In this document: positions 1 to 64,000 of the stretch, one piece after another
Numbering within the stretch: the first letter of the stretch is position 1
Layout: the number at the start of each line of letters is the position of its first letter
NCBI GenBank assembly: GCA_963816185.1
Contig: CAWFJJ010000001.1
Span: 320,001 to 384,000 of the forward strand
Direction of reading: 5' to 3'
Source of the DNA: Thermoanaerobaculia bacterium
Lineage (GTDB): Bacteria > Acidobacteriota > Thermoanaerobaculia > UBA5066
Length of the DNA stretch: 64,000 nt
The notes under the pieces: generated by a model
What the model was told of the DNA's origin: nothing
What the model saw: the letters and a program-made list of their open reading frames with translations, nothing else
Databases searched by the model: none
Translations under genes and position numbers: made by a program

Positions 1-2309
1 TCTCGTCGTACTGCGGAGGCCAGGTCTTCGACGCCCTCGGGCTCGCGCCCGAGGTGATGGAGCGCTGCTTCCGGGGCACCTCCTCGCCGCTCTCAGGTCT
101 CGGCTTCGCCGAGATCGCGGCGGACGTGCTCGAGACCCATCGCACGGCGTGGGAAGGCGCCCCGCTTCCCGATCACGGCCGCGTGCGCTACCGCAAGGAC
201 ACCGAGGAACACGCGTGGTCGCCGCCGGTCGTGGTCTCCCTTCAGAAAGCGGCGAAGGGAACCGACGGCGCGTGGGCGGAGTTCCGCGAGAAGGCGGACG
301 GGCGCGGAGCTTCCGTGCCGCGGGACCTGCTCGGCTTCTCTCCTCGGCAAGCCGTGCCGGTCGAGGAGGTCGAAAGCGCCGAGGAGATCGTGAAGCGCTT
401 CATCGTCTCCGCGATGTCGCTCGGCGCCCTTTCGCCGGAGGCGCACGAGACGCTCGCGATCGCGATGAACCGGATCGGGGCGCGCTCGAATTCCGGCGAG
501 GGCGGCGAGGACCCGGCGACGTGGCGAGACGCCGGAGGCGACCGAAGGGACAACAAGATCAAGCAGGTCGCCTCGGCGCGCTTCGGCGTCACGGCCGAAT
601 ACCTCGTGAGAGCCGACGAGCTCGAGATCAAGATGGCTCAGGGCGCCAAGCCCGGCGAAGGCGGCCAGCTGCCCGCGCACAAGAACTCGCCGCTCATCGC
701 GCGGCTGAGGCTGACGGTGCCGGGCATTCCCCTCATCTCGCCGCCGCCGCACCACGACATCTATTCGATCGAGGATCTCGCGCAGCTCATCCACGACCTC
801 AAGGAGGTGAATCCGCGGGCCCGCGTCGGCGTGAAGCTCGTGGCCGAGGCGGGAGTGGGAACCATTGCGGCGGGCGTCGCCAAGGCCTATGCCGATTACG
901 TTCTCATCGCCGGGCACGCGGGCGGCACGGGCGCCTCGCCGCTCTCGTCGATCAAGCACGCGGGCGCGCCCTGGGAGCTGGGGCTCGCCGAGACGCAGCA
1001 CGCCCTCGTCGCGAACGGCCTGCGCCGCCGCATCGAGGTCCGCGTGGACGGGGGTCTCCGGACTGCGCGCGACGTCGTGATCGCCGCGTGCCTCGGCGCC
1101 GAGTCGTTCGGCTTCGGGACGGCGCCGCTCGTCGCGGCAGGCTGCTCGATGGCGCGGCAGTGTCACCTCAACACGTGCCCGACGGGCATCGCGACCCAGC
1201 GCGAGGACCTCCGCAAGAAGTACCGTGGGACACCCGAGAAGGTGATCGCGTACTTCACGCACCTGGCCGAGGACGTGCGCGAGATCCTCGCCTCGCTCGG
1301 CGTGCGCTCCGTGGACGAGATCGTGGGCCGCGCCGACTTCCTCGTCCGCGTGGATCGCCTGGAAGCGCCGCGCGCGGCGCTTCTCGACACATCGCTCCTC
1401 CTCCGGAGCTCCGGCGACGGGACGAACCCGCGCCGGCGGATGCAGACTCGCAACGACCGGCCGCGCAGAGGCCCGCAGTTCCCGTCGCTCGACAGCGAGA
1501 TCCTGCCCGAGGCCGTTCTCGGCCTGCGCTCGTCCCGCGCGTACTCCGGAACGTTCGAGGTCCGCAACCACAACCTCTCCGTAGGGGCGCATCTCTCCGG
1601 GGAGCTCGTGCGCCAGTTCGGCGAGCTGCCTCCGGGCTCGGTGCGCCTGAAATTCCGCGGCCCGGCCGGGCAGAGCTTCGGGGCGTTCGCGATCCGCGGC
1701 CTCGTCCTCGAGCTCGAGGGCGAAGCGAACGACGGCGTGGGGAAGGGTCTCTCCGGCGCGGAGATCGTCCTGAAGCCGTCCCCGCGTAGCCGGCATACGT
1801 TCGGCGCTCAGACGATCCTCGGGAACGCCGCGCTCTACGGCGCGACGTCAGGACGTCTCTTCGCCGCGGGCCGCGCCGGCGACCGGTTCGCCGTTCGCAA
1901 TTCGGGCGCCGTGGCGGTCGTCGAGGGGCTGGGCGTGCATGGCTGCGAGTACATGACGGGCGGCATCGTCGTCGTCCTCGGAGAGACGGGCGCGAACTTC
2001 GGGGCGGGCATGACGAACGGCATCGCGTACGTGCTCGACGCGGACGGCCTCTTCTCGTCGCGCTGCAACATGGAGCTCGTGAACGTCGAGCCGCTGGGTC
2101 CGGCCGACGAGGAGATCCTCCTGCCGCTTCTCAGGACCCATCACGAGAAGACGGGGAGCGCCGTCGCCCAACGCATCCTCTCCGGCTGGGAATCCATTCG
2201 CTCGCAGATGCGGCGCGTGGCTCCGAAGACGGCGCCCGCCGTCGCGCCAGCCGTCACGGAGGCGAAAGAGGCCTCCGACGAGAAACCGCCGCTCGCGAGG
2301 ACCGCGTAG
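1..2309 (+). CDS. gltB: Glutamate synthase large subunit, C-terminal part (truncated by window start)
   Basis: AMSLGALSPEAHETLAIAMN, SNSGEGGED, IKQVASARFGVT, EIKMAQGAKPGEGGQLP, [3Fe-4S] motif CSMARQCHLNTCPTGIATQ, GXGXG domain with GCEYMTGG. Reading frame is open upstream of position 54. Confidence 0.97.
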   Translation, partial: SSYCGGQVFDALGLAPEVMERCFRGTSSPLSGLGFAEIAADVLETHRTAWEGAPLPDHGRVRYRKDTEEHAWSPPVVVSLQKAAKGTDGAWAEFREKADGRGASVPRDLLGFSPRQAVPVEEVESAEEIVKRFIVSAMSLGALSPEAHETLAIAMNRIGARSNSGEGGEDPATWRDAGGDRRDNKIKQVASARFGVTAEYLVRADELEIKMAQGAKPGEGGQLPAHKNSPLIARLRLTVPGIPLISPPPHHDIYSIEDLAQLIHDLKEVNPRARVGVKLVAEAGVGTIAAGVAKAYADYVLIAGHAGGTGASPLSSIKHAGAPWELGLAETQHALVANGLRRRIEVRVDGGLRTARDVVIAACLGAESFGFGTAPLVAAGCSMARQCHLNTCPTGIATQREDLRKKYRGTPEKVIAYFTHLAEDVREILASLGVRSVDEIVGRADFLVRVDRLEAPRAALLDTSLLLRSSGDGTNPRRRMQTRNDRPRRGPQFPSLDSEILPEAVLGLRSSRAYSGTFEVRNHNLSVGAHLSGELVRQFGELPPGSVRLKFRGPAGQSFGAFAIRGLVLELEGEANDGVGKGLSGAEIVLKPSPRSRHTFGAQTILGNAALYGATSGRLFAAGRAGDRFAVRNSGAVAVVEGLGVHGCEYMTGGIVVVLGETGANFGAGMTNGIAYVLDADGLFSSRCNMELVNVEPLGPADEEILLPLLRTHHEKTGSAVAQRILSGWESIRSQMRRVAPKTAPAVAPAVTEAKEASDEKPPLARTA

Positions 2310-2378
2310 AACTTCACGGCGCACCCTGTCGGCAGGCCTCGCGTGTGAAGGCGTCGCCTCGTCCTAGAATCCGATGCG

Positions 2379-3257
2379 ATGACTGTCGTTGCGATGTGCT
2401 CCGCCGGCATCGCCCTCTTCCTGATCGGCGGAGTCGCCGCGAGACGCGAGGTCGCCGGTGCGCGCGGCCTGGACAAGATCGTGGCCTTGACCAATTTGTG
2501 TTTCGGCGTCCCGCTGGCGGTCTTCGGCGCGCTGCATCTCTTCGGTCCGCGCGTCGTCATCGACGCCGTGCCAGCCTTCATGCCCTGGCGTTCGTTCTGG
2601 GTGGTGTTCGTCGGGTGCGCGCTGATCGCGGCGTCCCTGAGCATCGCCACCGGGATCGCGGTCCATTGGTCGGGCCTGCTCTTCGGAATCATGATGTTCC
2701 TGTTCGTCGCGACGATCCATCTTCCGGGTGCCCTGCGCCAGCCTCACGACAGGTTCATCTGGACGATCGTCTTCCGCGAGATGGCGTTCGGCGGGGGCGG
2801 CTGGCTTCTCGCGGGGCTCGCAGCGGACGGACGGCGCGGGGAGAGCCGGAGTGCGCTGATCGCCGTGGGCCGCGTCCTTGTCACGATGGCGTTGATCGTC
2901 TTCGGCATCGAGCACTTCGCGTACGCGACGGGGCTTCCCGGGGTCCCGCTCAGGAAGGAGATGCCGGCGTGGATCCCGGGGCGCGAGATCATCGACCGGG
3001 TGACGGGCGCGGCGCTCCTCCTGGCCGCGGGAAGCGTCCTGGCGGGCAGGCAGACGCGGAGGGTGGCGACCTGGGTCGGCGCTTGGATCCTGCTGATGGT
3101 CCTCGTGATCTACGGGCCGGTCCTGGTCGTGGCGCTTTCCGACCCAAAGCTCGGCGTCCGGCTGGAGGGGGTCAACTACTTCGCCGACACGCTTCTGTTT
3201 GCCGGGACGGTCCTCGCGCTGGCAAAGGCGACGCCACACCGCCCGCGGCCGTCCTGA
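2379..3257 (+). CDS. Multi-pass membrane protein, DoxX-like with internal duplication
   Basis: Two similar halves (FGALHLF..VPAFMPWRSFW / FGIEHF..MPAWIPGREII); about 9 hydrophobic segments; TAGAAT 8 nt upstream of ATG. Confidence 0.65.
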   Translation: MTVVAMCSAGIALFLIGGVAARREVAGARGLDKIVALTNLCFGVPLAVFGALHLFGPRVVIDAVPAFMPWRSFWVVFVGCALIAASLSIATGIAVHWSGLLFGIMMFLFVATIHLPGALRQPHDRFIWTIVFREMAFGGGGWLLAGLAADGRRGESRSALIAVGRVLVTMALIVFGIEHFAYATGLPGVPLRKEMPAWIPGREIIDRVTGAALLLAAGSVLAGRQTRRVATWVGAWILLMVLVIYGPVLVVALSDPKLGVRLEGVNYFADTLLFAGTVLALAKATPHRPRPS

Positions 3258-3270
3258 TAGCGTCTGCGCC

Positions 3271-4284
3271 ATGCTGTTACCCCTTCTCCTTTTCCAGGCG
3301 GCGGTCGCGTCTCACTCCGCCGCTCCCGCTCCGCCCGTTCTCCGAGTCGTCCCGAAACATGACGAGCTTGCGTACACGTTCGGCGGCGTCCCCGCGCGCT
3401 ATCGGATCAAGCCCGGCACGCGGATCGTCGCGTGGACGGAGGACTGCTTCGACGGCGCCGTGAAGACGCCGGCGGATCTGCCGTCGAAGGTCATAGCGCC
3501 CGGCCACGACAACCCTCAGACGGGGCCGTTCTTCGTGGAGGGCGCCGAGCCGGGCGACACGCTCGCGATCCGGATTCTGAAGCTCGGGCCCGCGCGGAGG
3601 TGGGCCGTGTCCGCATTCGGGCCTGGCTTCGGCGCGCTCGTCGGGACGGACCGCACGGCGATGCTCGGCCCGGAGCTCCCCGAGACGGTCTGGCGCTACG
3701 AAGTCGACGCGAAAAGACGCGTCGCGCGGACGACCTCCGGCGACGGGAAGCAGGCATGGGAGGTTCCGCTCGCGGAGTTTCTCGGCTGTCTCGGGGTCGC
3801 GCCCTCGATGGGCGAGGCGCGATCCACGATCGTGCCCGGGAATTTCGGCGAGAACATGGACTGCCCCGAGGTGCGGACGGGGAACACGGTCTACCTCGGC
3901 GTGAACGTGCCGGGCGGGCTCCTGTCGTTCGGCGACGGCCACTACGCGATGGGAGAGGGCGAGATCATGGGCGCCGCCGTCGAGGGCGCGATGAACGTCG
4001 AGCTCGTCGTGGACCTCGTGAAGGGCAAGTCCACGCCCGTCCCGCGAATCGAGAACGCGGACGAGATCATGTTCGTGGGCGTGGGCCGCCCGCTCGAGGA
4101 CGCCGCGCGTGTCGCCTTCAAGGCGATGGTGGGCTGGGTGCGCGAGGCGACGGGACTTTCCGAGCTCGACGCATATCAGTTCGTCTCGCAATTCGCGAAG
4201 GCGCCGATCGTGCAGCTCGTCGACCCGGAGTACACGGTCCTCGCGAAGCTCGAGAAGAAGAGGCTGCCGAAGAAGCGCCCGTAA
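3271..4284 (+). CDS. Acetamidase/formamidase family protein with signal peptide
   Basis: NPQTGPFFVEGAEPGDTL, GENMDC, LSFGDGHYAMGEGEIMGAAVEG motifs; ATG at 3271 followed by hydrophobic MLLPLLLFQAA. Confidence 0.88.
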   Translation: MLLPLLLFQAAVASHSAAPAPPVLRVVPKHDELAYTFGGVPARYRIKPGTRIVAWTEDCFDGAVKTPADLPSKVIAPGHDNPQTGPFFVEGAEPGDTLAIRILKLGPARRWAVSAFGPGFGALVGTDRTAMLGPELPETVWRYEVDAKRRVARTTSGDGKQAWEVPLAEFLGCLGVAPSMGEARSTIVPGNFGENMDCPEVRTGNTVYLGVNVPGGLLSFGDGHYAMGEGEIMGAAVEGAMNVELVVDLVKGKSTPVPRIENADEIMFVGVGRPLEDAARVAFKAMVGWVREATGLSELDAYQFVSQFAKAPIVQLVDPEYTVLAKLEKKRLPKKRP

Positions 4285-4313
4285 TCCCCGCTGGCTCGCA
4301 TCGGCAAGCGAGT

Positions 4314-5222
4314 CTAGGTCGCGTCGGCGTCGCCGACGACCCGGTCGCGCCCCCGCTTCTTCGCTTCGTACATCCGCGCGTCGGCCCGAGCGATGAAGGA
4401 GGCCATCGTGTCGTCGGCCCGTGCCTCCGTCACGCCGACCGAGATGGTGACCTCGAGGTCCGGGACGGCGGGCACGCTGGAGCGCGCAACGAGCGTGCGC
4501 AGCCTCTGACCGGCTTCCGCGAGGCGGCGCGCGTCGAGACCTCCGACGAGAACGACGAACTCCTCGCCGCCCCAGCGCCCGAGGAAATCGCCCGCCCTCA
4601 GGCCGTTTGCGAGCGTGCGCCCGACGACGCGGAGAACGTCGTCTCCTGCCGCGTGCCCGTATTGGTCGTTGACGCTCTTGAACCTGTCCACGTCCAGAAA
4701 GAGGAGCCCGACGGGCAGGCCGTAGCGCTTTTTCTCGGCGAGGCGCGAATCGAGCTGGATTTCGGTGTACCGGCGGTTACCGGCTCCGGTGAGGGGGTCG
4801 ATCAGGGAAAGGGCCTCCAACTCCCGAATCCGCTCCGCCGCGAGAACCTGACCGGAGATGTCGTTGAAGACCTCCACGGCGCCGACGATCTCGCCCGCGA
4901 TTCCACGGATCGGGACCGCGCGCACGGTAATCGGCACTCGGTGGCCCTTCCTGTGATGAAGAAACAACTCCGTGGCCCGTTCGCAGCCGTCGCGCATCGT
5001 GGCTTCCATCGGGCAGCCGTCGTTGCAGAGCAATCGTCCCGCCGGATCCATGTGCTGGAGCAGGCCGTCCGCGCAGCACCGGCCGAGCACCTCCTCGGCG
5101 GGATAGCCCGTGAGGCGCTCGGCGCCGCGATTCCAGTACGTGATGCGGCGTGACCGGTCGAGAAAGTAGATTCCCTCCGTGAGGTTGTCGATCAGCTCCT
5201 TGAAAACACGGTCGTCCTGCAA
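4314..5222 (-). CDS. PAS-GGDEF diguanylate cyclase
   Basis: PAS (ITYWNRGAERLTGYPAEEVLG), DPLTGAGNRR, DVDRFKSVNDQYGHAAGD, RWGGEEF. Probable TTG start at 5222. Confidence 0.92.
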   Translation of the reverse strand: MQDDRVFKELIDNLTEGIYFLDRSRRITYWNRGAERLTGYPAEEVLGRCCADGLLQHMDPAGRLLCNDGCPMEATMRDGCERATELFLHHRKGHRVPITVRAVPIRGIAGEIVGAVEVFNDISGQVLAAERIRELEALSLIDPLTGAGNRRYTEIQLDSRLAEKKRYGLPVGLLFLDVDRFKSVNDQYGHAAGDDVLRVVGRTLANGLRAGDFLGRWGGEEFVVLVGGLDARRLAEAGQRLRTLVARSSVPAVPDLEVTISVGVTEARADDTMASFIARADARMYEAKKRGRDRVVGDADAT

Positions 5223-5251
5223 CGCGTCACTCTCTCTCGCGATCGTCCGAG

Positions 5252-7861
5252 CTAAGGATACAGAAGGAACGCCGCCCGGCGCTTCTCGAACTCCATCGAT
5301 CCCGCGGCCCAGGCGCCCGTGATCTCGCCGGCCGTCTCGCCGCGCGTGAAGCGCGCGAGCGCGGCCCGGCTGACGAGGAGGCGGTTCAGCTTCTCGGCGC
5401 TCCAGTCCTTCGGGTGCAGGTCGCGCAGCGCGGTCGCGACGTGGAGGCCGAGGGCCACGGCGTTCAGCGCATTCCGGTCGACGAGCGTGATGCGGATGCC
5501 CGAGCACTTCTCCCCTTTGAAGACGGACGACGCGGGCGTGAACCAGACCGGCGTGAAGCGCACGCCGGCGATCCCGCGCGCGTTCAGCGTGGCCGCGACG
5601 CGCGGCCCGTCCATCCACGGCGCCCCGAACACTTCGAACGGAGAGTCGGTGCCGCGTCCGACGGAGAGATTCGTCGTCTCGAGGATGCCGATGCCCGGGT
5701 AGAGAGCCGCTTCGGTGACGGAGCGCAGGTTCGGCGAGGGATTCACCCAGATGAGGCCCGTCTCGTCGTACCAGAGGTCGCGCGCGTAGCCGGACATCTT
5801 CACGACGGTCAGGTCCGCGCCGATCTTCCGCTCGGCGTTGAAGAGGCCCGCGAGCTCGCCGATCGTCATCCCCGTCCGAATCGGCGTCGTGTGGTATGCG
5901 ACGAAGGAGAGCGCGTCGTCGTCGGCCGGAGGGCCCTCCCAAACGTCCGCGCGGATCGGGTTCGGCCGGTCGAGGACGAAGACCTTCACCTTCGCCTTCG
6001 CGGCCTCCTCGAGCACGTAGCCCATCGAGGCGAGATACGTGTAGAAGCGGCAGCCGGCATCCTGCAGATCCACGACGACGGCGTCGAGACCCGCGAGATC
6101 CTCTGGCTTCGGCCGGCGCGACTCGGGTGTGTCGCCGTAGAGCGAGCGCACGGGAAGGCCGGTCTTCTCGTCGACGGAATCGGCTACCTTTTCGTCGAGC
6201 GCTCCCCGGATGCCGTGCTCCGGAGAGAAGAGCTTTGAAAGCGTGACACCCGCGGCCCGAGCCTTCGGGGAGTTGAGCACGTCGATGGTGGAGCGCCCGT
6301 CCCGCGTGAGCCCGGTCTGGTTGGTCAGGAGAGCGATGCGCATCCCGGCAAGCTGCTTGAAAGAATTTTCTTCGAGTGTGTCGATGCCCGGCCGGACCTG
6401 CCCCACGACGCGCGTCGGCGCAGCCGCAGCCCCATTCACCTTCGAAGAATGCGCCGGAGGCGCGCCCGACGCCGAAGGCGCGCTCGTGCCCTTCGAAGCC
6501 GACGTCGCGGCGCCGATGGCCGCCAGAAGCGCCGTCTCGTCCGAAGCCTTCCCAAGCTCTTCCGGATTCCTGTCCATGATCGCGCTCGCCACGATCGATG
6601 CGACCTTGCCGCGCAGCGCGATGACGTTTCCCGACTCGTCGGGATGGTTGCGGTTCGTGAGGAGGATGACGAACGTATCGGTCGCCGGATCCAGCCAGAG
6701 CGACGTGCCGGTCCACCCCGTGTGCCCGTAGGATCCGAGCGGGAAGAGGTCGCCGCGGTTCGAGGAGAACCGGGTCCAGACGTCCCAGCCCAGGCCGCGG
6801 AGGTCGTCGTCGCCGAAAAAGCGCGCGCGCGTCATCGCGGCGACCGTCGCGGGGGAGAGCGCGCCGCCGCCGCCCGCGAGCATCGCCCGGCAGAAGAGAG
6901 CAAGGTCGTCCGCGGTCGAGAAGAGCCCCGCGTGACCCGCGACGCCGCCTAGGGCATGAGCGCGCGGGTCGTGGACTTCGCCGCGCCGCACGACGCCGTC
7001 GATCCTCTCGGTCGGAGCGATGCGCGAGAGGGGAAGAAGAGGAGAAAGAGATTTCTTAGAAGGTGAAGAGGGAGAGAGCGGAAGGAAGCGGGTTTCCGTC
7101 ATTCCCAGCGGCTCGAAAATGCGCCGCGCCGCGAATTCATCGAGGGGAAGGCCGGACACTTTCCGGACCAGCTCTCCCAGCACCTCGAACCCGACATCCG
7201 AATACAGGAAACGCGAGCCGGGTGGCGAAACGAGAGGCTGCCTGTATTTCCTTTCGAAGATCTCTTCTCTCGATCCCGTATAGAGCGCCATCGGGTCATC
7301 GGGCGCCAGCCCCGCCCGGTGCGTGAGGAGCTCCTCGATCGTGACCTGATCGCGGGCGCCGCCGCCCGACGCGAACTCCGGGATGTATTTCGCGATGCGA
7401 TCCCAAAGGCGGACCTTTCCGTCCTCGACGAGAGCCATCACGCTCGGCGCCGTCGCGACGACCTTCGTCAGGGACGCCAGGTCGAAGACCGTGTCCGGCG
7501 TCATCGGCTCGAGGGCCGGAAGGACGGCGCGGTGGCCGTAGGCCTTGCGAAAGACGATCTTCCCGTGCCGGCCCACGAGCACGACGGCACCCGGGCATTC
7601 CTTGTTCCGAATCGACTCCTCGACGACCGGATCGATGAGATTCAGCCGGGAAGCGGACATCCCCACGGCGGCCGGCGCTACGGTGGCAAGGTTCGAAGAG
7701 ACCGGAGATTTCTTAGAAGGTGAAGAGGGGTAGGGATGGGCCTCCGCAAAGGTCGCGATCGGCAACGCGAGGATGAGCGCCGCCGCGACACGCATCGATC
7801 CGCCCGCTGCCTTGCCCCTCTTCCCCTTTCTCAGAAGATATTCCTCTTCTTCTTTCTTCAT
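5252..7861 (-). CDS. Serine hydrolase (beta-lactamase family) fused to NamZ/DUF1343 exo-beta-N-acetylmuramidase
   Basis: N-terminal FDLASLTK (SxxK), YSD, GHTGWTG; C-terminal LLTNQTG, LFSPEHGIRG, DLQDAGCRFYTY, VLDRPNP, PSPNL, SVGRGT. Start is 7861 (ATGA overlap) or 7795. Confidence 0.9.
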   Translation of the reverse strand: MKKEEEEYLLRKGKRGKAAGGSMRVAAALILALPIATFAEAHPYPSSPSKKSPVSSNLATVAPAAVGMSASRLNLIDPVVEESIRNKECPGAVVLVGRHGKIVFRKAYGHRAVLPALEPMTPDTVFDLASLTKVVATAPSVMALVEDGKVRLWDRIAKYIPEFASGGGARDQVTIEELLTHRAGLAPDDPMALYTGSREEIFERKYRQPLVSPPGSRFLYSDVGFEVLGELVRKVSGLPLDEFAARRIFEPLGMTETRFLPLSPSSPSKKSLSPLLPLSRIAPTERIDGVVRRGEVHDPRAHALGGVAGHAGLFSTADDLALFCRAMLAGGGGALSPATVAAMTRARFFGDDDLRGLGWDVWTRFSSNRGDLFPLGSYGHTGWTGTSLWLDPATDTFVILLTNRNHPDESGNVIALRGKVASIVASAIMDRNPEELGKASDETALLAAIGAATSASKGTSAPSASGAPPAHSSKVNGAAAAPTRVVGQVRPGIDTLEENSFKQLAGMRIALLTNQTGLTRDGRSTIDVLNSPKARAAGVTLSKLFSPEHGIRGALDEKVADSVDEKTGLPVRSLYGDTPESRRPKPEDLAGLDAVVVDLQDAGCRFYTYLASMGYVLEEAAKAKVKVFVLDRPNPIRADVWEGPPADDDALSFVAYHTTPIRTGMTIGELAGLFNAERKIGADLTVVKMSGYARDLWYDETGLIWVNPSPNLRSVTEAALYPGIGILETTNLSVGRGTDSPFEVFGAPWMDGPRVAATLNARGIAGVRFTPVWFTPASSVFKGEKCSGIRITLVDRNALNAVALGLHVATALRDLHPKDWSAEKLNRLLVSRAALARFTRGETAGEITGAWAAGSMEFEKRRAAFLLYP

Positions 7862-9645
7862 TTTCCTTCCGCCGCGACGATGTCGCGCAGCTCGGCCTGC
7901 GTCCGGTAGACGCCTCCGCGGACGACGGCCTTCACCTTTCTCAGGTTCGCGACGTCGGCGAGGGGATCTGCGGCGAGGAGAACGAAGTCGGCGAGCTTGC
8001 CCTTCTCGACCGTGCCGACGTCCGACGCGCGGCCCATCGCGCGGGCGCCACCCTTCGTCGAGGCGACGAGGACCTCCATCGGCGTCATCCCGGCGGCCTG
8101 CATCGCCTCCATCTCGGCGTGCACGGAAACACCGTGAAGCGTGCCGGGGTTGCCCGCGTCCGTTCCCATCGCGATCGTGACGCCGGCGTCGCGCACGCGT
8201 TTGAGGTTTGCGGCCGCGACCTGCCGGGTGGCGGCGACCCGCTTTTCGAAGCCATCGAGCGAAGCGCCGTGCGGGGGCGGGACCGTAATGCGCGCCGTCT
8301 CGGCGAGCTTCGCCCGCGTGAGCGGATCGACGCAGCCGTCGGGGTCGTCCGGGGGAACGTCCGCGTGGGCCGCGAAGCCTTTTGCGATCGCGAGATATCC
8401 GTCCATGACCGTCAGAGTCGGACAGTAGATCGCGCCCGAGGACTTCAGGAGCGCGAGGAACTCGTCGTCCACCGGAAGGTCCCCGACGCTGTGGACGAGG
8501 AGCTTCGCTCCGGCCTTCAGGGCGACCTTCGCCTCGGCAAGGCCCGTCGCGTGGACGATGAGCGGGAGCCCACGCTTCTTCGCCTCGTCGCCCGCCGCGA
8601 GGACCGCGGGCGCCGTCGCCGTCACGGGCAGGTCCGGCCGCACGATGTACCAGACTTTCACGGCCTGCGCGCCGCGCGAGGCGAGATAACGGACACCCTC
8701 GCGCGCCGCCGCCTCGTCCTTCAGGAAGATGAACTGCCTTTCGGCCGGAAGGTTCAGCCAGAAGTCGAGGGTGGAAAGCAGGGGACCCGCGGCGGCGACG
8801 CGGGGCGCGAGCGGATCGTTCTCGGCGCGCGCGGGGAGGTCCAGGGACCACGGGTAGCCGCCGACGTCGAACACCGAGGTCACGCCGGAGCAGACGTACG
8901 ACCGGAAGAAGCGCTCGGGCCTCGTGCGCAGCTCCTTCTCCGTCTCCTCGTACGGATGGGCCGCGCGAACGTCGAAAGCGTCGGGGCGGCCGTCGGCCCA
9001 TCCCGTCTGGGCGAAGTGGACGTGCGCGTCGACGAGTCCGGGGACGATCCAGGAGCCCTTTGCATCCGTCACGGCGACGCCCTCCGGCACGGCGCACCTG
9101 GATGCGGGCCCCGCGCAGGCGATCCGGCCGTTCCGCACGAATACGACGGCGCCCGCGACAGGATGGGCGCCGGTGCCGTCGACGAGCGTCGCGCCGAGGA
9201 AGGCATGCGGCGGCGGCGGCGTGCCCGGCGGCACGTCGAACGCGGAGGTCACCGTGATCTTCCAGCCTTTCGGCGTCTTCACGAACAGACGCTCGGAGAG
9301 GCCCGCGTGCTCGTCCCCGCCGTAGCGCGCCCTGTACCGATAGGTGCCGTAGACGACGCCCGGAGAGACCGGCATGAGCCGGAGATCGTCCGCGACGAGA
9401 GTGTCGGGCCACTTCTCGCCCGCCTGCTTCGCGAAGTCCTCGTAGCCGAGCACGGGCCCCTCGGGCGTCGCGCGGACGAGCCGCGCGGAGTCGAGGTAGC
9501 ACGCGAGATACGCGGCCTTGTCGCGCTTCTGGATCGCGACGATGTTCTTTTCGAAGATCGCCCGCGCCTCGTCGACGTCGGAGGCGAAGACGGATAGAGA
9601 TGCACAGGCCGCGCACGCGACCAGAAACAGGCGGGTTGTTCTCAT
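7858..9645 (-). CDS. Secreted amidohydrolase with N-terminal NTF2/DUF4440-like domain
   Basis: PGLVDAHVH, IVHA, LVHS, MGTDAGN, GTVEKGKLADFVLL; signal peptide; N-terminal ~120 aa ends LFVKTPKGWKI. Confidence 0.85.
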   Translation of the reverse strand: MRTTRLFLVACAACASLSVFASDVDEARAIFEKNIVAIQKRDKAAYLACYLDSARLVRATPEGPVLGYEDFAKQAGEKWPDTLVADDLRLMPVSPGVVYGTYRYRARYGGDEHAGLSERLFVKTPKGWKITVTSAFDVPPGTPPPPHAFLGATLVDGTGAHPVAGAVVFVRNGRIACAGPASRCAVPEGVAVTDAKGSWIVPGLVDAHVHFAQTGWADGRPDAFDVRAAHPYEETEKELRTRPERFFRSYVCSGVTSVFDVGGYPWSLDLPARAENDPLAPRVAAAGPLLSTLDFWLNLPAERQFIFLKDEAAAREGVRYLASRGAQAVKVWYIVRPDLPVTATAPAVLAAGDEAKKRGLPLIVHATGLAEAKVALKAGAKLLVHSVGDLPVDDEFLALLKSSGAIYCPTLTVMDGYLAIAKGFAAHADVPPDDPDGCVDPLTRAKLAETARITVPPPHGASLDGFEKRVAATRQVAAANLKRVRDAGVTIAMGTDAGNPGTLHGVSVHAEMEAMQAAGMTPMEVLVASTKGGARAMGRASDVGTVEKGKLADFVLLAADPLADVANLRKVKAVVRGGVYRTQAELRDIVAAEGK

Positions 9646-9668
9646 GCGGGGATTATCCCCGCGATGGG

Positions 9669-11366
9669 TCAGACCCCTCGTCGGAGGAGCACGAGCGCCG
9701 CCGCGACGAGCGCCAGGGCCAGGGCTGCCAGCATTCCGTCCGACAGCGCCGGGACGTTGCTGGCGCTGGCGGCGGGGCCTCCGGTTGTCGGGGTGGGCGT
9801 GACCGTGGGTGTCGTCGTCGGCGTCGGCGTGGCGGTCGTCGTGGGTGTGGGCGTCGGCGTGGGTGTCGGCGGGGCACCGATCGGGAACGCGACCGCGAAT
9901 TCGGACGTGTTGTTGGAGGGATCGGTGGCCGTCGCCGAGAAAATGGTCTGCCCGGGAGAGACCGCGAACACGAGCGGCCCGAAGCTCGCATTGCAGGTGG
10001 CGTCTGTCGTCACGTTGGCAAAGCCGATGAAGGTCTGGCCTTCGCCGTTTCCGCTCGGATCGGCGGCCGCGTTCGAGAAGAACTCGATTCTGTAAGTCGT
10101 GCTGGCGGTGCTGTTGAGGGTGCCGGAGATCGTGACGTTTCCGGCCGCGATCGGCGCCGCCGTGATGACCGGGTAGTTCTGACCGAGATTGCCCGGGACG
10201 GTGTCGACGTCACAGGCATCGTTGGCCAAAGGAGTAATCGAAAGACCCAGGAGGCTGATCCCGAGCTGGCTATTGGAGTAGATGGAATTGCCGAGGATGC
10301 TGTTCCCGGAGAAGTTGGCCGCAACAGTCACCCCCCATCCGGTATTGAAGGCGACCGCATTCCCTTGCCCAGCGCTCGTCCCGCCCACCACGAACCCGTT
10401 CGCTCTGAGATGGATTCCGCCGAAGCCGGAGTTCGGCAGGGGGCTCACGCCGTCACGCTGCGTCCCGATGAGATTGCCCTGGATCACGCCTCCGCCGACT
10501 CCGATCTGATTCGTGTCGATGCCGCCCACGATGTTTCCCGAGATCAGGTTTCCGGAAATCACCGTGTTCGTGGCGGCCAGAACGAGGATTCCTCCCCGGC
10601 TCCCCGTGCCGTTCAGCGCCGCCGTGCCCGTGACGTCGGTGCCGATGTAGTTGCCCTGGATCGTGGTGCCGTCGCCGCTCTCGACGGTGATTCCGCCCTG
10701 GAGGTCGCCGGAAAGCAGGTTCCTGTCGGCGACCGCCGCGCCGCCGAAGACGTTGTTGTTGCCGGACTGCTGCCGGATGGCGAGGCCGCCGGACGCTCCC
10801 GGCAGGGCTGCCGTCCCGGCCGGGTTGGTCCCGAGAAAATCGCCCGCGATGGTGACGTTGTTCGCGTTCACCGTGATCTCATTGCCGCTGCCGCGATTGA
10901 GCACGAGCCCCCGGATGGTCGTCCCCGCGGCGTTGATGGTGAGGCCGCCGGACGAGGTCTGGTTCAGTTCGATGAGCAGGACGGCGTTGATGCCGGCGCC
11001 GAGCGCGCTCGTGTTCGCGCTCGACACCCCTTGCGTATAGCCGTTGATGAAGACCGCCTCGGTGATCGTCGGCAGAAGGGAGGCCGGAGCGATGGTCTGC
11101 ACGCCGGCGCCCGGGATGCCGAACGCGATCGTGTCCAGTCCCGCGGCGCCGGCCACGCACTCGCCCGCGGCGGCTCCCGACGCCGTGTTCGTGTTCGCCG
11201 CGATGATCGCCTCGCGCAGCGTACACACGCCGTCGTTGGCGGCCGCGTCGGACGTGCTGTTGACCGTGATCGTGGCCGCGCCGGCCGGGAACGCCGCAAG
11301 GAAGGTCGCGGCGCCTGCGATCGCGGAAAGCCATCGAGAGTTGATCCGCATGCACTGAAGTGCCAT
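9669..11366 (-). CDS. CSLREA-domain beta-helix surface protein with PT linker and IPTL-CTERM sorting signal
   Basis: ITVNSTSDAAANDGVCTLREAIIAAN; GNYIGTD/NLISGN repeats; TSEF; PTPTPT linker; C-terminal NVPALSDGMLAALALALVAAALVLLRR; GAGGAGG SD before ATG 11366. Confidence 0.85.
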   Translation of the reverse strand: MALQCMRINSRWLSAIAGAATFLAAFPAGAATITVNSTSDAAANDGVCTLREAIIAANTNTASGAAAGECVAGAAGLDTIAFGIPGAGVQTIAPASLLPTITEAVFINGYTQGVSSANTSALGAGINAVLLIELNQTSSGGLTINAAGTTIRGLVLNRGSGNEITVNANNVTIAGDFLGTNPAGTAALPGASGGLAIRQQSGNNNVFGGAAVADRNLLSGDLQGGITVESGDGTTIQGNYIGTDVTGTAALNGTGSRGGILVLAATNTVISGNLISGNIVGGIDTNQIGVGGGVIQGNLIGTQRDGVSPLPNSGFGGIHLRANGFVVGGTSAGQGNAVAFNTGWGVTVAANFSGNSILGNSIYSNSQLGISLLGLSITPLANDACDVDTVPGNLGQNYPVITAAPIAAGNVTISGTLNSTASTTYRIEFFSNAAADPSGNGEGQTFIGFANVTTDATCNASFGPLVFAVSPGQTIFSATATDPSNNTSEFAVAFPIGAPPTPTPTPTPTTTATPTPTTTPTVTPTPTTGGPAASASNVPALSDGMLAALALALVAAALVLLRRGV

Positions 11367-11482
11367 TTGTCCTCCTCGAACGCGAGGACGTGAATCTATG
11401 AGGTTGTGCGCAATTTCTGCATAGCATGGGGATGCGGTGCCGCCCGGACGGTCCGGGAGGGCCGCCGCGTGGGACCGGCGCG

Positions 11483-12175
11483 TCACTCGATGAGGCGACG
11501 CCGCAGTCCCTTGCTCACGGCCTCCGATCGCGAGTGTACGTGCAGCTTCTCATAGACCGCGCGGACGTGATCGCGGACGGTGTTGATCGTGACTCCGAGC
11601 CGGCCGCTCGCGGACTGGTAGCTGTGGCCGTCGGCGAGGAGGTGCAGGAGGCGGATCTCCTGGGCGGTGAGGAGAGGCTTGGGCCGCGCCGCGCCGGGAG
11701 AGAGTCGGAAGCGTCGCACGATGTGACCCGCGATCTCCGGCGAGAGGGGAGTGCCGCCGAGCCTCGCCTGCCGCACGGCCTCGACGAGCTGCGCCGGAGG
11801 CGTCTTCTTCAGGAGATAGCCGCTCGCCCCGTTGCAGATCGACTCGAAGACCCGCTCCTCGTCCTCGTACACCGTGAGCATGAGAACGCGCATCTCGGGG
11901 AACTGCTCCGTCAGGACGCGCACGCCCTCGACGCCCGACATCCCCGGCAGGTGGATATCGAGAAGCAAGACGTCACACGGGGCCGCACCCAGCCCGGCGG
12001 CAGCCCGCTCGACCGACGCGTAGAGGCCGACGCACGTCAGCTCTGCCGAGGAGTCGAGAAGGGCTCCCAGCCCCTCGCGCGTGAGCCGTTTGTCCTCGAC
12101 GAGAGCCACCCGGATGCGATCGCGACCGTTCATCGTGCCGTCCGGCGGATCCTCCGCCACCGGGCTCTCTGCCAC
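11483..12175 (-). CDS. NarL/LuxR-family response regulator
   Basis: ALVED, LLLDIHLPGMSG, GASGYLLKK, C-terminal HTH (TVRDHVRAVYEKLHVHSRSEAV). Start could also be ATG 12133. Confidence 0.93.
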   Translation of the reverse strand: MAESPVAEDPPDGTMNGRDRIRVALVEDKRLTREGLGALLDSSAELTCVGLYASVERAAAGLGAAPCDVLLLDIHLPGMSGVEGVRVLTEQFPEMRVLMLTVYEDEERVFESICNGASGYLLKKTPPAQLVEAVRQARLGGTPLSPEIAGHIVRRFRLSPGAARPKPLLTAQEIRLLHLLADGHSYQSASGRLGVTINTVRDHVRAVYEKLHVHSRSEAVSKGLRRRLIE

Positions 12176-12182
12176 AACCGCA

Positions 12183-15100
12183 TCACGATGCGGCGCGAAC
12201 GGGCGCGCGGAGGGGAACGACGAGAGTGATGCGCGTGCCGCCCGCCGGCCGCGAGTCCACGCGGAGGTCCGCGCCGAGAGCGGTGGCGCGCGCGCGCATG
12301 CTCGCGAGCCCGTGGCCGGAGCCCGACGCCTCGGCCCCGATGTCGAAGCCCTTCCCGTCGTCCTCGACGTCGATCGAGATCGCGTGGGGGACGAGCAGGA
12401 CCCGCAGGGATGCGCGGGTGCAGCCGGAATGACGCGCGACGTTCGTCACCGCTTCCTTCAGGATGAGGAAGACCTGCCTCCGGCGTTCCGGGTCGATCGC
12501 GAGCCCGCCGAGCTCGTCCGGGACCTCGAGCGTCCACGCGATGCCCCGGCTCTCGAGGGCGTTCGCGGCGAAGTGGCGGATCCGCTGGACGACGCTTCCG
12601 AGGTCGTCCTTCCCCGGATTCGTGGACCAGACGATGTCGCTGAGCGTGTCGACGAGGCGGCGCGCCGAGGAACCGATCTCCCCGAGCAGTCGCGTCCGCT
12701 CGAGGGTGTCCCGGCTCGCCGCGAGCTCGCTCAGGATCGCGATCTCCGAGAGGTCCGCGCCGATGTCGTCGTGCAGATCGGTCGCGACGCGCATCCGCAC
12801 GCGCTCCACGGCGAGGGCGTTGCGGAGCCGGTTGCGATGAACCGCCCACGCGACCGAGGCCGCGGCGACGGCGAGGAGAAGCAGCACGCCCGGCCTCTTC
12901 CAGAGGGGCGGGAGCATCGCGAAGCGCACCTCGGCAGCGCCCGTCCCCACCGTGCCGTCGTTCGCGATCGCGCGCACCTGGAACCGGTACGTGCCACCGG
13001 GCAGCCGCGCGAGGATGACGGAGCGCTGGTCCGAGGGCGCGCTCCAGTCGCGATCGACGCCCTCCAGGCGGTGCTGGTAGCGCAGCTTTCCGCCGGACGC
13101 GAAGTCGATGCCGCCGAAGTCGATTTCGAGCGGCCCGGCCTCACGACCCGCGTCCGGGAGCGACACGAGGGTCTCGCCGAGCGGCGCCAGCGGCTGCCGG
13201 ACGCCGTCCAGCGTGACGCGCGTGATGCGCAGCGTCGGGGGATTCTTTCGTGGCTCGCGGGTGGGATCGAGCCAGGAGAGACCCTCCCCGGAGCCGAACC
13301 AGAGGTTGCCGTTCCGGTCGCGAAGAATGGTCTCCACGATTCCGGGAGCGAGTCCGTCGTCGGCGGTGAAGTGCTGGACGTTTCCGGTCGCAGGATCGAT
13401 CCGGTCGAGCCCGCGCTCGGTTCCGACGTAGATGCGGCCCCACCGGTCTTCGGCGAGAGACGCGGCGTTCTCGCTCGCGAGACCATACGCGAGCCCGAAC
13501 ATCATGAAGCGCGGCGTTTCCTCGGCAGGCCGGTCGATGCGGGCGACGCCGCCCCGGCTCGTCGCGATCCACAGTCGCCCGGCTGCGTCCAGGTGAAGCG
13601 CCCGTACCGAACCTCGAGGGAGACCTTCTCTCTCCGTGAAGAGCGTGGTCCGCCCGTCGCGATATCGCGCGAGGCCGCCTCGCTGGAAGCCGATCCAGAC
13701 CGCCCCGCTTCCGTCTTCCGCGAACGAAATCGGCGGCTCCCGTGGAACACCATCCGCCGCGGAGAAGACCCGGAAGGAACCCGTGCGCCGATCCCATCGC
13801 GCGAGCCAGCCTTCCGTCTCCAGGAGAGAGATCCAGAGGTCTCCCCGGCTGTCCTCGTAGAGACGGAAGATCTGATTCGAGGGAAGACCGTCGGCCTTGG
13901 TGTACACGCGGCGCGGCGGTGTCGAGCCCAGGCGATCGAAGGGGACCGACGGGAACCGAAACAGGCCGGCGAAGGTCGGCACCCACCACTCTCCGGCCCG
14001 GTCCCTGAGGGTCACCTGCTGCGAGCCCCATCCGTAGGGCGTGCCTTTCGGAAGGCGCGGGTGTCCGGCATGGAACCGCCTGCCGTCATAGCACGCGAGA
14101 AAGCCATCTTCGCCGGTGATCTCTTCGGGGCGTTGTCCTCTGGTGAACGCGCAGGGCTCGCCGCTCGGGCCCTCGAGAAGGGAGGCCACCCGGTCGCTCG
14201 TGAGTCCGTCCCGACGCTCATAGCGGCGGAATCCGTTCCGAGCGAGCCTCATGACGCCGGAGTCGTCGCTTCCGATCCAGAGATTTCCATTCCTGTCCTC
14301 GGCGAGCGACCACATGCCGAGCCCGGAGAGCCCCTCCGCCGTCGAATAACTTCGGAGACCAGACCGATCGGCGGCGATCTCGGTGACCCCACCGTAGCAC
14401 GCCGCCCAGAGCTTTCCGTCGGAAGTCTCGAGAAGGGCCGTCACATGATCGCCGGCGAGCCCGTTCGCACGCGTGAAGACCTGGCGGACCTCTGAACCCC
14501 TCACGTCGAAGAGTCCCGAGAGGTGCGTTCCGGCCCAGAGAAAGCCGGCGCGGTCCTGAGCCAGACAGCGGACCTCCACGAGAGGCGGACCCCGCCCGAT
14601 CACGCGATGGACGACGCCTGTCGGCGACCGCTGGAACAAGCCCGCGTCGGCCCCGATCCAGAGATTGCCCGCACGATCTTCGACGAGGGCGTTGATCGAC
14701 TCCGTTCCCGCTGGCGCGTCTTTTCCCACAGGGACGCACACCGCCTTCCACCCTTTTCCGGCCGGTTCGAGGCGAAACAGCCCGCTCGCGGTGCCGGCCC
14801 AGAGGACGCCCGCGCGGTCCTCGACCAGGGCCTGCACGTCGTCGGCGAGCCCGTCGTTTCGAAGGTCGACCCTCAGGAAGGCTGCGCGCGACCGTGTCAC
14901 CTCGCGCGCCGCATCCCAACGCACGAGACCTCCGACCGTACCGATCCAGTACGCCCCGTCGCGCGTCTCGAGCATCGCCTGGACGCTCGCGGCCGGCAGA
15001 CCCTCCGCGACCGAGTAGTTCGTGAAGCCGTAGCCGTCGAAGAGCGAGATGCCGTCCTCGGTGCCGAGCCAGAGGAATCCGCGCGAGTCGGGGAGGATGC

Positions 15101-15242
15101 AGTGGATCCGGTCGCTCGCGAGCCCGTCGGCGGTGGTGTAGGTCTTGAGAGGGAGCTGCTCCCCGGAAGCCGCGAGAGCTGGCAGGACGAGCAGCAGAAG
15201 GAGGGAGCATCGGTGTAAGGAGCACGCATTGCGCCCGATCAT
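12183..15242 (-). CDS. Sensor histidine kinase: Reg_prop beta-propellers + Y_Y_Y + TM + HisKA_3/HATPase
   Basis: Many DGL..(L)EDR.G.LWIGT repeats, LPGGTYRFQVRA, RVATDLHDDIG, EAVTNVARHS, DDGKGF, GHGLASMRARA. Confidence 0.92.
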   Translation of the reverse strand: MIGRNACSLHRCSLLLLLVLPALAASGEQLPLKTYTTADGLASDRIHCILPDSRGFLWLGTEDGISLFDGYGFTNYSVAEGLPAASVQAMLETRDGAYWIGTVGGLVRWDAAREVTRSRAAFLRVDLRNDGLADDVQALVEDRAGVLWAGTASGLFRLEPAGKGWKAVCVPVGKDAPAGTESINALVEDRAGNLWIGADAGLFQRSPTGVVHRVIGRGPPLVEVRCLAQDRAGFLWAGTHLSGLFDVRGSEVRQVFTRANGLAGDHVTALLETSDGKLWAACYGGVTEIAADRSGLRSYSTAEGLSGLGMWSLAEDRNGNLWIGSDDSGVMRLARNGFRRYERRDGLTSDRVASLLEGPSGEPCAFTRGQRPEEITGEDGFLACYDGRRFHAGHPRLPKGTPYGWGSQQVTLRDRAGEWWVPTFAGLFRFPSVPFDRLGSTPPRRVYTKADGLPSNQIFRLYEDSRGDLWISLLETEGWLARWDRRTGSFRVFSAADGVPREPPISFAEDGSGAVWIGFQRGGLARYRDGRTTLFTEREGLPRGSVRALHLDAAGRLWIATSRGGVARIDRPAEETPRFMMFGLAYGLASENAASLAEDRWGRIYVGTERGLDRIDPATGNVQHFTADDGLAPGIVETILRDRNGNLWFGSGEGLSWLDPTREPRKNPPTLRITRVTLDGVRQPLAPLGETLVSLPDAGREAGPLEIDFGGIDFASGGKLRYQHRLEGVDRDWSAPSDQRSVILARLPGGTYRFQVRAIANDGTVGTGAAEVRFAMLPPLWKRPGVLLLLAVAAASVAWAVHRNRLRNALAVERVRMRVATDLHDDIGADLSEIAILSELAASRDTLERTRLLGEIGSSARRLVDTLSDIVWSTNPGKDDLGSVVQRIRHFAANALESRGIAWTLEVPDELGGLAIDPERRRQVFLILKEAVTNVARHSGCTRASLRVLLVPHAISIDVEDDGKGFDIGAEASGSGHGLASMRARATALGADLRVDSRPAGGTRITLVVPLRAPVRAAS

Positions 15243-15264
15243 TCCGATCAGTCCGTCGAGAGCT

Positions 15265-17094
15265 CTACGGTCCCGCCGGGGCCGCCGGCTTCTCGATCCC
15301 GTCCCCCCTCTTCGCGAGGCCGGGAATCGTGATGGGGAGCTTGCCGCCGATCGCCGACTCGCCGAACAGCGCCTGGGCGGCGGCCACCTGCGCGACGTCC
15401 TGGCCGCCCCACGCGCAGAGGTACGTCTTGAGGTCGGGGAAATCCCGAAGGAGATAGGGGCTTCCGAAGGAGACGACGACGACGGGCTTGCCGAGCGCGA
15501 GAAGCTGCGGGATCGCGGCTCTCCCCGCTTCCGGCACGGCGATCTTCCCGAGCCCCGAATGCGTCCTGACGAAAAGCGAGACGAGGACGGCGTCCGCGTC
15601 CTTCGCGGCCTCGACGGCGCCCTTCGTCTCGTCCGGCGTCGAGCGCGGATCCAGCGTCAGCGTCTTCACGGACGGGGCGCGCGCTTTGATCTCCAGGCCG
15701 AGCGGGCCCGCCGGGCCGTTCTTCGTCGCCTCGTCCGCGACGACGAGCGAGAGCAGCTTCGCGCCTCTTCGGAGCGGCAGCGCGTCCGGCTCCTCGCGGA
15801 CGAGCGTGAGGGAGCGTCTCGCGACCTCGGTATCGAACGCCTGAACGGGCTGGGTGTCGACGATCTTCGAGAGGCCGCCGACGAAGGGGATGTTCTTATC
15901 GAAGAGCTTCAGCTTCTTCTTGCAGTCGAGAATCCGCGTCACGGACTCGTCGAGGCGTTTCTCGGTGATCCGGCCCGACTTCACCGCCTCGCGCACGGCG
16001 GCGATCGCGGCGTCCGTGTCGCTCGAGAGCAGGATCTGGTCGGCCCCCGCGAGGATCGCGCGCACGGCCGCTTCGCCGGCCGTGAAGTGGGACGTGATAC
16101 CGCCCATCCGGATCGCGTCCGTCACGACGAGCCCCGTGAAGCCGAGCTCCTTGCGGAGGATTCCCGTGACGACGGGCTCGGACAGCGACGCCGGCATCGT
16201 GCCGTGCGTCTCGACCTCCACGTTCTCGCCGATCGCGTCCACCGGCCTCGGCGGATTCGGGAGGGCCGGCGCGGGCGTGTCGTCGAGCGCGGGGATCGAG
16301 ACGTGCGCGACCATGACGGACTCGGCACCCGCCTTGATGCCGGCGCGGAACGGGACGAGCTCGACGGACTCGAGGCGCGGGCGGTCTGCGCCGACGATCG
16401 GGAGCGAGCGGTGCGAGTCCGTGGCGGTGTCCCCGTGGCCGGGGAAGTGCTTGAGCGTCGCAAGGACGCCGCCTTTCTCCAGGCCCTTCACGGTCGCCTC
16501 GACGTACCGCGAGACGTCGGCGGGGTCCTCGCCGAAGCTCCTGACGTTGATGACAGGATTGTCGGGATTCACGTTGACGTCGGCGACGGGAGCGAAGACC
16601 TGCGTGACGCCGATCGCGCGCGCCTCGCGGGCCGTGGCAAGGGCGGCGCGCTCGGCGAGCGCCGGATCGCCCGCCGCGGCGAAAGCCATCGCCCACGGGC
16701 CGTACGTGACGTCCTCGAAACGCATCCCGAGGCCGGCCTCGAGGTCGGCCGATACGAGGAGCGGAACCCTCGCGAGCTCCTGAAGCTTTCCGACGAGAAC
16801 GGCGGCCCCGTATACGTTCGAGCGGAACAGGATGACGCCGCCGACGCGATTGTCCACGACGTGGTGGCGCAGAGTCTGAAACTCCTTCGAGTCCTCGCTC
16901 ATGTAGATGCCGCTCGCGGGCACGACGAAGAGCTGGCCGATCTTCTCGTCGAGCGGCAGCGAGAGCGCCCGCGGGGCGTCCGGTGTGAGCTGTCCGAAGT
17001 CGACCGTGACGGGCGGGAAGGGGTTCCCGCCCGCACACGATACGAGAACCAGCGCCGTGGCGAGAATCGAGAGCAGCCGGACCGCCTTGAGCAT
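15265..17094 (-). CDS. nagZ: GH3 beta-N-acetylhexosaminidase, lipoprotein
   Basis: ADLEAG, APVADVN, RSFGED, KHFPGHGDTATDSH (NagZ signature), VTDAIRM; lipobox LVSC. Confidence 0.88.
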   Translation of the reverse strand: MLKAVRLLSILATALVLVSCAGGNPFPPVTVDFGQLTPDAPRALSLPLDEKIGQLFVVPASGIYMSEDSKEFQTLRHHVVDNRVGGVILFRSNVYGAAVLVGKLQELARVPLLVSADLEAGLGMRFEDVTYGPWAMAFAAAGDPALAERAALATAREARAIGVTQVFAPVADVNVNPDNPVINVRSFGEDPADVSRYVEATVKGLEKGGVLATLKHFPGHGDTATDSHRSLPIVGADRPRLESVELVPFRAGIKAGAESVMVAHVSIPALDDTPAPALPNPPRPVDAIGENVEVETHGTMPASLSEPVVTGILRKELGFTGLVVTDAIRMGGITSHFTAGEAAVRAILAGADQILLSSDTDAAIAAVREAVKSGRITEKRLDESVTRILDCKKKLKLFDKNIPFVGGLSKIVDTQPVQAFDTEVARRSLTLVREEPDALPLRRGAKLLSLVVADEATKNGPAGPLGLEIKARAPSVKTLTLDPRSTPDETKGAVEAAKDADAVLVSLFVRTHSGLGKIAVPEAGRAAIPQLLALGKPVVVVSFGSPYLLRDFPDLKTYLCAWGGQDVAQVAAAQALFGESAIGGKLPITIPGLAKRGDGIEKPAAPAGP

Positions 17095-17099
17095 GAGCG

Positions 17100-18410
17100 T
17101 CACCTCTCGGAAGGACGAATCTCGTCCCGGAACAGATCGTCGAACGTCCCCCGGCGCCGGATGAGGGTGGCCGTGTCGCCGTCCACGAGCACCTCCGCCG
17201 GAAGCGGACGTGCGTTGTACGTCGACGCCATCGAGAATCCGTAGGCGCCGGCGTCGAGAAAGACGACGAAATCGCCGGCCTTCGGGCGCGGGAGCCTTCG
17301 CTCGGCCGCGAGGATGTCTCCCGTCTCGCAGACGTCGCCCGCGACGTCGAGGGTCTCGGGAGCTCCCGTGCTTCCCACGACGCGCGCGCGATGGTGCGCC
17401 GCGTACATTGCGGGGCGCAGGAGCGTGTTCGAGCCCGCGTTCACGTTCACGAAGACCTTGAGCGGCGTTTCTTTCACCGAGTTCACGCGGGTCACGAGGA
17501 AGCCCGCCGGCCCCACGAAGAAGCGTCCGGGCTCCATCCACAGCTCGGGCTCGTACCCGGCGTCCGCGACGAATTCCTTCCAAAGAGGCTCGAGCGCGGA
17601 GGCCAGCGCATGAGGGGTGAGCCCTTTTTCGCCGTCGTGATAGGGCAAGCCGAGCCCGCCGCCGAGATCCACGAAGGACACGCGGATCGAAAGGCCGTCC
17701 TTCAGCTCGCGCACGAAAGAGAGCATCTTGCGGGCCGTCGCGACGTATCCGCCGATCTCGGTGATCTGCGAGCCGATGTGGCAATGCACGCCCGCGATCC
17801 GGACCGAAGGCAGCTCCTTCGCCCGCGCGTACCCGGCCAGGGCGAGGCCGCCTTCGAGGTGGAGGCCGAACTTCGACTCTGCGATGCCGGTGTTGATGTG
17901 GTGGAGGGTGTGGGGGTCGACGCCGGGGTTGATCCGGAACGAGATCCGCGCCTTGCGGCCCGCGGCCGCGGCCTCAGCGGCGACCTGCTCCAGCTCGTCG
18001 CGGGAGTCGACGTTCACGACGGCGCCGATCGCGACGGCCTTCTCGATCTCCTCGGGCCCTTTCGACGAGCTCGTGAAGAGGATCTCGTCGCCTCGGTATC
18101 CGGCTTTCACCGCCGCGAGAATCTCGCCGAGCGAGACGACCTCGGCGGCGGCACCTTCCGCCCGGAGGAGAGACACGAGCGCTCCGTTCGTGTTCGCCTT
18201 GAGGGCGTAATGGATACGCAGCTTCGAGAAGCGGGGCGCGAAGGCCGCCGTGAACGAACGGAACTGGCCCGTGATCGCCGCCTTGTCGTAGACGTAGAGA
18301 GGGGTCCCGAACTCCGAGGCGAGACGGGCGACGGCGCGGACGGCGGCAGGTTCGAACGCGCGGTCGGCGCGCAGGGCCTGGAGGCCCTCGTGGAGAGTGG
18401 AATCGGGCAT
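17100..18410 (-). CDS. lysA: Diaminopimelate decarboxylase
   Basis: GTPLYVYD, YALKAN, SKFG, HCHIGSQI, DLGGGLG, EPGR, GDVCETGD, GAYGFSMASTYNARP. Confidence 0.95.
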   Translation of the reverse strand: MPDSTLHEGLQALRADRAFEPAAVRAVARLASEFGTPLYVYDKAAITGQFRSFTAAFAPRFSKLRIHYALKANTNGALVSLLRAEGAAAEVVSLGEILAAVKAGYRGDEILFTSSSKGPEEIEKAVAIGAVVNVDSRDELEQVAAEAAAAGRKARISFRINPGVDPHTLHHINTGIAESKFGLHLEGGLALAGYARAKELPSVRIAGVHCHIGSQITEIGGYVATARKMLSFVRELKDGLSIRVSFVDLGGGLGLPYHDGEKGLTPHALASALEPLWKEFVADAGYEPELWMEPGRFFVGPAGFLVTRVNSVKETPLKVFVNVNAGSNTLLRPAMYAAHHRARVVGSTGAPETLDVAGDVCETGDILAAERRLPRPKAGDFVVFLDAGAYGFSMASTYNARPLPAEVLVDGDTATLIRRRGTFDDLFRDEIRPSER

Positions 18411-18457
18411 CAGCCCGCGATTCTGCCAGCTTCGCGGCTTCGCGGTACGATCAGGCG

Positions 18458-18811
18458 ATGCACGTGGAAGTGCGCAAGACCGGCGACGTCGTGATCGTCG
18501 ACCTCCAGGGCCGCCTCCTCGCGGGAGTCGGCGACGAGATCCTCCGCGACGTCATGAACGAGCTCCTCGCCGAGGGCTGGAGGAAGATCCTGCTCAACCT
18601 CTCCGAGGTGACCGCGATCGACAGCGCGGGGACGGGCGAGCTCGTCGCAAGCCACAAGATCTGCGAGCGATTCGGGGCGAAGCTCAAGCTCCTGAACCTG
18701 CACGAACGGGTGCGCAAGAGCCTGCACCTCGCTCAGCTCCTTCCCGTCTTCGAGGTCTACGACGAGGAGCGCGTTGCCCTCCGACACTACGGAGAGAGGA
18801 AGGCCCCCTGA
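18458..18811 (+). CDS. STAS-domain anti-sigma factor antagonist
   Basis: ILLNLSEVTAIDSAGTGELV; 117 aa. Confidence 0.9.
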   Translation: MHVEVRKTGDVVIVDLQGRLLAGVGDEILRDVMNELLAEGWRKILLNLSEVTAIDSAGTGELVASHKICERFGAKLKLLNLHERVRKSLHLAQLLPVFEVYDEERVALRHYGERKAP

Positions 18812-18833
18812 TTCCGGGCCTTTCCGGAGGGCC

Positions 18834-21416
18834 GTGTCCTCGTTCGGTGCTCGACTCGTCGCTCTCGGCCTCGTTCTCGTCGCTTCGCGTGCGGCGGCGC
18901 AGGGCTCCCTCCCGTGGCCCCGGATCGCGCTGACGCGCGTCGCGACCGGCTTCTCGAACCCCACCCAGGTGACGTCGGCGCACGACGGCACGGGCCGCCT
19001 CTTCGTCGTCGAGCAGAGGGGCCTCGTGAAGATCGTTAAGGACGGGGCCGTTCTGCCGACGCCGTTCCTCGACATCACCGACCGCGTGAGCGGTGGCGGC
19101 GAGCGCGGTCTTCTTTCGATCGTCTTCCCGCCGGGCCGCGCTCCGAAAGGCGAGTTCTACGCGGACTACACGGACGTCGCCGGCAACACGGCGGTCTCGC
19201 GATTTTTCGTCTCGGGCGATCCGAACGCGGCAAACGCGTCGTCCGAGGAGGTCCTGCTCAGAATCGTGCAGCCCTTCGCGAACCACAACGGCGGCCAGCT
19301 CGCGTTCGGGCCGGACGGGTACCTCTACATTGGGATGGGAGACGGCGGGTCGGCGGGCGATCCGAACAACAACGCTCAGAATCTCGAGAGTCTGCTCGGG
19401 AAGATTCTTCGAATGGATGTGCTGGGCGGGGCATCGCCCTATGGCATCCCGCCCGATAATCCTTTCGCAGGCTCTTCCTCCGCCCGTCCGGAAATCTGGG
19501 CCTATGGCCTCAGAAACCCGTGGCGGTTCTCGTTCGACCGCAAGACGGGCGACCTCTTCATCGGCGACGTGGGGCAGGGTGCGTGGGAGGAGGTCGACTT
19601 CCAGCCCGCGGGCAGCACCGGCGGCGAGAACTACGGGTGGCGGCTCTCGGAAGGAAATCACTGCTTCAACCCGTCCACGGGGTGCAGCTTCGCGGGCGTC
19701 ACGAGGCCCGTGGCCGAGTATGGGCACGTCGGCGGCAATTGCTCGATCACGGGCGGCTTCGTCTACCGCGGACGCGACTTCGCGCGCCTCTCCGGAATCT
19801 ACTTTTACGCGGACTACTGCAGCGGGCGCGTATGGGGCCTTCGCAACGGGGCCTTGGGCTGGGAGACTCAGGAGCTCCTGCAGCCCGGCTACGCCTTCAC
19901 GAGCCTCGGCGAGGATGACGCCGGCGAGGTCTACGCCGTGGACGGCACCTCGGGCGCCCTCTACCGGCTGGTGGACGCGGACGGGCCTCTGTCGGTCCTG
20001 ACCGTGCCGATCGTCGTCGACGTCAGCGGCCGGAACGGAACTCGCTTCGTCTCGGAAATCACGCTCGGGAACCGCGGGACCACGGACGCGTCCGTCGACG
20101 TGACATTCACGGCGGCGAGCGCTCTCCGGTCGACCGGAAGCGGCACGTTCACGACGACGGTCCCCGCGGGCCGGCAGCTCGTCTTCGCAGACGCCCTCCA
20201 GTGGCTGCGAAACAACGGTCTTCCCGTTCCGCTCGGCGACCAGGGCGGCACACTGCGCCTCGCGTACTCCGGGCTGTCGTCCGGCGACGCGGCGTTCGCA
20301 TCCGTGCGGACGCTCGCGGTGCTGCCCGGAGGCCGCGCGGGCCTCGCGTATCCGGCGCTCTCGCCCGTGGAGACTGCGGAGGCCGGAATCTCGATCTTCG
20401 GTCTGCGCGAGGACGCCGCGTTCCGGAGCAACCTCGCGCTCGTGAACGCGGCAGACCCGGCCGGAAAAACGAGCGTGCTCCTGCAGGTCACGCTCACGAG
20501 CGGCGACCCGGCCGACGCGCGGCGCTTCGCCCTCGCCCCCGTCAGCCTCGAGGCCGGGCAGTGGATGCAGCTCAACCAGGTCCTGCAGCGGGCGGGAATG
20601 ACGAACGGCTGGGCGACGGTCGAGCGCGTCGGCGGGGTCGATCCCTTCTACGCGTACGCCGTCGTCAACGACAACGTGACCGACGACGGCGCGTTCGTCG
20701 CGCCGGTCGCGGCCGGGCGGCGCGTATCAAGCCTGACGATACCGGCCGCAGTCCACACGTCCTCGTTCACGACCGAGCTCTGCTTGACGAATGCAGGTAC
20801 CGTTCCGATCCGACTCTCCTTCCGAGCCTTCTCGTCGCGAGACGTGGTTCTTCAGCCGCAGGAGCAGAGGTTCATTTCCGACATCCTCTCTTATCTCGAC
20901 GCCTCGGCCTCGGCCACGGCGCTCTGGATTTCTTCGAATGGTGGTGCAGCGGCGTTCCACGCGAGCGCGCGGACGTTCTCGTCCGCCGCGGGTGGGGGGA
21001 CATTCGGCGTGGCTTACGCGGGAATCTCGCGCGACGAGTCTCCTCTTTCGGAGGCATGGATCTACGGGCTGAAGCAAGACGGGCTGAGCCGTTCGAATGT
21101 CGCCCTCTCCGTCGTCGATGCGCCTTGGGTTTTTCCGTCGGACAATCCGCCTCCCAGCCCCATGACCGTCGATTTCTTCGACGGCGATTCGGGGTTATTC
21201 AGAGGGACCTCGGTCGTGCCGCTACGGCTTCGAGGGGACTGGCAGCAGGTGAATTCAGCGCTCTCGTCGTTCGGCATCCGCAACGGGTACGTGCGCGTTC
21301 GCGCTCCGGCTGGCAACTTCCAGCCCGTCCTCGTCTACGGCGTCGTCAACGACGGCGCCTCGCCGGGGCAGGGCACCGGGGACGGCAGCTATCTCGCGAT
21401 GACGTCCGTGAAGTAG
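18834..21416 (+). CDS. Glucose/sorbosone (PQQ-dependent) dehydrogenase beta-propeller with duplicated C-terminal domain
   Basis: RLFVVEQRG, GERGLL, NHNGGQLAFGPDGYLYIGMGDGG, IWAYGLRNPWRFSFD, ENYGW; GTG 18834 after GGAGG; C-terminal domain shared with other secreted proteins in the window. Confidence 0.87.
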   Translation: MSSFGARLVALGLVLVASRAAAQGSLPWPRIALTRVATGFSNPTQVTSAHDGTGRLFVVEQRGLVKIVKDGAVLPTPFLDITDRVSGGGERGLLSIVFPPGRAPKGEFYADYTDVAGNTAVSRFFVSGDPNAANASSEEVLLRIVQPFANHNGGQLAFGPDGYLYIGMGDGGSAGDPNNNAQNLESLLGKILRMDVLGGASPYGIPPDNPFAGSSSARPEIWAYGLRNPWRFSFDRKTGDLFIGDVGQGAWEEVDFQPAGSTGGENYGWRLSEGNHCFNPSTGCSFAGVTRPVAEYGHVGGNCSITGGFVYRGRDFARLSGIYFYADYCSGRVWGLRNGALGWETQELLQPGYAFTSLGEDDAGEVYAVDGTSGALYRLVDADGPLSVLTVPIVVDVSGRNGTRFVSEITLGNRGTTDASVDVTFTAASALRSTGSGTFTTTVPAGRQLVFADALQWLRNNGLPVPLGDQGGTLRLAYSGLSSGDAAFASVRTLAVLPGGRAGLAYPALSPVETAEAGISIFGLREDAAFRSNLALVNAADPAGKTSVLLQVTLTSGDPADARRFALAPVSLEAGQWMQLNQVLQRAGMTNGWATVERVGGVDPFYAYAVVNDNVTDDGAFVAPVAAGRRVSSLTIPAAVHTSSFTTELCLTNAGTVPIRLSFRAFSSRDVVLQPQEQRFISDILSYLDASASATALWISSNGGAAAFHASARTFSSAAGGGTFGVAYAGISRDESPLSEAWIYGLKQDGLSRSNVALSVVDAPWVFPSDNPPPSPMTVDFFDGDSGLFRGTSVVPLRLRGDWQQVNSALSSFGIRNGYVRVRAPAGNFQPVLVYGVVNDGASPGQGTGDGSYLAMTSVK

Positions 21417-21451
21417 GGTCGAAAACGGCCGGGAGCGTAAACTTCCGCGCC

Positions 21452-21784
21452 GTGAGAGCTGGTCTCGTCCGCGTCGCCGTGCTGGCCCTGCTCGCGCCGC
21501 TGGCGCTGGGCGGAGCGTTCGGGCACGTCGACGGCTTCGAGGTCCTCTCGCACGGCGCACACCTCTTCGCTCCCGACCATCCGGCCCACGCTCCGTTCGT
21601 CCCCGAGAAGGAACACCCGTGCGCAGCATGCGCCGTCGCGAATCTGACGCCTCCTGCTTTTGCGACCCTCCTCCTCGTTCCGCCGATCGTGGGGATCACT
21701 CGCGAGACGCAGTGGTCTTGGAGGGCGCCGACGCCCGCGCTTCCGGAACTCACTGGCCGCTCTCCGCCTATCCCGACCGCGTAG
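21452..21784 (+). CDS. Leader ORF 1 (110 aa): signal-like N-terminus, His-rich/CAAC core, C-terminal RSPP; DUF2946/CruR-like putative arrest peptide
   Basis: C-terminal part of track ORF 20201..21784; GTG 21452 lies 8 nt after TAAACT; paralog of 31965..32303 and 34991..35326. Confidence 0.8.
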   Translation: MRAGLVRVAVLALLAPLALGGAFGHVDGFEVLSHGAHLFAPDHPAHAPFVPEKEHPCAACAVANLTPPAFATLLLVPPIVGITRETQWSWRAPTPALPELTGRSPPIPTA

Positions 21785-21847
21785 ACGTTTTTCATTTCGT
21801 CCACGGTCGGGAGGCATAGCGCCTCCCCAATCGACACTCAGGGAGGC
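21766..21847 (+). promoter_or_regulatory. Putative four-segment translational attenuator (1:2 + 3:4 versus 2:3)
   Basis: TCCCGACCG 21771-79 pairs CGGTCGGGA 21804-12; GGGAGGC 21809-15 pairs GCCTCCC 21821-27, which alternatively pairs the SD GGGAGGC 21841-47. Confidence 0.65.
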
Positions 21848-21855
21848 TCGAAGAC

Positions 21856-22995
21856 ATGACCATTCGGTCATCACCGCTGAAAACGCTGTTCCTTCTTACT
21901 GTTCTCCTGCTCGCGGCGCATCCTGTCGCCGCGCAGACGGAACCTCCCCCGGCGGCGCCCGCACCCGACAGCCCGCCGCCTCAGGCGGGGGGCGGCGGAA
22001 GCCAGACGACGAACTACTTCAACCCCAGCGTCTCGGTCATCGGGAATTTCCTCGCCGTAGGGGGCCAGAACCAGGTTGAAAACCTGCCCAACGCGAGCCT
22101 GCGGGAATCGGAGCTCGGTCTCCAGGCGATCGTCGACCCATACGGGCGAGCCGATTTCTTTCTCTCCTTCGGCGAGCAGGGCGTCGAGGTGGAAGAGGGC
22201 TTCCTGACTTTCACCTCTCTGCCCGCGGGCCTGCTCGCGAAGGTGGGACGGATGCGCGTGTCGTTCGGCAAGATCAACACCCTTCACCTGCACGTGCTCC
22301 CGTGGCCGGACTCCCCCCTCCCGATCGTCAACCTCCTGGGAGGCGAGGAAGGGTGGATCGGAACGGGCGTCTCCCTCGCCGAGCTCGTGCCCTTGCCCGG
22401 AGATACGTTCTCGGAGATCACCGGACAGGTCTTCCGCGGGGATTCGGCGGGGTTGTTCGTCGCCCAGAAGCGGAGCGACCTCGCTTACAACGGGCACTAC
22501 CGGATCTTCCGCGACCTGAGCGACTCCACGAACCTCGACCTCGGTTTCTCCTACGGGCAGGGCCCGAACGGAATCGCCTCGAACGCGATGACGCGCCTCG
22601 AGGGAATCGATGCGACGTTTCGATGGAAGCCGCTCGTGCGCGGCACGTACCGCTCCGCTTCTTTGAGAGGGGAGTTCGTTCGCAGCAGGCGAGACCAGCC
22701 CGACGGCCGCCAGACGGCGCAAGGGTGGTTTCTCTCCGGCGAGTACCAGCTTGCCCAACGCTGGTTCGCCGGAGCGCGACTCGAGTCGTCCGACCACGCG
22801 GACGATTCCGCGAAGCGCGACACGGGCGTCGCCGCCACGCTGACCTTCTGGCCGAGCGAGTTCTCCCAGCTTCGCGGGGAGTTCCGGCGCCGCCGCTACG
22901 AAGGCTATCCGGGCGCGCCCGATATCTATACTGCCAACGAGGTCCTTCTCCAGGTGCAATTTGCGATCGGCGCGCACGGCGCGCATCCGTTCTGA
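21856..22995 (+). CDS. Putative zinc-regulated outer-membrane beta-barrel receptor/porin
   Basis: Signal peptide; FNPSVSVIGN, ELGLQAIVDPY, EVEEGFL, FGKINTLHLH, PSEFSQLR, C-terminal IGAHGAHPF; first gene of a ZnuA/ZnuB operon. Confidence 0.75.
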   Translation: MTIRSSPLKTLFLLTVLLLAAHPVAAQTEPPPAAPAPDSPPPQAGGGGSQTTNYFNPSVSVIGNFLAVGGQNQVENLPNASLRESELGLQAIVDPYGRADFFLSFGEQGVEVEEGFLTFTSLPAGLLAKVGRMRVSFGKINTLHLHVLPWPDSPLPIVNLLGGEEGWIGTGVSLAELVPLPGDTFSEITGQVFRGDSAGLFVAQKRSDLAYNGHYRIFRDLSDSTNLDLGFSYGQGPNGIASNAMTRLEGIDATFRWKPLVRGTYRSASLRGEFVRSRRDQPDGRQTAQGWFLSGEYQLAQRWFAGARLESSDHADDSAKRDTGVAATLTFWPSEFSQLRGEFRRRRYEGYPGAPDIYTANEVLLQVQFAIGAHGAHPF

Positions 22996-23005
22996 GGAAG
23001 GTTTC

Positions 23006-23920
23006 ATGAAAACGTTCAAGCTTCTGTTCGCCGCCCTTCTCCTTTCCTTCGCCTCGCCTCTCCTGGCGAAGATCCACGTCGTGTCGTCCCTCCAGGACTT
23101 CGCCTCGATCGCGGAGGCGATCGGGGGCGACCGGGTGGAGACGTACGCGCTGGCGAAGGGATATCAGGACCCGCATTTCGTGGACGCCAAGCCCTCGTTC
23201 ATCCTGAAGCTTTCCCGCGCCGACGTCCTGATCGTCGCCGGCCTCGAGCTCGAGATCGGATACCTGCCGCCGCTGATCGACCAGAGCCGCAACGACAGGA
23301 TTCACGTCGGCAGCGCCGGATATCTGGATGCTTCGATCGGCTGCGACATCCTCCAGCGGCCGACTCGGCAGGTCACACGCGCGATGGGTGACGTGCATCC
23401 GTACGGGAACCCGCACTACTGGACCGATCCGGAAAACGGCCGTGTGATCGCCTGGGCCGTCGCCGAGAAGCTGTCCGAGCTCGATCCCTCCGGGAAAGCC
23501 GTCTTCGAGAAGAACCTCGCCGCGTTCGAAGGGCTTCTGACCCAGAAAGAGAAGGAATGGAACGCGAAGATGGGTCCCTACGCGGGGACGAAGGTCGTGA
23601 CCTTCCACGACTCCTGGCCGAACTTCGCGAAGTACTTCAAGCTCGAAATCGCCGGGCACATCGAGCCGAAGCCGGGCATTCCGCCCACGCCCTCTCACAC
23701 ACTCGAGATCATCAACTTGATCCAGGCGCAGAAGATCCCGGTGATCCTCGTCGAACCCTACTTCGACAGCAAGACGCCGAAGTACATCGCACAGAAGACC
23801 GGCGCCGCGGTGGTCACGTTCTATCCGTCGGTCGGCGGGATACCGGAGATCAAGGACTACTTCGCGCTCTTCGATCACAACATCGACGCCTTCGTCGCGG
23901 CAAACAAGGCAAAGAAATAG
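23006..23920 (+). CDS. Metal ABC transporter substrate-binding protein (ZnuA/TroA family)
   Basis: QDPHFVDAKPS, GLELEIG, GDVHPYGNPHYWTDP, TFHDSW, IEPKPGIPPTPSH. Confidence 0.92.
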   Translation: MKTFKLLFAALLLSFASPLLAKIHVVSSLQDFASIAEAIGGDRVETYALAKGYQDPHFVDAKPSFILKLSRADVLIVAGLELEIGYLPPLIDQSRNDRIHVGSAGYLDASIGCDILQRPTRQVTRAMGDVHPYGNPHYWTDPENGRVIAWAVAEKLSELDPSGKAVFEKNLAAFEGLLTQKEKEWNAKMGPYAGTKVVTFHDSWPNFAKYFKLEIAGHIEPKPGIPPTPSHTLEIINLIQAQKIPVILVEPYFDSKTPKYIAQKTGAAVVTFYPSVGGIPEIKDYFALFDHNIDAFVAANKAKK

Positions 23921-23924
23921 ACAG

Positions 23925-24755
23925 ATGACGATCCTTCAGCTCCTCCTTCCTGCGTTCGTCGCGAGCCTCATCCTCACGGGAATCCACGCCTATCTCGGCG
24001 TTCACGTGGTCGAGCGGGGCGTCATCTTCGTGGACCTCTCGCTCGCGCAGATCGCGGCTCTCGGCACGACGGTCGCGTACCTCGCCGGATACGACCTGCA
24101 CTCCACGGCCGCTTACGTCTTCTCCCTCGGCTTCACGTTCCTAGGAGCCGCGATCTTCGCGTTCTCCCGCGTCCACCGTAAGACCCGCATCCCGCAGGAG
24201 GCGATCATCGGCATCGTCTACGCGGTCTCGGCGGCGGTCGCCATCCTCGTGATGTCGAAAGCGACGCAAGAGACGGAGCACCTGAAGGAGATGCTCGTCG
24301 GCAACATTCTTTCGGTGACGTGGGGGGAGCTGGCGAAGACCGCGTTTCTCTATTCCCTGGTGGGCCTGTTTCATTACATCTTCCGAAAGCGATTCCTCCT
24401 GATCTCGATGAACGAGCCGGAAGCGGAGCGGCAGGGCCTGAACATCCGGTGGTGGGACTTTCTCTTTTACATGTCCTTCGGATTCGTCGTGACGTCGTCG
24501 GTTGCGATCGCCGGCGTGCTCCTCGTCTTCTGCTTCCTCATCGTGCCTTCGGTGACCGCGATGCTCTTCGCCGAGCGGCTCGGGCCGAGACTCGCGATCG
24601 GCTGGACGATGGGAGTCGTCGTGTCGGCGCTCGGGGTGTGGTTCTCGTTTCAGCTCGACCTTCCGACCGGAGCGACCATCGTTGGAACCTTCGGGGCCGC
24701 GCTTCTCGTCATCGCGGGTTATCGGCGGGCGTTCCGGAAGCCGGCCGCCGCCTGA
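23925..24755 (+). CDS. Metal ABC transporter permease (ABC-3, ZnuB/MntB family)
   Basis: YLGVHVVERGVIFVDLSLAQIAALG, QEAIIGIVY, GVLLVFCFLIVP, LDLPTGATIV. Confidence 0.9.
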   Translation: MTILQLLLPAFVASLILTGIHAYLGVHVVERGVIFVDLSLAQIAALGTTVAYLAGYDLHSTAAYVFSLGFTFLGAAIFAFSRVHRKTRIPQEAIIGIVYAVSAAVAILVMSKATQETEHLKEMLVGNILSVTWGELAKTAFLYSLVGLFHYIFRKRFLLISMNEPEAERQGLNIRWWDFLFYMSFGFVVTSSVAIAGVLLVFCFLIVPSVTAMLFAERLGPRLAIGWTMGVVVSALGVWFSFQLDLPTGATIVGTFGAALLVIAGYRRAFRKPAAA

Positions 24756-24757
24756 CG

Positions 24758-25654
24758 TCACTTCGGCGCGCTCTCCGCCACGAGGCGCAGCTTCGTTCCG
24801 CCTCCGCGACCGTCGATGACGTACGTCGTGAACCGGGGAACGAGCCGGCCGGCCGTCTCGAGCCAGAGCCGCGAGCGCAGAAGAGCGGGGTCAGCGGCCG
24901 CTTCACGCGCGAGGGCGGCGAAGCGATTCGAGTCGCCTCGTGCCGCCTCGACGCGCTGAACGCGCACGGCCTCGGTGTCCTCGATCAGCGCTTGCGCCTC
25001 GCCCCGCGCCTTGGACGCGAGCTCGTCGGAATAGGCTCGCGCGTCGTTCTGAAGGCGCTCGCGGTCGGCCGCGGCGTTCTGCACGGACTGGAAGGCCGCA
25101 ATCACGGGGGGCGCAGGGTCGAGCGAACGCCAGGCTGCGGAGATCACGACGACGCCGAGCCTGCGGCCGTCCGCCTCGCGCTGAACGCGTGCACGAACTC
25201 TCTCCAGGAGGGCCGTTCGCCCGGACGAGAGGACGTCGTCCACCGGGCTCGCTCCGAGCTCCTCGGTCAGCGCCCGTTCGCCTTCCCGCTTCAGGACGCC
25301 CGACACATCGATGGCGCTGACCAGGAACCGGACCGGATCCGCGATCCGATACTGCAGGGCGCACTCGGCGACGAGGAGGTTCGTGTCCCCCGTGAGGAAG
25401 GAGCCGGCCTGCGCGGCGCCGCTCGAATTCGCGTCCGCGCCGCCCGCCGAGACCGTGAAGGTGCGCGTGACCTCCACGCGCACGATCCGGTCGACGAGGG
25501 GGATTCTCGTCCTCAGCCCGGGTCCGAGCGTCGCTTTCAGCGGAGAGCCGAAGCGGAAGACGACGGCCCGTTCCGCGGGCCCCACGAGGTATGACGACGA
25601 AAGGAGGACTGCGAGGCCGGCAGACGCCACGAGAACGAGCGCGACCCTCTTCAC
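24758..25654 (-). CDS. HflK-like SPFH/band-7 protein
   Basis: TM, then YLVGPAERAVVFRFG, LGPGL, FLTGDTNLL, YRIADP, VIAAFQSVQNA, ARGEA; GTGA overlap with the upstream gene. Confidence 0.85.
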   Translation of the reverse strand: MKRVALVLVASAGLAVLLSSSYLVGPAERAVVFRFGSPLKATLGPGLRTRIPLVDRIVRVEVTRTFTVSAGGADANSSGAAQAGSFLTGDTNLLVAECALQYRIADPVRFLVSAIDVSGVLKREGERALTEELGASPVDDVLSSGRTALLERVRARVQREADGRRLGVVVISAAWRSLDPAPPVIAAFQSVQNAAADRERLQNDARAYSDELASKARGEAQALIEDTEAVRVQRVEAARGDSNRFAALAREAAADPALLRSRLWLETAGRLVPRFTTYVIDGRGGGTKLRLVAESAPK

Positions 25655-26559
25655 TTGTGCGACTCCCGGGGGTTTGGCGGCCCGTCGACCAGAACCTTGA
25701 GCAGGGGAGAATCGGCCGGGAGCACCGCGGTCGTCCCAGTCGCGAGCATCTTCTCGTACGCGTCGAGGGCCTGGACCAGCCGGTACAGCTCCCGATCCTT
25801 CGCCGCGGCGGCGGCGTAGAGACGTGCCGCCTCGGCTTCCCCTGCGCCGCGGGCCTCGGCGGCCTTGCGCGTGGCGTCGGCGAGAAGCTTCGCCTTGTCG
25901 CGCTCGGCCTCCGCACGGATCCGCAGCGCCTGCTCCTCGCCTTCCGAGCGGAGGCGCCGGGCGATCCTCTCTCGCTCCGACCGCATTCGTTCGAAGACGC
26001 TGGCGAGGTTCTGTTCCGGGAATCCCAGCCTCTTCACCGCGAGCTCTTCGACGACGATGCCGTAATCCTCGGCCGCGCGGGACCGGACCCTGCCCTCGAC
26101 CGACGCGGCGAGGTCGGAGAGTTTCGCCTCGCCTGGCTTGGCGGAGATCAACTGGCTCATCGGGACGGTTCCAAGAGCCGCCGCGAGCTCCGAAGAGGAG
26201 AGATCCGCCAGGCGCGCTTCGGCCGCCTCGCGTCCGGCAAGGGTCTCGAGAAAACGCTTCGGATCGGCGATCCGCCACAAGAGGAAAGTCTCGACGGCGA
26301 GGTTCTTCTTGTCCTGCGTGAGGAACTCCGCGGCCGGCGGATCGAACGGCTGGAGGCGCTTGTCCAGACGTGTGACTCCGTCGACGAACGGCATTCGCAC
26401 GTGGAGACCCGCGTCCGTCACGATCTCGATGGGACGCCCGAACCGTGTGCGAACCACTTGCTCCGTCGCCTCCACGACATAGAGTGACCGCCATGCGACG
26501 AGTACGACGAGCAAGGCCCATGCGATCCGCGCGAGAGCTGCCCGATTCACTTTGATCAT
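25651..26559 (-). CDS. HflC-like SPFH protein
   Basis: LYVVEATEQVVRTRFGRP, AGLHVRMPF, FLTQDKKNL, WRIADP, VFERMRSERERIARRLRSEGEE, RGAGEAEAARLY. Confidence 0.88.
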   Translation of the reverse strand: MIKVNRAALARIAWALLVVLVAWRSLYVVEATEQVVRTRFGRPIEIVTDAGLHVRMPFVDGVTRLDKRLQPFDPPAAEFLTQDKKNLAVETFLLWRIADPKRFLETLAGREAAEARLADLSSSELAAALGTVPMSQLISAKPGEAKLSDLAASVEGRVRSRAAEDYGIVVEELAVKRLGFPEQNLASVFERMRSERERIARRLRSEGEEQALRIRAEAERDKAKLLADATRKAAEARGAGEAEAARLYAAAAAKDRELYRLVQALDAYEKMLATGTTAVLPADSPLLKVLVDGPPNPRESHK

Positions 26560-26566
26560 GAGGTCC

Positions 26567-28663
26567 TCATTCAGAAGGCGCCGCGGGAGGCTTCGTGGAA
26601 GTCGGCGCTGGAACGACTCCGGCCCGTCCGGGTGGCGTTATCCAGAGCTCGACGCCCGGGAATCGGCGTGGATCGGGAAGAATGAACTTGGGAGCCGCCC
26701 CAAGGGCGCGCGCCATCCGCTCCCAGTAGAGGCGCTGGGCGACGAGCCCTCCGAAGTGATGCGAAGACGCCGCGAGCTTCTCGAACACGTGTGCATCGGA
26801 GGCGGCCTGGCTCGTCACGAGAAGGCGCTGCGCGTCCGCAGCCAGGACTTGCCTGGCCGCCTCGCCCGCGGCAAGGCGTACGGTGGATTCCTGCTCGACG
26901 AGGGCCCGATTTCGCGTCGTCGTCCGGTCCTCGGCCGCAGAGGCCACGTCCCGGAAGGCCGCGTGCACCTCGTCCGGTGCGTGGACGTAGAGGAGCTCCA
27001 CGGCGAGCGCTTTCACGCCGAGCGTCTCCTCCAGGCGTGCCGCCTTTAGCCGGGCGAGAACTGCGCCTTCGACTCCTGCGCGGCCCGACGCGTAGAGCGC
27101 GTCGAGCTCGGTGCCGGCGATCTCCGACGTCATGGCCGCGCGGGCGACCCCCCGGAGCGATCGTTCGACGTCGGATGGCCCGAAGGCGAAGCGGGTGGGG
27201 TCGACGACACGCCACAAGATCGAGGCGGTGGCGTCGACGACGCTTTCGTCTCCCGTCACGTAACGGGATTCGGAAAGAACCCGATTCCCCGCCAGCGGAT
27301 ACAGATCCGCCGCGGCCTTTCCGGTCCGGTAGCCGAGTTCCAGGACATGCATGCGACCAACCGAGATGCGCCGCGAGATGCCGATCGGCCACGGAAGGAG
27401 CACGTGCCCGCCTGGCTCTCGTGGTTCTCCGACCGGACGCCCGAACGCAGTGACGATCCCACGCTCTCCGGGTCGCACGACGAAGAAGGCAGTCGAGACC
27501 CAGAAGACCAAGAGCACGAGACCAGCCATCCGCACGATCAGCCTCCACGGAATTCGCGGCCGCAGGACGCCGAGAAGAACGCGGGCCTCGCGGAGCCCGG
27601 CACGCATCTCGCCCCACGCGTGCTTGAAGCTGCCTCGCCTCACGCTGAGCACGAGAAGCACGACAAAGGCGAGCGCGGCGAGGATCTCCAGCCAGACGAG
27701 CGTGCCGCTCGGCGCTTCCGAGCCGGGCCCCATGAGCGTCGCGGCGCTGCGGGAGACCAGCGTGTCGAACGCCAGGCCGGCGAGCATCGCGACCGCGAAG
27801 ACCGCGCCGAGATAGAGAGCGAGGATCCGGCGGCCGAAGAGCCGTGCCACGACGGCCAGGGTCGGCAGGTTCGTCGCCGGGCCTGTGAGCATGTAGACGA
27901 GTCCGGCTCCGGGGCTCAACCCTTTCGCGATGAGGACCGCGGCGACAGGCGTCGAGCCGCTCGCGCACACGTAGGTCGGGATGCCCGCGAGGGCGGCCGC
28001 CGCCATGCCCAGGACGGGATTCGGAAAGAAGCGGGCGAGCGAGTCCGGTCCAAGACTGGCGTCGAGGAGCGCCGAGAGAACGAATGCGAGGGTCAGCCAG
28101 GGCGCCAGCTCGTCGAAGATCTCGACGAAGCCACGCCGAAGAGCGCGCTCGAACCTCTCGCGAAGAGAGGTTTCCCGTTGGGCCGATTCCGGCATTTCGT
28201 CCGGGGCTTCCGGGTGCTCCGGTTCCGGGTCTGTCACCGGCTCCGAATCCACCCGGCGACGCGCGGTCACGAGCGTGAGAACGCCCGCCACGAGGGCCGT
28301 TGCGACGGCGGCCACGGGCCGGGCGATCATCATGGCGGGGCCCAGGTAGCCGTATGTCAGAAGGATGGAATCGATTCCGGTCTCGGGAGTCGAGATCAGA
28401 AACGCGACGACCGCTCCCGGGCTGGCGCCCTTCCTCCGGAGCTCCCGCGCCGCCGGGACTACGCTGCACGAGCACAAGGGAAGCGGCACCCCGAGAAGCG
28501 TCCCGAGGAAGACCGGTCGAAGACCGCCGCCGCCGAGAAGGTGAGTGATCCGGTCGGCGCGAACGAACTCGGCGAGGATGCCGGCCAGAAGGAAGCCGCC
28601 CAGGAGGAACAGGCTTCCGCCCAGGAAGACTCGGATCAGCGCCGACGTGAAAGTTCCGATCAT
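26567..28663 (-). CDS. DUF318/ArsP-type (SO_0444-like) permease fused to a C-terminal HflK-like SPFH domain
   Basis: GVPLPLCSCSVVP, AFLISTPETGIDS, GIPTYVCASGSTP, GLSPGAGLVYMLTGPATN; then FVVRPGERGIVTAFG, YVTGDESVVD, HAPDEVHAAFRDVASAAED, all in one frame; ATGA overlap at 28660-28663. Confidence 0.85.
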   Translation of the reverse strand: MIGTFTSALIRVFLGGSLFLLGGFLLAGILAEFVRADRITHLLGGGGLRPVFLGTLLGVPLPLCSCSVVPAARELRRKGASPGAVVAFLISTPETGIDSILLTYGYLGPAMMIARPVAAVATALVAGVLTLVTARRRVDSEPVTDPEPEHPEAPDEMPESAQRETSLRERFERALRRGFVEIFDELAPWLTLAFVLSALLDASLGPDSLARFFPNPVLGMAAAALAGIPTYVCASGSTPVAAVLIAKGLSPGAGLVYMLTGPATNLPTLAVVARLFGRRILALYLGAVFAVAMLAGLAFDTLVSRSAATLMGPGSEAPSGTLVWLEILAALAFVVLLVLSVRRGSFKHAWGEMRAGLREARVLLGVLRPRIPWRLIVRMAGLVLLVFWVSTAFFVVRPGERGIVTAFGRPVGEPREPGGHVLLPWPIGISRRISVGRMHVLELGYRTGKAAADLYPLAGNRVLSESRYVTGDESVVDATASILWRVVDPTRFAFGPSDVERSLRGVARAAMTSEIAGTELDALYASGRAGVEGAVLARLKAARLEETLGVKALAVELLYVHAPDEVHAAFRDVASAAEDRTTTRNRALVEQESTVRLAAGEAARQVLAADAQRLLVTSQAASDAHVFEKLAASSHHFGGLVAQRLYWERMARALGAAPKFILPDPRRFPGVELWITPPGRAGVVPAPTSTKPPAAPSE

Positions 28664-29373
28664 GACTTCGAGAGGACGATTGCGAGGTAGATGACGACCG
28701 CCCCGAAGACGGACATCAGGCTCGTCACGACCTTGGGGTGGCGATGGTGGCTCTCGGGAATCAGATCGCTCGCGCCGATGAAGAGAAAGAACCCGCAGAA
28801 CAGGGCGAGGAGGATTCCGAGGTGATCCTCCCTCAGCGAGAGGAACGTGGTGGCGAGGACGCCTGCGATCGGAGCCGCCGCGTCGAGCAGGAGCCACCGA
28901 AACGCGGTGCGGCGGTTTTCCGCGCCCCTGAGGACCACGCCCACGGTGTTGATGCCGTCCGAGAAGTCGTGGGCCACGACCGCGATCGCGACGACGACCC
29001 CCACCGCCGCTGAGGCCTGAAAGGCGAAGCCGAGCCCCACGCCGTCGAGGATGCTGTGACACACGAGGCTGCCCGCTCCGAGCCACGTCGGTGTGTGCAC
29101 ATGCTCGTCGTCTCCATGCGCGTGCAAGAGGAGCGTCCGGCTCAGAAGCATGTAAAGGAGGAATCCCGTCGCGACGATGGCGGTGACCGCCGGTGTCCCG
29201 TATCGCTTGCCCCCGAGCTCGAGGGCTTCCGGGAGGAGGTCGAAAAACGCGACCCCGATGACGGCGCCGGCGCTGAATCCGAGGATGAGATGCAGCTTGT
29301 CCTGCCGCTTGAGCGCCAGGAGGCCGCCGGCTAGCGTGGCCAGCCCGGCGGCGCAGCCTAGGAGGAGGACCAT
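28660..29373 (-). CDS. ZIP-family metal transporter (ZupT-like)
   Basis: LGFSAGAVIGVAFFDLLPEA, HAHGDDEHVH loop, HSILDG, AHDFSDG, ASDLIPESH. Confidence 0.88.
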   Translation of the reverse strand: MVLLLGCAAGLATLAGGLLALKRQDKLHLILGFSAGAVIGVAFFDLLPEALELGGKRYGTPAVTAIVATGFLLYMLLSRTLLLHAHGDDEHVHTPTWLGAGSLVCHSILDGVGLGFAFQASAAVGVVVAIAVVAHDFSDGINTVGVVLRGAENRRTAFRWLLLDAAAPIAGVLATTFLSLREDHLGILLALFCGFFLFIGASDLIPESHHRHPKVVTSLMSVFGAVVIYLAIVLSKS

Positions 29374-29391
29374 GAGCCAGCCCTGACCTCC

Positions 29392-29416
29392 GACGGGGGC
29401 GAAAGCCCGCCCCCGT
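29392..29416 (-). other. Intergenic GC hairpin with UUCG-type loop between TBDR and ZIP genes
   Basis: Minus strand GACGGGGCGGGC-TTTC-GCCCCCGTC; no U-tract, so an RNA stability or pausing element is more likely than an intrinsic terminator. Confidence 0.4.
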
Positions 29417-29439
29417 CTGGAGCTCGCATCGACGCGCCC

Positions 29440-31878
29440 CTAGAACTCAAACTTGATCCGCGCCGCCCACGTCCGCGGCGGAACCACGTGCGTACCTCCG
29501 AAAACGGACTGGAAGTTGTAGAGCCCCTTGACGTCGAAGGCGTTCAGGAGATCGCCCTGCAGCTCGAACGGGAGGCCGTATTTCTGGAGGCGCGCGCCGA
29601 GCGAGAAGCTCCAGATCGTGCGCGACTTGACGCGCTGGGGGTCCTCGTCGAACCGGATGTACGGCGCCGCGTACGCGGTGTCCGGGCTCGAGAGGACGTC
29701 GTCGATCGTGCCCGCGTCCGTGACGAGGCCCGAGTCGTAGCGTTGCGTCATGCCGGCCCAGAGGCCGGTCTGGCCGAAGTCGTAGAAGAAGCCGGCCTGC
29801 TCCTGGATGTCCTGGTCGTGGTCGATCAGGAAGCAGCCGCCGCCGAGGGTGTCGAGGGCGCCGGCGTCGAGGAATAGCCCGCCGACGAACGGGTTGCAGT
29901 ACTCCGCGTGCACGTGACCGACCGAGACGTAGCCCCTCAGGCCGCCGAGGACTGGCGCGAGGTCGAGCCGCGCGTTCCAGCCGTTCAGATTCCCGCTCTC
30001 GAAGTTGAGCGGAAAGACGATTCCCGTGTTGAAGAACTGATCCTGGTCGGCCGCGTTCTTCACCTTGCGATACCAGTACGAGACGTCGAGGCGCAGCTTC
30101 GATCCGATTCCCTGTTGGATCCCGGCGTTGTACACATCGTGCCGTTCGGAGAGATTGAAGAGCTGGCCGCCGCCGAGCGCCTGCGCGTCCTGGATCTCAG
30201 GCGGGGCGACCGATCTCGCCTGCGCGGAAGAGGACAAGAGGATGTTCTCGTACTCGGGCGTGATGAACATGCGGTTGTACGAGGCGCGGAACACGGTGCT
30301 CGTCGCCTCGAGGAGATACGCAACGCCGATGCGCGGCTGGAGCTGGCTCTCGGAAAGGAAGAGCTCGTTGTGGTCGAAGCGTACGCCGGCGTTCACGGTG
30401 AGGCCGTTCCACCGGATGTTGTCCTGCAGATACGCCGCGACGTACGTTCCCGTCTTCGAGTCGGCGAACTGGAAAACCGAGCCGCCGCGCGTGAGGTCGT
30501 ACGGCGCCAGGTTCGGGTTGTAGCCATCGGCGTTTGGGTCGTTGAAACCGGGGTCCGTGATGCCGAACGTGAACTGCTCCCGGATCGGAAAGCGTTTCGC
30601 CTGAACCCCGACCTTGAGCTCGTTGATACCCGCCGTCTTCGAAAGCGCGAAATTGATTCCCTGATTCTCGAGAGACCGGTTCTGGTCGGCCTGGACGGGC
30701 GTGTCGTAGGGCGAGGAATAGAGCGTCAGGCGGTTATCGCGACCGTAGGCCTGCCCCTCGACCACCCAGCCGCCGGGGAGAACGTTCTGATAGCCGAGGT
30801 TCGCGTTCCAGTCGTTGGACTGGATGCGCTGGTCCTGGCCGGCAACCTCCTGCGAGGGCAGGTTCGTGACATCACGTTTCGTCCGGCCGATGTTGCTCGT
30901 CAGGCGCCAGGAGGTCGACTCGTCCGCGGAGACGGCGTCGAGGCGGATGAAGGCCCGCAGCGAGTTGCCGACGTTGTGGAAGCTGTCGAACGACACGGGG
31001 TCGAGGAACCGATCGGAACGGGAGCCGTCGGCATCCGCGAACCATCCGAACCGCGCATTCCCGCCGCCGGCGGAGGCCGAAGCCGAGCCCGTGTTGAATC
31101 GTGCGCCTCCCACCGTCACGTCGCCTTTCACGCCGTTCGTTCCGAGGCCGGAGCGCGTCGTCAGGTTGATCACGCCGTTCGCCTTCTCGCCGTACTCCGC
31201 CGGGATGCCGCCCGTGACGACTTCGAGGCTCTGCGCGACGCTCGGATCCAGGGAGTTCGAGAACGTGATGCCGATCTGGTCCCCGATCGGCTGTCCGTCG
31301 ATGACGAGGAGCTGCTGAGAGTGCCCGCCCTGGAAGTGATAGCGGCCGTTCTCGTCCTGAGAGAAGCCCGGCGTCGAGGTCACGATCGACTCGAACGCCC
31401 GCCCCGGCACGGCGGCCGCGGTCCTCTGGATGAGCGACTTGTCGATGTCGATGTGGGTCATGGCCGTGTCGCTTTCCAGCTCGACGCCCTCCTTCTCGGC
31501 CGTCACGGACTCGGCCGCCGTCGTCTCGATCCCGAGCGAGATCTCGCGCGTCACGGGGACGCTCCCTCGCACATCCACGTCGGTGTGAAACGGGGTGAAG
31601 CCCTGCAGATTCGCCGTGAGGTGATACGGGTTCGGGGGCACGTTGTAGAAGAGGTAGCTTCCGTCGCCTCCCGACGTGGTCTGCTGCCGGTACCCGGTGA
31701 TGTCGTTCGCGAGAACGACCGTAACGCCCGGAAGAGGCTTGCCGTCCGGGCCGGCAACGTGTCCGCGGATCTGGCCGCCAGTGGCGGTCGACGCGGACGC
31801 CGGGTGCGAGCCGATGAAAAGGACCGCGAAGAGAAACGAGACAAATGCGGCGCTGCGCGCCGCGCTTCGAAAAGTCAT
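29440..31878 (-). CDS. TonB-dependent receptor with N-terminal carboxypeptidase-regulatory-like domain
   Basis: GQIRGHVAGPDGKPLPGVTV, VVTGGIPAEYG..GVINLTTRSG, LTVNAGVRFD, C-terminal ...ARIKFEF; Cys/His in loops (HVHAEYC, GGCFLIDHDQ); ATG 31878 with GTGGAGG SD. Confidence 0.9.
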   Translation of the reverse strand: MTFRSAARSAAFVSFLFAVLFIGSHPASASTATGGQIRGHVAGPDGKPLPGVTVVLANDITGYRQQTTSGGDGSYLFYNVPPNPYHLTANLQGFTPFHTDVDVRGSVPVTREISLGIETTAAESVTAEKEGVELESDTAMTHIDIDKSLIQRTAAAVPGRAFESIVTSTPGFSQDENGRYHFQGGHSQQLLVIDGQPIGDQIGITFSNSLDPSVAQSLEVVTGGIPAEYGEKANGVINLTTRSGLGTNGVKGDVTVGGARFNTGSASASAGGGNARFGWFADADGSRSDRFLDPVSFDSFHNVGNSLRAFIRLDAVSADESTSWRLTSNIGRTKRDVTNLPSQEVAGQDQRIQSNDWNANLGYQNVLPGGWVVEGQAYGRDNRLTLYSSPYDTPVQADQNRSLENQGINFALSKTAGINELKVGVQAKRFPIREQFTFGITDPGFNDPNADGYNPNLAPYDLTRGGSVFQFADSKTGTYVAAYLQDNIRWNGLTVNAGVRFDHNELFLSESQLQPRIGVAYLLEATSTVFRASYNRMFITPEYENILLSSSAQARSVAPPEIQDAQALGGGQLFNLSERHDVYNAGIQQGIGSKLRLDVSYWYRKVKNAADQDQFFNTGIVFPLNFESGNLNGWNARLDLAPVLGGLRGYVSVGHVHAEYCNPFVGGLFLDAGALDTLGGGCFLIDHDQDIQEQAGFFYDFGQTGLWAGMTQRYDSGLVTDAGTIDDVLSSPDTAYAAPYIRFDEDPQRVKSRTIWSFSLGARLQKYGLPFELQGDLLNAFDVKGLYNFQSVFGGTHVVPPRTWAARIKFEF

Positions 31879-31889
31879 GTCAGTCGATG

Positions 31890-31980
31890 CCTCCACGAAG
31901 AAAGCCTCTGATCGCGGAGGGTGCGTACCCCCCGACCGTGAATGACGACGTCGGAACGTGTCTTCTAAACGGCCAGGGAG
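31890..31980 (-). promoter_or_regulatory. Putative four-segment translational attenuator downstream of leader ORF 2
   Basis: mRNA CUCCCUGGCCGU (31980-69) pairs ACGGUCGGGGGG (31939-28); CGGGGGGU pairs ACCCUCCG (31922-15); CCUCCGCGA (31920-12) pairs UCGUGGAGG containing the SD (31898-90). Confidence 0.68.
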
Positions 31981-32303
31981 ACGGGGGGCGCGCGGGCGGG
32001 AAGCTCGGGAGCGGGGGCGAAGGTGATAGTCCGCTCGGCGCGGATCTCGAGCGCGCGGCGGACCTCGGGTGGGACGAGGAAGAGCGGTGCGGCTGTGGGT
32101 GCTACCAGCGAGGCGATCGCGCAGGCCGCGCAGGGGTGCTCCTTCTCCGGCACGAACGGCGCATGCGCGGGATGGTCCGGCGGGAAGAGGAACGTGCCGT
32201 GCGACAGCGTCTCGAAGCCGTCGACGTGCCCGAACGCGCCGCCGAGAGCGATCGGCGCGAGGGCGAGGACGACCAGCAGGCGCCGGAACCGGGTCAATCG
32301 CAC
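31965..32303 (-). CDS. Leader ORF 2 (112 aa): His-rich/CAAC core, C-terminal RAPP; DUF2946/CruR-like putative arrest peptide
   Basis: ...HVDGFETLSHGTFLFPPDHPAHAPFVPEKEHPCAAC...PELPARAPPVSLAV; lies 86 nt upstream of the TBDR; TAGGAT 6 nt before GTG. Confidence 0.85.
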   Translation of the reverse strand: MRLTRFRRLLVVLALAPIALGGAFGHVDGFETLSHGTFLFPPDHPAHAPFVPEKEHPCAACAIASLVAPTAAPLFLVPPEVRRALEIRAERTITFAPAPELPARAPPVSLAV

Positions 32304-32338
32304 CCTTGAATCCTACACGAGCCCATTCTTCGAACCTC

Positions 32339-34426
32339 TTACGGAAGGATCGTTCTCGGGTCGTTCGTGGTGTTGTCGATGACCGCGGCATACGTCGCGA
32401 TCTGCGCGCCGGCCGTCGCGGTCGACACGACGAGGACCGCGTTCGTCGTGCCGAAAGGCGCGAGAAGCGTGGTGACGACGTTGCCGACCTGCGTCATCCC
32501 GAGCGGGGGCAGCGTCCGGGTCGTGGTGCCGAAAGTCGAGCCGTCCGCAGCGAGCAGCGTGAGCGTGACGTCCACGCTCAAGGCCGTCGCGTTCGCGAGG
32601 ACGACGTTCGTGCGGAATGCCGTGTCGTCACGAAGGCCGATGAGCGCTTTGGGCGTGCCCGGCATGACGAGGTCGTTCGCGCCCTCGGCCGGAACGGACT
32701 GGCCGAAAGTGCCGGCGCCGCCCGCCGCCGGTGTCGAGGTCTGGCTGACCACTTTGAGCGACGCCGAGTCGGCTGTGATCAAGATCGCGCCATAGTTCTG
32801 GGGATCCGTGGGGCTGACCCCGAAGAGCGAGGCGAGAATGTCGGCATAGGTCACGGCCTTGTTCGCCGCGAGCGCGCGGACCTGCTTCGGGCCCCCGGTG
32901 CCGTCCTGGTCGTGGCCCAGGAACTGGAGCGTGAGATTCGCGTCCGTCGTGCCGCGGTTCGCGATCGTCAGGTCCGTCGTGTAGAAGGCGCCGTTCTTGC
33001 CGGCGGCGTGGGCGCTCGAGGGCAGGATGTACGTGGTCGTCGGGCCGCCCGAGCCGGCGAACCAGCCGATGTCGTTGAACAGGGGAAGTGTGGCGTCGAC
33101 TCCGCTCGGCAGGTCGGACGAGATGTACGGCTCCATGAGAAGGCTCGGGGACGCCGTCGAGTCGAAGTGCGACACCGACGAACCCTGTACATACGGGTTC
33201 GGTGCGTAGAGAAGCAGGCGGCCGGCGGCGTCCGTGCCGGCGAGAAGCGTCGGGTCCGTACCCAGATTTGCCGAATCGGGCAGGTTCGCGCGGAGGGTCG
33301 CGCCGTCGCTCATGGTGACGAGGATGGACGGGATCGTGATCGTGGCGTCCGTGCCGGACATTCCGAACAGAGGCTCGGTCGTGTTGTCCGCGATGATGGC
33401 GCCGATCGCGCCCGCGTTCTGGGCGTTCTTGGCCTTGACTGTAAAATTACAGGTTCCGCGGTCGATGAGCGCGATCTGGCCGGAGACATTCGACGTGATC
33501 GGGCTGCACCCGTCCGTGGCGAATCCGTAGAGGGCCGCGACGATCTGCCCGGTGACGCCCGGGTTTGAGAGCGCCGGCCCGAAGGAGGCGGTGCCGACGG
33601 AGTAGGAGCCGGACGCCGCCCCAGCGGTCACGAGAAGGCGCCGCCTCTTGCCGAGATACGTGCCCGCGAACGCGTTCGCCGCCGTCCCCGACCACGTCAG
33701 GTTGCCCGTGTTGAGCTCGGACGCCGCGCGCTCGGCGTCCGTGAGCTTGTCCCACGTCTTACCGAGCGTGTCGTCGTAGATGAAGCGGTCGAAGATGGTC
33801 GGCTGCGGCGTCGGCTGCGATGACGTGCTGCCGAGGAGCGCGCCCGTCGAATCCACGCCCGAGAAGAACCCGAGCCCGTGGGCGAACTCGTGTACGGCGA
33901 CCGAGAGGAAATTGATGTCCGACCCGGCGAGGTTGTCGAGGCCGAGGTAAAACGAGAGACCCGTCAGGCAGCCTGTCTGTCCGAGGCTGCTGTTGAAACG
34001 CGCCGTCATGTCGACCGTGGCGGGGTCCTGGTCAGAACCCACGAACTTGTTCGCGAGAGCCTTCGCGTACCACGTTCCCGCGACGGGGGCACCCGCAAAA
34101 TCGGCGTAGACCGTATTCGCGTAGGTCGATCCGAGGATGCCGGAGGTCGCGCTGCACGCGAGGGGAGTAAAGCTCGCGCTCACGCGGATCGTGACATTGC
34201 TCGTCAGGAGCCCTCCCCAGATCGCGCCGGCCTGCTGGAATACGTTGAGGCGTTGCTGCCCGAGCGTCGTGCCCGTGTTGCCGCCGACGGGCGAGACCGG
34301 AGTCGGGTCGTTGAGGCCGGTTCCCGCAGGATCGGAATTGACGATGACGAAAGCCGCGCCGGCGAAAAGCGGCCGGGCGGCGAGAGACGCAAGGAGGAGG
34401 AGCGGCAAGAGCGAGCGTCGCGCCAT
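32339..34426 (-). CDS. Secreted zinc metallopeptidase with PA domain and lineage-type C-terminal domain
   Basis: Signal peptide; VAVHEFAHGLGF (HExxHxxG); PA domain IALIDRGTCNFTVKAKNAQNAGAIGAII; GSSVSHFD, LMEP; C-terminal ...YAAVIDNTTNDP. Confidence 0.85.
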   Translation of the reverse strand: MARRSLLPLLLLASLAARPLFAGAAFVIVNSDPAGTGLNDPTPVSPVGGNTGTTLGQQRLNVFQQAGAIWGGLLTSNVTIRVSASFTPLACSATSGILGSTYANTVYADFAGAPVAGTWYAKALANKFVGSDQDPATVDMTARFNSSLGQTGCLTGLSFYLGLDNLAGSDINFLSVAVHEFAHGLGFFSGVDSTGALLGSTSSQPTPQPTIFDRFIYDDTLGKTWDKLTDAERAASELNTGNLTWSGTAANAFAGTYLGKRRRLLVTAGAASGSYSVGTASFGPALSNPGVTGQIVAALYGFATDGCSPITSNVSGQIALIDRGTCNFTVKAKNAQNAGAIGAIIADNTTEPLFGMSGTDATITIPSILVTMSDGATLRANLPDSANLGTDPTLLAGTDAAGRLLLYAPNPYVQGSSVSHFDSTASPSLLMEPYISSDLPSGVDATLPLFNDIGWFAGSGGPTTTYILPSSAHAAGKNGAFYTTDLTIANRGTTDANLTLQFLGHDQDGTGGPKQVRALAANKAVTYADILASLFGVSPTDPQNYGAILITADSASLKVVSQTSTPAAGGAGTFGQSVPAEGANDLVMPGTPKALIGLRDDTAFRTNVVLANATALSVDVTLTLLAADGSTFGTTTRTLPPLGMTQVGNVVTTLLAPFGTTNAVLVVSTATAGAQIATYAAVIDNTTNDPRTILP

Positions 34427-34433
34427 GTTTCGC

Positions 34434-34898
34434 CTATTTCTCCCGGCTCGCGGGGGGCGGGGCGGGCTGGGGCGAGGCCTCGAGGAAGATTCGCGCCTCG
34501 TCGGCGCCGCGAACGCAGGCGCTCGTGAGGGTTCCGTCCGGGTTCTTCCGGATTACGGAAAGGCTGGCCTGATCCGGGCCGAGCCGCATCATCTTCGTTC
34601 CGTCCGGCAACGTGATGACCTGCGGCTCGGCCGCGACCAGAGGGCGTCGTCCGAGAAGCTGGCGGGCCTCTTCGGGGGTCAGGGGACGGAGTGCTCCGGT
34701 CACGGGATCGCGCGCCACGGTCAGGGAGATCCCGGGCGCGGCCGAGGGCTTCACCGTAGCGGGAGCCGCAGCCTTCCTCGTTGCGGACTCCTTCGGCGCA
34801 GCGCTTGTCGCGGGCTCGTCCGCGCGGGCCGGGAAAGAGAGGAGAAGAAAGACGAGAATCGAAGGGGCGGAATGTCGCGCCGTTCGGAGGAGGATCAT
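34434..34898 (-). CDS. Small secreted protein (post-PEP-CTERM-1-like), partner of the PA peptidase
   Basis: Signal peptide; VARDPVTGALRPLTPEEARQL, LPDGT, KNPDGTLTSAC; AGGGAG SD. Confidence 0.65.
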   Translation of the reverse strand: MILLRTARHSAPSILVFLLLSFPARADEPATSAAPKESATRKAAAPATVKPSAAPGISLTVARDPVTGALRPLTPEEARQLLGRRPLVAAEPQVITLPDGTKMMRLGPDQASLSVIRKNPDGTLTSACVRGADEARIFLEASPQPAPPPASREK

Positions 34899-34990
34899 TT
34901 GTCTGGTCTCCCTATGTCGGCAAGAGCCTGCGCCGAGAGCGAGGCTGCTCGACCTTCGAAGAAATCCGTTTTACGACTGATGAAGGTCGG

Positions 34991-35326
34991 CTACGCGCGA
35001 GCCAGGCAGGGAGGGGAGCGTCCGGGAAGCTCGGGGAGAATTGGAGCGTGCTGCACGCGCTCGGCGTGAACCGGATGCGCGAGACGGATTTCGGGCGGAC
35101 TCAGGAAGAGGGGTGCGATGACCGGCGGCAGGAGGTTTGCTACCGCGCAGGCGGCGCACGGGTGCTCCTTCTCGGGCACGAACGGCGCGTGCGCGGGGTG
35201 GTCCGGCGGGAAGAGGAACGTGCCGTGCGACAGCGTCTCCAAGCCGTCGACGTGCCCGAACGCGCCGCCGAGAGCGATCGGCGCGAGGGCCGCGAGGACG
35301 ACGATCCGGAAGAGCCGCCTTTTCAT
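34991..35326 (-). CDS. Leader ORF 3 (111 aa): His-rich/CAAC core, C-terminal RSPP; paralog of leaders 1 and 2
   Basis: Core nearly identical to leader 2, with mostly third-position changes; PELPGRSPPCLARA; TAGAAT 10 nt before ATG. Confidence 0.85.
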   Translation of the reverse strand: MKRRLFRIVVLAALAPIALGGAFGHVDGLETLSHGTFLFPPDHPAHAPFVPEKEHPCAACAVANLLPPVIAPLFLSPPEIRLAHPVHAERVQHAPILPELPGRSPPCLARA

Positions 35327-35449
35327 CGCCGTTGAGATTCTATCTCGTCAGAAGAGCACGGCCGGCCCCGAGGTGTCGTTCAGCAGTTTCGGGAAAGGCT
35401 TTCACGCGGGCCTGCCCTCTTGACGAGCCGCGCCTAGAATGCGCGAGAT

Positions 35450-35824
35450 ATGCGCCGCCTGAGGGAGGTTTCGGCCGCGCTCCTCCTCGCCGTCTTGGCG
35501 ACTGCGGCCATCCTGCCGCTCGCCGCGTCGGGCGCCGCGTGCCACAGGTGCCACTGCGCGGTGCGGATGGCCTGCTGCGAGGACGGCACGTGCACGATGG
35601 GCGAGGAGCCGCCTGCGGGCGGACCCGAGTGGCGCACTTGCCGGCGCGAGGCGCCGACGTCCGCGGCGTCGGCGCTCGACGCGTTCGACCGGGCGCTGAG
35701 AGGGGGTTCCTTCGAAGGAAAAGACAGGGAGCCCGCCGCTCGAAGCGTAGAGCTTCAGCCCGCCCGGCCGCGCACCACCACACCGAATCCTGAAACGCCC
35801 CCTCCCCGCGTCTTCTCTTTCTAA
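35450..35824 (+). CDS. Leader ORF 4 (124 aa): signal peptide, Cys/His cluster, C-terminal PETPPPR; putative arrest peptide
   Basis: CHRCHCAVRMACCEDGTC; ends PNPETPPPRVFSF; divergent from leader 3; TAGAAT 9 nt before ATG. Confidence 0.75.
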   Translation: MRRLREVSAALLLAVLATAAILPLAASGAACHRCHCAVRMACCEDGTCTMGEEPPAGGPEWRTCRREAPTSAASALDAFDRALRGGSFEGKDREPAARSVELQPARPRTTTPNPETPPPRVFSF

Positions 35825-35859
35825 GAAATTCCTCTCTTCGAATTTCCTCGGAAGGAGAA
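35813..35859 (+). promoter_or_regulatory. SD-sequestering hairpin overlapping the last codons of leader 4
   Basis: TTCTCTTTC 35813-21 pairs GAAGGAGAA 35851-59 (SD), enclosing GAAATTC 35825-31 / GAATTTC 35840-46. Confidence 0.62.
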
Positions 35860-35866
35860 CCGCATC

Positions 35867-36868
35867 GTGAAGACGGTCAAGGTGTTTCGCTTTCTATGTC
35901 TCGTCCCCGCAGCTTTTCTCGTTCTCCCCTCGAACGCCGGCCTGGCCTGCGCCTGCGGCTGCAGCGTGTTCGACGTCGGCGCCGGCACGATGATGCCGGT
36001 GAGCTCCGAGTCAGGTTTCTCTCTCTGGCTCCGCTACAGCTACATGAACCAGAACCGGAACTGGGAGGGCGGCTCCCGGGCGCCGGCCTCGGACAACCCG
36101 GACGTCCAGATCAAGACCAGCTTCTACACCTTCGGAGGCAGCTACATGGTGGACCGGTCCTGGTCCGTGATGGCCGAGCTGCCGGTCTATTCCCGCAAGT
36201 TCACGTCGACCGACGACGGCACCGTCGCCGGCCCGGCCGGCAGCCTCTACACCGCCAATCTGACCGATCTCGGCGACATGTCGCTCTCGGTCATGTACAC
36301 GGGGTTCTCACCGGACATGTCGACCGGGCTTGGCCTCGGCGTCAAGCTGCCGACGGGCAACTACACGGGGCCGTCCGGCCCGCTCGGCGGCTCGGAGTTC
36401 GACCGCGACACGCTGCCCGGCACGGGCAGCACCGATCTCGTGCTGGGCTCCTATCACGTCGGCGGGCTCAATTCCGACGGCTCGCTCGCCTGGTTCGCGC
36501 AGGCGCGGTACGAGTTCGCGGCCTTCACCCGGAACGACTACCGACCCGGCAACGACCTGAACGGCGCGCTCGGGTTGACGTGGAGTTTCAGCGCCGGCGC
36601 GTCGCAGACGAGGATGACGCCGGTCCTGCAGATGATCGGAAGCTACCGGGAAAGAGACAGCGGCGCCAACTCGGACCCGGACAACTCCGGATACAAACGC
36701 CTGCTCCTCGCGCCTGGCGTCGAGGCGCGGCTCGGGAAGATCCGTCTCTACGCCGACGTCGAATTTCCCGTGTATCAATTCACCAACGCCGCGGCGAGCG
36801 GGAGCGACAAGGCGGGGCAGCTCGTGGCGTCGACGTTTCTCAAGGCGCAGATCGCGTACGATTTCTAG
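35867..36868 (+). CDS. Putative outer-membrane beta-barrel (MetA/phenol-pathway-like transporter) with N-terminal CACGC motif
   Basis: Signal peptide then ACACGCS; DLGDMSL, GLGVKLPTG, PGTGSTD; C-terminal aromatic QIAYDF. Confidence 0.7.
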   Translation: MKTVKVFRFLCLVPAAFLVLPSNAGLACACGCSVFDVGAGTMMPVSSESGFSLWLRYSYMNQNRNWEGGSRAPASDNPDVQIKTSFYTFGGSYMVDRSWSVMAELPVYSRKFTSTDDGTVAGPAGSLYTANLTDLGDMSLSVMYTGFSPDMSTGLGLGVKLPTGNYTGPSGPLGGSEFDRDTLPGTGSTDLVLGSYHVGGLNSDGSLAWFAQARYEFAAFTRNDYRPGNDLNGALGLTWSFSAGASQTRMTPVLQMIGSYRERDSGANSDPDNSGYKRLLLAPGVEARLGKIRLYADVEFPVYQFTNAAASGSDKAGQLVASTFLKAQIAYDF

Positions 36869-36903
36869 ACGGCCGACGGCATGGGAGAGAACGGATTGTG
36901 AAA

Positions 36904-37416
36904 ATGACGCGCTCGGTCCTGACTTCCGCAGTGATCCTCGCGATGCTGGCCGGTCCGGCCGCGGGCGCGCCCGCGCTCGGCGAGCCGGCGCCGGCGCTCG
37001 TCGTGCCCCTGATCGATGGCGCAGGATTCGATCTCGGCGTGCTCCGCGGCAAGGTCGTGATCGTGAATTTCTGGGCGACGTGGTGCCCGCCGTGCCGGAA
37101 GGAGATGCAAGCACTCGACGCCTTCTTCGCCCGGTTCCACGCCCGCGGCGTCGAGATGGTCGGAACGAGCGTCGATCGCAAGCGGGACCGCAAGGCCGTG
37201 CTCAAGGCGGCGCGGGCGGTGCGCTATCCCGTCGCGCTTCTGGCCGACGCCGTAGCCAACGGCTTCGGCAAGCCCGCCGTCCTGCCCGTGACCTACGTCG
37301 TCGATCGGGCGGGCGTCGTCCGCGCCGTCCTGACGCCAGACGCGGGTGCGGTCACCGAGAGCTCCCTCGAACAGACCGTGGCGCCCCTCCTTTCGGGCGG
37401 TCACCCCGGCCTCTAG
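36904..37416 (+). CDS. TlpA/ResA-family thiol-disulfide oxidoreductase
   Basis: LRGKVVIVNFWATWCPPCRKEM, LPVTYVVDRAG. Confidence 0.9.
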   Translation: MTRSVLTSAVILAMLAGPAAGAPALGEPAPALVVPLIDGAGFDLGVLRGKVVIVNFWATWCPPCRKEMQALDAFFARFHARGVEMVGTSVDRKRDRKAVLKAARAVRYPVALLADAVANGFGKPAVLPVTYVVDRAGVVRAVLTPDAGAVTESSLEQTVAPLLSGGHPGL

Positions 37417-37426
37417 AATCCTCTCC

Positions 37427-38512
37427 ATGTTGAAAAGCCGTCGCGCGTTCCTCGAGGAAGTCTCGTTCGCCTCGCTCATCGCCGGTTTTCCCCTGCCCGC
37501 CCAGGCCGCGCTCGCGCGCTACGCGGAGAGGCCGCCCGACCCCGTGTACCCGAAGGCGCTGCGGCCCGGCATGACGGTCGCGCTCGTCGCGCCCTCGTCG
37601 CCCTCTTGGAATCCCGACCGGAACGACGTCGCCGTCGAGGTCGTCGAGTCGATGGGATTCAAGGCGAAGCTGTTCCCGCACGCGCGGGAAGCCACGAACT
37701 ATCTCGCGGGAAGCGACGAGCACCGCGCCGCGGACGTGAATGCCGCGTTCGCGGATTCGTCCGTCGACGCGATCTTCTGCCTGCGCGGCGGGTACGGCGC
37801 CTCGCGCATCCTCCCGCTCCTCGACTACGAGACGATCCGGAAGAACCCGAAGGTCTTCATCGGCTACAGCGACATCACCGCCCTCCTGAACGCGATCCAC
37901 CGCCTCACGGGCCTCGTGACGTTCCACGGGCCCATCGGCGGCGAGATGCAGAGCGACTACACGCTCGCGGCGTTCAAGAAGGTGCTCTCGCAGACAAGCG
38001 CGGCCGGGCGCGTCGCCGATCCGCCGCCGTTCAAGCCCTCAGAGGGGCACGTCGACGTGGAGAACCGCATCTACAGGCTCGCTCCGGGAAAAGGGAAGGG
38101 CCGGCTCGTGGGCGGCAACATCAGCGTCTTCTCCACGCTCGTGGGAACGCCGTTCGAGCCGGAGCTCAAGGGCCGCGTCCTCTTTCTCGAGGAAGTGGGC
38201 GAAGAGCCCTACCGTATCGACCGCTGGCTCACGCAGTTCCTCCTGACGGGGAAGCTCTCGGGCCTCGCCGGCGTGGCGCTGGGGAAGTTCCACGACTGCG
38301 GCCCGAAGGACTACAAGCCGAGCTTCCCCGGCATGGGCACGTGGACGTGGCAGGAAGTCTGCCGGGACCGCCTCGGCAAGCTCGGCATCCCCGTCGTCGC
38401 GAACCTCGTCTTCGGGCACGTCACCGACAAGGCGACTCTTCCGCTCGGCGTCATGGCCGAGCTCGACGGCGACGCGGGCACGCTCACGCTGCTGGAGGCC
38501 GCGGTCCGGTGA
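37427..38512 (+). CDS. S66 LD-carboxypeptidase (LdcA/MccF-like), twin-arginine signal
   Basis: SRRAFL; VAPSS, RGGYGA, FIGYSDIT, FHGP, GGN, LFLEEVGE, FGH. Confidence 0.9.
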   Translation: MLKSRRAFLEEVSFASLIAGFPLPAQAALARYAERPPDPVYPKALRPGMTVALVAPSSPSWNPDRNDVAVEVVESMGFKAKLFPHAREATNYLAGSDEHRAADVNAAFADSSVDAIFCLRGGYGASRILPLLDYETIRKNPKVFIGYSDITALLNAIHRLTGLVTFHGPIGGEMQSDYTLAAFKKVLSQTSAAGRVADPPPFKPSEGHVDVENRIYRLAPGKGKGRLVGGNISVFSTLVGTPFEPELKGRVLFLEEVGEEPYRIDRWLTQFLLTGKLSGLAGVALGKFHDCGPKDYKPSFPGMGTWTWQEVCRDRLGKLGIPVVANLVFGHVTDKATLPLGVMAELDGDAGTLTLLEAAVR

Positions 38513-39846
38513 GGCCTACGTTCGCGAACAGCGTCCTCGCAGTGGCACTGCTGTTCTCGGGCGACCCTTCTGATATGCGGCGGCTGCTCATGCAGCCGCC
38601 GATAGACGCGAATCTTTGCCCGGATGTCCGGTGTCAAGGGCGCGCTCCGCGCGCCGCGCAGCGGTCGGAGACCCTTGACTCCGGACTTCCGGGGAAGAGC
38701 GCCGGGCCCGCCGGCGCGGCCGAGACCTTGTCCGCAGCGCGGGCGCAACTCCGCGCACTCGATGAAGTCTTCCGGCGTGAGGTGAGCGAGACCGGCGTCG
38801 TGGGGGCGGCCCTGATGGTCGTGCGAGGGAGCAAGATTCTTCTCTCTTCTTATGTCGGGCTCGCCGACCGCGAGAGGAACATCCCGGCGTCGCCCGACAC
38901 GATCTGGCACTGGGCATCGATCACGAAGACGTTCACCGGCGTGACGATCATGCAGCTCCGCGACCGCGGACGCCTCTCGCTCGACGACCCGATCGTGAAA
39001 TACGTCCCGGAGCTCGCCGCCGTGCACGACCCGTTCGGAAGCGTCTCCGAGATCAAGCTCCGGCACCTCATGACGCACAGCGCCGGGTTCCGTTCGGCGA
39101 CGTTCCCGTGGGGAGGCGACAAGGACTGGCATCCGGCCGAGCCCACCCGGTGGGAGCAGGTCGCGGCGATGCTCCCGTACACGGAGATCCTCTTTCCGCC
39201 CGGATCGAAATACTCGTATTCGAATCCGGGCGTCGTGTTCCTCGGGCGCACGATCGAGGGCCTCATGGGCGAGGACTACGAGATCACGGTCGAGAAGAAC
39301 ATCTTCAAGCCCCTCGGCATGACGCGCGCGTATTTCGACCACGCCCCCTATCACCTGGCAAAGGACGTCGCGCGGGGCTACGAGATCGAGGACGGCAAGC
39401 CCAGGCCGACGCGCGCGAACTTCGACAGCGGGATCACGGTCTCGAACGGGGGCCTGAACGCGCCGATCGGCGACCTCGCGAAGTGGATCGCCTTTCTCGC
39501 GGGAGACGGCCCGTACCCCGTCCTCGCGCGGGCGTCGCTCGAGGAGATGTGGACGCCGGTTCTCCCGACGGGGCGCGCGGGTCCGGGAACCGAGTCCGTG
39601 GGCCTCTCCTTCTTCGTCGAGGACCGGGACGGCGTGCGCTACGTCGGGCACGAGGGCGGCCAGAACGGCTTCATCAGCCATTTCTTTCTCGACCCGAAGT
39701 CGAAGCTCGGCTACGTCGTCGTCTACAACACGTCCGTCTCGGATCCGACGAAGACCTGGGACAAGAACCTCACGCGCGCGTTCGACCGTCGTCTCAAGGA
39801 TCTGATGTTCACGGGCGTCTTCCCGGCGCTCCGTGGGGAACGTTGA
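38509..39846 (+). CDS. Serine hydrolase, beta-lactamase/PBP family
   Basis: WASITKTF (SxxK), LMTHSAG, YSYSNPG, GHEGG; GTGA overlap; N-terminus contains a palindromic insert. Confidence 0.87.
   Translation: MRPTFANSVLAVALLFSGDPSDMRRLLMQPPIDANLCPDVRCQGRAPRAAQRSETLDSGLPGKSAGPAGAAETLSAARAQLRALDEVFRREVSETGVVGAALMVVRGSKILLSSYVGLADRERNIPASPDTIWHWASITKTFTGVTIMQLRDRGRLSLDDPIVKYVPELAAVHDPFGSVSEIKLRHLMTHSAGFRSATFPWGGDKDWHPAEPTRWEQVAAMLPYTEILFPPGSKYSYSNPGVVFLGRTIEGLMGEDYEITVEKNIFKPLGMTRAYFDHAPYHLAKDVARGYEIEDGKPRPTRANFDSGITVSNGGLNAPIGDLAKWIAFLAGDGPYPVLARASLEEMWTPVLPTGRAGPGTESVGLSFFVEDRDGVRYVGHEGGQNGFISHFFLDPKSKLGYVVVYNTSVSDPTKTWDKNLTRAFDRRLKDLMFTGVFPALRGER
38578..38698. repeat. Palindromic MITE/REP-like element inside the CDS
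   Basis: Perfect 10-bp hairpin 38578-38601; ~27-bp imperfect inverted repeat 38613-38640 / 38672-38698 ending GTCAAGGG...CCCTTGAC. Confidence 0.6.
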
Positions 39847-39847
39847 C

Positions 39848-40501
39848 GTGGCCGATCCCGACTCCCGTGCCGGCCAGAGGTACACGACGCCCGAGATCCT
39901 CGACTGGGTGGCGCGTGTGCACGCCCCGCACGACGAGGCGCTCGCTCGCGCGTTCGACGCGCCGGACAAACATGGCATGCCGGCCATCCAGCTCGGACCC
40001 TCGGAGGGAAAGGCGCTCGAGCTCCTCCTGAAGCTCGCCGGCGCGCGGCAGGTAGTGGAGGTCGGAACGCTCGCCGGCTACTCGGCGATTCGCGCCGCGC
40101 GGGCTCTGCCCTTGGACGGGCACGTCCACACCGTCGAGTTCGACCCGAAGCATGCGCGCGTCGCGCGCGAGAACGTCGAGGCCGCGGGTCTCTCGGAGAC
40201 CATCACCGTTCACGAGGGCCGGGCTCTGGACGTCTTGCCGCGGTTCGTCCACTTCGGCCCCTTCGACGCCGTCTTCATCGACGCGGACAAGGGCAACTAC
40301 GACCGGTACGGGCGCTGGGCGGCCGAGAACACGCGCGCGGGCGGCCTCCTCGTCGGCGACAACGCCTTCCTCTTCGGGCGCCTTCTCGAGGACTCACCCG
40401 AGGCCGCTGCGATGCGCCGTTTTCACGAGGAAGCGCGAGCTCACTACGACACGGTCTGCCTGCCGACGCCGGACGGCATGCTGCTCGGCGTCCGGCGCTG
40501 A
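39848..40501 (+). CDS. Class I SAM-dependent O-methyltransferase (caffeoyl-CoA OMT-like)
   Basis: VVEVGTLAGYSA, FDAVFIDADKGNY, LLVGDN. Confidence 0.9.
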   Translation: MADPDSRAGQRYTTPEILDWVARVHAPHDEALARAFDAPDKHGMPAIQLGPSEGKALELLLKLAGARQVVEVGTLAGYSAIRAARALPLDGHVHTVEFDPKHARVARENVEAAGLSETITVHEGRALDVLPRFVHFGPFDAVFIDADKGNYDRYGRWAAENTRAGGLLVGDNAFLFGRLLEDSPEAAAMRRFHEEARAHYDTVCLPTPDGMLLGVRR

Positions 40502-40522
40502 TTGCCGCTTGCTTCCGCGATC

Positions 40523-41947
40523 TCAGGCGCCGAGGAGCTTCGAAACGACGTCCTTCGCCGTGTACGAGGTTGAACCCTGCGGCAGGAAGCGTCCGATCTC
40601 CACGAGGTCGTCGCCGGAGGTCAGGAGCGGCTTCTCCTTCAGGGTGTCGCTCCGGACCTGCCCGTAGCCGATGTTCGCGAGGAGCGCGTTGCAGAGGCAC
40701 CGCCTCCCCTCCGTGTCGGAGGGGTCGCCGCCCTTCGCGGCCCAGGTCGCGAGCGGCTCGGACGGGCAGCGATAGCCGATCGACGCGTCGTCTCGCCGGT
40801 AGGCCTCACGCAGGTAACCGAGGTCGCAGATGCGCATGCGAAGAAGGTAATCCTCCTGCTCCGAAAGGCTGCCTTCCATCTGTGCGACCTTGAACGGGAA
40901 ACCGGTCGGGGAGGCGACCGGATGCGTGAAGACGTTAGCCTTGCCGGCGAGCGCCAGCTTCAGGATGTGCTCCTTGTAACGCGCGTCGAGGCCCGACTCC
41001 TCGCAGAAAGCGAACGCCGTCCCGACCTGGATCCCCGCGGCGCCGGCCGCGAGGGCCTCCTCGAGACCTACGGCCGTGCCGTGTCCGCCCGCGAGCCAGA
41101 ACGGCAGCCCCAGGTCGCGGATCTTCGCGAGATCGACGGCGTCGCGCTCCCCGTACACAGGCTCGCCCAGGGCGGAGAGCTGGAGGCGGCCGCGGGGCGG
41201 TGCGTTGTGGCCTCCCGCCGTCGGGCCTTCCACGATGAAGCCGTCCACGCGTCCGTTCGCCTTTCTGACGAGCGTCAGCGCGAGCGTGTACGACGAGATG
41301 ATCGGAAGGAAGAAGGGACGTTTCAGCGGGGGGAGGTCCGCGCCGTCTTCCCTCAATTGGCGCGGGTCGAAGTGCAGCAGATTGTCGTCGCCCTCCTGCG
41401 AGCCCGCCACGTTGAGCGGGTAGGTTGCCGCTTCGTGGTTCGCGAAGAGGTCGAGCGCGAGCGGCACCTTCAGCGGGATCCCGGCACCCATCAGTACGTA
41501 GTCGACACCGGCCAGCATGGCGCCGTACAAACACGGGAGGACCGGAAGCTGGATCTTCTCGAGGAAGTTGACCCCGACGAGGCCGCCGTGGCCCTCCCGG
41601 GCGAGGAACACCTCCGTGAAAGTGGAGGCGACGCACAGCTCCAGAAGCTCCAGCGGGCTGGTCTTCGAATGCATCGGCACGGCGCGATACGGCTTGTCGG
41701 CAGCCTTCCCGCCCTCGACGAAATAACGCTCGAGGATCCGCGCGGCGGCCCGGGGAAACGGAAAGCGAGAGAAGGCCCTGCGAACGTGGCCCCCGGGGTC
41801 GCCGTCCTGCAGGCGCCGGGCGAGGACGACGTCGAGCGCCGTTCCCGCGGCGACGCCGAGCTGGCCCAGGGACGAGACGGCACGGGCCAGCCTCCAGCCG
41901 GAGACGCCGACCCCCATTCCGCCCTGGATGATTCTCGGGTGCTGCAT
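40523..41947 (-). CDS. Nitronate monooxygenase/FabK-like flavoprotein
   Basis: IIQGGMGVGVS, LMGAGIP, VEGPTAGGH, LAGG, IQVGTAF, SPTGFPFK, Cys cluster near the C-terminus. Confidence 0.85.
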   Translation of the reverse strand: MQHPRIIQGGMGVGVSGWRLARAVSSLGQLGVAAGTALDVVLARRLQDGDPGGHVRRAFSRFPFPRAAARILERYFVEGGKAADKPYRAVPMHSKTSPLELLELCVASTFTEVFLAREGHGGLVGVNFLEKIQLPVLPCLYGAMLAGVDYVLMGAGIPLKVPLALDLFANHEAATYPLNVAGSQEGDDNLLHFDPRQLREDGADLPPLKRPFFLPIISSYTLALTLVRKANGRVDGFIVEGPTAGGHNAPPRGRLQLSALGEPVYGERDAVDLAKIRDLGLPFWLAGGHGTAVGLEEALAAGAAGIQVGTAFAFCEESGLDARYKEHILKLALAGKANVFTHPVASPTGFPFKVAQMEGSLSEQEDYLLRMRICDLGYLREAYRRDDASIGYRCPSEPLATWAAKGGDPSDTEGRRCLCNALLANIGYGQVRSDTLKEKPLLTSGDDLVEIGRFLPQGSTSYTAKDVVSKLLGA

Positions 41948-42003
41948 CGCTCTATTTCTATTCGCCGCCCCGAGCACGCGTGCGTTCGGCCCCGGCCGCC
42001 GGC

Positions 42004-42028
42004 AGAACCATTTTCCGCCGAATGCGTC
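42004..42028 (+). promoter_or_regulatory. ECF-type promoter AGAACC-N15-CGTC
   Basis: Same architecture at 42846-42870 and 44499-44523; adjacent to the ECF sigma gene. Confidence 0.55.
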
Positions 42029-42048
42029 TTATCGGATAGAGGTTCCGT

Positions 42049-42832
42049 ATGAGACACCTCCTTCAAGGAGTTCTGGCCCTCTTTCTGGCGGCTTCACCGG
42101 CCGCCGCCGACCGCGCGGTCTCGAAGACGCTGCCTCTGCCCGCCGACGGCAAGGTCACGATCGACACGTACAAGGGCAGCATCCGCGTGACGCCTTGGGA
42201 CCGTGCCGAGGTCGCGGTCGAGGCCCGGATCGTCCCGGACGACAGCTGCGGGTCGGAGCGGGACCAGAAGAAATGGGTGGACGCGACGGAAGTCGTCATC
42301 GAGCCGAGCGGCCGGAACGTGCGAATCGAGTCCGACTACGACAAGCTCGAGACGAGATGGGGCTTTTTCGGCGGCTGCACGAGCCGCCCGTTCGTCCACT
42401 ACAAGGTGAGCCTGCCGCGCGCCGCGACTCTGAAGATCCACGACTACAAGTCCGACACGGACGTCAAGGATTTCGCGGGGCGCCTCACGATCGACACGTA
42501 CAAGGGAAGCGTCTCGCTCGTCGGCCTCTCGGGCGCCCTCGACCTCAAGACCTACAAGGGCGAAGTCCGGGCGGCTTTTGCGCGCATCTCGGAAAGCGTG
42601 CGCGCCGAGACGTACAAGGGCGACGTGACCCTGACGTTCCCGGCCGCGTCGGCGTTCGAGCTGAGCGCGAATGCAGGCCGGAGAGGCGAGATCGTCTCCG
42701 ACTTCGAGGGAGTAGGGCCCGATTCGCTCGTCCCGTCGCTCGGGACTTCGCGCCTCGGCGACCGTGAACGGCGGCGGCCCGAGCGTCACGCTGTCCACGG
42801 ACAAAGGCAGACTCTCCATCCGCCGGAGCTGA
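42049..42832 (+). CDS. DUF4097 (adhesin-like beta-strand repeat) secreted protein; frameshift near 42720-42760
   Basis: Repeated IDTYKG motifs; the typical end TVNGGGPSVTLSTDKGRLSIRRS* is in another frame, ending at 42832. Confidence 0.75.
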
Positions 42833-42845
42833 GAACCTCCGCGCC

Positions 42846-42870
42846 GTAACCTTCCGGCCGGCGCGCCGTC
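42846..42870 (+). promoter_or_regulatory. ECF-type autoregulatory promoter GTAACC-N15-CGTC
   Basis: Lies 8 nt upstream of the GTG start of the ECF sigma gene. Confidence 0.6.
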
Positions 42871-42878
42871 ATACTCCC

Positions 42879-43511
42879 GTGAGTGCTGCCGTTTCGGCCG
42901 TTTCGGCTTTGGAGGCGTGCGTGGAAGCTCCCGGCGCGAACCCGGATCAGGAAGCGGATCTCGAGTCGATGGAGCAGGTTCGCCGCGGTGAGGCCGCGGG
43001 AGCGGCGCGGCTTTTCCAGCGCTATGCGGCGCCTCTCCTGAGGTTCACCGGGCGCATCCTGGGCGATCCGGCGGAGGCCGAGGAAATCACGCAGGACGTC
43101 TTTCTCAAGCTCATGGTTCGCGCCGACCAGTACGACGGCCGCGCCCCGGTGGCCTCGTGGCTCTTCGCGATCGCGACGAACGCGTGCCGCGACCGTCTGC
43201 GCCGCTCGGCGCGTCGGCCGAACGTTGCGCTCGAGGCCGTGGCCGAGGCGAGAGAGCCCGGGATCCCGGCGGACGAACGCCTCGCCCGCCGGCAGCGGCG
43301 CGAGGCCGTGCGGCGCGCCCTCTCCGAGCTTTCTTTGGAGCAGCGCGAGGCTCTCGTCCTCGCGCGCTATCACGGGATGCCTTACGCGGAAATCGCGCGG
43401 GCTCTCGACATCAGCGAAGGCGCGGTGAAAACGCGGATCTTCCGGGCCATGGAAACTCTGAAGGCCCATTTTTCCGAAGGAGACTCGTCATGGAATGCCG
43501 CCAGGCTCTGA
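42879..43511 (+). CDS. ECF RNA polymerase sigma factor
   Basis: AEEITQDVFLK, SWLFAIATNACRD, LSLEQREALVLARYHGMPYAEIARAL, GAVKTRIFRA. Confidence 0.93.
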   Translation: MSAAVSAVSALEACVEAPGANPDQEADLESMEQVRRGEAAGAARLFQRYAAPLLRFTGRILGDPAEAEEITQDVFLKLMVRADQYDGRAPVASWLFAIATNACRDRLRRSARRPNVALEAVAEAREPGIPADERLARRQRREAVRRALSELSLEQREALVLARYHGMPYAEIARALDISEGAVKTRIFRAMETLKAHFSEGDSSWNAARL

Positions 43512-44494
43512 AGATTCGGGATCTCGTCCTCGTTCGCCTCGCCGGGTGGCAGTCCGCGAACGCGGACATGGCGTTTCTCGCATCCCACCTCGCGTCGTGC
43601 GAGGCGTGTCGGGCGGAAGCGGCACAGATCGAATCCGTGTGGGCCGGTCTCGGCGACGACGACGGAGGCGATCTCGCCCCTCCGCGGCGTTCGTCGCCCG
43701 CGCCTCGGCTGCCCTCGCAGACGCGAGCCACGGGAACGTGATCCGGTTCCGCGCGCATCGGGCGACGGACGGACTCCTGAAAGCCGCGGCCCTGCTCCTG
43801 GCGGGAGGGCTCGGGTTCCTCGTCGCGAAGAGCGGGGGTCGCCCGCTTCCCCTCGTCGGGCGCGGCTGCGCTCCCGACGCCGAGCGGACGCGGCGAGAAC
43901 GTGGCGCTCGTCGCGAACCGCACCGTCGACGCCTCTCGTGCCGTGCTCGACCTCTCGAGCAAGCCGCGGCTCGCGAACGCGACCTACGGCGCCGCGGAGG
44001 AGCCCGGAAAGATCGCGGTCTCTTTCGACGTGACGACCCGGTACACGGTCGTCGGGCGTCCGGAGGACAAGGGCGTGGCGGATCTCCTCGTCTCGCTGAT
44101 GTCGGGCGCCACGGAGACCGAGGGCGCCCGGGGCCGGGTCCTCGACTTCGTTTCGGCGACGACACGCGAGGGCACGGCCGTCTCTCCCGAGATCGTGAAC
44201 CTGCTCCGGCGCACGCTCGAAACGGACAAGAACCCGAGCGTCAGGAAGAAGGCCGCCGAGGCGCTCGTCGAGATGCCGCCCACGCCGGAGATCCGGGACG
44301 CGCTCGCGCACGCACTGAAGACGGACGTGAACCCCGCCGTCCGGATCCTCGCGGTGGAAGGACTCGCGAAGTCCGCCACCGTGCTGAAGGACCAGACGAC
44401 GATCGAGACGCTCCGGCAGAAGGCCGGAGACGACCGCGAGAACGACTACGTGCGCAGCCAGGCCGCGCTCGCCCTGAAGAGGCTCGAGATCTGA
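43490..44494 (+). CDS. Zf-HC2 anti-sigma factor with TM and periplasmic HEAT repeats; two apparent frameshifts (~43680, ~43860)
   Basis: HLASCEAC (HxxxCxxC); LLKAAALLLAGGLGFLV; DKNPSVRKKAAEAL / DVNPAVRILAVEGL / DRENDYVR repeats, split across frames. Confidence 0.75.
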
Positions 44495-44498
44495 TGGC

Positions 44499-44523
44499 GA
44501 TACCTATTTCTCACAGGAGCGTC
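44499..44523 (+). promoter_or_regulatory. ECF-type promoter GATACC-N15-CGTC
   Basis: 8 nt upstream of ATG 44532; same spacing as the other two. Confidence 0.5.
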
Positions 44524-44531
44524 TTGCCAAC

Positions 44532-46461
44532 ATGAGTACGACCTCTTATCCCTCTCCCTCGAAAGGGACGCCGACGCGCGGCGGGAGCCGCGTCGCCCTC
44601 TGGGCGCTCCTCATCGCGGCTCTCGTCCTCCTCACGCTCGCCGCCGGCCTTCGTGCGGACGCGCGGGAGCTGACGGCCCACGCGAGCCGGACGCAGAGCT
44701 TCGTCGCGTCGGGCAACCTGAAGTCTCTCGCCGTCGAAAACGTCAACGGCAGCGTCGAGGTTCTCTCCGGCCCGTCGTTCAAGGCCGACGTCGACGTGAC
44801 GGCGTACGCGTCCACCGAAGCGACTGCGAAGAAGCGGCTCGAGGACGTCAAGGTGCGCTTCGACAACGAGAACGGCGAGCTCTCGCTCTATACCGAGGAG
44901 CCGGGCGTCACCGTCCGGCGGAGCGGCCGGGGCTGGCACGTGCACAGTGACCACGACGACTACACGTGGCGGACCGAGGTCGAAGTACCGCATCACGACG
45001 CCCCCGGGCCTGTCGCTCAACGTCTCGACGGTGAACGGCGCCGTGAACGTCGTGGACGTGGCGGCGCCCATGGAACTCTCGACCGTGAACGGGAAGATCG
45101 ACGTCACCCGTGCGCGGCGGGACGCGAAGCTCAACACCGTGAACGGGGCGATCCGCGCCGCGTTCGCCGAGCTTCCGAAAGGCGTGAGCGTGGACGTCCG
45201 GACCGTCAACGGCGGCATCGACCTCACGCTGCCTGCGAAGGCCGGCTTCCATTTCGAAGGCCACACGATGAGCGGCGAGATCCTCTCGTCGTTCGCGCTC
45301 CCGGCCGCCGCGGACGGCGACGAGGCGACGCTCGCGCGCGACGAGTCGCGGGCGGCGCGGGACAAGATCCGCGCCAAGCGCGACACGCTCCGCATGGAGA
45401 TCCGGGAAAAGCAGCGTAAGGCCAGGAAAGGCGACGAGGGCGACGAGGAGGTCATCGACCTGTCCGGGCTGAACGAGGCGCTCGGGGACTTGAACCGCGA
45501 AATGGCGGAGATGAGCCGCGAGCTTTCCCGGACGATCACGGTCCGCCTGAACCGTGCCTACGAAGGGACCGTAGGCGGCGGCGGCGCGAATGTGCGCTGC
45601 TCGAACCTGAACGGCAGGATCGTCCTGCTGGCCGAGGGCACGACCGAGGCGCAGGCGAAGAAGCTCACGTCCTCTCGCGGGCCGATCGTCGTGACGGTCC
45701 CGTCGCCCCGCGTTTCCATCCCGCCCGTTCCCCCGGTCCCGCCCGTTCCTCCGATCCCTCCGATCCCGCCGGTGGCGTCGGATCCGTGGGGGCGTTCGAT
45801 CTCGAAGGGCGACGTGGAGGGCGATCTCGTTCTCACTTACGCGCCGAGCGACGTGACGGCCGGCCACGTCGCCGGCAGCGTGAAGATCTCGACGCGTTCC
45901 GGCCAGATCCGCGTGGCGGCCGCCGGCAAAGGCGCGGAGCTCTCGTCGGCGGGCGGCGACATCCGGATCGAGAACGTGACGGGCGACCTCAAGGCGACGA
46001 CGTCCGGCGGTGACATCCGGGCGGGCGACGTCAGCGGGGACGCACGGCTCGCGACGGCCGGAGGCGACGTCGTCGTCCGATCGGCGGGCGGGTCGGTCAC
46101 GGCGAGGACGGGGGGAGGCGACATCACGCTCAGGAAGGTGCACGGACCGGTCCTGGCGCGCACGTCCGGCGGCACGATCGTCTGCGAGATCTCGAGCGCG
46201 GCCGCGCCGGGCGGCGAGCTCGTGACGAGCGGCGGCGACGTGACGGTCACGCTTCCGTCCAACTACCGCGCAGACGTCAACGTGCGCGTGACCGGCGGGG
46301 AGATGGAAGCAGACGCCATCTCGTCGCAGTTCCCGGACATCGTCGTGACGCGCCGCCCGGGTTCGATCTCGGGAGAAGGAAAGCTGAACGGAGGCGGCCC
46401 GAAGCTGATCATCCGCTCGACGTCCGGCTCGGTTTCCGTCCGCAAGGGGCCCGCGGCCTGA
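44532..46461 (+). CDS. Large DUF4097 beta-strand-repeat protein; frameshift ~44987
   Basis: TVNG repeats, coiled-coil insert, (IPP/VPP)n linker, TSGGD repeats, C-terminal LNGGGPKLIIRSTSGSV; joins track ORFs 44532 and 44947. Confidence 0.78.
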
Positions 46462-46490
46462 CGGCAGGCCGCGCGCCGCCCGGGCGGCGC
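46452..46490 (+). terminator. Tandem GC hairpins at the end of the ECF operon
   Basis: CGCGGCCTG-ACGG-CAGGCCGCG followed by palindrome GCGCCGCCCGGGCGGCGC; no U-tract. Confidence 0.35.
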
Positions 46491-46512
46491 TCCGTTACAA
46501 TGGTTTCACTAC

Positions 46513-47121
46513 ATGGGTACGGCTTCGCCACCTCCCACGCGCCCGCCCGCCGTGCATCCGGCTCCGGATGGCGAGGCGGCGCCGCCGCAGGCCGCGACCA
46601 CGTCACGATTCCAGTTCGCCGAGCGTTCGGTCTCGATGGGTCCCTCGGGAACCACCATCCTCCTCGTGATCGCCGCCGTCGCCGTCGGGCTCTGGCTTTA
46701 TTACAAGCCACCAGGGGAGATCGGCCCCCAGGAACTTCAGAGGTACACGGGCTTCGAGTCGAACATGGATACCGTCGTCCTGCGCAACTGTACGCCGCCG
46801 GGATGTGCGGCCGTCTATCTGACGCCGACGGTGGGAGGCGGATACCAGGAAGCGTTGCCCCAGGCGGTCGCTCTGGCCGGACAGCTCGAGCAACAGAGCA
46901 TCGAATGCTTCATCGTGTTCGGCGAAGAGCCGCTGAAGGACGCGGTCAGCCGCGCGCGTAGCGTTCGCCGGCCCGTCCTCATCGATCCGAGCGGGGCGTG
47001 GGCGAAGGAGTCGGGCATCGAAAAGGCGCCTTACTGGATCGCGTGGCGGACGGGCGGAAAGATCTGCCTGAGAAGTGAGAAACCGGTTTCGGCCGCGGAC
47101 GTCGCGGCCGCGATCCGCTGA
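46513..47121 (+). CDS. Hypothetical membrane-anchored protein, possibly thioredoxin-like fold
   Basis: TM ILLVIAAVAVGLWLYY; VLIDPSGAWAKESGIEKAPYW resembles the redoxin C-terminus; start could be 46636. Confidence 0.5.
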   Translation: MGTASPPPTRPPAVHPAPDGEAAPPQAATTSRFQFAERSVSMGPSGTTILLVIAAVAVGLWLYYKPPGEIGPQELQRYTGFESNMDTVVLRNCTPPGCAAVYLTPTVGGGYQEALPQAVALAGQLEQQSIECFIVFGEEPLKDAVSRARSVRRPVLIDPSGAWAKESGIEKAPYWIAWRTGGKICLRSEKPVSAADVAAAIR

Positions 47122-47139
47122 GAGATTCCGATTCCTTCT

Positions 47140-47719
47140 GGATCTCCCGGACCCGCCGCCCCGTCCCGCTACGCCGCCGCCCTCGGTGACGACGACCCGG
47201 TCTGGGTGATGGCCGAGACCCCGGACCAGCGTCCGGAAGCTGATCCGGGGCCTGACCGAGAGGCAGCTCGGGACGAAGCCCGCTCCGGGAAAGTGGTGCA
47301 TCAAGGAGATCGTCGCGCACCTCGCGGACGGCGAGGTCATCCTCGGAAGCCGCTATCGGTTCATCGGCGCGCTCGACCGCCCGCCTCTGCCCGGCTACGA
47401 TCAGGATGCCTTCGTCGAGCGCCTCGGTCCGATGAATGCGAAGGCTGCCGACCTCGCGGACGACTTCGCCATGGCGCGTGCCGTCAATCTCGGCCTGCTC
47501 GAGCGGCTGCCCGAGGAGGCGTGGGATCGTGTCGGCGTGCACGCCGAACGGGGCGAGGAGTCGATCCGGTCCATCGTGGCGATGTATGCGGGCCACGATC
47601 GCCTCCATCTCGCCCAGATCGAAACGATCCGGACGGGGCTCTTTCCGAGGGCCGGGAAGAAGCGGGCGCCGCGAAGGTCCGCAAAGTCGACTCGGAAGAA
47701 GGCCGCGACGCGGCGCTGA
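47140..47719 (+). CDS. DinB-family protein (5' end frameshifted, start uncertain)
   Basis: GKWCIKEIVAHLADGE, LPGYDQD, HAERGEES, YAGHDRLHLAQI; paralog of 56078..56632. Confidence 0.75.
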
Positions 47720-48838
47720 TCACGCGCGCGTGGCGCGCGCCGCCCAGCGTGCGATCGGCGCCGCCGCGGGAGAGACGAAGCGCGACGCGATGCCGCCGGA
47801 AAAGAACGGGCGAAACAGGCGCGAGAGGAAGAATCGCCTGCCGGCGATCTCGCGGTGCCGGCGAAGATGGGCGCTCCGAAGACCCTCGGCGTCGAGAGTT
47901 CCCGCGAGGAACCCGGCGAGTGGAGCGGCTACGGCCTCGCCGAAAAGAAGCGCGAGGGACATGCCGGTGCCCGTGTAGGGGTCGATGACGCCGGCGGCGT
48001 CGCCCACGCAGAGAACGTCGCCCGCCAGCGCCCCGTGCGCGCCAAGAAGAACGGGTTCGGAGAGCAGAACGGGTCCCGTGAGCGGGGACAACCCTTCAAG
48101 ATCGGCTGCCAGCGCGCGGCTCTTGTGCGCGGCCTCCGAAAGGAAGTCCTCGAGGGAAGAGTGTGCCCTTTTCGCAAAGGCCGCCGTCACGAGGCCTGCG
48201 AGGTTGACACGGCGTCCTTCGACGCGCGAGAGGCCGAGATAGCCCCCTTCTAAGAAATGCAGGACCGCACGGCCAGCGAGGTGTTCGCCATTTCCCGCGA
48301 GGGTCTTTCCGAATCCGAACAAAGACGGTTTTCTTCGAATGAACGTGCGGCCGAGGCGTCCGTCCAGCGGACTGTAGCGTCCCCAGGCCCCCACCGCCGC
48401 GCGGGCGCCCACCTCCCAGTCGAGGCCCTTGATTCGAAAGCCTCCCTCGAGATCTCCCTCCAGGGAAAGGACGGTCGCGCCGTAACGCATCCGCGCGCCC
48501 GCGCGCTCGGCCGCAGCGGCCGCGAGGGAATCCAGACAGCTCCGTGAAATCGACACCACAGGTCTTGGAAGCTGGGCCTCCACGGCGGTGCCGTCGCGCC
48601 GAACGAGTCGGAAATGCGTGATCGTTTCCGCTCCGTTCCTTCCAAGCTCTTCTCCGAATCCCATCCTGGCGAGCACCGGCAGCGCTTCGTGCGAGAGGAA
48701 GCAACCACAGACTTTCTCGCGCGGAAAGCGCGCTTTCTCGAAGACGATCACGCGAGCCCCGGCGCGTGCGAGGGCGCACGCCGCGGCGGAGCCCGCAAGG
48801 CTGCCGCCGATCACCGCGACGTCGAAATCGGCCTTCAG
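47720..48838 (-). CDS. NAD(P)/FAD-dependent oxidoreductase (geranylgeranyl reductase-like)
   Basis: DVAVIGGSLAGSAAA, FPREKVCGCFLS, VGDAAGVIDPYTGTGMSLAL; probable CTG start in a CTGA overlap. Confidence 0.85.
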   Translation of the reverse strand: MKADFDVAVIGGSLAGSAAACALARAGARVIVFEKARFPREKVCGCFLSHEALPVLARMGFGEELGRNGAETITHFRLVRRDGTAVEAQLPRPVVSISRSCLDSLAAAAAERAGARMRYGATVLSLEGDLEGGFRIKGLDWEVGARAAVGAWGRYSPLDGRLGRTFIRRKPSLFGFGKTLAGNGEHLAGRAVLHFLEGGYLGLSRVEGRRVNLAGLVTAAFAKRAHSSLEDFLSEAAHKSRALAADLEGLSPLTGPVLLSEPVLLGAHGALAGDVLCVGDAAGVIDPYTGTGMSLALLFGEAVAAPLAGFLAGTLDAEGLRSAHLRRHREIAGRRFFLSRLFRPFFSGGIASRFVSPAAAPIARWAARATRA

Positions 48839-49527
48839 GGGCGTTTCCAGACGAGCTCCCAGACGAAGCGCGAAGCCATCGTGACGCGCGCGTCCGGCAA
48901 AACGGGCGCGGCGATCGCGGCGATCTCGTCGGGCGTGTAAGCCTGCCTCACGGACGTCTTCCCGTCGGCGACCGAGAGCCGGCTGCGGAAGGCGACCGGT
49001 CCCACCACGGAGATCACGGCGAGCGCGAGGCGGTGCCGCGTGAGGTCGAGGACCACGATGGTCGATGCGGCGACGCGGCGGGCCTCCAGGAAGAGCGCCT
49101 CTATTTCCGGGGGCGAGAAGTGATGCAGGAAGAGGGTCGAGAGGACGACGGCCACGCTCCGGTCGCCGAAGGGAAGCCGGAACGCATCGGCGACGACGGC
49201 GGTTCCACGCGCGGCGAGCCGCACGTGCGACGCCTTCCGGTCGAGGCCGAAGACCCGGACGCGCGCGCCTGCTTCGGCGGCCGCCGCGAGGAGATCGCGG
49301 CCCACGTGCCCCGAGCCGCAGCCGAGGTCGAGGACCTGGAACTCGTCCTCCCGCCCGGCCAGCGCGGCGAACAGAGGCCGGAAGCGGCGCCGGACGAGGG
49401 CCCGGCCGCCGAGTCTGTGATGCACCCACTCGATGTCGGCGAGGCTCGCCTCGGCCTCGCTCGCCGGGACGTCGTCGTCGTCGAGGAGCTCGGATTCGGG
49501 ACGCCGGCGGGGAACCCAGAAGCTCAT
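48835..49527 (-). CDS. SAM-dependent methyltransferase
   Basis: RRRPESELLDD, VHHRLGG, VLDLGCGSG, STLFLHHF, DLTR, DGKTSVRQAYT. Confidence 0.87.
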   Translation of the reverse strand: MSFWVPRRRPESELLDDDDVPASEAEASLADIEWVHHRLGGRALVRRRFRPLFAALAGREDEFQVLDLGCGSGHVGRDLLAAAAEAGARVRVFGLDRKASHVRLAARGTAVVADAFRLPFGDRSVAVVLSTLFLHHFSPPEIEALFLEARRVAASTIVVLDLTRHRLALAVISVVGPVAFRSRLSVADGKTSVRQAYTPDEIAAIAAPVLPDARVTMASRFVWELVWKRP

Positions 49528-49532
49528 CGACC

Positions 49533-50793
49533 TCAGAGGGACCGTCCGTTGCGGACGATGAGCGCGGAGTTCTTCGAGCCGAACGCGATCCCGTTGCAGA
49601 GCGCGAACTCGACCTGGGCGGGGCGCGCCGCGTTCGGGACGTAGTCGAGGTCGCACTCCGGGTCGGCGGTCTCGAGGTTGAGCGTCGGCGGAAGGAAGCC
49701 GCACTGCATCCCGAGCAACGTAGCCGCGAGCCCGGCCGCTCCCGAGGCGCCCTGCGGATGCCCGATCTGGCTCTTCACGCTGCTGCCGGGAATGCGGGCG
49801 GCCGCGTCGCCGAGAGCCTTTCTCGTCGCCCGCGTCTCGATGCGGTCGTTGAGCAGCGTGGAGGTGCCGTGGTACTGCACGTAACCGATGTCGCCCGGCG
49901 GAGAGGCCGGCGTCGGCGAGCGCCTCGCACATCGCCCGCGCAGGCTCGTCGCCGGACTCGTCGAGGCGCACGCGGTGGTACGCGTCGCAGGTCGTGCCGT
50001 AACCGCAGACCTCGGCGAGCACCCTCGCGCCGCGCGCGCGCGCCCGCTCGAGCGGCTCGAGGACGAACATCCAGGCGCCCTCGCCGAGGACGAACCCGTC
50101 CCGCCCCGCGTCGAACGGACGGCTCGCCGTCGACGGGGCGTCCACGCGAGCCGTGGAGAGGATCTGCATGAGAGAGAACCCCGTCATGATGCCGGGCGTG
50201 ATGACGGCGTCGGCGCCGCCCGTGAGGACGAGATCCTCGTCGCCCCATGCGACGAGCCGCGCCGCGTAGGCGAGCGCATCGGCCGAGGACGTGCAACCCG
50301 TCGTGATCACGTGAGAGCGGCCCTTGAGGCCGAAACGCATCGAGATCTCCGAGGAGAGCGTTCCCATGGTGCCGGTCGGGATCGAGTAGACGGAGGCCTT
50401 CTTGAGATCTCCGCGGTACCAGTGGCCGTACATACGTTCGAAGAAATCCACGGCGCCGCCGCCCGTGCCGAAAACGACGGCGATCCGGCGCCGCTCCTCG
50501 AGCGACAGTCTCTCGGGGTCGATCCCCGCGGCCGCCAGCGCCTCGCCGGCAGCCGCGAGCGAGAGCGGGACGACGCGTCCGACGTGCCGGAGCTCTTTCG
50601 CGCTCAGGGCGGATTCGGGGTCGAAGCCCTTCACCTCGGCCGCGATCGGCACGTCGAGCGCGGCCGGGTCGAAGAGCGTGATGCGCGCGACGCCCGACCG
50701 TCCGTCGCGGAGCCCCTCGGTGAACGACCGAACGCCGTTTCCGATCGGCGTGAGGCAACCGAGACCCGTCACCCCGACGCGCCGACCTCTCAA
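49533..50793 (-). CDS. fabF: Beta-ketoacyl-ACP synthase II (FabF-like); single-base frameshift ~49897
   Basis: RVGVTGLG, TGCTSS (catalytic Cys), SRPFDAGRDGFVLGEGA, HGTST, KSQIGH, FGSKNS; extra G in a GGG run; TTGA overlap with moeA. Confidence 0.82.
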
Positions 50794-52001
50794 AATGTGC
50801 TCTCCGGAGAGCCGCGGTGCACGGGGACGAGATCGCCGGCCGCGAAAGACGACTCGGGCGGGAGCTCCAGGAAGACGTTCGCCCGCGCGTACGCGAGGAC
50901 GTCGTGGCTCCCCTTCGTCGCGATGGGCTCGACCACCTCCTCGCCCTCTCGCACGGTGAGCGTCGCCGGATGGAACGCGAGACGCGGCCCCTTGTTCCGC
51001 ACGGGACCGGTGAGGCGAGCCGGCACCGGGAGAGGCAGGGGAGGCAGGATCCCGGCCGCGGACCTCAGCGCGGGCCTCACGAGGAAGTCGAAGGCGACCG
51101 CGGTCGAAACCGGATTGCCGGGCAGGCCGAAGACGAGGGTCGCGCCTTTCGTCGCGAAGAGCACCGGCTTCGCCGGTCGGATCGCGACCTTGTGGAAGCG
51201 GATCGAGGCGCCCGCGGTCTCGAGAGCCGTCGCGACGTAGTCGTAGTCGCCCGCCGAGACGCCGCCGGTCGTCAGGAGGAGATCGTCGCCGCGTTCCAGG
51301 GCGGCGCGGAGCAGCTTGACGAGAGATTCCTCCGTGTCGCGCGCGACGCCGAGGTCCGTGACCAGGGCGCCGTTTCGCAGCAGGGCGGAGACGAGGAGCG
51401 GTCCGTTCGTGTTCCGGATTTGCGCCGGGCCGGGCGTGGTCCCGGCTGTGACGATCTCGTCTCCGGTCACGAGAACCGCGGCCCGGACCGGACGCGCCAC
51501 CCGCAAAGTCGCGCGCCCGGCCGCAGCGGCCAGGACGAGATCCGCAGGCGTGAGGCGGCGGCCCGCGGAAAGAAGGCGCGCACCCTTCTGGAAGACCTCT
51601 CCGTGAACGCGGACGTGCGCGCCAGGGCGTGGTGCGACGTCGAGCCGCACGGTCTTCTCGTCGATCTCGGCCGCCTCCTCGACGGGAACGACCGCGTCGC
51701 TGCCGGGCGGCATCGGGGCGCCCGTCATCACCTTCCACGCCGCGCCGGTGGGAAGCCGGCCTGTCACGCGCCCGGCGCCCGCGGCTCCCGCGCGGGCGAG
51801 GAGGGAGGGCACCTTGCCGACCTCCGCCGCGCGCACGGCCCAGCCGTCCATCGCGGTCATGTCGAAGACCGGAAAGGGAAGGTCCGCCGAGACGTCCTCG
51901 GCGAGGACCCTTCCTGCGGCCTCACCGAGCGGGACCGCGACGGCCGTGAGCGGCGTGGCCGCCCCCACCACGTTCGCGAGGGCTTCCTCGAACGCGATCA
52001 C
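50790..52001 (-). CDS. moeA: Molybdopterin molybdotransferase
   Basis: GRVLAEDV, AMDGWAVR, MTGAPMP, TGDEI, TTGGVSAGDYD, IRPAKP, GLPGNPVS. Confidence 0.95.
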   Translation of the reverse strand: MIAFEEALANVVGAATPLTAVAVPLGEAAGRVLAEDVSADLPFPVFDMTAMDGWAVRAAEVGKVPSLLARAGAAGAGRVTGRLPTGAAWKVMTGAPMPPGSDAVVPVEEAAEIDEKTVRLDVAPRPGAHVRVHGEVFQKGARLLSAGRRLTPADLVLAAAAGRATLRVARPVRAAVLVTGDEIVTAGTTPGPAQIRNTNGPLLVSALLRNGALVTDLGVARDTEESLVKLLRAALERGDDLLLTTGGVSAGDYDYVATALETAGASIRFHKVAIRPAKPVLFATKGATLVFGLPGNPVSTAVAFDFLVRPALRSAAGILPPLPLPVPARLTGPVRNKGPRLAFHPATLTVREGEEVVEPIATKGSHDVLAYARANVFLELPPESSFAAGDLVPVHRGSPESTF

Positions 52002-52053
52002 GGGTCGATCGTAGCAAGGCGCGGAATTCTCGCCGTGAGTAGAATCACGGAAC

Positions 52054-52857
52054 GTGACGGAATCCCCGTATCAATACACGGGCGATCTCGCGGAAGAGCC
52101 GCTCCCGGAGATTCTCCGAACGATTCACCATCACCGCGCCCCAGGGGTCGTCACCGCGACGTCGGGCGACGTGGTCAAGAAGATCTATCTCATGGGCGGG
52201 AACGTGATCTTCGCGACGTCGTCGGATCTTCATGATTCGCTGGGCGCGTACCTGAAGAAGAGCGCGATCATCTCGTCCGGTGAATTGCGCGTGTCCACGA
52301 GCCGGATCGATGCCTCGCAGGGCAAGCGCCATGGCGAGCTTCTCGTCGAGATGGGCGTTCTCACGCCGGACCAGCTTCGCCAGATCGTCACCGAGCAGGT
52401 GAAGGCCATTCTCCATTCGATCTTCTCGTGGGAGAAAGGTACGGTGACCTTCGAGGTGGGGAGATTCCGGACGGACGAGCTCATCCAGCTCGACGTGTCG
52501 ACGCCGCAGGCCATTGCCGACGGCATCCGGCTGTTGCCCGATCCGAGGCGCCTGGTCCTGCGTCTCGGGCCCTCCTGGACGATCTTCGAGCGGGGCGACG
52601 TGGAGCCCGAGGCCTCCGGCGTCTCCTGGAGCGAGGGCGAGCTTAAGCTCCTTTCGCGCGTGGACGGGCGCCGCAGCCTCCGCGACCTCATCACGTCCGG
52701 ACCCGGCGACGTTTCGACGAACGCGAAGCTTCTCTATGCGTTCTGGGTCCTGCACCTCGTGACGCGCCGCGACGTCCTGACGAGCGGAATCAAGAAGATC
52801 CAGTGGAAGACTCGCTCCGGCAACTTTCCCGCGGCCGGCGGCGGCGCCGCGAGCTGA
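52054..52857 (+). CDS. DUF4388 (PATAN-like) domain protein
   Basis: GDLAEEPLPEILRTI..GVVT, IYLMGGNVIFATS, HGELLVEMG, FSWEKGTVTF. Confidence 0.75.
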   Translation: MTESPYQYTGDLAEEPLPEILRTIHHHRAPGVVTATSGDVVKKIYLMGGNVIFATSSDLHDSLGAYLKKSAIISSGELRVSTSRIDASQGKRHGELLVEMGVLTPDQLRQIVTEQVKAILHSIFSWEKGTVTFEVGRFRTDELIQLDVSTPQAIADGIRLLPDPRRLVLRLGPSWTIFERGDVEPEASGVSWSEGELKLLSRVDGRRSLRDLITSGPGDVSTNAKLLYAFWVLHLVTRRDVLTSGIKKIQWKTRSGNFPAAGGGAAS

Positions 52858-52862
52858 CGGAC

Positions 52863-53294
52863 ATGGCCCTTTACGAGTACCAGTGCAGGAGGTGCGGGCG
52901 GAAGACGGAGGTCATCCAGCGTTTCTCCGATCCCGCGCCTGAGAAATGCCCTGTTTGCGGCGGCACCCTGGTGAAGCTCCTCTCGTCTCCGGCGTTCCAG
53001 TTCAAGGGCTCGGGCTTCTATTCGACGGACTACGGAAAACCCGGGAGGAAGGCGGAGGATTCGGCGAGGGAGAAAGAGGGAGATTCCTCGAAAGGGAAAG
53101 AGGCGGAGGCCTCGGAGCCGGAGCCGAAGCGAAGGGCGACCCGGCCGGGGGATCTTCGAAAGAGAAGAAGGACTCGAAGGATTCTTCGAAGGAGAAGAGA
53201 GACTCCGGGCCGGGCACGGCGTCTTCAAAGGAGCGGGTGCGAAGGCCTCTCCGAGTCGTCTTCACCTTCTAAGAAAAACACCAAGAGGAAATAG
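52863..53294 (+). CDS. FmdB-family zinc-ribbon protein with low-complexity tail (tail probably frameshifted)
   Basis: MALYEYQCRRCG...CPVCGG..KLLSSPAFQFKGSGFYSTDY. Confidence 0.88.
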   Translation: MALYEYQCRRCGRKTEVIQRFSDPAPEKCPVCGGTLVKLLSSPAFQFKGSGFYSTDYGKPGRKAEDSAREKEGDSSKGKEAEASEPEPKRRATRPGDLRKRRRTRRILRRRRETPGRARRLQRSGCEGLSESSSPSKKNTKRK

Positions 53295-53352
53295 CGAGCC
53301 GGTCACCGGATTCGATGTGGGTCCTCGGACTGCTAACCCGCTAAACTTACGC

Positions 53353-55143
53353 ATGCGCTTCCGGCTCACAGGTCTTCTGTGCGCGCTTCTCGTGTCGCTT
53401 CCCCTCGAGGCCGCGCCCCCGCGCGGCACGCCGGGCGCGTGGTATCGATATCCGCTTCCGGGAGCGGAGGTGAAGTCGCTCGCCGCGGACCCGGCCCTGC
53501 CGGGCGTCTTCTGGGCGGGCACGGCGCAGGGCGGCATCTACCGTTCCGGTGACGGCGGCGTTTCGTGGACCTCGCCTCCGGGGGGTGCCCCGTTTCCGGG
53601 CTACGCGGTGACCTCGCTCGCAGTCGATCCCGCGCATCCCGGCGCGGTCTGGGCCGGTCTTACGGGCGTCGTCAAGGGCGGCCTCCTCGCCCGCTCGACG
53701 GACCTCGGACGCTCGTTTCAGGTCGTCAGGCGCTGGGAGGACCGGGCGGGTGCGCGCGTGGTCGCCGTGATGTCGCGGTCGGGCCGGACGACGATCGGCG
53801 TCGGCGGCGATTGGGACCTCGAAATCTCGGAAGACGACGGGATGACGTGGCGCGCGTCCACGCCGCCGCTCGACGCCGGCAGCGGCATCTCGTTCCTGGC
53901 ATTCGACCCCGTCCGGCCGGGCGTTCTCTATTGCGGGTCGTTCCGCCACCCCTTCCGCTCTCTGGACGGCGGCCTCACGTGGGCGCGAATCGCGAACGGG
54001 ATGGTCGAGGACACCGAAGTCTTCGGAATCGAGTTCTCGCCCGACGATCCGAACGACCTCTGGGCAGCGACGTGCGGCTGGGTGTACCGCACGACGGACG
54101 GGGGTGCGAGGTGGACGCGCTATCGCGAGGGGCTCACGGACCGGCGCACGCTCGTCGTGCGGGTGGACCCGCGAGACCCGAATCGGATCCTCGCGGGCAC
54201 GACGGGCGGCCTCTTCGAGAGCCGCGACCGGGGCAAGAGCTTCCGGCGCATCTCGGCGGACCTCGTCGTCACCGCGCTCGTCTTCGATCCGCACGATCCT
54301 TCGCGCCTCCTCGTCGGAACCGAAGCGGACGGAATCTTCAGGTCCGAAGACGGCGGCCTGACGCTCACGGAGTCGAACCGCGGCCTTTCGGAAGCGCGCG
54401 TCTCGGCCGTCGCCGTGCTTCCGTCGGGCCGCGTCGTCGTCGCGCGCGCCGCGGACGGGAAGAGCGGCGGCCTGTGGAGCGTCGACGCGACGACGGGCGA
54501 CGTGGAACGCCTCGCGGCGTCTCCTCCCGCGACGGTCCTTTCCCTCACGTGCGCGGGCGTCGCGCTCGTCGCCGGCGCGCCCGACGGGATCTATCGCGCC
54601 GCGCGCGTGGGCGCTCCCTTCACGAAGGTGCTCGGCGCCGGTACGCGCGCGTTCGCGTCGGACGGCGGGGGGCGAGTCCTCGCGGCGACGGACGAGGGCG
54701 TTTTCGAGTCGATGAACGGCGGGAGCACGTGGCGGCGCCTCGGCACCTTGAAATCGCGAGTCGAAGATATCCGCCGCGCCCGCCTTCCCCAGAGCGGTCT
54801 GAAGACATGGTCGGCCGACGCGGAAGGCCTCACGCTCTGGTGGGACGGCGCAGACTGGGTCCGGCGGCCGCTTCCGGGCAGCGGCAGGATTCTCTGGGGC
54901 GGCTTCGGGCGCCCGCGCGCGCCCCTCCATTTCGTCCCCGAGCCCATCGGCGTCGCGCTCTCGACCGAGCACCCGGTCCTTTTTTTCCGGCCCGAAGACG
55001 ATGCCGGCGAGAACCTCGCGGTCACGCTGCCCGAGACCGGTCTCGTCGTCGCGGGCTGGGCCGGAGACCCGCGCGAAAAGAGCGGCCTTTACCTCGCGAC
55101 GATCGGCCGCGGCCTTTTCCGATTCGTCCCGAACGGGCTTTAG
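53353..55143 (+). CDS. Secreted BNR/Asp-box (YCF48-like) beta-propeller protein
   Basis: Repeated SxDGGxTW motifs; signal peptide. Confidence 0.8.
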   Translation: MRFRLTGLLCALLVSLPLEAAPPRGTPGAWYRYPLPGAEVKSLAADPALPGVFWAGTAQGGIYRSGDGGVSWTSPPGGAPFPGYAVTSLAVDPAHPGAVWAGLTGVVKGGLLARSTDLGRSFQVVRRWEDRAGARVVAVMSRSGRTTIGVGGDWDLEISEDDGMTWRASTPPLDAGSGISFLAFDPVRPGVLYCGSFRHPFRSLDGGLTWARIANGMVEDTEVFGIEFSPDDPNDLWAATCGWVYRTTDGGARWTRYREGLTDRRTLVVRVDPRDPNRILAGTTGGLFESRDRGKSFRRISADLVVTALVFDPHDPSRLLVGTEADGIFRSEDGGLTLTESNRGLSEARVSAVAVLPSGRVVVARAADGKSGGLWSVDATTGDVERLAASPPATVLSLTCAGVALVAGAPDGIYRAARVGAPFTKVLGAGTRAFASDGGGRVLAATDEGVFESMNGGSTWRRLGTLKSRVEDIRRARLPQSGLKTWSADAEGLTLWWDGADWVRRPLPGSGRILWGGFGRPRAPLHFVPEPIGVALSTEHPVLFFRPEDDAGENLAVTLPETGLVVAGWAGDPREKSGLYLATIGRGLFRFVPNGL

Positions 55144-55189
55144 TCGACGTACGCAAATCGATCTCGTCCAGGTCGAAGCAAGACTCCGA

Positions 55190-56032
55190 ATGCCGAAGAC
55201 TCGCGCGCTCCTTCTGGCAGCCGCTCTGACGCACGCGGGCGCGGCCAGCGATTCGAGTCCGGTGACCGTCGGGCCGGAGACGGTCGCGGTTCGAAGCGGC
55301 ACGCTCGTTCTTCACGCGCTCCTCTGGCGCCCGCCGGGGCGCGGCCCATTTCCCGCCGTGCTCTTCAATCATGGGAGCGGCAACACCTCCGAGCGGCAAG
55401 CTGCACAGGCCGCGGCGGTCGGCCCGGTCTTTTCGGCCCATGGATACGTCCTCCTCTTCCTCTTTCGCCGCGGGTCCGGGCTTTCCGCGGACCAGGGGAC
55501 GTCGGCCGCCGATCTCCTGGAGAGGGAACTCTCAGCTCACGGGCAGGAAGCGCGAAACGAGCTGCAGCTCCGGTTGCTGGAAGGCGACCAGATGAAGGAC
55601 GCTCTCGCCGGACTGGGGTTTCTGCGCGCGCTCCCCGAGGTTGACGTCCGGCATGTCGCGGTGGCGGGGCAGTCGTTCGGCGCTTCTCTCACGCTCCTCA
55701 TGGCCGAGCGCGACAAAGCGGTTCGCGCTGCCGTCGCCTTCTCGGGCTCGGCCGAAAGCTGGGAGCGCTCGCCGCAATTGCGAACGCGGCTCCTCGCTGC
55801 CGTCGGCCGCACGACGGCACCGATCTTCTTCATTCAGGCGGCGAATGACTACTCGGTCGCTCCGGCGAAGGCTCTGTCCGCGGAGATGGCTCGCCTCGGC
55901 AAGCCACATCGCGTCGCGTTCTACGCGCCGGTCGGGGAGACCGCCGCCGAGGGTCACGATTTCGCTTTCACGAGAGTGAACGCCTGGGAGGCCGACGTCT
56001 TCGCCTTCCTGGAACGGTACGTGCGGCGATAG
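55190..56032 (+). CDS. Dienelactone hydrolase-family alpha/beta hydrolase
   Basis: PAVLFNHGSG, GQSFGA nucleophile elbow, AAND, EGH. Confidence 0.82.
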   Translation: MPKTRALLLAAALTHAGAASDSSPVTVGPETVAVRSGTLVLHALLWRPPGRGPFPAVLFNHGSGNTSERQAAQAAAVGPVFSAHGYVLLFLFRRGSGLSADQGTSAADLLERELSAHGQEARNELQLRLLEGDQMKDALAGLGFLRALPEVDVRHVAVAGQSFGASLTLLMAERDKAVRAAVAFSGSAESWERSPQLRTRLLAAVGRTTAPIFFIQAANDYSVAPAKALSAEMARLGKPHRVAFYAPVGETAAEGHDFAFTRVNAWEADVFAFLERYVRR

Positions 56033-56077
56033 CCTGATATCTTCCGGGGGCGGTGTTCCACCGTTTTCGGAGTCGCC

Positions 56078-56632
56078 ATGTCCGAGCTTTCCTACAGCGC
56101 CTCGAACGCACGAGAGCAGGCAAAAGCGTACGTCGCGCCGATCCTGAAGGCCCTCGGGCCGCGAGACGCGATGGAGGTTCTGGCGGAAACTCCCGGGACT
56201 CTCCGCCAGACCGTCTCCGGGCTCACCGCGACGCAGGACGGCACTCCCGAGCGCGCGGGAAAGTGGTCGGTGCGGCAGGTCGTTCAGCACCTGGCCGACT
56301 CCGAGCTCATCGGCGCGTTCCGTTTCCGCATGATCCTCGCGCACGACGCCCCCGAGCTGCCCGGCTACGACCAGGATCTCTGGGCGGCACGACTGCACTA
56401 CGACGAAAGCGACGTCGCGACGTCTCTCGACGACTTCGCCACGCTCCGGCAGGCGAACCTCCGGCTGTTCCAGCGTGCCTCGCCCGCGGAGCTCAAGCGC
56501 GTGATGCATCACGCCGAACGGGGAGACGAATCCCTCGAGCAGACGATCCCGCTTTATGCAGGACACGACATCGTGCATCTCGCGCAGATCCGCCGCATCC
56601 GCGTCGCCATCGGGGCACCCGCTCCCGCCTGA
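56078..56632 (+). CDS. DinB-family protein
   Basis: GKWSVRQVVQHLADSE, LPGYDQD, AGHDIVHLAQI. Confidence 0.88.
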   Translation: MSELSYSASNAREQAKAYVAPILKALGPRDAMEVLAETPGTLRQTVSGLTATQDGTPERAGKWSVRQVVQHLADSELIGAFRFRMILAHDAPELPGYDQDLWAARLHYDESDVATSLDDFATLRQANLRLFQRASPAELKRVMHHAERGDESLEQTIPLYAGHDIVHLAQIRRIRVAIGAPAPA

Positions 56633-56661
56633 GCGAGCAGGCGGCGAAGACTCGAGAGTTC

Positions 56662-57096
56662 GTGAGCCCTGACGACCACTTCCGAAAGCTCGAGCGGATG
56701 TACGTGACGGCGCCCATCAACGCCTACTTCGCGCCGCGCCTGACAGTCGGGGAAGGGCGCGCGGAAGTCTCGATCCCGGTGCGTCCCGATTTCTTTCACG
56801 CGGCGCACGCCGTCCACGGCTCGGTCTATTTCAAGGCCCTCGACGACGCCGCGTTCTTCGCGGTGAACTCGCTCGTGACGGACGTCTTCGTCCTCACCGT
56901 CACGTACAACGTCTACCTGACGCGGCCGGTGACGGCCGGCGTCTTGACCGCGACTGGCCGCGTCGTGAGCCGGTCCAGGAACCTCTTCATCGCGGAAGCG
57001 GAGCTCGTCGACGATCGGGGCCGGAGCGTCGGGCGCGGGAGCGGCTCGTTCATGCGCAGCGCAATTCCGCTGAACCCCGAGGTCGGCTACGCCTGA
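56662..57096 (+). CDS. PaaI-family hotdog-fold thioesterase
   Basis: HAVHGSVYFKALDDAAFFA, YLTRPV, GRGSGSF. Confidence 0.88.
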   Translation: MSPDDHFRKLERMYVTAPINAYFAPRLTVGEGRAEVSIPVRPDFFHAAHAVHGSVYFKALDDAAFFAVNSLVTDVFVLTVTYNVYLTRPVTAGVLTATGRVVSRSRNLFIAEAELVDDRGRSVGRGSGSFMRSAIPLNPEVGYA

Positions 57097-57114
57097 TCGG
57101 AGCGCGCCTCGGGA

Positions 57115-59928
57115 TCAGGGTGCAGGGATGCTCGCCTCGACGAATGCGCCGTCGCCGCTCCGCTGGCCGGGCTCGGCGCCGTCGTTGAGGACCGCATAGG
57201 CGAGGAAGGGATTGTCCCCTGAGATCCTGGTGACGAGGGCGTAGCCGCTGCTCGTGCCGGGGGCGTAAATCGCGAGGATGCGGTCGATCTGGACGAAGCC
57301 CTTCGCGGGGACGGTCGCCACGAGGGAGCCGGTTTTCGCGCCGGTAGCTCCGTCGAAGAGGTCGATGCGGAAGTTGGAAGACGAGGCATCGGCGGAGCCG
57401 GTATTGACGAGGGCGAGATTGGAGCGCGTCTCGGCATTCTGCTGGAGGCCGAAGAGCCAGGCGGTCGTCGTGGCTTCGGATCCGCTCGGCACCGCGGGCA
57501 GGAAGACGCCGTAGCGACCTCCCGTCGAGGCGGACGTGATGCGCGCCGCGATCGAGACGCCTCGCAGGTCACCGGAGTCGTCCGAAGCGAAGAGGGCGCC
57601 GGCGAACGACTCGCCGGGCGGGTCTATGACGACGTCACGATCGCGCAAGAACTGGACGAAGGCCGGAAGGATCTGCTGCTCGCCGGGGAGGAGAGAGATC
57701 GAGAAGGTCGCCTGTCCTCCCGAAAGAGAAGGAGAAACCCAGGTGAAGCGCAGCGTACGCGGTGAGGAAGAGAAATTCGTGAGGATGAGCTCGGTCGAAT
57801 ACGCCGAGGTTTCGACGAGAGCCGGCAGCGTCATCGAGGTGATCGGCAAGGCCGGGCTCGCCGCGACGGGCCCGACGAAGGAGCCATCGGACGTCGACTG
57901 ATCGTTGACGACGGCGTAGGCATAGAAAGGAGCCGTGCCGGACAGCCGTTCGACCTTCACGTAACCGTTGGAGAGCGAGAGGCCGTTCGAGACGAGGATG
58001 CCGGATATCTGCGCGAAGCCGCCGGGACGGAGCGGGACGTCGGGTAGCGTCTTTGACACGGAATTTGCCGGATCGCCGGAGAAGACGGTCAGGCGCAGCG
58101 TGATATCCCCGTCACCCGAGGAGCCCGCGTTGAGGACGGCGACGTTGGAGCGATCGGTCGAGTTCTGGCGCAGGCCGCAGAGGAAGACGGGGGAAGTCAG
58201 AAGTCTCGACGTCGGGATTCCGGCGTAAGCCAGGCCGGCGCGGCCGTTGGGCACGGCCGTGGTCGTGCGGACGGTGGCAGAGGCGGCGTCGGGGGACGAG
58301 AGGCCCGTGAAGGAGATTTGCAGCGTCCCGCCGCCCCCGGGAGACGTGAGACCGAGGCCCCCGAGGTACGCGATCACGTCGGGGATCACGTGTTGCCGGC
58401 CCGCGGGCAGAGCGTCCGTGGCCGAGCCTGCCGTCCCGCCGAAGGCCGGCGTATAGGCATAGGAGATCTGGGCATCGGTCGTGCCGCGGTTTGTGAGCGT
58501 GAGCTCGGACGTGAAGGCAGACCCGCCGAGACCGGCGGACGAGAGGACGATCGGGACGGTCAGCGTCGAGGTCGGCGCCGCCCCTTCCGCGACGAATTCG
58601 TAGTGTGAGGTTGTCAGCGTGCCGGTGACGTAGAGCCCCGCGTACACGTCTCTCTGCGTGTGGATGTGCGTGGAATCGACGTCGTCGTAGCGCCAGCCGT
58701 TGAAGCTGAAACTTCTGAGGGTCAAGTCCACGGAGAGGAATGGACAAGGTGGAGTCGGAAATTCCGTCGGCGGCTTAACGAGGTCTCCGAAGTCGCCGAC
58801 GCAGACGTCTGCGGCGACTTCATGTGGGGAGTACGCCTTGAGGTAGGAGGTCAGTTGGACGTCGTGAACGCCGCCAGGCAGACCGGCGTCAGTAACCGGC
58901 CGGGCGGACGTCGAAAGGAGAGTTGGGCCCGTTACCGGAACGGCGCGGTGGGCAGCTTCCGCGACGGCCTGTCTCGCGTCTTCGAAGGCCGACTGAACGT
59001 CGCCGTCGGAGTCGGGGGCGATGGTCGCGTTGAGAGTGACGTCGAAGACGAGGGGGCCGCCCGAGAGGCGTCCCGTGATCCGCGTCGACCACGCGTTTGT
59101 GCCGAGCGACAGCGTCGAGTCGTGCAGGACGGTGTGATGCGATGTTGACGTGCACTCGTAGTGGTTGTCGATTCCCTGGGCTCCAAAAATTATTCGCTCG
59201 AACGTGCAAGGCGGGCTCAGCCGGGCAACGACCTCGTAGTGCGACGTCGTGAGATTTCCTGTTACGAGGAGTGTGGAATAGGTGTCGGTCTGCGCGTGCG
59301 CGTGCGTGTCGTCGAGGCGGTCGGCTACCGGCGGAACGACCGAGTTGTCGGCGGCGCGCAGCTCGACCTTCCACGCGCCCGGCCCACAGCCTGGAGCCTC
59401 GGGAAGGGGAGGCGGCGGCTGGGCGAGGTCGCCGAGGTCCCCGACGCAGACGACCCGCGACGTACCCGAAGACGACTCGGAGATCTGCGTGACGAGAATC
59501 GTCGTATTCGCGACATTCGAGACAGGCTCGGACTTCACGGCGGCGATGGAGGACGACACGAGCGCCGGGCTCGACACGTCGTAACCCGTACCCGCCACGC
59601 TCAGCCTCGCGTTCGCGAGGACCGCCTGGACCGCCGGGTCGTCGGGAGGCGTGGACGGCGAGAGAGGTGCCAACAAGGAGTCGACGGTCACGTCGAAGAC
59701 ATCCGGGCTCCCCTCGCGGTGGGCCGTGATCCGCGTGCGCCAGGCGTTGACGGCGAGGTGCGTCCCGTCTACCCCCTTGGCCGTATGGCTCGAGGTCGAC
59801 CGGCAGGAGTATCGGAGTCCGGTGAACGGCGTGTTCGGCTGCTCCGAGCAAGGCGAGAATTGGGCCAGGGCCTGCTCATTCAGGACGCAGAGAGCAGCCC
59901 CCAGAAGCGCGCCGCTCAACCACCGCAT
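57115..59928 (-). CDS. Large secreted protein: two Cys/His-containing N-terminal repeats plus duplicated C-terminal domain
   Basis: Signal peptide MRWLSGALLGAALC; two ~200-aa repeats; C-terminal half homologous to that of 18834..21416. The track ORF starts at 60006. Confidence 0.75.
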   Translation of the reverse strand: MRWLSGALLGAALCVLNEQALAQFSPCSEQPNTPFTGLRYSCRSTSSHTAKGVDGTHLAVNAWRTRITAHREGSPDVFDVTVDSLLAPLSPSTPPDDPAVQAVLANARLSVAGTGYDVSSPALVSSSIAAVKSEPVSNVANTTILVTQISESSSGTSRVVCVGDLGDLAQPPPPLPEAPGCGPGAWKVELRAADNSVVPPVADRLDDTHAHAQTDTYSTLLVTGNLTTSHYEVVARLSPPCTFERIIFGAQGIDNHYECTSTSHHTVLHDSTLSLGTNAWSTRITGRLSGGPLVFDVTLNATIAPDSDGDVQSAFEDARQAVAEAAHRAVPVTGPTLLSTSARPVTDAGLPGGVHDVQLTSYLKAYSPHEVAADVCVGDFGDLVKPPTEFPTPPCPFLSVDLTLRSFSFNGWRYDDVDSTHIHTQRDVYAGLYVTGTLTTSHYEFVAEGAAPTSTLTVPIVLSSAGLGGSAFTSELTLTNRGTTDAQISYAYTPAFGGTAGSATDALPAGRQHVIPDVIAYLGGLGLTSPGGGGTLQISFTGLSSPDAASATVRTTTAVPNGRAGLAYAGIPTSRLLTSPVFLCGLRQNSTDRSNVAVLNAGSSGDGDITLRLTVFSGDPANSVSKTLPDVPLRPGGFAQISGILVSNGLSLSNGYVKVERLSGTAPFYAYAVVNDQSTSDGSFVGPVAASPALPITSMTLPALVETSAYSTELILTNFSSSPRTLRFTWVSPSLSGGQATFSISLLPGEQQILPAFVQFLRDRDVVIDPPGESFAGALFASDDSGDLRGVSIAARITSASTGGRYGVFLPAVPSGSEATTTAWLFGLQQNAETRSNLALVNTGSADASSSNFRIDLFDGATGAKTGSLVATVPAKGFVQIDRILAIYAPGTSSGYALVTRISGDNPFLAYAVLNDGAEPGQRSGDGAFVEASIPAP

Positions 59929-60047
59929 GCTTGAGAGTGAACGCTGGGACGGCGAACTCACGGTCACGGCCTGCGAACCCCGAGGAAACTGGTGCAGATG
60001 CATCACTTCACCGACGCAGGCCAGCTGTCGACCTCTACTCCCTCGGA

Positions 60048-60428
60048 TCAGCGCTTCTTCTTGGAAAGAAACGCGACGCCGGGGAGGCCTTCGAGATCCG
60101 CATCGGTCGTCACGAGCTCGGCGTCATGCGCCCGCGCGGTCGCGTAGACGATTGCGTCCGCCATCGCGAGCGAGTTCTCGAGGCTCGTGTCCGCGGCCTC
60201 GAGAGCGAGAGTCTCGCTCAGGGGCACGACGTTCGTCCGGAGCATCTGGGCGACGGCCAGGAGCGCATCCTCTTCGGACGCGTCGCGCTTGAGAACCTTG
60301 TAGACCTCGTAGATCGCGATCGTCGGCGTCACGATCTCCTCGGGATCGGCCAGCAGGCGGGCCACGCGATCGGCGTGCGGGCCGCCGCGAAAGACCTCGA
60401 GCCAGCCCGACGAGTCGATCAGCCTCAG
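60048..60428 (-). CDS. vapC: PIN-domain toxin (VapC family)
   Basis: RLIDSSGWLE, PTIAIYEV, LAMADAIVYATA, LVTTDADL; the frame extends to CTG 60428, overlapping the antitoxin stop. Confidence 0.9.
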   Translation of the reverse strand: MRLIDSSGWLEVFRGGPHADRVARLLADPEEIVTPTIAIYEVYKVLKRDASEEDALLAVAQMLRTNVVPLSETLALEAADTSLENSLAMADAIVYATARAHDAELVTTDADLEGLPGVAFLSKKKR

Positions 60429-60634
60429 AAGCGATCCCGCTTCTCGCGGAATCTCGTCGACCGCGTGCTCCGGGCGAAGCCCTTTAGCTCCGAGAGCGGC
60501 CGCTCCGGCACGAGTGAGATGACGCCGCCCTTGCTGACGACCTGGAACGTCTGCCCCTTTCGAAGGCCCGTTTCCTCGCGGATGTCCTTCGGAATCACGA
60601 CCTGGAACTTCGTCGAGACGACGGTGCGAGCCAC
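60425..60634 (-). CDS. vapB: AbrB/MazE-family antitoxin (VapB)
   Basis: VSTKFQVVIPKDIREETGLRKGQ; directly upstream of the PIN toxin. Confidence 0.9.
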   Translation of the reverse strand: MARTVVSTKFQVVIPKDIREETGLRKGQTFQVVSKGGVISLVPERPLSELKGFARSTRSTRFREKRDRF

Positions 60635-60640
60635 GAGAGG

Positions 60641-60669
60641 ATTGTAATACGTAGTTTGTATCGACTCAA
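60641..60669 (-). promoter_or_regulatory. Sigma70 promoter of vapBC: TTGAGT-N17-TACAAT, probably leaderless
   Basis: -35 at 60669-64, -10 at 60646-41, GTG start 6 nt downstream. Confidence 0.7.
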
Positions 60670-60684
60670 GTTTCGTAGGTTACA

Positions 60685-63564
60685 TCACGGCGCGGGGGTG
60701 CTCGCCTCGACGAATGCGCCGTCGCCGCTACGCTGGCCGGGCTCGGCGCCGTCGTTGAGGACCGCATAGGCGAGGAAGGGATTGTTGCCGGAGATCCTGG
60801 TGACGAGGGCGTAACCGCTGTTCGTGCCGGGCGCGTAATTCGCGAGGATGCGGTCGATCTGGATGAAGCCCTTCGCGGGGACGGTCGCGACGAGGGAGCC
60901 GCTCCCGGCGCCGGTGGCTCCGTCGAAGAGGTCGATGCGATAGGTGGACGGCGAAGTGTCGGCCGAACCCGTGTTGACGAGGGCGAGATTCGAGCGCGTC
61001 TCGGTGTTCTGCTGGAGGCCGAAGAGCCAGGCCGCCGTCATAGCTTCGGATCCGCTCGGAAAGGCGGGCAGGAAGACGCCGTAGCGGCCTCCCTGAGAGG
61101 CGGACGTGATGCGGGCCGCGATCGAGACTCCTCGCAGGTCGCCGGAATCGTCCGAGGCGAAGAGGGCGCCGGCGAACGATCCGCCGGGAGGGTCCGTCAC
61201 GACGCCGCGATCGCGCAGGACCTGGACGAAGGCCGGCAGGATCTGCTGCTCGCCGGGAAGGAGCGAGATCGAAAAGCCCGCCTGTCCTCCCGCCAGCGAG
61301 GCCGCGACCCACGTGAAGCGCAGCGTACGCGGTGAGGAAGAGAAGTTCGTGAGGATGAGCTCGGTCGAATACGCCGAGGTCTCGACGAGAGCCGGCAGCG
61401 TCATCGAGGAGATCGCAGAGGCAGGGCTCGCCGCGACGGGCTCGACAAACGAGCCGTCGGAAGTCGCCTGGTCGTTGATCACGGCGTAGGCGTAAAAGGG
61501 AGCCGCGCCGGAGATCCTTTCGACCCTCACCGTGCCGTTGGAGAGCGAGAGGCCGTTCGAGACGAGGATGCCGGAGATCTGCGTGAAGCCGCCGGGGGAG
61601 AGCGTGACGTCGGGAATCGTCTGCGACAGAGGGCTCGCCGAATCGCCGGAGAAGACGGTCAGGCGCAGCGTGATGTCGCCGTCGCCCGAGGCGCCAGCAT
61701 TGAGGACGGCGACGTTGGAGCGGTCGGTCGAGTTCTGGCGCAGGCCGCAGAGATAGACCGGGGAATTCAGGAGCTTCGACGGCGGGAGTCCCGCGTAGGC
61801 CAGGCCCGCACGGCCGTCGGGCACGGCGGTGGTCGTGCGGACGGTGGCGGACGCGGCGTCGGGGGACGAGAGGCCCGAGAAGGTGACTTGCAGCGTCCCG
61901 CCGCTACCAGGAGTCGTGAGGCCGAGGCTCTGGAGGTACGCGATCGCATCGGGAATGACGCGCTGCCGGCCCGCAGGCAGCGCGTCCGTGGCCGAGCCTG
62001 CAGTCCCGCCGAAGGCCGGCGTGTAGACATAGGAGATCTGCGCATCGGTCGAGCCGCGGTTCGCCAGCGTCAGCTCGGACGTGAAGGCCGACCCGCCGAG
62101 ACCGGCGGGCGAGAGGACGATCGGGACGGTCAGCGTCGATGTTGGAGCCGTCCCTTCCGCGACGAATTCCCAGTGCGAGGTCGTCAGCGTGCCGGTGACG
62201 TAGAGGCCCGCGTAGATGTCCTTCTGCGTGTGGACGTGCGTGGAGACGACGTCATCGAAGGAAAGTCGGCCCAAAGCTGTCGTCAGGAATGAGGGTCAGA
62301 AGGTGAGAGCGAAGGAACCGGATGGACACAGGCGGAGTTGCGGCAAGGCCGTCGGCGGCTGAACGAGGTCTCCGAAGTCGCCGACACAGACCTGCGTAGT
62401 TCACGAAGGAGAAGGAGTTCGCATGAGAGGAGGAGGTCAGTTGGACGACGCGCGCCGCTCCGGGCAGATAGGCGTCAGTGACCGGCCGGGCGGACGACGA
62501 AAGAAGCAGACGGGCCCGTCACCGGGACTGCGCGTGCGCAGCTTCCGCGACGGCCCGTCGCGCGTCCTCGAAGGCCGACTGAACGTCGCCGTCGGAGTCG
62601 GGGGCGATGGTCGCGTTGAGCGTGACGTCGAAGACCGGGGGGCCGCCCGAGAGGCGTCCCGTGATCCGCGTCGACCACGCGTTTGTGGCCGAGCGACAGC
62701 GTCGAGTCGTGCTGGACGGTGTGATGCGATGTCGACGTGCACTCGTAGTGGGTCCCGAAGATGTGTAAATTGCCCATGGGGGTTGCCGTCCGGCTGAACA
62801 GGTCTGTCGGCAGGCTCGGCCGGGCGACGACCTCGTAGTGCGACGTCGTGAGATTGCCTGTCACGAGGAGCGTGGAATAGGTGTCGGTCTGCGCGTGCGC
62901 GTGCGTGTCGTCGAGCCGGTCGGCTACCGGCGGAACGACCGAGCTGTCGGCGGCGCGTAGCTCGACCTTCCATGCGCCCGGCGCGCAGCCGGGAACCTCG
63001 GGTAGGGGCGGCGGCGGCTGGGCGAGGTCGCCGAGGTCCCCGACGCAGACGACCCGCGACGTACCCGAGGACGACTCGGAGATCTGCGTGACGAGAGTCG
63101 TCGTATTCGCGACATTCGAGACAGGCTCGGACTTCACGGCGGCGACGGAGGACGACACGAGCGCCGGGCTCGACACGTCGTAGCCTGTCCCGGCCACGCT
63201 CAGCCTCGCGTTCGCGAGGACCGCCTGGACCGCCGGGTCGTCGGGAGGCGTGGACGGCGAGAGAGGCGCCGACAAGGAGTCGACGGTCACGTCGAAGACA
63301 TCCGGGCTTCCCTCGCGGCGGGCCGTGATCCGCGTGCGCCAGGCGTCGACGGCGAGGTGCGTCCCGTCCAGCGCCCTTGGCCGTATGGCTCGACGTCGAC
63401 CGGCAGGAGTATCGGAGCCCGGCGAAGGGCGTGTTCGGCTGTTCCGAGCAAGGCGAGAACTGAGCCAGGGCCTGCCCGCCCAGGACGCAGAGGGCAGCCG
63501 CCAGAAGCGCGGCGCCGCTCGCCAGTTTCACATTTGGGAGTGCGCCCCGGTGAGGCCACCTCAC
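60685..63564 (-). CDS. Paralog of 57115..59928, broken by several frameshifts (62280-62760, ~63370)
   Basis: Long near-identical DNA stretches to the neighbouring copy; pieces fall in track ORFs 62437..63564, 62475..63290 and 60685..62274. Could be a pseudogene or an assembly error. Confidence 0.65.
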
Positions 63565-63594
63565 GGGAACGGAGCCGCGCTCATCGCCTCCGCG

Positions 63595-64000
63595 TCAGCC
63601 GGCCGCCCCCTCCGTGAAGCGCTGGCGAATCGACTCGACCTCGGAGGCCTGGCTTTCGAAAGCCACGACGCACGCCGGGTCGAACTTCGTGCCCTTTTGC
63701 TCCCAGAGGAAGCCGAAGGCCTCGTTTTGGCTCCAGATCTCCTTGTAAGGCCGGTCGCTCGTCAGCGCGTCGAAGACGTCCGCGACGGCGACGATCCGGG
63801 CCTCGAGGGGGATCTCTCCGGCCTTCAGGCCGTCCGGGTATCCGGAGCCATCCAGAGCCTCGTGGTGAGAGCCCACGATGTTGCGCAGCATCCTGACGTG
63901 TGCAGAGCCGCCGAGATCGAAGTCCCGGATCAGCTCTTCCACGACGGCGACTCCGGACTTCACGTGCCCCTTCATGATCTCGAACTCCGCCGGCGCGAGG
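63595..64000 (-). CDS. HD-GYP phosphodiesterase domain protein (truncated by window end)
   Basis: HHEALDGSGYPDGL, ARIVAVADVFDALTSDRPYK, FDP. Confidence 0.92.
   Translation of the reverse strand, partial: LAPAEFEIMKGHVKSGVAVVEELIRDFDLGGSAHVRMLRNIVGSHHEALDGSGYPDGLKAGEIPLEARIVAVADVFDALTSDRPYKEIWSQNEAFGFLWEQKGTKFDPACVVAFESQASEVESIRQRFTEGAAG

Follow-up and report, generated by a model that had tools for sequence, protein, structure and literature searches.

Three small open reading frames in the genome of a Thermoanaerobaculia bacterium (assembly GCA_963816185.1, contig CAWFJJ010000001.1) raise the question of what one kind of peptide, encoded three times, could be doing directly ahead of three different operons. 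The window analysed here is a stretch of 64,000 nucleotides, and it holds all three copies of this family that a search of the genome recovers.

Leader genes and the operons behind them

The three leaders are as follows:

21452..21784, + strand: leader 1, 110 aa, GTG start; signal-like helix, His-rich core, CAAC, 42-aa spacer, RSPP and tail IPTA
31965..32303, - strand: leader 2, 112 aa, GTG start; RAPP variant, tail VSLAV
34991..35326, - strand: leader 3, 111 aa, ATG start; RSPP, tail CLARA

The ORF list and the alignment bear out the original prediction of three paralogous ORFs of 110-112 aa with a signal-like N-terminus, a near-invariant His core and CxxC. Leader 1 is the final 110 codons of a long spurious open frame starting at 20201, and leaders 2 and 3 share 59% and 63% identity with it in the alignment of the three copies. 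Each N-terminus consists of a basic region and then a hydrophobic, signal-like stretch of ~16 residues. The block LGGAFGHVDG..HPCAAC is near-invariant across the three leaders, and the core contains 5 His (6 in leader 1) plus CAAC. After CAAC come exactly 42 residues and then RSPP, RAPP and RSPP in leaders 1, 2 and 3, respectively. The motif had been placed five codons before the stop, which holds for leaders 2 and 3 (5 residues between RxPP and the stop) but not for leader 1 (4 residues). AlphaFold gives a leader pLDDT of 58, with the core below 50 and only the N-terminal helix (residues 2-18) confident, and no Pfam or NCBIfam model matches any of the three leaders at E <= 1.

Upstream of leader 1, the -10-like hexamer TAAACT (21438..21443, +) lies 8 nt 5' of the start codon with no SD between them. 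A -10-like hexamer is found 6-10 nt before the start codon in 32 of 34 leaders, a pattern chosen post hoc, and a promoter scan of 21000-36000 returned 0 promoters. Inspection by eye revealed no Zur-box-like AT-rich palindromes 5' of the leaders. The genome has two FUR-family genes, both on other contigs, so none is in the window, as originally stated.

The distance from the leader end to the next start codon is 71, 86 and 92 nt for leaders 1, 2 and 3, in keeping with the 71-92 nt given before the first genes of the operons. These operons comprise the following genes:

21856..22995, + strand: first gene of operon 1, a 379-aa outer-membrane-like protein without Pfam, NCBIfam or PDB sequence match
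22961..24755, + strand: operon 1, ZnuA-type binding protein (ORF as listed 22961-23920) and ABC-3 permease (23925-24755)
24758..31878, - strand: operon 2, from the TonB-dependent receptor to the last Band_7 gene
29440-31878, - strand: operon 2, TonB-dependent receptor (CarboxypepD_reg/Plug)
28660-29373, - strand: operon 2, ZIP
26567-28627, - strand: operon 2, ArsP_1 permease fused to Band_7
25651-26559 and 24758-about 25810, - strand: operon 2, two Band_7 genes
32339..34898, - strand: operon 3, two genes
34434-34898, - strand: operon 3, 154-aa post-PEP-CTERM-1 domain protein
32339-34426, - strand: operon 3, 695-aa PA-domain protein with HEFAH

Pfam matches agree with the earlier description of these genes as a Zn-type ABC uptake system, a TBDR-ZIP-permease-SPFH operon and a Zn peptidase operon. 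In the protein atlas, the 379-aa protein adjoins clusters auto-named TonB-dependent receptor family protein, zinc-regulated TonB-dependent outer membrane receptor, and porin.

Among 33 related genome loci, 31 have intact leaders, and the leader is the first gene of a metal-transport-type operon at the three window copies and at 31 of the 33 loci. A porin-like gene with ZnuA/ABC-3 follows at 16 loci, TonB-dependent receptors at 11 and RND efflux genes at 4; the unclassed loci are L009 (without a start within 200 nt) and L031 (where the contig ends). The leader-to-next-gene gap is 57-119 nt, and an SD-like match, mostly GGAGG, precedes the chosen start in 33/33 cases, the start having been picked partly by SD score. 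The leader module is reused before different operons, as had been proposed, and it lies in cis and 5' of metal-transport operons in every readable locus. The idea of a pure uptake regulon fits this comparison poorly, as at 4/33 loci the leader heads RND efflux-type operons (OEP/HlyD_D23/ACR_tran) with the same RNA layout, which contradicts a single polarity in which metal switches uptake off.

Conservation of the leader family and its likeness to known arrest peptides

Selection acts on the three ORFs, which together make up a single protein-coding family. In the core, leaders 2 and 3 differ by 5.0 synonymous and 1.0 non-synonymous changes, in line with the early observation that the differences fall mostly at third codon positions, and the suggested dN/dS analysis gives 0.06-0.10 for the core, i.e. 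strong purifying selection, against about 0.39 for the spacer. The invariant positions of the family alignment are H25, C57, C60, P78, R103, P105 and P106, and C57 and C60 are invariant in both alignments (55 and 20 sequences). Leader length across the family loci is 108-112 aa with PP 2-5 residues from the end. Indels of the family are confined to the side N-terminal of CxxC, and the N-terminal parts of distant relatives carry indels. A 'histidine brace', formed by cleavage directly before the invariant His, was considered and dropped, the preceding residue being W or V in some relatives.

The spacer of exactly 42 residues is more than a feature of the three window copies. This distance from CxxC to RxPP, together with RxPP itself, is kept in 140 of 142 close homologues, a pattern far beyond chance; the motif reads RSPP in 115 of the 140, RAPP in 24 and RPPP in 1, with tails of 2-5 aa. 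In a search of 1.84 billion representatives, 8/8 distant relatives keep exactly 42 residues between CxxC and RxPP (counted by hand in one of them, P0125). When the wide alignment was used in another, word-index protein search, the same close family alone came back, without Pfam labels. The comparison across homologues that had been called for thus gives a fixed spacing and leaders placed 5' of operons.

A strongly conserved core (dN/dS 0.06-0.10) would also suit stable periplasmic metal-binding proteins that act in trans as a chaperone or metal buffer, with RxPP a slow spot or incidental. The signal-like N-terminus fits such proteins, and CutF was at first taken for a chaperone (PMC9426467). 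However, there is no confident fold in the AlphaFold model (core pLDDT <50), and an exact distance of 42 residues to an invariant RxPP over a poorly conserved spacer would be without reason in a mature protein. Furthermore, a leader always opens its operon and is followed by a structured gap of 57-119 nt, and RSPP is an arrest-permissive motif that is depleted from proteomes (PMC12992588), which makes a function in trans very unlikely.

The likeness to CruR (Bp2923, Bordetella pertussis) seen in the original prediction is apt by the definition of DUF2946 given in Roy et al. (PMC9426467), by which members carry CXXC behind an export signal, keep a spacing of 45 that varies by no more than 1-2 residues, have RAPP three residues short of the C-terminus and are the first genes of TonB-receptor operons. 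CruR, like the leaders, is a small first gene of a TonB-receptor operon with an N-terminal export signal, a conserved His just past the signal, CXXC, a fixed spacer and a RAPP-type motif near the stop, and is predicted to be unstructured. Copper control by CruR needs CXXC and RAPP, and the spacing matters (PMC9426467), while in the PURE system CruR arrests once its two Pro codons occupy the P and the A site (PMC12992588). The proposed comparison with Pfam gave a negative result, as the PF11162 (DUF2946) model does not match the three leaders at E <= 1, and a six-frame genome search with it found nothing at the leader loci and two sub-threshold matches elsewhere. Using hhalign, the wide alignment A4 aligned end to end with 39 DUF2946 proteins (83.7% probability, E 8e-6, 102 columns); the probability was 63.8% for A4 against 4 DUF2946 proteins and 2.9% for the narrow alignment A3. 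The same conserved positions stand out in the leader and DUF2946 alignments (R, H, CxxC, RxPP). In the protein atlas, a cluster neighbouring the leader family has PF11162 on 16% of its members, which is a lead only.

There are also clear differences. The leader spacer is exactly 42 residues, compared to 45 in CruR and 43-44 in 111 acidobacterial DUF2946 proteins; it falls outside 45 +/- 2 yet is fixed more strictly than the DUF2946 spacing. RSPP prevails in the leader family (115/140) and occurs in 0 of the 111 acidobacterial DUF2946 proteins. Unlike CruR, the leaders have a long His-rich block as their core, and they stand beside ZnuA, ZIP and further zinc-type genes rather than copper genes. 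The gap of 57-119 nt with its SD-masking layout contrasts with the 162-nt Rho-dependent terminator region described for CruR (PMC9426467).

Similarly, the leaders can be compared to CutF of Rhodobacter capsulatus, in which a stalled ribosome melts a stem-loop over the start site of the next gene, as proposed for the leaders. Passed through the four filters for CutF-like proteins (PMC9973294), the leaders are under 150 aa, have PP in the last 15 residues, a signal peptide (here signal-like) and a same-strand gene within 1000 nt. CutF-like proteins include those with His-only and mixed His/Cys clusters beside non-copper genes (Ozturk et al. 2023, PMC9973294). CutF itself has CxxxC and PPP and is EF-P-dependent and copper-induced, whereas the leaders have RxPP, a type of motif reported to be refractory to EF-P (PMC12992588). 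ApdA, ApdP, the SecM-like RAGP proteins and the RAPP/RGPP uORFs share with the leaders a C-terminal R-x-P-P near the stop of a small secreted protein upstream of a regulated gene. In the ApdA/ApdP/SecM class, the regulated genes are Sec/YidC components (secA, secDF, yidC) and the release signal is translocation; the genes downstream of the leaders are not Sec or YidC but transport and outer-membrane genes, and metal binding is the proposed signal. RAPP/RGPP uORFs occur upstream of TonB receptors across phyla (Fujiwara et al. 2025, PMC12992588), and the RSPP majority of the leader family would have gone uncounted there because that survey, as described, covered RAPP and RGPP only.

The His-rich core was at first not recognised as a described family. 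The leaders are indeed without a Pfam or NCBIfam match, but the idea itself is in print (CruR in 2022, CutF-like proteins, RAPP/RGPP uORFs). The leader genes are unannotated, being without a name in the sources examined and escaping the DUF2946 model, and published lists (PMC9426467 Table S1; PMC9973294 File S1, Figs S5-S7) may already hold family members. Among the literature matches listed there was no paper joining zinc, an arrest peptide and znuA, which does not prove that none exists.

Pairing between the RxPP codons and the downstream RNA

The elements in and behind the 3' ends of the leaders are:

21758..21769, + strand: RSPP codons CGC TCT CCG CCT of leader 1, forming the 5' arm of RNA stem I and proposed as the site of arrest, with Pro codons occupying the P and the A site
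21805..21815, + strand: decoy GGTCGGGAGGC, an SD look-alike predicted to pair with the 3' codons of leader 1 or with the anti-SD
21820..21828, + strand: anti-SD CGCCTCCCC, whose predicted partners are the decoy and, alternatively, the real SD
21841..21846, + strand: SD GGGAGG of the downstream gene (ATG at 21856)
31983..31994, - strand: RAPP codons CGC GCG CCC CCC of leader 2, paired with decoy GGTCGGGGGGT (31927-31937) in the MFE and consensus folds
31890..31923, - strand: anti-SD CACCCTCCGCG (31913-31923) and SD GGAGG (31890-31894) of the TonB-dependent receptor, ATG at 31878
35009..35020, - strand: RSPP codons CGC TCC CCT CCC of leader 3; in the MFE fold CCUCCCUG pairs directly with the SD AGGGAGA (34907-34913)

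In the consensus fold of 13 W1/W2-type regions (leader 1/2 type), the decoy is the pairing partner of the RxPP codons, and the SD that of the anti-SD. This fold has 93.9% of cells paired, a value reached by 0/500 shuffles and compared to 47-69% in slid controls, and the alternative decoy:anti-SD hairpin has 86.8% paired. In a second region type (12 regions), the SD pairs with CCUCCUUC around a covarying hairpin, and the consensus fold of 8 receptor-type regions including leader 3 gave no structure (-1.5 kcal/mol). MFE z-scores against shuffles were -3.7, -2.8 and -0.9 for the leader 1, 2 and 3 regions, the last being no better than shuffles. These shuffle statistics overstate the case for pairing because GC-rich RNA forms pairs easily and the loci compared are close relatives.

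The RxPP codons pair with the downstream SD or with its copy, and therefore a ribosome paused there should open downstream translation. On average (n=33), the SD was unpaired with a probability of 0.04 in free RNA; the value was 0.26 once the part covered by the ribosome had been removed, and 0.12 when the 5' part was shuffled. Removing the covered part frees the SD by >0.2 in only 15/33 regions and hardly does so in the leader 2 and leader 3 regions (0.06).

Pairing of the PP codons with the SD or decoy could be taken to mean that the 3' end of the ORF is simply an anti-SD, and that plain translation couples downstream initiation with neither peptide-specific arrest nor metal sensing. The codon bias at PP would fit, with CCT (CCU) as the first Pro codon of RxPP in 24/33 leaders; its share is 8.1% among the 270 Pro codons counted in genes of the window and 6.1% among the remaining 446 leader Pro codons. 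However, RxPP appears to be selected as protein because its invariant Arg is encoded by CGC, CGT, CGG and CGA; its Ser/Ala is likewise spelled by five codons. A His/Cys core and a 42-residue ruler selected at the protein level would also be unneeded by an RNA-only element, and this explanation is barely credible.

If arrest is real, its main output could instead be Rho-dependent transcription termination in the intergenic region as in the CruR model (PMC9426467), with SD opening secondary. The leader 3' part is C-rich and G-poor, e.g. CGCTCTCCGCCTATCCCGACC, the weak SD opening on truncation for leaders 2 and 3 would be accommodated, and a scan of 21000-36000 found 9 terminator-like sites against 8.6 expected, none of these intrinsic terminators being above chance. 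Gaps of 57-119 nt compared to 162 nt in CruR (PMC9426467) speak against it, and initiation is the step of control suggested by the CCU bias together with the conserved decoy/anti-SD/SD layout. The two outputs are compatible, and termination as the main one seems rather unlikely.

A proposed mechanism of metal sensing

By analogy with the systems above, we favour the reading, as a reasonably likely one, that each leader is a cis-acting regulator, a divergent nascent-chain metal sensor of the CruR/CutF type (DUF2946-like). Judging purely from the neighbouring genes, zinc is probably the metal sensed. We infer the compartment of sensing and, by analogy, arrest at RxPP, metal binding and the polarity of the response. 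The mRNA would probably start at or just before the leader start codon, and the signal-like helix, the His/Cys core and the 42-residue spacer would be translated in turn before a pause in which R-(S/A)-P occupies the P site while the A site contains the second Pro codon. During this pause CxxC would sit just past the exit tunnel, with the His-rich block outside it. Without metal the pause would persist, and the downstream start site would be open and the transport operon translated because the paused ribosome would cover the RxPP and tail codons that otherwise mask the SD; uncovered, those codons could pair with the SD directly, or with the decoy copy whose partner would then lock the real SD. 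With metal, most likely Zn(II) because of the ZnuA, ZIP and zinc-type receptor context, the His/Cys block would close round the ion beside the tunnel exit, pull the chain and release the arrest. Termination would follow 4-5 codons on, the RNA would refold and the operon would be shut, to which Rho-dependent termination of the CruR kind may add.

The polarity and compartment could be the opposite if, as in CutF, the signal peptide leads the nascent chain into SecYEG and the stall becomes stronger once metal sits on the exported His-rich part, with excess metal then inducing the downstream genes. Copper enhances CutF stalling and thereby melts the stem-loop over the cutO start (PMC9973294; bioRxiv 10.1101/2025.02.05.636593), and a DUF2946 gene precedes czrCBA in Caulobacter (PMC4176598). 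The signal-like N-terminal helix of all leaders and the RND efflux-type genes behind 4/33 of them are consistent with such a scheme. However, uptake-type genes (ZnuA/ABC-3 or TonB receptors) stand behind 27/33 leaders, and the window receptor operon also has ZIP; these neighbours count against it because induction of uptake by excess metal would be harmful. Moreover, geometry suggests that at arrest CxxC would be ~45 residues from the peptidyl-transferase centre, too near for passage through the translocon, and we consider the reversed scheme unlikely.

A bolder form of the favoured reading, in which metal relieves a pause at RxPP, can be put forward tentatively and with some doubt. A self-contained ~450-nt cassette (a -10 box giving a near-leaderless mRNA, a nascent-chain sensor of His and Cys, a 42-residue ruler, an RSPP stall site that is also the anti-SD, and a decoy-SD relay) might be the first zinc-sensing arrest peptide, copied with the first codons of the next gene before unrelated operons and building a zinc regulon that acts post-transcriptionally, in addition to Zur or in its place. 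Depending on the peptide variant, the polarity might go either way, for uptake or for efflux.

To our knowledge, copper is the only transition metal for which post-transcriptional sensing by a nascent peptide has been demonstrated, namely in CruR and CutF. According to Roy et al. (PMC9426467), no riboswitch is known for Cu or Zn. The His-rich core, fixed ruler and zinc-type neighbours of the leaders would extend nascent-peptide sensing to a second metal. The family also exposes an annotation gap, and it offers a compact natural system for studying how an RxPP arrest is released when a ligand induces folding at the tunnel exit, how an arrest site doubles as an RNA switch element and how one cassette gets redeployed across operons.

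Leader genes and the operons behind them

Three paralogous leader ORFs of 110-112 aa are found in the ORF listing at the coordinates of the original prediction, and the genes that follow them are, by family matches at all three copies, those it had named:

21452-21784, + strand: leader copy 1, listed as the 3' end of a long open frame due to chance in DNA of 68% G+C; followed by a 379-aa protein without a family match, ZnuA and an ABC-3 permease
31965-32303, - strand: leader copy 2, listed as a separate ORF; followed by a TonB-dependent receptor, ZIP, an ArsP_1 permease-SPFH fusion and two SPFH genes
34991-35326, - strand: leader copy 3, listed as a separate ORF; followed by a post-PEP-CTERM-1 protein and a PA-domain protein with HEFAH

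The leaders end 71, 86 and 92 nt (copies 1, 2 and 3) before the next start codon, as predicted. Each begins with a basic and then hydrophobic stretch, and their alignment displays a common His-rich block, LGGAFGHVDG(F/L)E(V/T)LSHG..LF.PDHPAHAPFVPEKEHPCAAC, followed by a divergent spacer that is indeed exactly 42 residues long in all three. The predicted C-terminal R(S/A)PP is present as RSPP, RAPP and RSPP in copies 1, 2 and 3, although the stop lies 4-5 residues beyond it and not uniformly at five codons. Searched in six frames, the complete 5.09-Mb assembly contains these three copies alone, and no Pfam or NCBIfam model matched them at E <= 1.

Between the paralogues dN/dS is 0.06-0.10 in the core and about 0.39 in the spacer, and the low core values argue that the leaders are real, selected genes. 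The predicted excess of silent differences between the cores of copies 2 and 3 was borne out (5.0 synonymous and 1.0 non-synonymous changes). For this pair, core dS (0.18) is far lower than spacer dS (1.31), which suggests either that gene conversion was confined to the sensor core or that its synonymous sites are constrained. A word-index search gathered 180 homologues from metagenome bins of Thermoanaerobaculia and other Acidobacteriota, none with a name beyond 'hypothetical'. The family is narrow, since only 13 matches came out of 1.84 billion cluster representatives searched with a profile. Ten of 121 sampled genomes of the class carry it, namely all nine of the genus (the genome of the window, G000, and eight others) and one weak match elsewhere, with one to three copies per genome and the maximum in the genome of the window.

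Scanning of species-representative genomes yielded 33 leader loci (L007-L039), with an intact leader in 31 and a frameshifted one in L028 and L038. Their first downstream genes were grouped by Pfam matches and reading of the start sites:

Porin-like plus ZnuA/ABC-3, 16 loci: first gene 357-384 aa, outer-membrane-like, without a Pfam match; ZnuA or ABC-3 matched in 13, while in the remaining three the genes escaped the crude ORF picker
TonB-dependent receptor, 11 loci: CarboxypepD_reg type; L014 placed here on the likeness of its N-terminus alone
RND efflux type, 4 loci (L017, L021, L034, L039): OEP with HlyD_D23 and/or ACR_tran; L034 placed here because it resembles L039
Ungrouped, 2 loci: L009, without a start in the next 200 nt, an ArsP_1/Band_7 gene lying beyond; L031, contig ends

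Other neighbours include HupE/UreJ (L011), a histidine phosphatase and an S66 peptidase. The protein-atlas neighbours of the 379-aa protein behind copy 1 fall in clusters automatically named 'zinc-regulated TonB-dependent outer membrane receptor' and 'porin', which is a lead only. About 12 first codons of the next gene are common to unlike genes across the loci: the post-PEP-CTERM gene behind copy 3 (34434-34898, start 34896-34898) has a start, MILLRTARHSA, that resembles those of receptors in other genomes, and the OEP genes begin like the 360-aa porin-like genes. From these shared codons, the cassette seems to move as a unit that includes the beginning of the next gene.

Several further features of these neighbourhoods were observed. 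The ZnuA and ABC-3 permease genes (22961-24755, +) have no adjoining ABC ATPase gene, and the next ORFs lie on the opposite strand. The GSDH-domain protein 5' of leader 1 (18774-21416, +) has the C-terminal sequence ..YGVVNDGASPGQGTGDGSY.., which is found again 5' of the leader in several genomes, and the PA-domain protein (32339-34426, -) has a similar C-terminal end, ..AAVIDNTTNDPRTILP. A leader subtype, ..ASAP(G/D)TPELPGRSPP.SPA, is common to L034 and L039 and occurs in several metagenome homologues.

The fixed spacer and published arrest leaders

Variable spacer length among homologues had been named in advance as an argument against the reading, and was looked for. The distance from CxxC to RxPP, the proposed ribosome-arrest motif, is exactly 42 residues in 140 of 142 close homologues, the two exceptions having aberrant C-termini, and in all eight distant relatives, whose identity to copy 3 is 26-50% in the wide leader alignment A4; for the relative P0125, where the script took a second CxxC, 42 is the hand count from the true one. 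Among the 140 the motif is RSPP in 115, RAPP in 24 and RPPP in one, with a tail of 2-5 residues. Insertions and deletions among the distant relatives fall in the N-terminal half, and only H25, C57, C60, P78, R103, P105 and P106 are invariant across A4. An AlphaFold model is confident in the N-terminal helix only (mean pLDDT 58; residues 24-50 below 50). A fixed length over a poorly conserved stretch with an invariant end motif is what a distance-dependent mechanism would predict, and a mature folded protein would have no such need. Folding near the tunnel exit generates a pulling force that peaks, in force-profile work, when the tether is some tens of residues long. The same idea is invoked for CruR (Roy et al., 2022, PMC9426467).

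The copper-responsive leader CruR and its DUF2946 (PF11162) relatives are reported to carry an export signal in >95% of members, a CXXC and RAPP three residues from the end, with a CXXC-to-RAPP spacing (45 in CruR) that varies by no more than 1-2 residues, and to stand first in operons with TonB-dependent transporters; in the model proposed, copper relieves arrest and Rho-dependent termination follows (PMC9426467). In Caulobacter, a DUF2946 gene is described ahead of czrCBA (PMC4176598). In vitro, CruR is reported to arrest with the P and A sites occupied by the two Pro codons; arrest at RAPP/RGPP is described as refractory to EF-P, and RSPP as permitting arrest and as rarer than expected in proteomes. 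The same study reports that, across many phyla, signal-peptide RAPP/RGPP uORFs are enriched 5' of genes for TonB receptors and of metal genes (Fujiwara et al., 2025, PMC12992588). CutF is described with the opposite polarity to CruR, as copper strengthens a PPP stall and a stem-loop over the next start site melts (Ozturk et al., 2023, PMC9973294; 2025 preprint). The catalogue of 5,334 CutF-like proteins includes His-only clusters beside HupE/UreJ genes (PMC9973294).

By the curated model the present family is outside DUF2946, as the Pfam model had no match to the leader proteins. Bona fide DUF2946 occurs in four of 201 genomes of the phylum at E <= 0.001, three of them above the family cut-off. 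Among 114 acidobacterial DUF2946 relatives gathered, 48 proteins have a spacer of 43 residues and 63 one of 44; these 111 carry RAPP, RGPP or RPPP, never RSPP. In contrast, the leader family has RSPP as a natural motif and a ruler 1-3 residues shorter than in these proteins and CruR. The same few positions are conserved in both families. A profile-profile comparison of the wide alignment with 39 DUF2946 proteins aligned them end to end (probability 83.7%, pairwise E 8e-6), matching the N-terminal Arg, the His after the helix, CxxC and RxPP; a four-sequence DUF2946 profile gave 63.8% and the narrow leader alignment 2.9%. At the level of sequence, the architecture is certainly shared with DUF2946, and the family is probably a far-diverged branch of that superfamily.

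A fourth leader candidate, unrelated to copies 1-3 and divergent to the transcription of leader 3, satisfies CutF-like filters and is kept in five genomes of the genus:

35450-35824, + strand: ORF of 124 aa; signal-like at the N-terminus, then a block rich in Cys (C.C.VRM.CC..GTC), with P.TPPPR.FSF invariant at the C-terminus
35867-36868, + strand: gene 42 nt after it, 333 aa, outer-membrane-like, without a Pfam match; followed by a thioredoxin-like ORF with WCPPC

The leader mRNA and the proposed stall site

In 32 of 34 leaders (loci L007-L039 included), a TA[AG][AGC][AC]T hexamer lies 6-10 nt 5' of the start codon, set against a background expectation of 0.014 per 60 nt for a pattern picked after looking at the data:

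21438-21443, + strand: -10-like hexamer of leader 1
32310-32315, - strand: -10-like hexamer of leader 2
35337-35342, - strand: -10-like hexamer of leader 3

As it stands so close to the start codon with no Shine-Dalgarno sequence (SD) between, the hexamer suggests a promoter -10 box and a leaderless or near-leaderless mRNA, mostly with a GTG start. Zur may act on transcription besides the leader, since two Fur-family genes are present on other contigs of the genome; no AT-rich operator was seen 5' of the leaders.

The Pro codons of RxPP are CCT at the first position in 24 of 33 leaders and at the second in 17, against 8.1% of Pro codons in ten genes of the window and 6.1% of the leaders' other Pro codons, and the Ser codon is TCT in 16 leaders. 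The resulting RNA, UCUCCUCC(U/C), is complementary to GGAGG. Thirteen regions of the copy 1/copy 2 type share a two-stem consensus fold, in which the RxPP codons pair with an SD look-alike, GGGAGGC, and a downstream CCUCCC pairs with the real SD of the next gene. In this fold 93.9% of cells are paired (slid controls 47-69%), none of 500 shuffles attains the observed values and five of 13 pairs have double changes, although such RNA statistics overstate the case because the loci are closely related. Pairing of the look-alike with CCUCCC (86.8% paired) is a mutually exclusive alternative to the two-stem state. In a second region type (n=12), the SD forms direct pairs with the PP codons and the codon that follows them, enclosing a covarying hairpin; the RNA of copy 3 folds like this type, no better than shuffles (z -0.9). 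No consensus fold was found for eight receptor-type regions.

When a ribosome stalled on RxPP was mimicked, the mean unpaired probability of the SD rose from 0.04 in the free RNA to 0.26, compared with 0.12 for a shuffled 5' part (n=33; L009, L028 and L038 left out). Opening exceeded 0.2 in only 15 of 33, and the regions of copies 2 and 3 (W2, W3) stay at 0.06. A TTCTnAGAA-like palindrome was also seen about 30 nt 3' of the leader stop (window 34950-34970, -; receptor-type loci L007, L008, L011, L013, L032, L033 and L036), with a similar one directly after the receptor start codon; the two may be paired operators or form a long-range RNA helix.

Polarity and significance

In the proposed mechanism, a ribosome would be held paused on RxPP without metal, leaving the downstream start site open, and metal, probably Zn, would release the arrest and shut the operon. 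This polarity is the most likely one by analogy with CruR and because 27 of the 33 loci are of uptake character. However, the four efflux-type loci, with the same intergenic layout as the rest of the family, do not fit a single uptake polarity; the DUF2946 gene ahead of czrCBA in Caulobacter is one precedent for them.

As to the kind of system, the original interpretation was largely right, but such systems are already published in CruR, CutF and the RAPP uORFs. What is new here is a lineage-restricted family without annotation, with a His-rich core and an exact 42-residue ruler, RSPP as a natural motif, zinc-type operons as neighbours and three cassettes in one genome, together with a proposed stall site that may double as an arm of an RNA switch.

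Follow-up and report, generated by a model that had tools for sequence, protein, structure and literature searches.

We propose, with a probability of about one half, that nucleotides 21766–21858 of the window (the whole 64,000-nucleotide stretch of DNA analyzed here) act, through a relay switch, as the output module of a CruR/CutF-type nascent-peptide sensor. The region joins the end of a 110-aa ORF, designated as leader-1 (21452–21784, + strand; GTG start, TAG stop at 21782–21784; from the ORF list, its translation, and an alignment of 25 sequences), to the start of a gene coding for an outer-membrane β-barrel-like protein. Without a ribosome, the last 14 nt of the ORF (segment 1) would pair with segment 2, and segment 3 would pair with the Shine–Dalgarno (SD) sequence, blocking initiation for the outer-membrane-barrel, ZnuA-like, and ZnuB-like genes. 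A ribosome held at the RSPP motif of leader-1 would cover segment 1; segment 2, a decoy copy of the SD, would then capture segment 3, and initiation could start at the real SD, exposed 62 nt in front of the stalled ribosome. Once the arrest was released, the five bases of segment 2 that take no part in helix 2:3 would offer segment 1 a toehold, and the switch would be reset. By analogy with CruR-like uptake systems, metal sufficiency would release the arrest and turn the operon off.

A conserved small ORF ends in a putative arrest motif

Leader-1 combines a signal-peptide-like N-terminus, a conserved His-rich block, C57-x-x-C60, and R103-S-P-P106, which is followed by IPTA and the stop codon. 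On inspection, the N-terminus runs from basic residues through the hydrophobic stretch VAVLALLAPLALGGAFG to a conserved HVDG, and the product is probably exported. Judging from the sequence, C57-A-A-C60 and the His residues make up a Cys/His metal-binding-type motif like that of the CruR/CutF-like class. H25, H43, H46, H55, C57, C60, R103, P105, and P106 are invariant in all 25 aligned sequences of the leader-1 family, and the N-terminal 60 residues of the family are conserved far above the level usual for a leader peptide.

In frame, the ORF ends G-R-S-P-P-I-P-T-A-stop, with RSPP four codons 5′ of the stop. A ribosome would presumably arrest on the R-S-P-P codons (CGC TCT CCG CCT; 21758–21769, + strand); the toeprint of CruR, taken as a model, would place Pro105 in the P site and Pro106 in the A site. 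RSPP belongs to the arrest-permissive RxPP motifs, and CruR's RAPP is described as arresting in vitro (PMC12992588). The list of CutF-like proteins given in PMC9973294 is defined by a length of <150 aa and a PP motif located in the C-terminal 15 residues; leader-1 has 110 aa, and P105-P106 lie five and four residues from its C-terminus.

A profile search of genome contigs with the family alignment returned solely MAG loci of Thermoanaerobaculia/Acidobacteriota and did not widen the diversity of the set, whereas a metagenome search added 59 loci. R[SA]PP was found in 39 of 39 genome loci and 56 of 56 metagenome loci with a complete C-terminus (95/95), always at a distance of 3 to 7 codons from the stop, and every one of these 95 relatives comes from Thermoanaerobaculia (Acidobacteriota). 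Orthologues of leader-1 sit 5′ of the same downstream gene, and throughout the family the ORF lies directly upstream of exported or outer-membrane genes on the same strand.

The Pfam model PF11162 (DUF2946) had no match in any of the three paralogues in the window, for leader-1 even at E values up to 10, and neither locus was matched in a six-frame search of the genome with this model. Aligned by hhalign with four DUF2946 proteins of the same phylum, the 25-sequence family alignment gave a probability of 7.7% and a pairwise E value of 0.0045, and the aligned part spans the signal, His, and CxxC region only. As a lead only, the Atlas holds a neighboring cluster with PF11162 on 13% of its members. 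Leader-1 resembles CruR and CutF in the architecture of its sequence, though the Pfam DUF2946 model does not detect it.

The candidate for the regulated gene (21856–22995, + strand; ORF, profile search) codes for a 379-aa, signal-peptide-bearing, outer-membrane β-barrel-like protein. The original prediction had called this protein a receptor, a label that we dropped: the barrel has no Plug or TonB-receptor domain, no Pfam family scored above threshold (best, Porin_4, E = 0.014), and it is no classical receptor. Searches of Pfam and NCBIfam yielded nothing for the small ORFs or the 379-aa protein, for which the Atlas gave leads only. Directly downstream, genes for a ZnuA-family substrate-binding protein and an ABC-3 permease (22961–24755, + strand; profile search) probably share an operon with the barrel gene. 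The arrangement, in which apparent metal-homeostasis-type genes (barrel, ZnuA-family, ABC-3 permease) follow on the same strand after a 71-nt spacer, is that of the CruR/CutF-like class, in which the spacer is mostly <100 nt. One 828-nt metatranscriptome contig of a relative spans parts of the small ORF and of the downstream gene. Only two metatranscriptome runs cover a small share of the stretch, with contigs from relatives that are 85–95% alike; such coverage cannot show a single transcript, its ends, or its level, may include DNA carry-over, and carries no weight in our argument.

The spacer is predicted to bury the downstream SD

Four RNA segments were assigned from the sequence and, for the first three, from the fold. 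Segment 1 (21766–21779, + strand) lies inside the ORF and consists, in its extended form, of GCC, a UA bulge, and UCCCGACCG. It pairs with segment 2 (CGGUCGGGAGGC; 21804–21815, + strand), the last seven bases of which (GGGAGGC, 21809–21815) are an exact copy of the SD heptamer; its partner is either segment 1 or segment 3. The cores of helix 1:2 are TCCCGACCG at 21771–21779 and CGGTCGGGA at 21804–21812, and a nested hairpin, GACG...CGUC (21784–21801, + strand; fold), sits inside the helix just 3′ of the stop codon, with an equivalent in orthologues. Segment 3 (GCCUCCC; 21821–21827, + strand) is an intergenic anti-SD sequence that pairs with segment 2 or the SD. Segment 4 (21841–21847, + strand) is the SD of the next gene, GGGAGGC, and ends 8 nt 5′ of the ATG (21856–21858). 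Every coordinate and sequence of the original prediction, including the ATG, was reproduced.

The 71-nt spacer between leader-1 and the downstream gene is almost fully structured in the fold. The minimum free energy (MFE) structure of 21740–21870 combines helices 1:2 and 3:4 and buries the SD (−50.0 kcal/mol, z = −3.66; 0 of 200 shuffles as stable), and the unconstrained ensemble has the same form (h12 0.95, h34 0.99), which is the OFF state as originally drawn. Helix 1:2 continues in the MFE structure through pairing of GCC (21766–21768) with GGC (21813–21815), so segment 2 is wholly occupied. The isolated helices have energies of −15.7 (h12), −14.7 (h23), and −13.4 (h34) kcal/mol.

The triple motif GGGAGGC/GCCTCCC/GGGAGGC was found a single time in the window and in none of 100 shuffles, and the 2:3 hairpin is found at only 2 loci in the 5.09-Mb genome. 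A loose motif of an SD-like sequence, an anti-SD sequence, and an SD has 6 matches genome-wide, 2 of them at leaders. Rfam gave no match at threshold in 20500–23000, the best being a chance hairpin match to a 27-nt frameshift element (22.5 bits vs a gathering score of 34), and scans of 21000–22200 for intrinsic terminators and sigma-70 promoters found none.

Blocking segment 1 flips the helices in silico

By analogy with the CruR toeprint, a ribosome with Pro105 in the P site would cover approximately 21749–21779, that is, segment 1. When 21750–21785 or 21752–21779 was forced to be unpaired, helix 2:3 formed at 0.87–0.98 and helix 3:4 at ≤0.11 in three sequence contexts; the accessibility of the SD does respond to the 21750–21785 constraint, as had been predicted. 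Blocking the footprint lowered SD pairing from 0.98 to 0.44, a fall equaled in 2 of 500 dinucleotide shuffles, and full SD burial combined with release on blocking segment 1 was seen in 1 of 500. This shuffle comparison of SD release rests on the ensemble pairing measure; counted by base, 4 of the 7 SD bases are freed in the real sequence, below a cut-off of at least 5 of 7. The earlier proposal that a stalled ribosome frees the SD holds for the flip to 2:3, but the SD itself becomes only about half free in the constrained ensemble (0.44 paired). With a longer 5′ context, the freed SD pairs with other C/U-rich partners (0.51–0.88 paired under constraint).

The footprint of a terminating ribosome also opens helix 1:2. 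Helix 3:4 then stands at 0.67, 0.74, and 0.22 in the three contexts, so it largely persists in two of them.

SD burial alone is common in this genome of 67% G+C: values of ≥0.95 were obtained for 27 of 144 background genes, and values of ≥0.98 for 40 of 500 shuffles. Burial was rejected as a stand-alone argument on account of this frequency. Masking of ≥0.95 is enriched in the family, where it occurs in 18 of 31 leader-linked genes vs 27 of 144 background genes.

Stall codons and SD masking in relatives

The codons of the arrest motif are strongly biased. Among 88 unique ORFs, the first Pro codon is CCT in 75% and the second in 48%, compared with 5–6% at the 1,264 Pro codons elsewhere in these ORFs, and the Ser codon is TCT in 55% compared with 5% elsewhere; the genome-wide frequencies are 9.6% for CCT and 5.8% for TCT. 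This pyrimidine bias is limited to the S-P-P codons, with CCT at 5% over the last 30 codons. The S-P-P codons are biased to UCU-CCU-CCN and so amount to an anti-SD sequence. An alternative source of the bias could be that rare codons are decoded slowly where the ribosome arrests.

Twenty distinct orthologous RNAs, which are related sequences and not independent samples, fall into two designs. In 10 of them, the partner of the SD is segment 3 (relay type), whereas in the other 10 the S-P-P codons themselves pair with the SD, and helix 2:3 is formed in both states. Blocking segment 1 makes 3 of the 10 relay-type RNAs flip thermodynamically; in the remaining 7, helix 3:4 stays more stable than 2:3. 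Pairing of the SD to the stall region is 0.00 in the ensemble of the window copy, where it is negligible because the first Pro codon is CCG. A rule for the family may be that the SD is masked by sequence under or beside the stalled ribosome, directly by UCU-CCU-CCN codons in most relatives; in the window copy, CCG at the first Pro would weaken the direct pairing, and the relay would be used instead.

Conservation of the helices differs. In the register of the window, 63.9% of the cells of helix 1:2 are paired, which is below its shuffles, and no change is compensatory. For helix 2:3, the paired share is 84.3%, one pair is compensatory, and the covariation is not significant in class B (reached by 116 of 500 shuffles) or in the leader-3 group (62 of 500). 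Helix 3:4 is 90% paired without significant covariation; it cannot covary because the SD is invariant (GGGAGG in 20 of 20 class-B relatives). In the RNAalifold consensus of class B, the SD is paired with the Pro codons and helix 2:3 is retained. In class A, column-based covariation detected compensatory pairs only in the inner hairpin, and gaps misalign the SD in A2. Cognate segment 1/segment 2 duplexes are stronger than non-cognate ones (rank 3 among 120 group permutations), a weak signal from groups drawn from the same segments. The original description of the region as ermC-style attenuation is borne out by three mutually exclusive helices in the window; it is less well supported across the orthologues, of which 10 of 20 use segment 3, 3 of those 10 flip, and helix 1:2 is 63.9% paired.

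The window contains two paralogues of leader-1, both on the − strand and both assigned from sequence and fold. The leader-3 region (31873–32303) comprises an ORF at 32303–31965, which ends RAPPVSLAV-stop, and an 86-nt spacer with the same four-segment layout; the gene that follows (31878–29440, − strand; profile search) codes for an 812-aa TonB-receptor-like protein with a Plug domain. The relay layout recurs here with different helix sequences, the 2:3 helix of the window's copy showing a U-A for C-G double change. The leader-3 spacer is 93–95% identical among relatives vs 43% at fourfold sites of the flanking receptor gene. In the leader-2 region (34893–35326), the ORF (35326–34991) ends RSPPCLARA-stop and is followed by a 92-nt spacer; for the SD, AGGGAGA, the predicted pairing partner is the S-P-P codons. 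Downstream of leader-2 are a gene for a 154-aa protein with a post-PEP-CTERM domain and one for a 695-aa PA-domain protease-like protein.

Discussion

The relay described above competes with three other explanations. In one, the ribosome stalled at RSPP would chiefly shield the transcript from Rho, as in CruR: release of the arrest would let Rho load on the ORF's C-rich 3′ half and terminate before or within the next gene, and the helices would serve as pause or structural elements, or would act solely by stopping translation, with Rho polarity as the consequence. The layout of CruR is the same, with CxxC and a C-terminal RxPP motif 5′ of an outer-membrane uptake gene, and its rut site is reported to lie in a C>G, C/T-rich stretch (PMC9426467). 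The GC skew is −0.19 to −0.35 in windows over 21520–21699 and −0.29 over 21760–21839, and 21000–22200 yielded no intrinsic terminator. We nevertheless regard Rho as unlikely to be the principal output: the spacer is 71 nt long and almost fully structured, as opposed to 162 nt in CruR; the pyrimidine bias is confined to S-P-P and does not extend over the last 30 codons (CCT 5%); and Rho alone leaves unexplained why the design is complementary to the SD and why a decoy copy of it is present. The Rho and SD-masking mechanisms are not mutually exclusive.

Any ribosome at the end of the ORF, stalled or terminating, might also melt the structure by plain coupling or by removing a direct mask, with no relay; in the window, this mask would be a bulged GCCU-AU-CCC:GGGAGGC duplex or helix 1:2, and helix 2:3 would be constitutive, inherited from direct-type relatives. 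Such an arrangement follows the logic of SecM and CutF and matches the 10 of 20 orthologues that are of the direct type with 2:3 in both states, the class B consensus, and the opening of 1:2 by a terminating ribosome too. It is nonetheless improbable for the window copy, where the SD does not pair with the stall region (0.00), where 3:4 mostly survives the terminating-ribosome footprint in two of three contexts (0.67 and 0.74, against 0.22), and where nothing would be left for the exact copy of the SD in segment 2 to do. The absence of any switch, with leader-1 an ordinary small periplasmic metal-binding protein, RSPP a structural or sorting feature, and the helices G+C-driven chance or mRNA-stabilizing hairpins, would suit the unusually conserved N-terminal 60 residues, the frequent chance burial of SDs, and the non-significant covariation, but we consider it very improbable in view of the position-specific synonymous bias at S-P-P, the rarity of combined burial and release (1 of 500 shuffles), the leader-3 spacer (93–95% vs 43% at fourfold sites), the invariable placement of the ORF directly 5′ of exported or outer-membrane genes on the same strand, and the depletion from proteomes of RxPP motifs, which are known to arrest (PMC12992588).

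The relay switch in the window may be part of a wider picture, which we advance tentatively and hold to be somewhat doubtful as a whole. In this clade of Thermoanaerobaculia, the arrest codons would be dual-coded, UCU-CCU-CCN specifying S-P-P and at the same time an anti-SD sequence that masks the next gene, with the stalled ribosome sitting on the mask. Where a synonymous change breaks the mask, as CCG does in the window, an ermC-like relay that uses a duplicate of the SD heptamer would take over. Each of the three paralogous sensors within 15 kb would then gate the translation of a separate outer-membrane or uptake operon, and all would belong to an exported metal-sensor family that is missed by the Pfam DUF2946 model.

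If confirmed, the switch would add Acidobacteriota, and uptake-type operons controlled at translation, to the range of CruR/CutF-type metal sensing by nascent chains. It would also reveal two interchangeable RNA output designs in one protein family, a direct stall-codon mask and a four-segment relay, and provide a clear case in which the choice of codons in an arrest motif is shaped by RNA function. The position-specific CCU/UCU bias would then be a simple signature usable to find such switches in other genomes.

Relation to known systems

In the ermC and cat attenuators, helices 1:2 and 3:4 form the OFF state; a ribosome stalled on the leader covers segment 1, so that segments 2 and 3 pair and leave the SD in segment 4 free. 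The stall in ermC is induced by an antibiotic on a leader of roughly 19 codons. The window copy and leader-3 have this layout in prediction: helices 1:2, 2:3, and 3:4 exclude one another, a stalled ribosome would cover segment 1, and segment 4 holds the SD. Leader-1, the presumed sensor, differs in its length of 110 aa, its probable export, and the RxPP arrest motif that it carries intrinsically, and in the window the start codon lies outside helix 3:4.

SecM-secA, MifM-yidC2, VemP-secDF2, and the RAPP-type ApdA/ApdP are described as sharing an exported chain, a C-terminal arrest motif, and an SD-sequestering stem that the stalled ribosome opens (PMC10987492, PMC12992588). As presented there, these peptides monitor Sec/YidC and control translocation factors, whereas the genes downstream of the window family code for a barrel of the outer membrane, a metal ABC transporter, a receptor of the TonB type, and a protein resembling a protease.

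CruR resembles leader-1 in its CxxC and in a C-terminal RxPP motif separated from the stop by three to four residues (R139 of 145 residues in CruR; R103 of 110 in leader-1), in its position 5′ of an outer-membrane uptake gene, and in a C>G stretch inside the ORF. For CruR-bfrG of Bordetella pertussis, Rho-dependent termination is reported, and the 162-nt spacer is said to be incompatible with coupling (PMC9426467). Leader-1 has instead a 71-nt SD-complementary spacer, and profile comparison established no link between the families (hhalign probability 7.7%).

The original prediction presented the contrast with CruR as a novelty, which was overstated because stall-dependent SD unmasking in metal homeostasis has already been published for CutF, a DUF2946 protein of Rhodobacter capsulatus whose stalling is described as melting a stem-loop by which the SD of cutO is shielded (PMC9973294, 10.1101/2025.02.05.636593). 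The regulatory principle is not new, having been established for SecM, MifM, VemP, and CutF. CutF-cutO, as described in these sources, is similar to the window copy in that the ORF is small and exported, has a Cys metal motif and ends in a proline stall motif, and lies directly 5′ of a metal-homeostasis gene, and in that a stalled ribosome opens an mRNA structure over the downstream SD (predicted in the window); the spacer is <100 nt. CutF carries CxxxC and PPP and controls a detoxifying oxidase, whereas the window family has CxxC with several His residues, R[SA]PP, and uptake-like downstream genes. Likewise, CutF is reported to use a single stem-loop with the anti-SD sequence in the spacer, whereas the window family appears to use either the stall codons themselves as the mask or a four-segment relay with a decoy SD.

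The leader-1 gene and its neighbors

Leader-1 is a conserved gene of 110 aa (GTG at 21452 to TAG at 21784, plus strand), not a short leader. By tblastn, many genomes of this genus carry it immediately upstream of the 379-aa gene's ortholog, and the genome matches to its family all lay in Thermoanaerobaculia/Acidobacteriota MAGs. Every copy with a complete C-terminus (39 of 39 in genomes and 56 of 56 in metagenomes; three more metagenome loci end at contig edges) carries R-S-P-P or R-A-P-P 3 to 7 codons before the stop. An alignment of 25 sequences revealed a signal peptide-like N-terminus, the near-invariant block GHVDG..LS.G..F.PDHP.H.PF....EH.CA.CA, and a variable linker between this His/Cys block and R103-P105-P106; H25, H43, H46, H55, C57, C60, R103, P105, and P106 are invariant. 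Residues 20–61 of the small ORF (21452–21640), the mature N-terminal part, which are His-rich and contain CxxC, are almost invariant in this alignment. Leader peptides are typically much less conserved, so the product may have its own function or a very specific ligand site.

The downstream gene (21856–22995, plus strand) encodes a signal-bearing protein of 379 aa that matched no Pfam family, including the Plug and TonB-receptor domains; its best Pfam hit was Porin_4 at only E = 0.014. Its Atlas neighbors, used only as a lead, are 360–400 aa long and automatically named as a zinc-regulated/TonB-dependent receptor family or as porins. Given that the query has neither a Plug nor a TonB-receptor domain, the receptor names on this small barrel family are likely a propagated misnaming. 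Genes for a ZnuA-family binding protein and an ABC-3 permease follow (22961–24755), with no adjacent ABC ATPase gene on the same strand; the ORFs from 24758 onward are on the minus strand. Upstream, 18774–21416 encodes a protein of 880 aa that contains a glucose/sorbosone dehydrogenase (GSDH) domain; this gene ends 35 nt before the leader-1 start. A search of the interval revealed no sigma-70-like promoter, and thus leader-1 may share a transcript with this gene.

CutF-like proteins are defined by a Sec signal, a Cys/His motif, and PP in the last 15 residues; their loci mostly have spacers shorter than 100 nt and frequent TonB-like neighbors, according to PMC9973294 and the preprint 10.1101/2025.02.05.636593, in which CutF is a DUF2946 protein. 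Leader-1 agrees with this description in size, CxxC, C-terminal RxPP, spacer length, and neighboring genes. However, Pfam PF11162 (DUF2946) matched none of the three window paralogs, and profile-profile comparison with four bona fide DUF2946 proteins of the same phylum, which have H-C-x-x-C and end in ...RGPP or ...RAPP, gave a probability of 7.7%. A neighboring Atlas cluster carries PF11162 on 13% of its members, which is a lead only. Since the architecture fits the CutF-like description and the sequence model does not, leader-1 is probably CruR/CutF-like in mode of action rather than a demonstrated member of that family.

Folding of the leader-1 spacer

The leader-1 frame, closing at TAG 21782–84, encodes ...G-R-S-P-P-I-P-T-A. 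The original prediction described four segments, and the sequence matched it at every position: the segment 1 core TCCCGACCG (21771–79), segment 2 with its 5' part CGGTCGGGA (21804–12) and SD copy GGGAGGC (21809–15), segment 3 GCCTCCC (21821–27), and segment 4, the SD GGGAGGC (21841–47) of the downstream gene, which starts with ATG at 21856. The OFF fold proposed there (1:2 plus 3:4) is the RNAfold minimum free energy (MFE) structure of 21740–21870 (−50.0 kcal/mol, z = −3.66), and none of 200 shuffles folded as well. Helix 1:2 is longer than proposed, as GCC 21766–68 also pairs with GGC 21813–15, so that all of segment 2 is engaged. The isolated helices 1:2, 2:3, and 3:4 have energies of −15.7, −14.7, and −13.4 kcal/mol, respectively, and a fold with 2:3 imposed in the absence of a ribosome lies 5.5 kcal/mol above the MFE.

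A stalled ribosome was modeled by forcing 21750–85 or 21752–79 to be unpaired in 131-, 201-, and 351-nt contexts. Helix 2:3 then formed with a probability of 0.87–0.98 and 3:4 fell to 0.11 or less, as anticipated. Release of the SD was only partly borne out: its pairing decreased from 0.98 to 0.44, leaving it about half free in the constrained ensemble. This decrease was matched by 2 of 500 dinucleotide shuffles of 21766–21840, and the decrease together with full burial by one of 500. The GGGAGGC/GCCTCCC/GGGAGGC triple motif appeared in none of 100 window shuffles. The 2:3 hairpin occurs at two loci genome-wide and is therefore not a repeat; the other copy is at C24:301195 of the same genome (G000), outside the window. 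Taken together, these results confirm the segments and folds as an observation beyond chance.

SD masking in relatives

SD pairing was measured by folding −115 to +9 around the start codon. Leader-linked genes reached a pairing probability of at least 0.95 in 18 of 31 cases (median 0.995), and background genes carrying a GGAGG SD in 27 of 144 (median 0.75); the significance of this difference is overstated because the sequences are related. SD burial by itself is thus common in this genome of 67% G+C.

Among the matches listed, orthologs with short spacers (57–62 nt, TTG start) have one long irregular hairpin as the MFE structure, in which the S-P-P codons and the SD form the outer helix. In these loci (L007, L011, L014, L018–L022, L024, L026, L030, L039, and L046), the outer-membrane gene has an apparent TTG start (N-terminus LKE/LKV...) 57–62 nt past the small-ORF stop, and the whole spacer forms one nested hairpin with compensatory changes in the inner stem.

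The window's own subgroup comprises 20 distinct RNAs with spacers of 65–78 nt, and in 19 of them the SD is unpaired with a probability of at most 0.02. Its partner is segment 3 in ten, including the window (relay-type), and the stall-codon region in the other ten (direct-type); the RNAalifold consensus of the first nine RNAs is the direct form with 2:3 formed. When the stall footprint was blocked, all ten direct-type RNAs freed the SD (0.32–0.75 unpaired), whereas only three relay-type RNAs (the window, L037, and L038) switched to 2:3, with 3:4 remaining more stable in the other seven.

Covariation was not significant. Helix 1:2 in the window's register had 63.9% of cells paired with no compensatory change, worse than shuffles; by inspection, other subgroups form 1:2 from different sequences and in a shifted register. 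When duplexes were scored without a fixed register, cognate segments did better (−13.9 versus −12.1 kcal/mol; rank 3 of 120 permutations), but the groups had been defined from the same segments. Helix 2:3 was 84.3% paired; two sequences have A-U in place of G-C at one pair, a level reached by 116 of 500 shuffles. Helix 3:4 was 90% paired against an invariant SD and therefore cannot covary.

Paralogs in the window

Leader-2 (35326–34991, minus strand; RSPPCLARA-stop) precedes a 154-aa post-PEP-CTERM-domain gene and a 695-aa PA-domain protease-like gene, and leader-3 (32303–31965, minus strand; RAPPVSLAV-stop) precedes an 812-aa Plug-domain receptor-like gene. They are 61–64% identical to the small ORF and lie 10–14 kb away on the opposite strand, each directly 5' of another exported or outer-membrane gene set, so three sensor-like ORFs are within one ~15-kb cluster.

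The four-segment layout recurs at leader-3, where the helices differ in sequence. By inspection, all nine close relatives fold as 1:2 plus 3:4, and under the stall constraint 2:3 was clean in six, partial in two, and absent in one. Its 2:3 is 100% paired, with one double change (U-A for C-G) in the window's copy (62 of 500 shuffles reach this). The leader-3 spacer is 93–95% identical to that of relatives, versus 43% at fourfold sites of the receptor gene and 62–75% at those of the leader ORF; the same type of comparison gave a modest excess for leader-1 (0.42–0.78 versus 0.35–0.74).

The original interpretation is partly supported: as modeled, the switch is real in silico for the leader-1 sequence and recurs in a paralog, but the relay is not the conserved solution of the family and fails to flip in most relay-type relatives.

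A loose SD-like/anti-SD/SD/start motif had six matches in 5.09 Mb, two of them at leaders 1 and 3. The other four, outside the window (G000 C7:61999 (+), C25:181216 (+), C25:200557 (−), and C1:429083 (−)), each combine an SD-like word with its complement and a real SD and start codon in succession over ~60 nt, and may be further SD-masking switches or have arisen by chance.

Codon usage at S-P-P

In 88 unique ORFs, the first Pro of R[SA]PP is encoded by CCT in 75% and the second by CCT in 48% and CCC in 38%, versus CCT at 6% of 727 and 5% of 537 other Pro codons of the same ORFs. TCT encodes the Ser in 55% of 76 cases, compared with 5% among the 420 remaining Ser codons; across the genome, CCT and TCT account for 9.6% and 5.8%. 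The bias is restricted to these three codons, which yield CUCCUCC, the SD complement, and a sequence in the genome that resembles a 16S tail fits a canonical anti-SD. Alternatively, the rare codons at S-P-P may help the arrest. CCG at the first Pro occurs in 5 of 39 genome loci: the window's leader-1, L048, and L055, which have an intergenic SD partner, L052, which is mixed, and L043, whose start is ambiguous.

Proposed mechanism and comparison with known systems

Stall-dependent unmasking of the SD is the best-supported model for the leader-1 module; arrest at RSPP, the ligand, and the sign of control we infer. With Pro105 (21764–66) in the P site, the ribosome would cover approximately 21749–21779, the entire extended segment 1. 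The SD would lie 62 nt beyond it, leaving room for a second ribosome. The predicted path in the window is the relay, from 1:2 plus 3:4 to 2:3, and after release the five segment 2 bases unused in 2:3 (21804–08) could serve as a toehold by which segment 1 resets the switch. By analogy with CruR, which controls uptake, the operon would be shut off when metal relieves the arrest.

A contribution of Rho is possible. A C>G stretch lies at about 21520–21699, and Rho is compatible with SD unmasking since an untranslated downstream gene invites polarity. The codon bias, being limited to three codons, does not amount to a general C/T-rich rut-like tract. No intrinsic terminator was found at the leader-1 locus.

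The original prediction set ermC-style attenuation of metal uptake against Rho-dependent control by CruR. This contrast overlooks CutF, and the principle was already known from CutF, SecM, and ermC. SD unmasking by a stall is already published for this protein type, including the metal system CutF, and a SecM-type SD-sequestering stem is restated (PMC10987492). PMC9426467 describes CruR arrest without Cu as blocking Rho-dependent termination in a 162-nt spacer, with a C>G, C/T-rich, rare-codon stretch as the rut site; PMC12992588 describes RSPP as arrest-permissive and depleted from proteomes, and in vitro arrest of CruR in which the P and A sites hold the two Pro codons. Pro codons themselves acting as an anti-SD were not found in the portions of the arrest-peptide literature covered, a point on which supplementary figures and lists could bear. 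Compared with these systems, the new elements are the clade, the RSPP motif, the stall codons dual-coded as an anti-SD, the decoy-SD relay, and three paralogous putative sensors in one cluster.

Follow-up and report, generated by a model that had tools for sequence, protein, structure and literature searches.

On the minus strand of the window (the whole 64-kb stretch of DNA analysed), five genes lie in the order TBDR, ZIP, fusion, HflC and HflK. They encode a TonB-dependent receptor-like protein (TBDR) of 812 aa (29440..31878; Pfam, NCBIfam), a ZIP-family metal transporter of 237 aa (28660..29373; Pfam), a fusion protein of 698 aa (K1; 26567..28663) with PF03773 and PF01145 in a single frame, an HflC-type SPFH protein of 302 aa that belongs to a module-specific HflC clade (25651..26559; Pfam, TIGR01932, tree), and a free HflK-type SPFH protein of 298 aa with a GTG start (K2; 24758..25654; Pfam, TIGR01933, tree). 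The ZIP and fusion genes as well as the HflC and HflK genes overlap by 4 nt (ATGA and GTGA, respectively), and 7 nt separate the fusion from HflC. The TBDR gene is linked more loosely than the others because it lies 66 nt from the ZIP gene across a GC-rich spacer with a strong hairpin (29374..29439; z -3.0; no U run). Thus, the preliminary description, in which all five genes were tightly linked or overlapping, holds from ZIP to HflK and less well for the TBDR. The DNA block common to the window and its closest relative, L001, comprises 24750-29377, i.e. the four genes from ZIP to HflK without the TBDR, and the spacer forms its upstream edge; moreover, a single low-depth contig of run X3 connects 24750 to 29439. 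At the locus, we found no Rfam match, no sigma-70 promoter and no more terminator-like sites than expected by chance. An AT-rich Zur/Fur-like palindrome was not found upstream of the operon; two palindromes were located elsewhere.

The TBDR has a plug domain right at the Pfam cut-off and scores below the cut-offs of the NCBIfam TBDR models. A related TBDR was present within seven genes of only 3 of 42 fusion loci, and the TBDR is therefore treated as a local neighbour outside the core. ZIP is part of the L001 block and was found near 8 of the 42 loci, making it a variable partner overall; ZnuABC-type genes were found near 7. Secreted or envelope enzymes also recur as neighbours, including formamidase-like proteins (12/42 loci), M23 peptidases and PPIases.

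Upstream of the TBDR on the same strand lies a 112-aa leader ORF (31965..32303) recognised by motifs only, with an N-terminal hydrophobic segment, a His-rich stretch, a CxxC motif and a C-terminal RAPP. Three copies of this ORF type are present within the window, and in L001 such a leader precedes ZIP. In its motif set the ORF is like the CruR/CutF-type metal-sensing arrest peptides; however, its CxxC-RAPP spacing is 42 residues, compared with 45 within one or two in the CruR/DUF2946 family (PMC9426467), and it has no Pfam match, PF11162 included. Hence, the leader resembles these peptides and may work like them, and we do not assign it to the CruR/DUF2946 family.

A permease fused in frame to HflK

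In K1, PF03773 covers residues 18-299 (8e-45; 153.6 bits against a cut-off of 32.3) and PF01145 covers residues 395-586 (1e-14) in the same frame. The protein consists of a DUF318/SO_0444-type permease (residues ~1-342), a basic amphipathic linker (343-372), and an HflK-type part with an anchor helix, SPFH domain and coiled coil (373-~675). The permease cysteine motifs are located at residues 64-66 (CSC) and 231-234 (YVCA), so that a permease with both motifs running in frame into a complete SPFH domain, as originally described, is confirmed. GC at third codon positions is 0.68-0.93 across residues ~20 to ~660. Among the 120 fusion homologues listed, all were matched by BLAST in both halves at 35-91% identity and 118 contained both Pfam domains; within 121 fusion sequences CSC was retained in 119 and YxCA in 120, and CSC, YxCA and PET overall in 119-120. 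Moreover, the junction (27324-27920, residues ~248-446) was spanned without gaps or indels by two overlapping contigs of run X2, evidence that consists of assembled contigs rather than raw reads from a run that may be related to the source sample. An indel artefact, or absence of the fusion from relatives, can thus be set aside, and we conclude that the in-frame permease-HflK fusion is real.

The fusion scored 298.9 bits against the SO_0444 equivalog NF033936 (cut-off 300), a cut-off passed by the four of four homologous fusions tested, and 103.4 against the HflK model TIGR01933 (cut-off 159.4). In databases these proteins carry plain labels, 'HflK' or 'SO_0444 family', and the fusions are therefore hidden. 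In the predicted model, residues 375-639 matched HflK/C structures (7vhp_E, Z 17.3, rmsd 7.7, 242 aligned), while residues 1-302 matched ArsB (10tp_A, Z 14.4, rmsd 4.7, 270 aligned), a value near the range that helical bundles attain through common arrangement alone. The elevator transporters 10tp, 4f35, 8b01 and 4r0c gave Z scores of 10.7-14.4 at 8-13% identity. A sequence search of the PDB with the permease gave no match, and among the matches listed Foldseek returned only SPFH-type structures for the fusion. The single-sequence fold of the permease had a pLDDT of 48.5, too low for use. On the basis of the models, the permease is predicted to have an elevator-type fold (ArsB/INDY-like) in which two re-entrant hairpins would place the conserved cysteines C64/C66 and C233 where the substrate binds; the linker and the acidic/His loop are predicted to be cytoplasmic and the SPFH part periplasmic. 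In the accessible portion of PMC7176098, ArsP is placed in the TOG superfamily rather than the IT superfamily.

The SPFH partners and the FtsH question

All three SPFH proteins scored over the PF01145 cut-off and have an anchor helix and a coiled coil in the models. HflC and K2 are also over their TIGRFAM cut-offs (TIGR01932, 183.9 against 134.4; TIGR01933, 164.8 against 159.4). They share with the E. coli HflK/HflC cage, known in complex with FtsH (PDB 7vhp, 7vhq, 7wi3, 9cz2, 9paw; PMC12048511, PMC13220708), the K- and C-type subunits, one anchor helix and a long coiled coil, and E. coli HflK/HflC is the best structural match of the C-terminal half of the fusion. The module differs from it in having three genes rather than two, in that one K is fused to a transporter, and in that K2 lacks the HflK_N extension (PF12221 in E. 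coli HflK). Phylogenetically, all 43 module HflC rows formed one clade (FastTree support 99) apart from E. coli and other two-gene HflC, and 26 of 27 K2 rows clustered together (support 89), while the K1 domains formed no single clade. Thus, neither the canonical two-gene layout nor orthology with the housekeeping pair was found; a separate two-gene hflK-hflC pair coexists with the module in genomes G007, G042 and G407. Across 25 loci, Mantel correlations among permease, K1, C and K2 were rho 0.45-0.75, which indicates co-inheritance only because kin are not independent. A complex prediction of K2, HflC and K1(368-680) scored 0.02; the controls also stayed unfolded, so this result has no bearing.

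No ftsH was found in the 64-kb window or in 57 module loci. As reported initially, the operon lacks ftsH; however, this is uninformative because E. coli hflKC also lacks an adjacent ftsH, and ftsH was likewise missing from the stretches around canonical hflKC. We therefore discarded nearby absence as evidence. The FtsH-contact residues of E. coli HflK (R141, E142 and R185; PMC13220708) were also dropped as a discriminator since module and canonical HflK could not be told apart by them. R141 was kept in 22 of 26 DUF318-fused K1, 2 of 26 DUF318-module K2, 28 of 29 gammaproteobacterial K rows and none of the 15 two-gene K in the other set; its position is occupied by H and F in K1 and K2 of the window, and the two-gene K of the same phylum also lack it. 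R185 was kept in 15 of 26 DUF318-fused K1, and even canonical HflK differ from one another at E142 and R185.

Recurrence of the layout

Downstream of the 42 fusions, C and then K followed in 29 loci and C and then the contig end in 4; 8 loci were cut at the fusion and there was 1 exception. The layout was also found with other transporters: a P1B-ATPase::HflK followed by C and K was present in 13/13 fetched loci (Pfam run on 6), with CPC and DKTGT motifs in all 13, and a CDF::HflK followed by C and K was present at L138 and L187, with the CDF fusions matching the transmembrane Pfam model only. Among the best 150 cluster representatives for the K1 domain, fusions with DUF318 (49), CDF (14), P-type (13) and TauE (1) transporters were found, and a single EamA::HflK fusion was also detected. 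In total, five unrelated transporter families are fused, and the single EamA and TauE cases show that clients are not restricted to metal transporters. The neighbourhood check thus bore out that the fusion is conserved, that a dedicated HflC and a second HflK accompany it, and that other metal transporters occur in the same arrangement.

The distribution is patchy. The fusion was found in 2 of 29 genomes of the genus, and at least one module lies on a plasmid (4 of 40 records of one search examined). In a 400-genome sample of the class of genome G426, searched with the module HflC profile, 28 of the 29 top loci read outside G426 itself had an hflK-hflC pair alone within 1.5 kb, the remaining one being a CDF module; the sample yielded no unfused cluster of the Pseudomonas type. 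A search for longer fusions with K2 as the query gave only 5 matches.

Several other known systems are related in part. According to the accessible parts of PMC4542158, PMC11761036 and PMC8531726, the hflK-hflC-type genes PA2439-PA2438-PA2437 of P. aeruginosa cluster with hmtA (PA2435), are induced by zinc depletion and have a promoter bound by Zur. As in the module, three HflK/C-type genes accompany a metal transporter apart from housekeeping hflKC; however, the P-type ATPase there is a separate gene. We infer a putative kinship between the two, and PA2439-PA2437 probably correspond to the PaFlo5-7 operon of PMC13086221. The human stomatin dome encloses AQP1 and UT-B (PMC12407830; PDB 9zd2), likewise an SPFH ring around a transport protein in a membrane patch, but it is eukaryotic and homo-oligomeric, with non-covalent cargo and water/urea channels. 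The statement that no SPFH-transporter complex has been characterised therefore calls for qualification, with the proviso that stomatin and its cargo are not covalently linked. The N-terminal half of the fusion corresponds in family and cysteine motifs to the SO_0444 Cu/Zn efflux proteins (NF033936; DUF318/ArsP_1, PF03773); the known ones are separate proteins of about 350 aa controlled by ZntR-type regulators, while the fusion adds an SPFH domain. The structural matches of the fusion also included the E. coli QmcA-YbbJ SPFH-NfeD complex (PDB 8z5g), again a bacterial SPFH ring with a membrane partner; we take it to be of the stomatin-like subfamily, with a small, operon-encoded NfeD partner, no fusion and no transporter.

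A putative ring with a built-in transporter

Because the layout recurs with unrelated metal-transporter families, we consider a ring-shaped cage carrying its own transporter likely, and we give roughly even chances to the fuller reading of a dedicated SPFH ring to which a Zn/Cu-type transporter, probably working outwards, is covalently tethered. The three SPFH proteins would jointly form an HflK/C-type ring whose dome is predicted to lie in the periplasm. In this ring FtsH would be replaced by the permease, probably an exporter, which would enter with the fused subunit and thus be a built-in client. Judging from homology, gene order and co-inheritance, HflC may alternate with K-type subunits as in E. 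coli; K2 may occupy those K positions that cannot all bear a bulky transporter and thereby set the cargo number per ring. The ring would keep the transporter in its own membrane patch, cover its outer face, stabilise it and possibly hold released metal near envelope proteins. The proposal that the fusion builds the permease into an SPFH cage thus fits the conservation, the dedicated HflC and K2 and the recurrence with other transporters, with the assembly itself inferred. Export is the usual activity of CDF and P1B proteins. Within the permease family, the members tested function in Zn/Cu resistance, with SO_0444 and Shew_3410 being required under Zn/Cu stress, phenotypes that come from Shewanella members only (PMC3219624; 10.1101/072470). 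Counter to an exporter, the neighbours lean to uptake or starvation (ZIP, ZnuABC-type genes, RAPP-type leader) and the P. aeruginosa cluster is induced by zinc starvation. Overall, the module appears to serve metal homeostasis, often among zinc-supply genes.

Alternatively, the transporter might be tethered through the fusion to an HflK/C cage that contains FtsH and that, depending on metal status, would protect it or hand it over for proteolysis. We regard this as unlikely, although the module HflK/C are the only ones found in this 95%-complete genome, which encodes FtsH, R141 and R185 are often retained in K1, canonical hflKC does not adjoin ftsH either, and HflK/C can increase or decrease FtsH substrate turnover (PMC12048511). 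Against it, a separate two-gene pair is retained in G007, G042 and G407, and module HflC and K2 are separate lineages; the loss of R141 in the window and in most K2 also counts against it, an argument weakened by its absence from two-gene K of this phylum. In the preliminary description, the cage concentrates TBDR-delivered metal, which would make it an uptake chamber with import by the permease. Secondary carriers can run in either direction, and the ZIP (8/42) and ZnuABC-type (7/42) neighbours and the leader before the TBDR here and before ZIP in L001 are in line with uptake, as are the zinc-depletion-induced, Zur-bound P. aeruginosa cluster and the description of HmtA as an importer in the accessible parts of the sources above. 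However, the TBDR is near only 3/42 loci, lies outside the shared block and is separated from ZIP by the hairpin, the family phenotypes indicate efflux, a dome over the outer face would hinder access unless open, and one study found hmtA mRNA not repressed by zinc. Delivery by the TBDR is thus not supported, and the uptake chamber as a whole seems quite improbable.

The fused transporter could also be mainly a metal sensor or membrane anchor that steers ring assembly or opening, with other envelope proteins as the real clients. Five unrelated fused families, CDF fusions that match only a transmembrane model, and the recurrent secreted or envelope enzymes (formamidase-like, M23 peptidase, PPIase) would agree with this; the intact transport motifs (CSC/YxCA/PET in 119-120 of 121 sequences, CPC and DKTGT in 13/13 P1B fusions) make it very unlikely. 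Finally, the metagenome-type assembly and the presence in 2 of 29 genomes of the genus might suggest an assembly error or a stop codon lost neutrally between two neighbouring genes. Assembly error is refuted by the 120/120 fused homologues and the indel-free run contigs, and with 35-91% identity among these homologues and parallel fusions to other transporters this explanation as a whole is hardly credible.

We found no description of transporter::HflK fusions in the literature searched, with most subscription journals and supplements outside its scope. It is still open which functions bacterial SPFH rings have besides holding FtsH, and finding their clients is difficult. In these fusions the client is encoded in the gene, with three unrelated metal-transporter families, so that the effect of a cage on a transporter is directly testable. 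A bolder idea, which we think improbable, is that SPFH rings of a widespread bacterial class act as a plug-in dock for metal exporters (DUF318, P1B-ATPase, CDF) that release Zn/Cu into a closed periplasmic dome and so load envelope proteins under scarcity; if true, exporter-type cargo in neighbourhoods of zinc-starvation genes would no longer be contradictory, and HflK/C-type cages would have a function independent of FtsH. If the reading of a dedicated ring with a tethered transporter is true, the module also hints at what the zinc-regulated hflK-C-K genes next to hmtA in P. aeruginosa, so far unexplained, might do.

A permease-HflK fusion in a conserved three-gene module

The window encodes, on the minus strand, a TBDR (31878-29440), a ZIP protein (29373-28660), the fusion protein of 698 aa (28663-26567), HflC (26559-25651) and a free HflK-type protein, K2 (25654-24758), as the preliminary description had it; ZIP/fusion and HflC/K2 overlap by 4 bases, and 7 nt separate the fusion gene from HflC. 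PF03773 (residues 18-299) and PF01145 (395-586) lie in one frame of the fusion, confirming that the permease is in frame with the SPFH domain. HflC and K2 exceed their NCBIfam cut-offs, while the fusion scores 298.9 for SO_0444 (cut-off 300) and 103 for HflK (cut-off 159). Pairwise identity among the three SPFH domains is no more than 27-29%, so these are old paralogues. The source genome also has two stand-alone DUF318-family permeases (G000:C25:327699-328529 and 339787-340812) with ~25-33% identity to the fused permease.

Of 8000 candidates scored in a protein search, 497 passed E <= 1e-10. In the best 120 of these, BLAST matched both halves of the fusion in 120/120 (median identity 47% and 39%), and both Pfam domains were present in 118/120. 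CSC was retained in 119/121, YxCA in 120/121 and (S/T)PET in 119/121 sequences. Moreover, two overlapping contigs from sequencing run X2, which is possibly related to the source sample, cross the fusion junction without gaps. We conclude that the fusion is not an artefact, and that the feature is real and widespread. Named close homologues are from Acidobacteriota and further ones from Pseudomonadota; occurrence is patchy, with the fusion in 2/29 genomes of the genus and at least 7/401 genomes of the phylum sample.

Among 42 fusion loci, including the window and the near-duplicates L002 and L008, the fusion is followed by HflC and then HflK in 29 and by HflC and a contig end in 4, while the contig ends at the fusion in 8; L027 is the sole locus without both. 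This order, fusion > HflC > HflK, defines the core of the module. Five loci (L004, L021, L023, L052, L058) form a subtype, HflC' > PF03069 protein > fusion > HflC > HflK, in which the extra upstream genes are one HflC-type and one formamidase-like gene; in the three rows tested, the extra HflC forms its own branch within the module HflC clade.

Neighbouring genes and leader ORFs

The remaining neighbours differ between loci. Within seven genes of the fusion, and as lower bounds because many contigs are short, a formamidase-like gene is found in at least 12/42 loci, ZIP in at least 8/42, ZnuABC-type genes in at least 7/42 and a related TBDR in at least 3/42. With L001, its closest relative, the window shares a single DNA block from ZIP through K2 (24750-29377), and the L001 TBDR lies elsewhere, behind a P1B-ATPase. 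In run X3, one low-depth contig connects 24750 to 29439, weakly indicating a strain without the block. The 66-nt TBDR-ZIP spacer is filled by a hairpin (z -3.0, no U run). Together, the rarity of the TBDR, the block and the hairpin indicate that the TBDR, previously counted as part of the system, is a local neighbour outside it.

A leader ORF with CxxC and RAPP lies upstream of the TBDR in the window and upstream of ZIP in L001. In Bordetella, such a leader is reported to permit expression at low copper (PMC9426467); the window leader has 42 residues between CxxC and RAPP compared with 45 in the leader family and gave no match in a Pfam search, suggesting resemblance only. The genome's only three copies, at 31965-32303 (-), 34991-35326 (-; heading no obvious metal gene) and 21464-21784 (+), are paralogues with 59-70% identity that have PDHPAHAPFVPEKEHPCAAC in common and RAPP/RSPP at the end. 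The spacers 3' of two of them, 21800-21840 (+) and 31900-31945 (-), contain a similar hairpin-like sequence starting CACGGTCGGG. A convergent operon (21416-24755, +) encodes a leader ORF, a 379-aa signal-bearing protein, a ZnuA-like binding protein and a ZnuB-like permease; no ABC ATPase gene lies beside these genes, and the 379-aa protein, porin-like by eye, matched nothing in Pfam or NCBIfam.

The module with other transporters

A search with the HflK-type domain of the fusion (K1) gave at least 19 genomes in which the matching frame reaches about 1000 aa or more. In all 13 examined (six by Pfam scan), the locus is P1B-ATPase::HflK > HflC > HflK with CPC and DKTGT intact. These proteins (L117-L129) also have, besides CPC, HQxSS/HQxAS in the last helix, and their SPFH domain contains a conserved YEWNxxH loop; in 12/13 loci a 154-161-aa protein without Pfam match is encoded directly 3' of K2. 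CDF::HflK > HflC > HflK is present on an Aquibium plasmid and in genome G823, whose protein was called CDF by reading its sequence. On the former, the conjugative plasmid NZ_CP018172 (L138:4240-14837), the CDF module precedes PPIase, P1B-ATPase, PCu(A)C, SCO and DsbB genes, and the fusion is annotated plainly as HflK. After clustering at 50%, the top 150 representatives comprise 49 DUF318 fusions (assigned by our own profile), 14 CDF, 13 P-type (12 by Pfam, one by motif), one TauE, 10 long N-termini without Pfam match and 63 short or partial proteins. Besides the TauE::SPFH fusion (P0238), a single EamA::SPFH fusion (P0127) was seen, both at the protein level. In total, the module design recurs with unrelated transporters.

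With FastTree, 43/43 module HflC rows group in a single clade (support 99) to which neither E. coli HflC nor any of 18 other two-gene HflC belongs. After removal of 13 near-duplicate loci, a quick IQ-TREE run places 26/27 K2 rows together (89), and K1 rows fall outside the K2-plus-canonical group (95) and are not one clade themselves.

Predicted structure and function

In the AlphaFold model of the fusion (mean pLDDT 81, pTM 0.55), residues 375-639 best match HflK/C structures. Residues 1-302 match ArsB (Z 14.4, rmsd 4.7, 270 aligned), a dicarboxylate/sodium symporter (11.2), and TRAP and AbgT proteins, so that the permease half is predicted to resemble the elevator-type transporters ArsB/DASS, in a Z range that calls for care; this conflicts with the reported placement of ArsP in the TOG superfamily (PMC7176098). 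CSC comes after the turn connecting helix 48-58 to helix 65-77 of the model, and C233 sits between its helices at 216-230 and 234-246, placements we would expect of two re-entrant hairpin tips. Clusters of nine K/R each in loop 135-185 and linker 342-374 predict that both are cytoplasmic and the SPFH domain periplasmic, the same side as in E. coli.

In E. coli, 24 HflK and HflC subunits alternate in a ring that surrounds FtsH (PMC12048511; 10.64898/2026.10.12.758600). The module had been described as an operon without FtsH; indeed, ftsH is absent from 57 module loci (713 kb), but it is equally absent around canonical hflKC, so that its absence is no evidence. FtsH-linked control of the transporter appears unlikely. 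It would fit the source genome, where FtsH is present and a search found no HflK/C besides the module (the near-identical ftsH copies on separate contigs, G000:C27:6495-8234 and C25:162742-164388, are possibly an assembly or binning duplicate). HflK R141, E142 and R185 are reported to matter for FtsH binding in E. coli (PMC13220708), and R141 is retained in 22/26 K1, 2/26 K2 and 0/15 two-gene K of another set; as a group, the three residues appear not to discriminate module K from canonical HflK. By contrast, G007, G042 and G407 each carry the module plus a separate two-gene pair, which favours a separate job for the module.

The neighbourhood often suggests metal scarcity (ZIP, ZnuABC, the CxxC/RAPP leader), as uptake by the fused transporter would predict. 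CDF and P1B proteins, however, are mostly exporters. Moreover, SO_0444 and Shew_3410 are reported to be required under Zn or Cu stress (PMC3219624; 10.1101/072470), and we consider uptake improbable. A sensor or anchor role is more doubtful, and a neutral fusion highly improbable. We give about even chances to the fusion being an exporter held within its own SPFH ring. K2 could be a filler subunit limiting cargo per ring, as it is retained with all three transporter families. Tentatively, metal might be exported into the covered periplasmic space to load envelope proteins, which would fit both the exporter phenotypes and the scarcity-type context.

In P. aeruginosa, the HflK/C-type genes PA2437-PA2439, located with the metal transporter gene hmtA and possibly related to the module, are reported to be 9-14-fold up on zinc depletion, with Zur binding the cluster's promoter and, in one study, hmtA mRNA not zinc-repressed (PMC4542158, PMC11761036, PMC8531726); deletion of a three-SPFH operon in PA14 reportedly has mild effects (PMC13086221). 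Stomatin is reported to enclose AQP1 and UT-B (PMC12407830). Thus, eukaryotes already provide a known case of a transporter surrounded by an SPFH ring, and the preliminary statement that no such complex is characterised has to be narrowed. Transporter::HflK fusions are apparently undescribed in the largely open-access literature searched. Judged from sequence, the module would belong to a known kind, the SPFH ring with cargo, and what is new would be a covalently linked cargo that can be exchanged for another.
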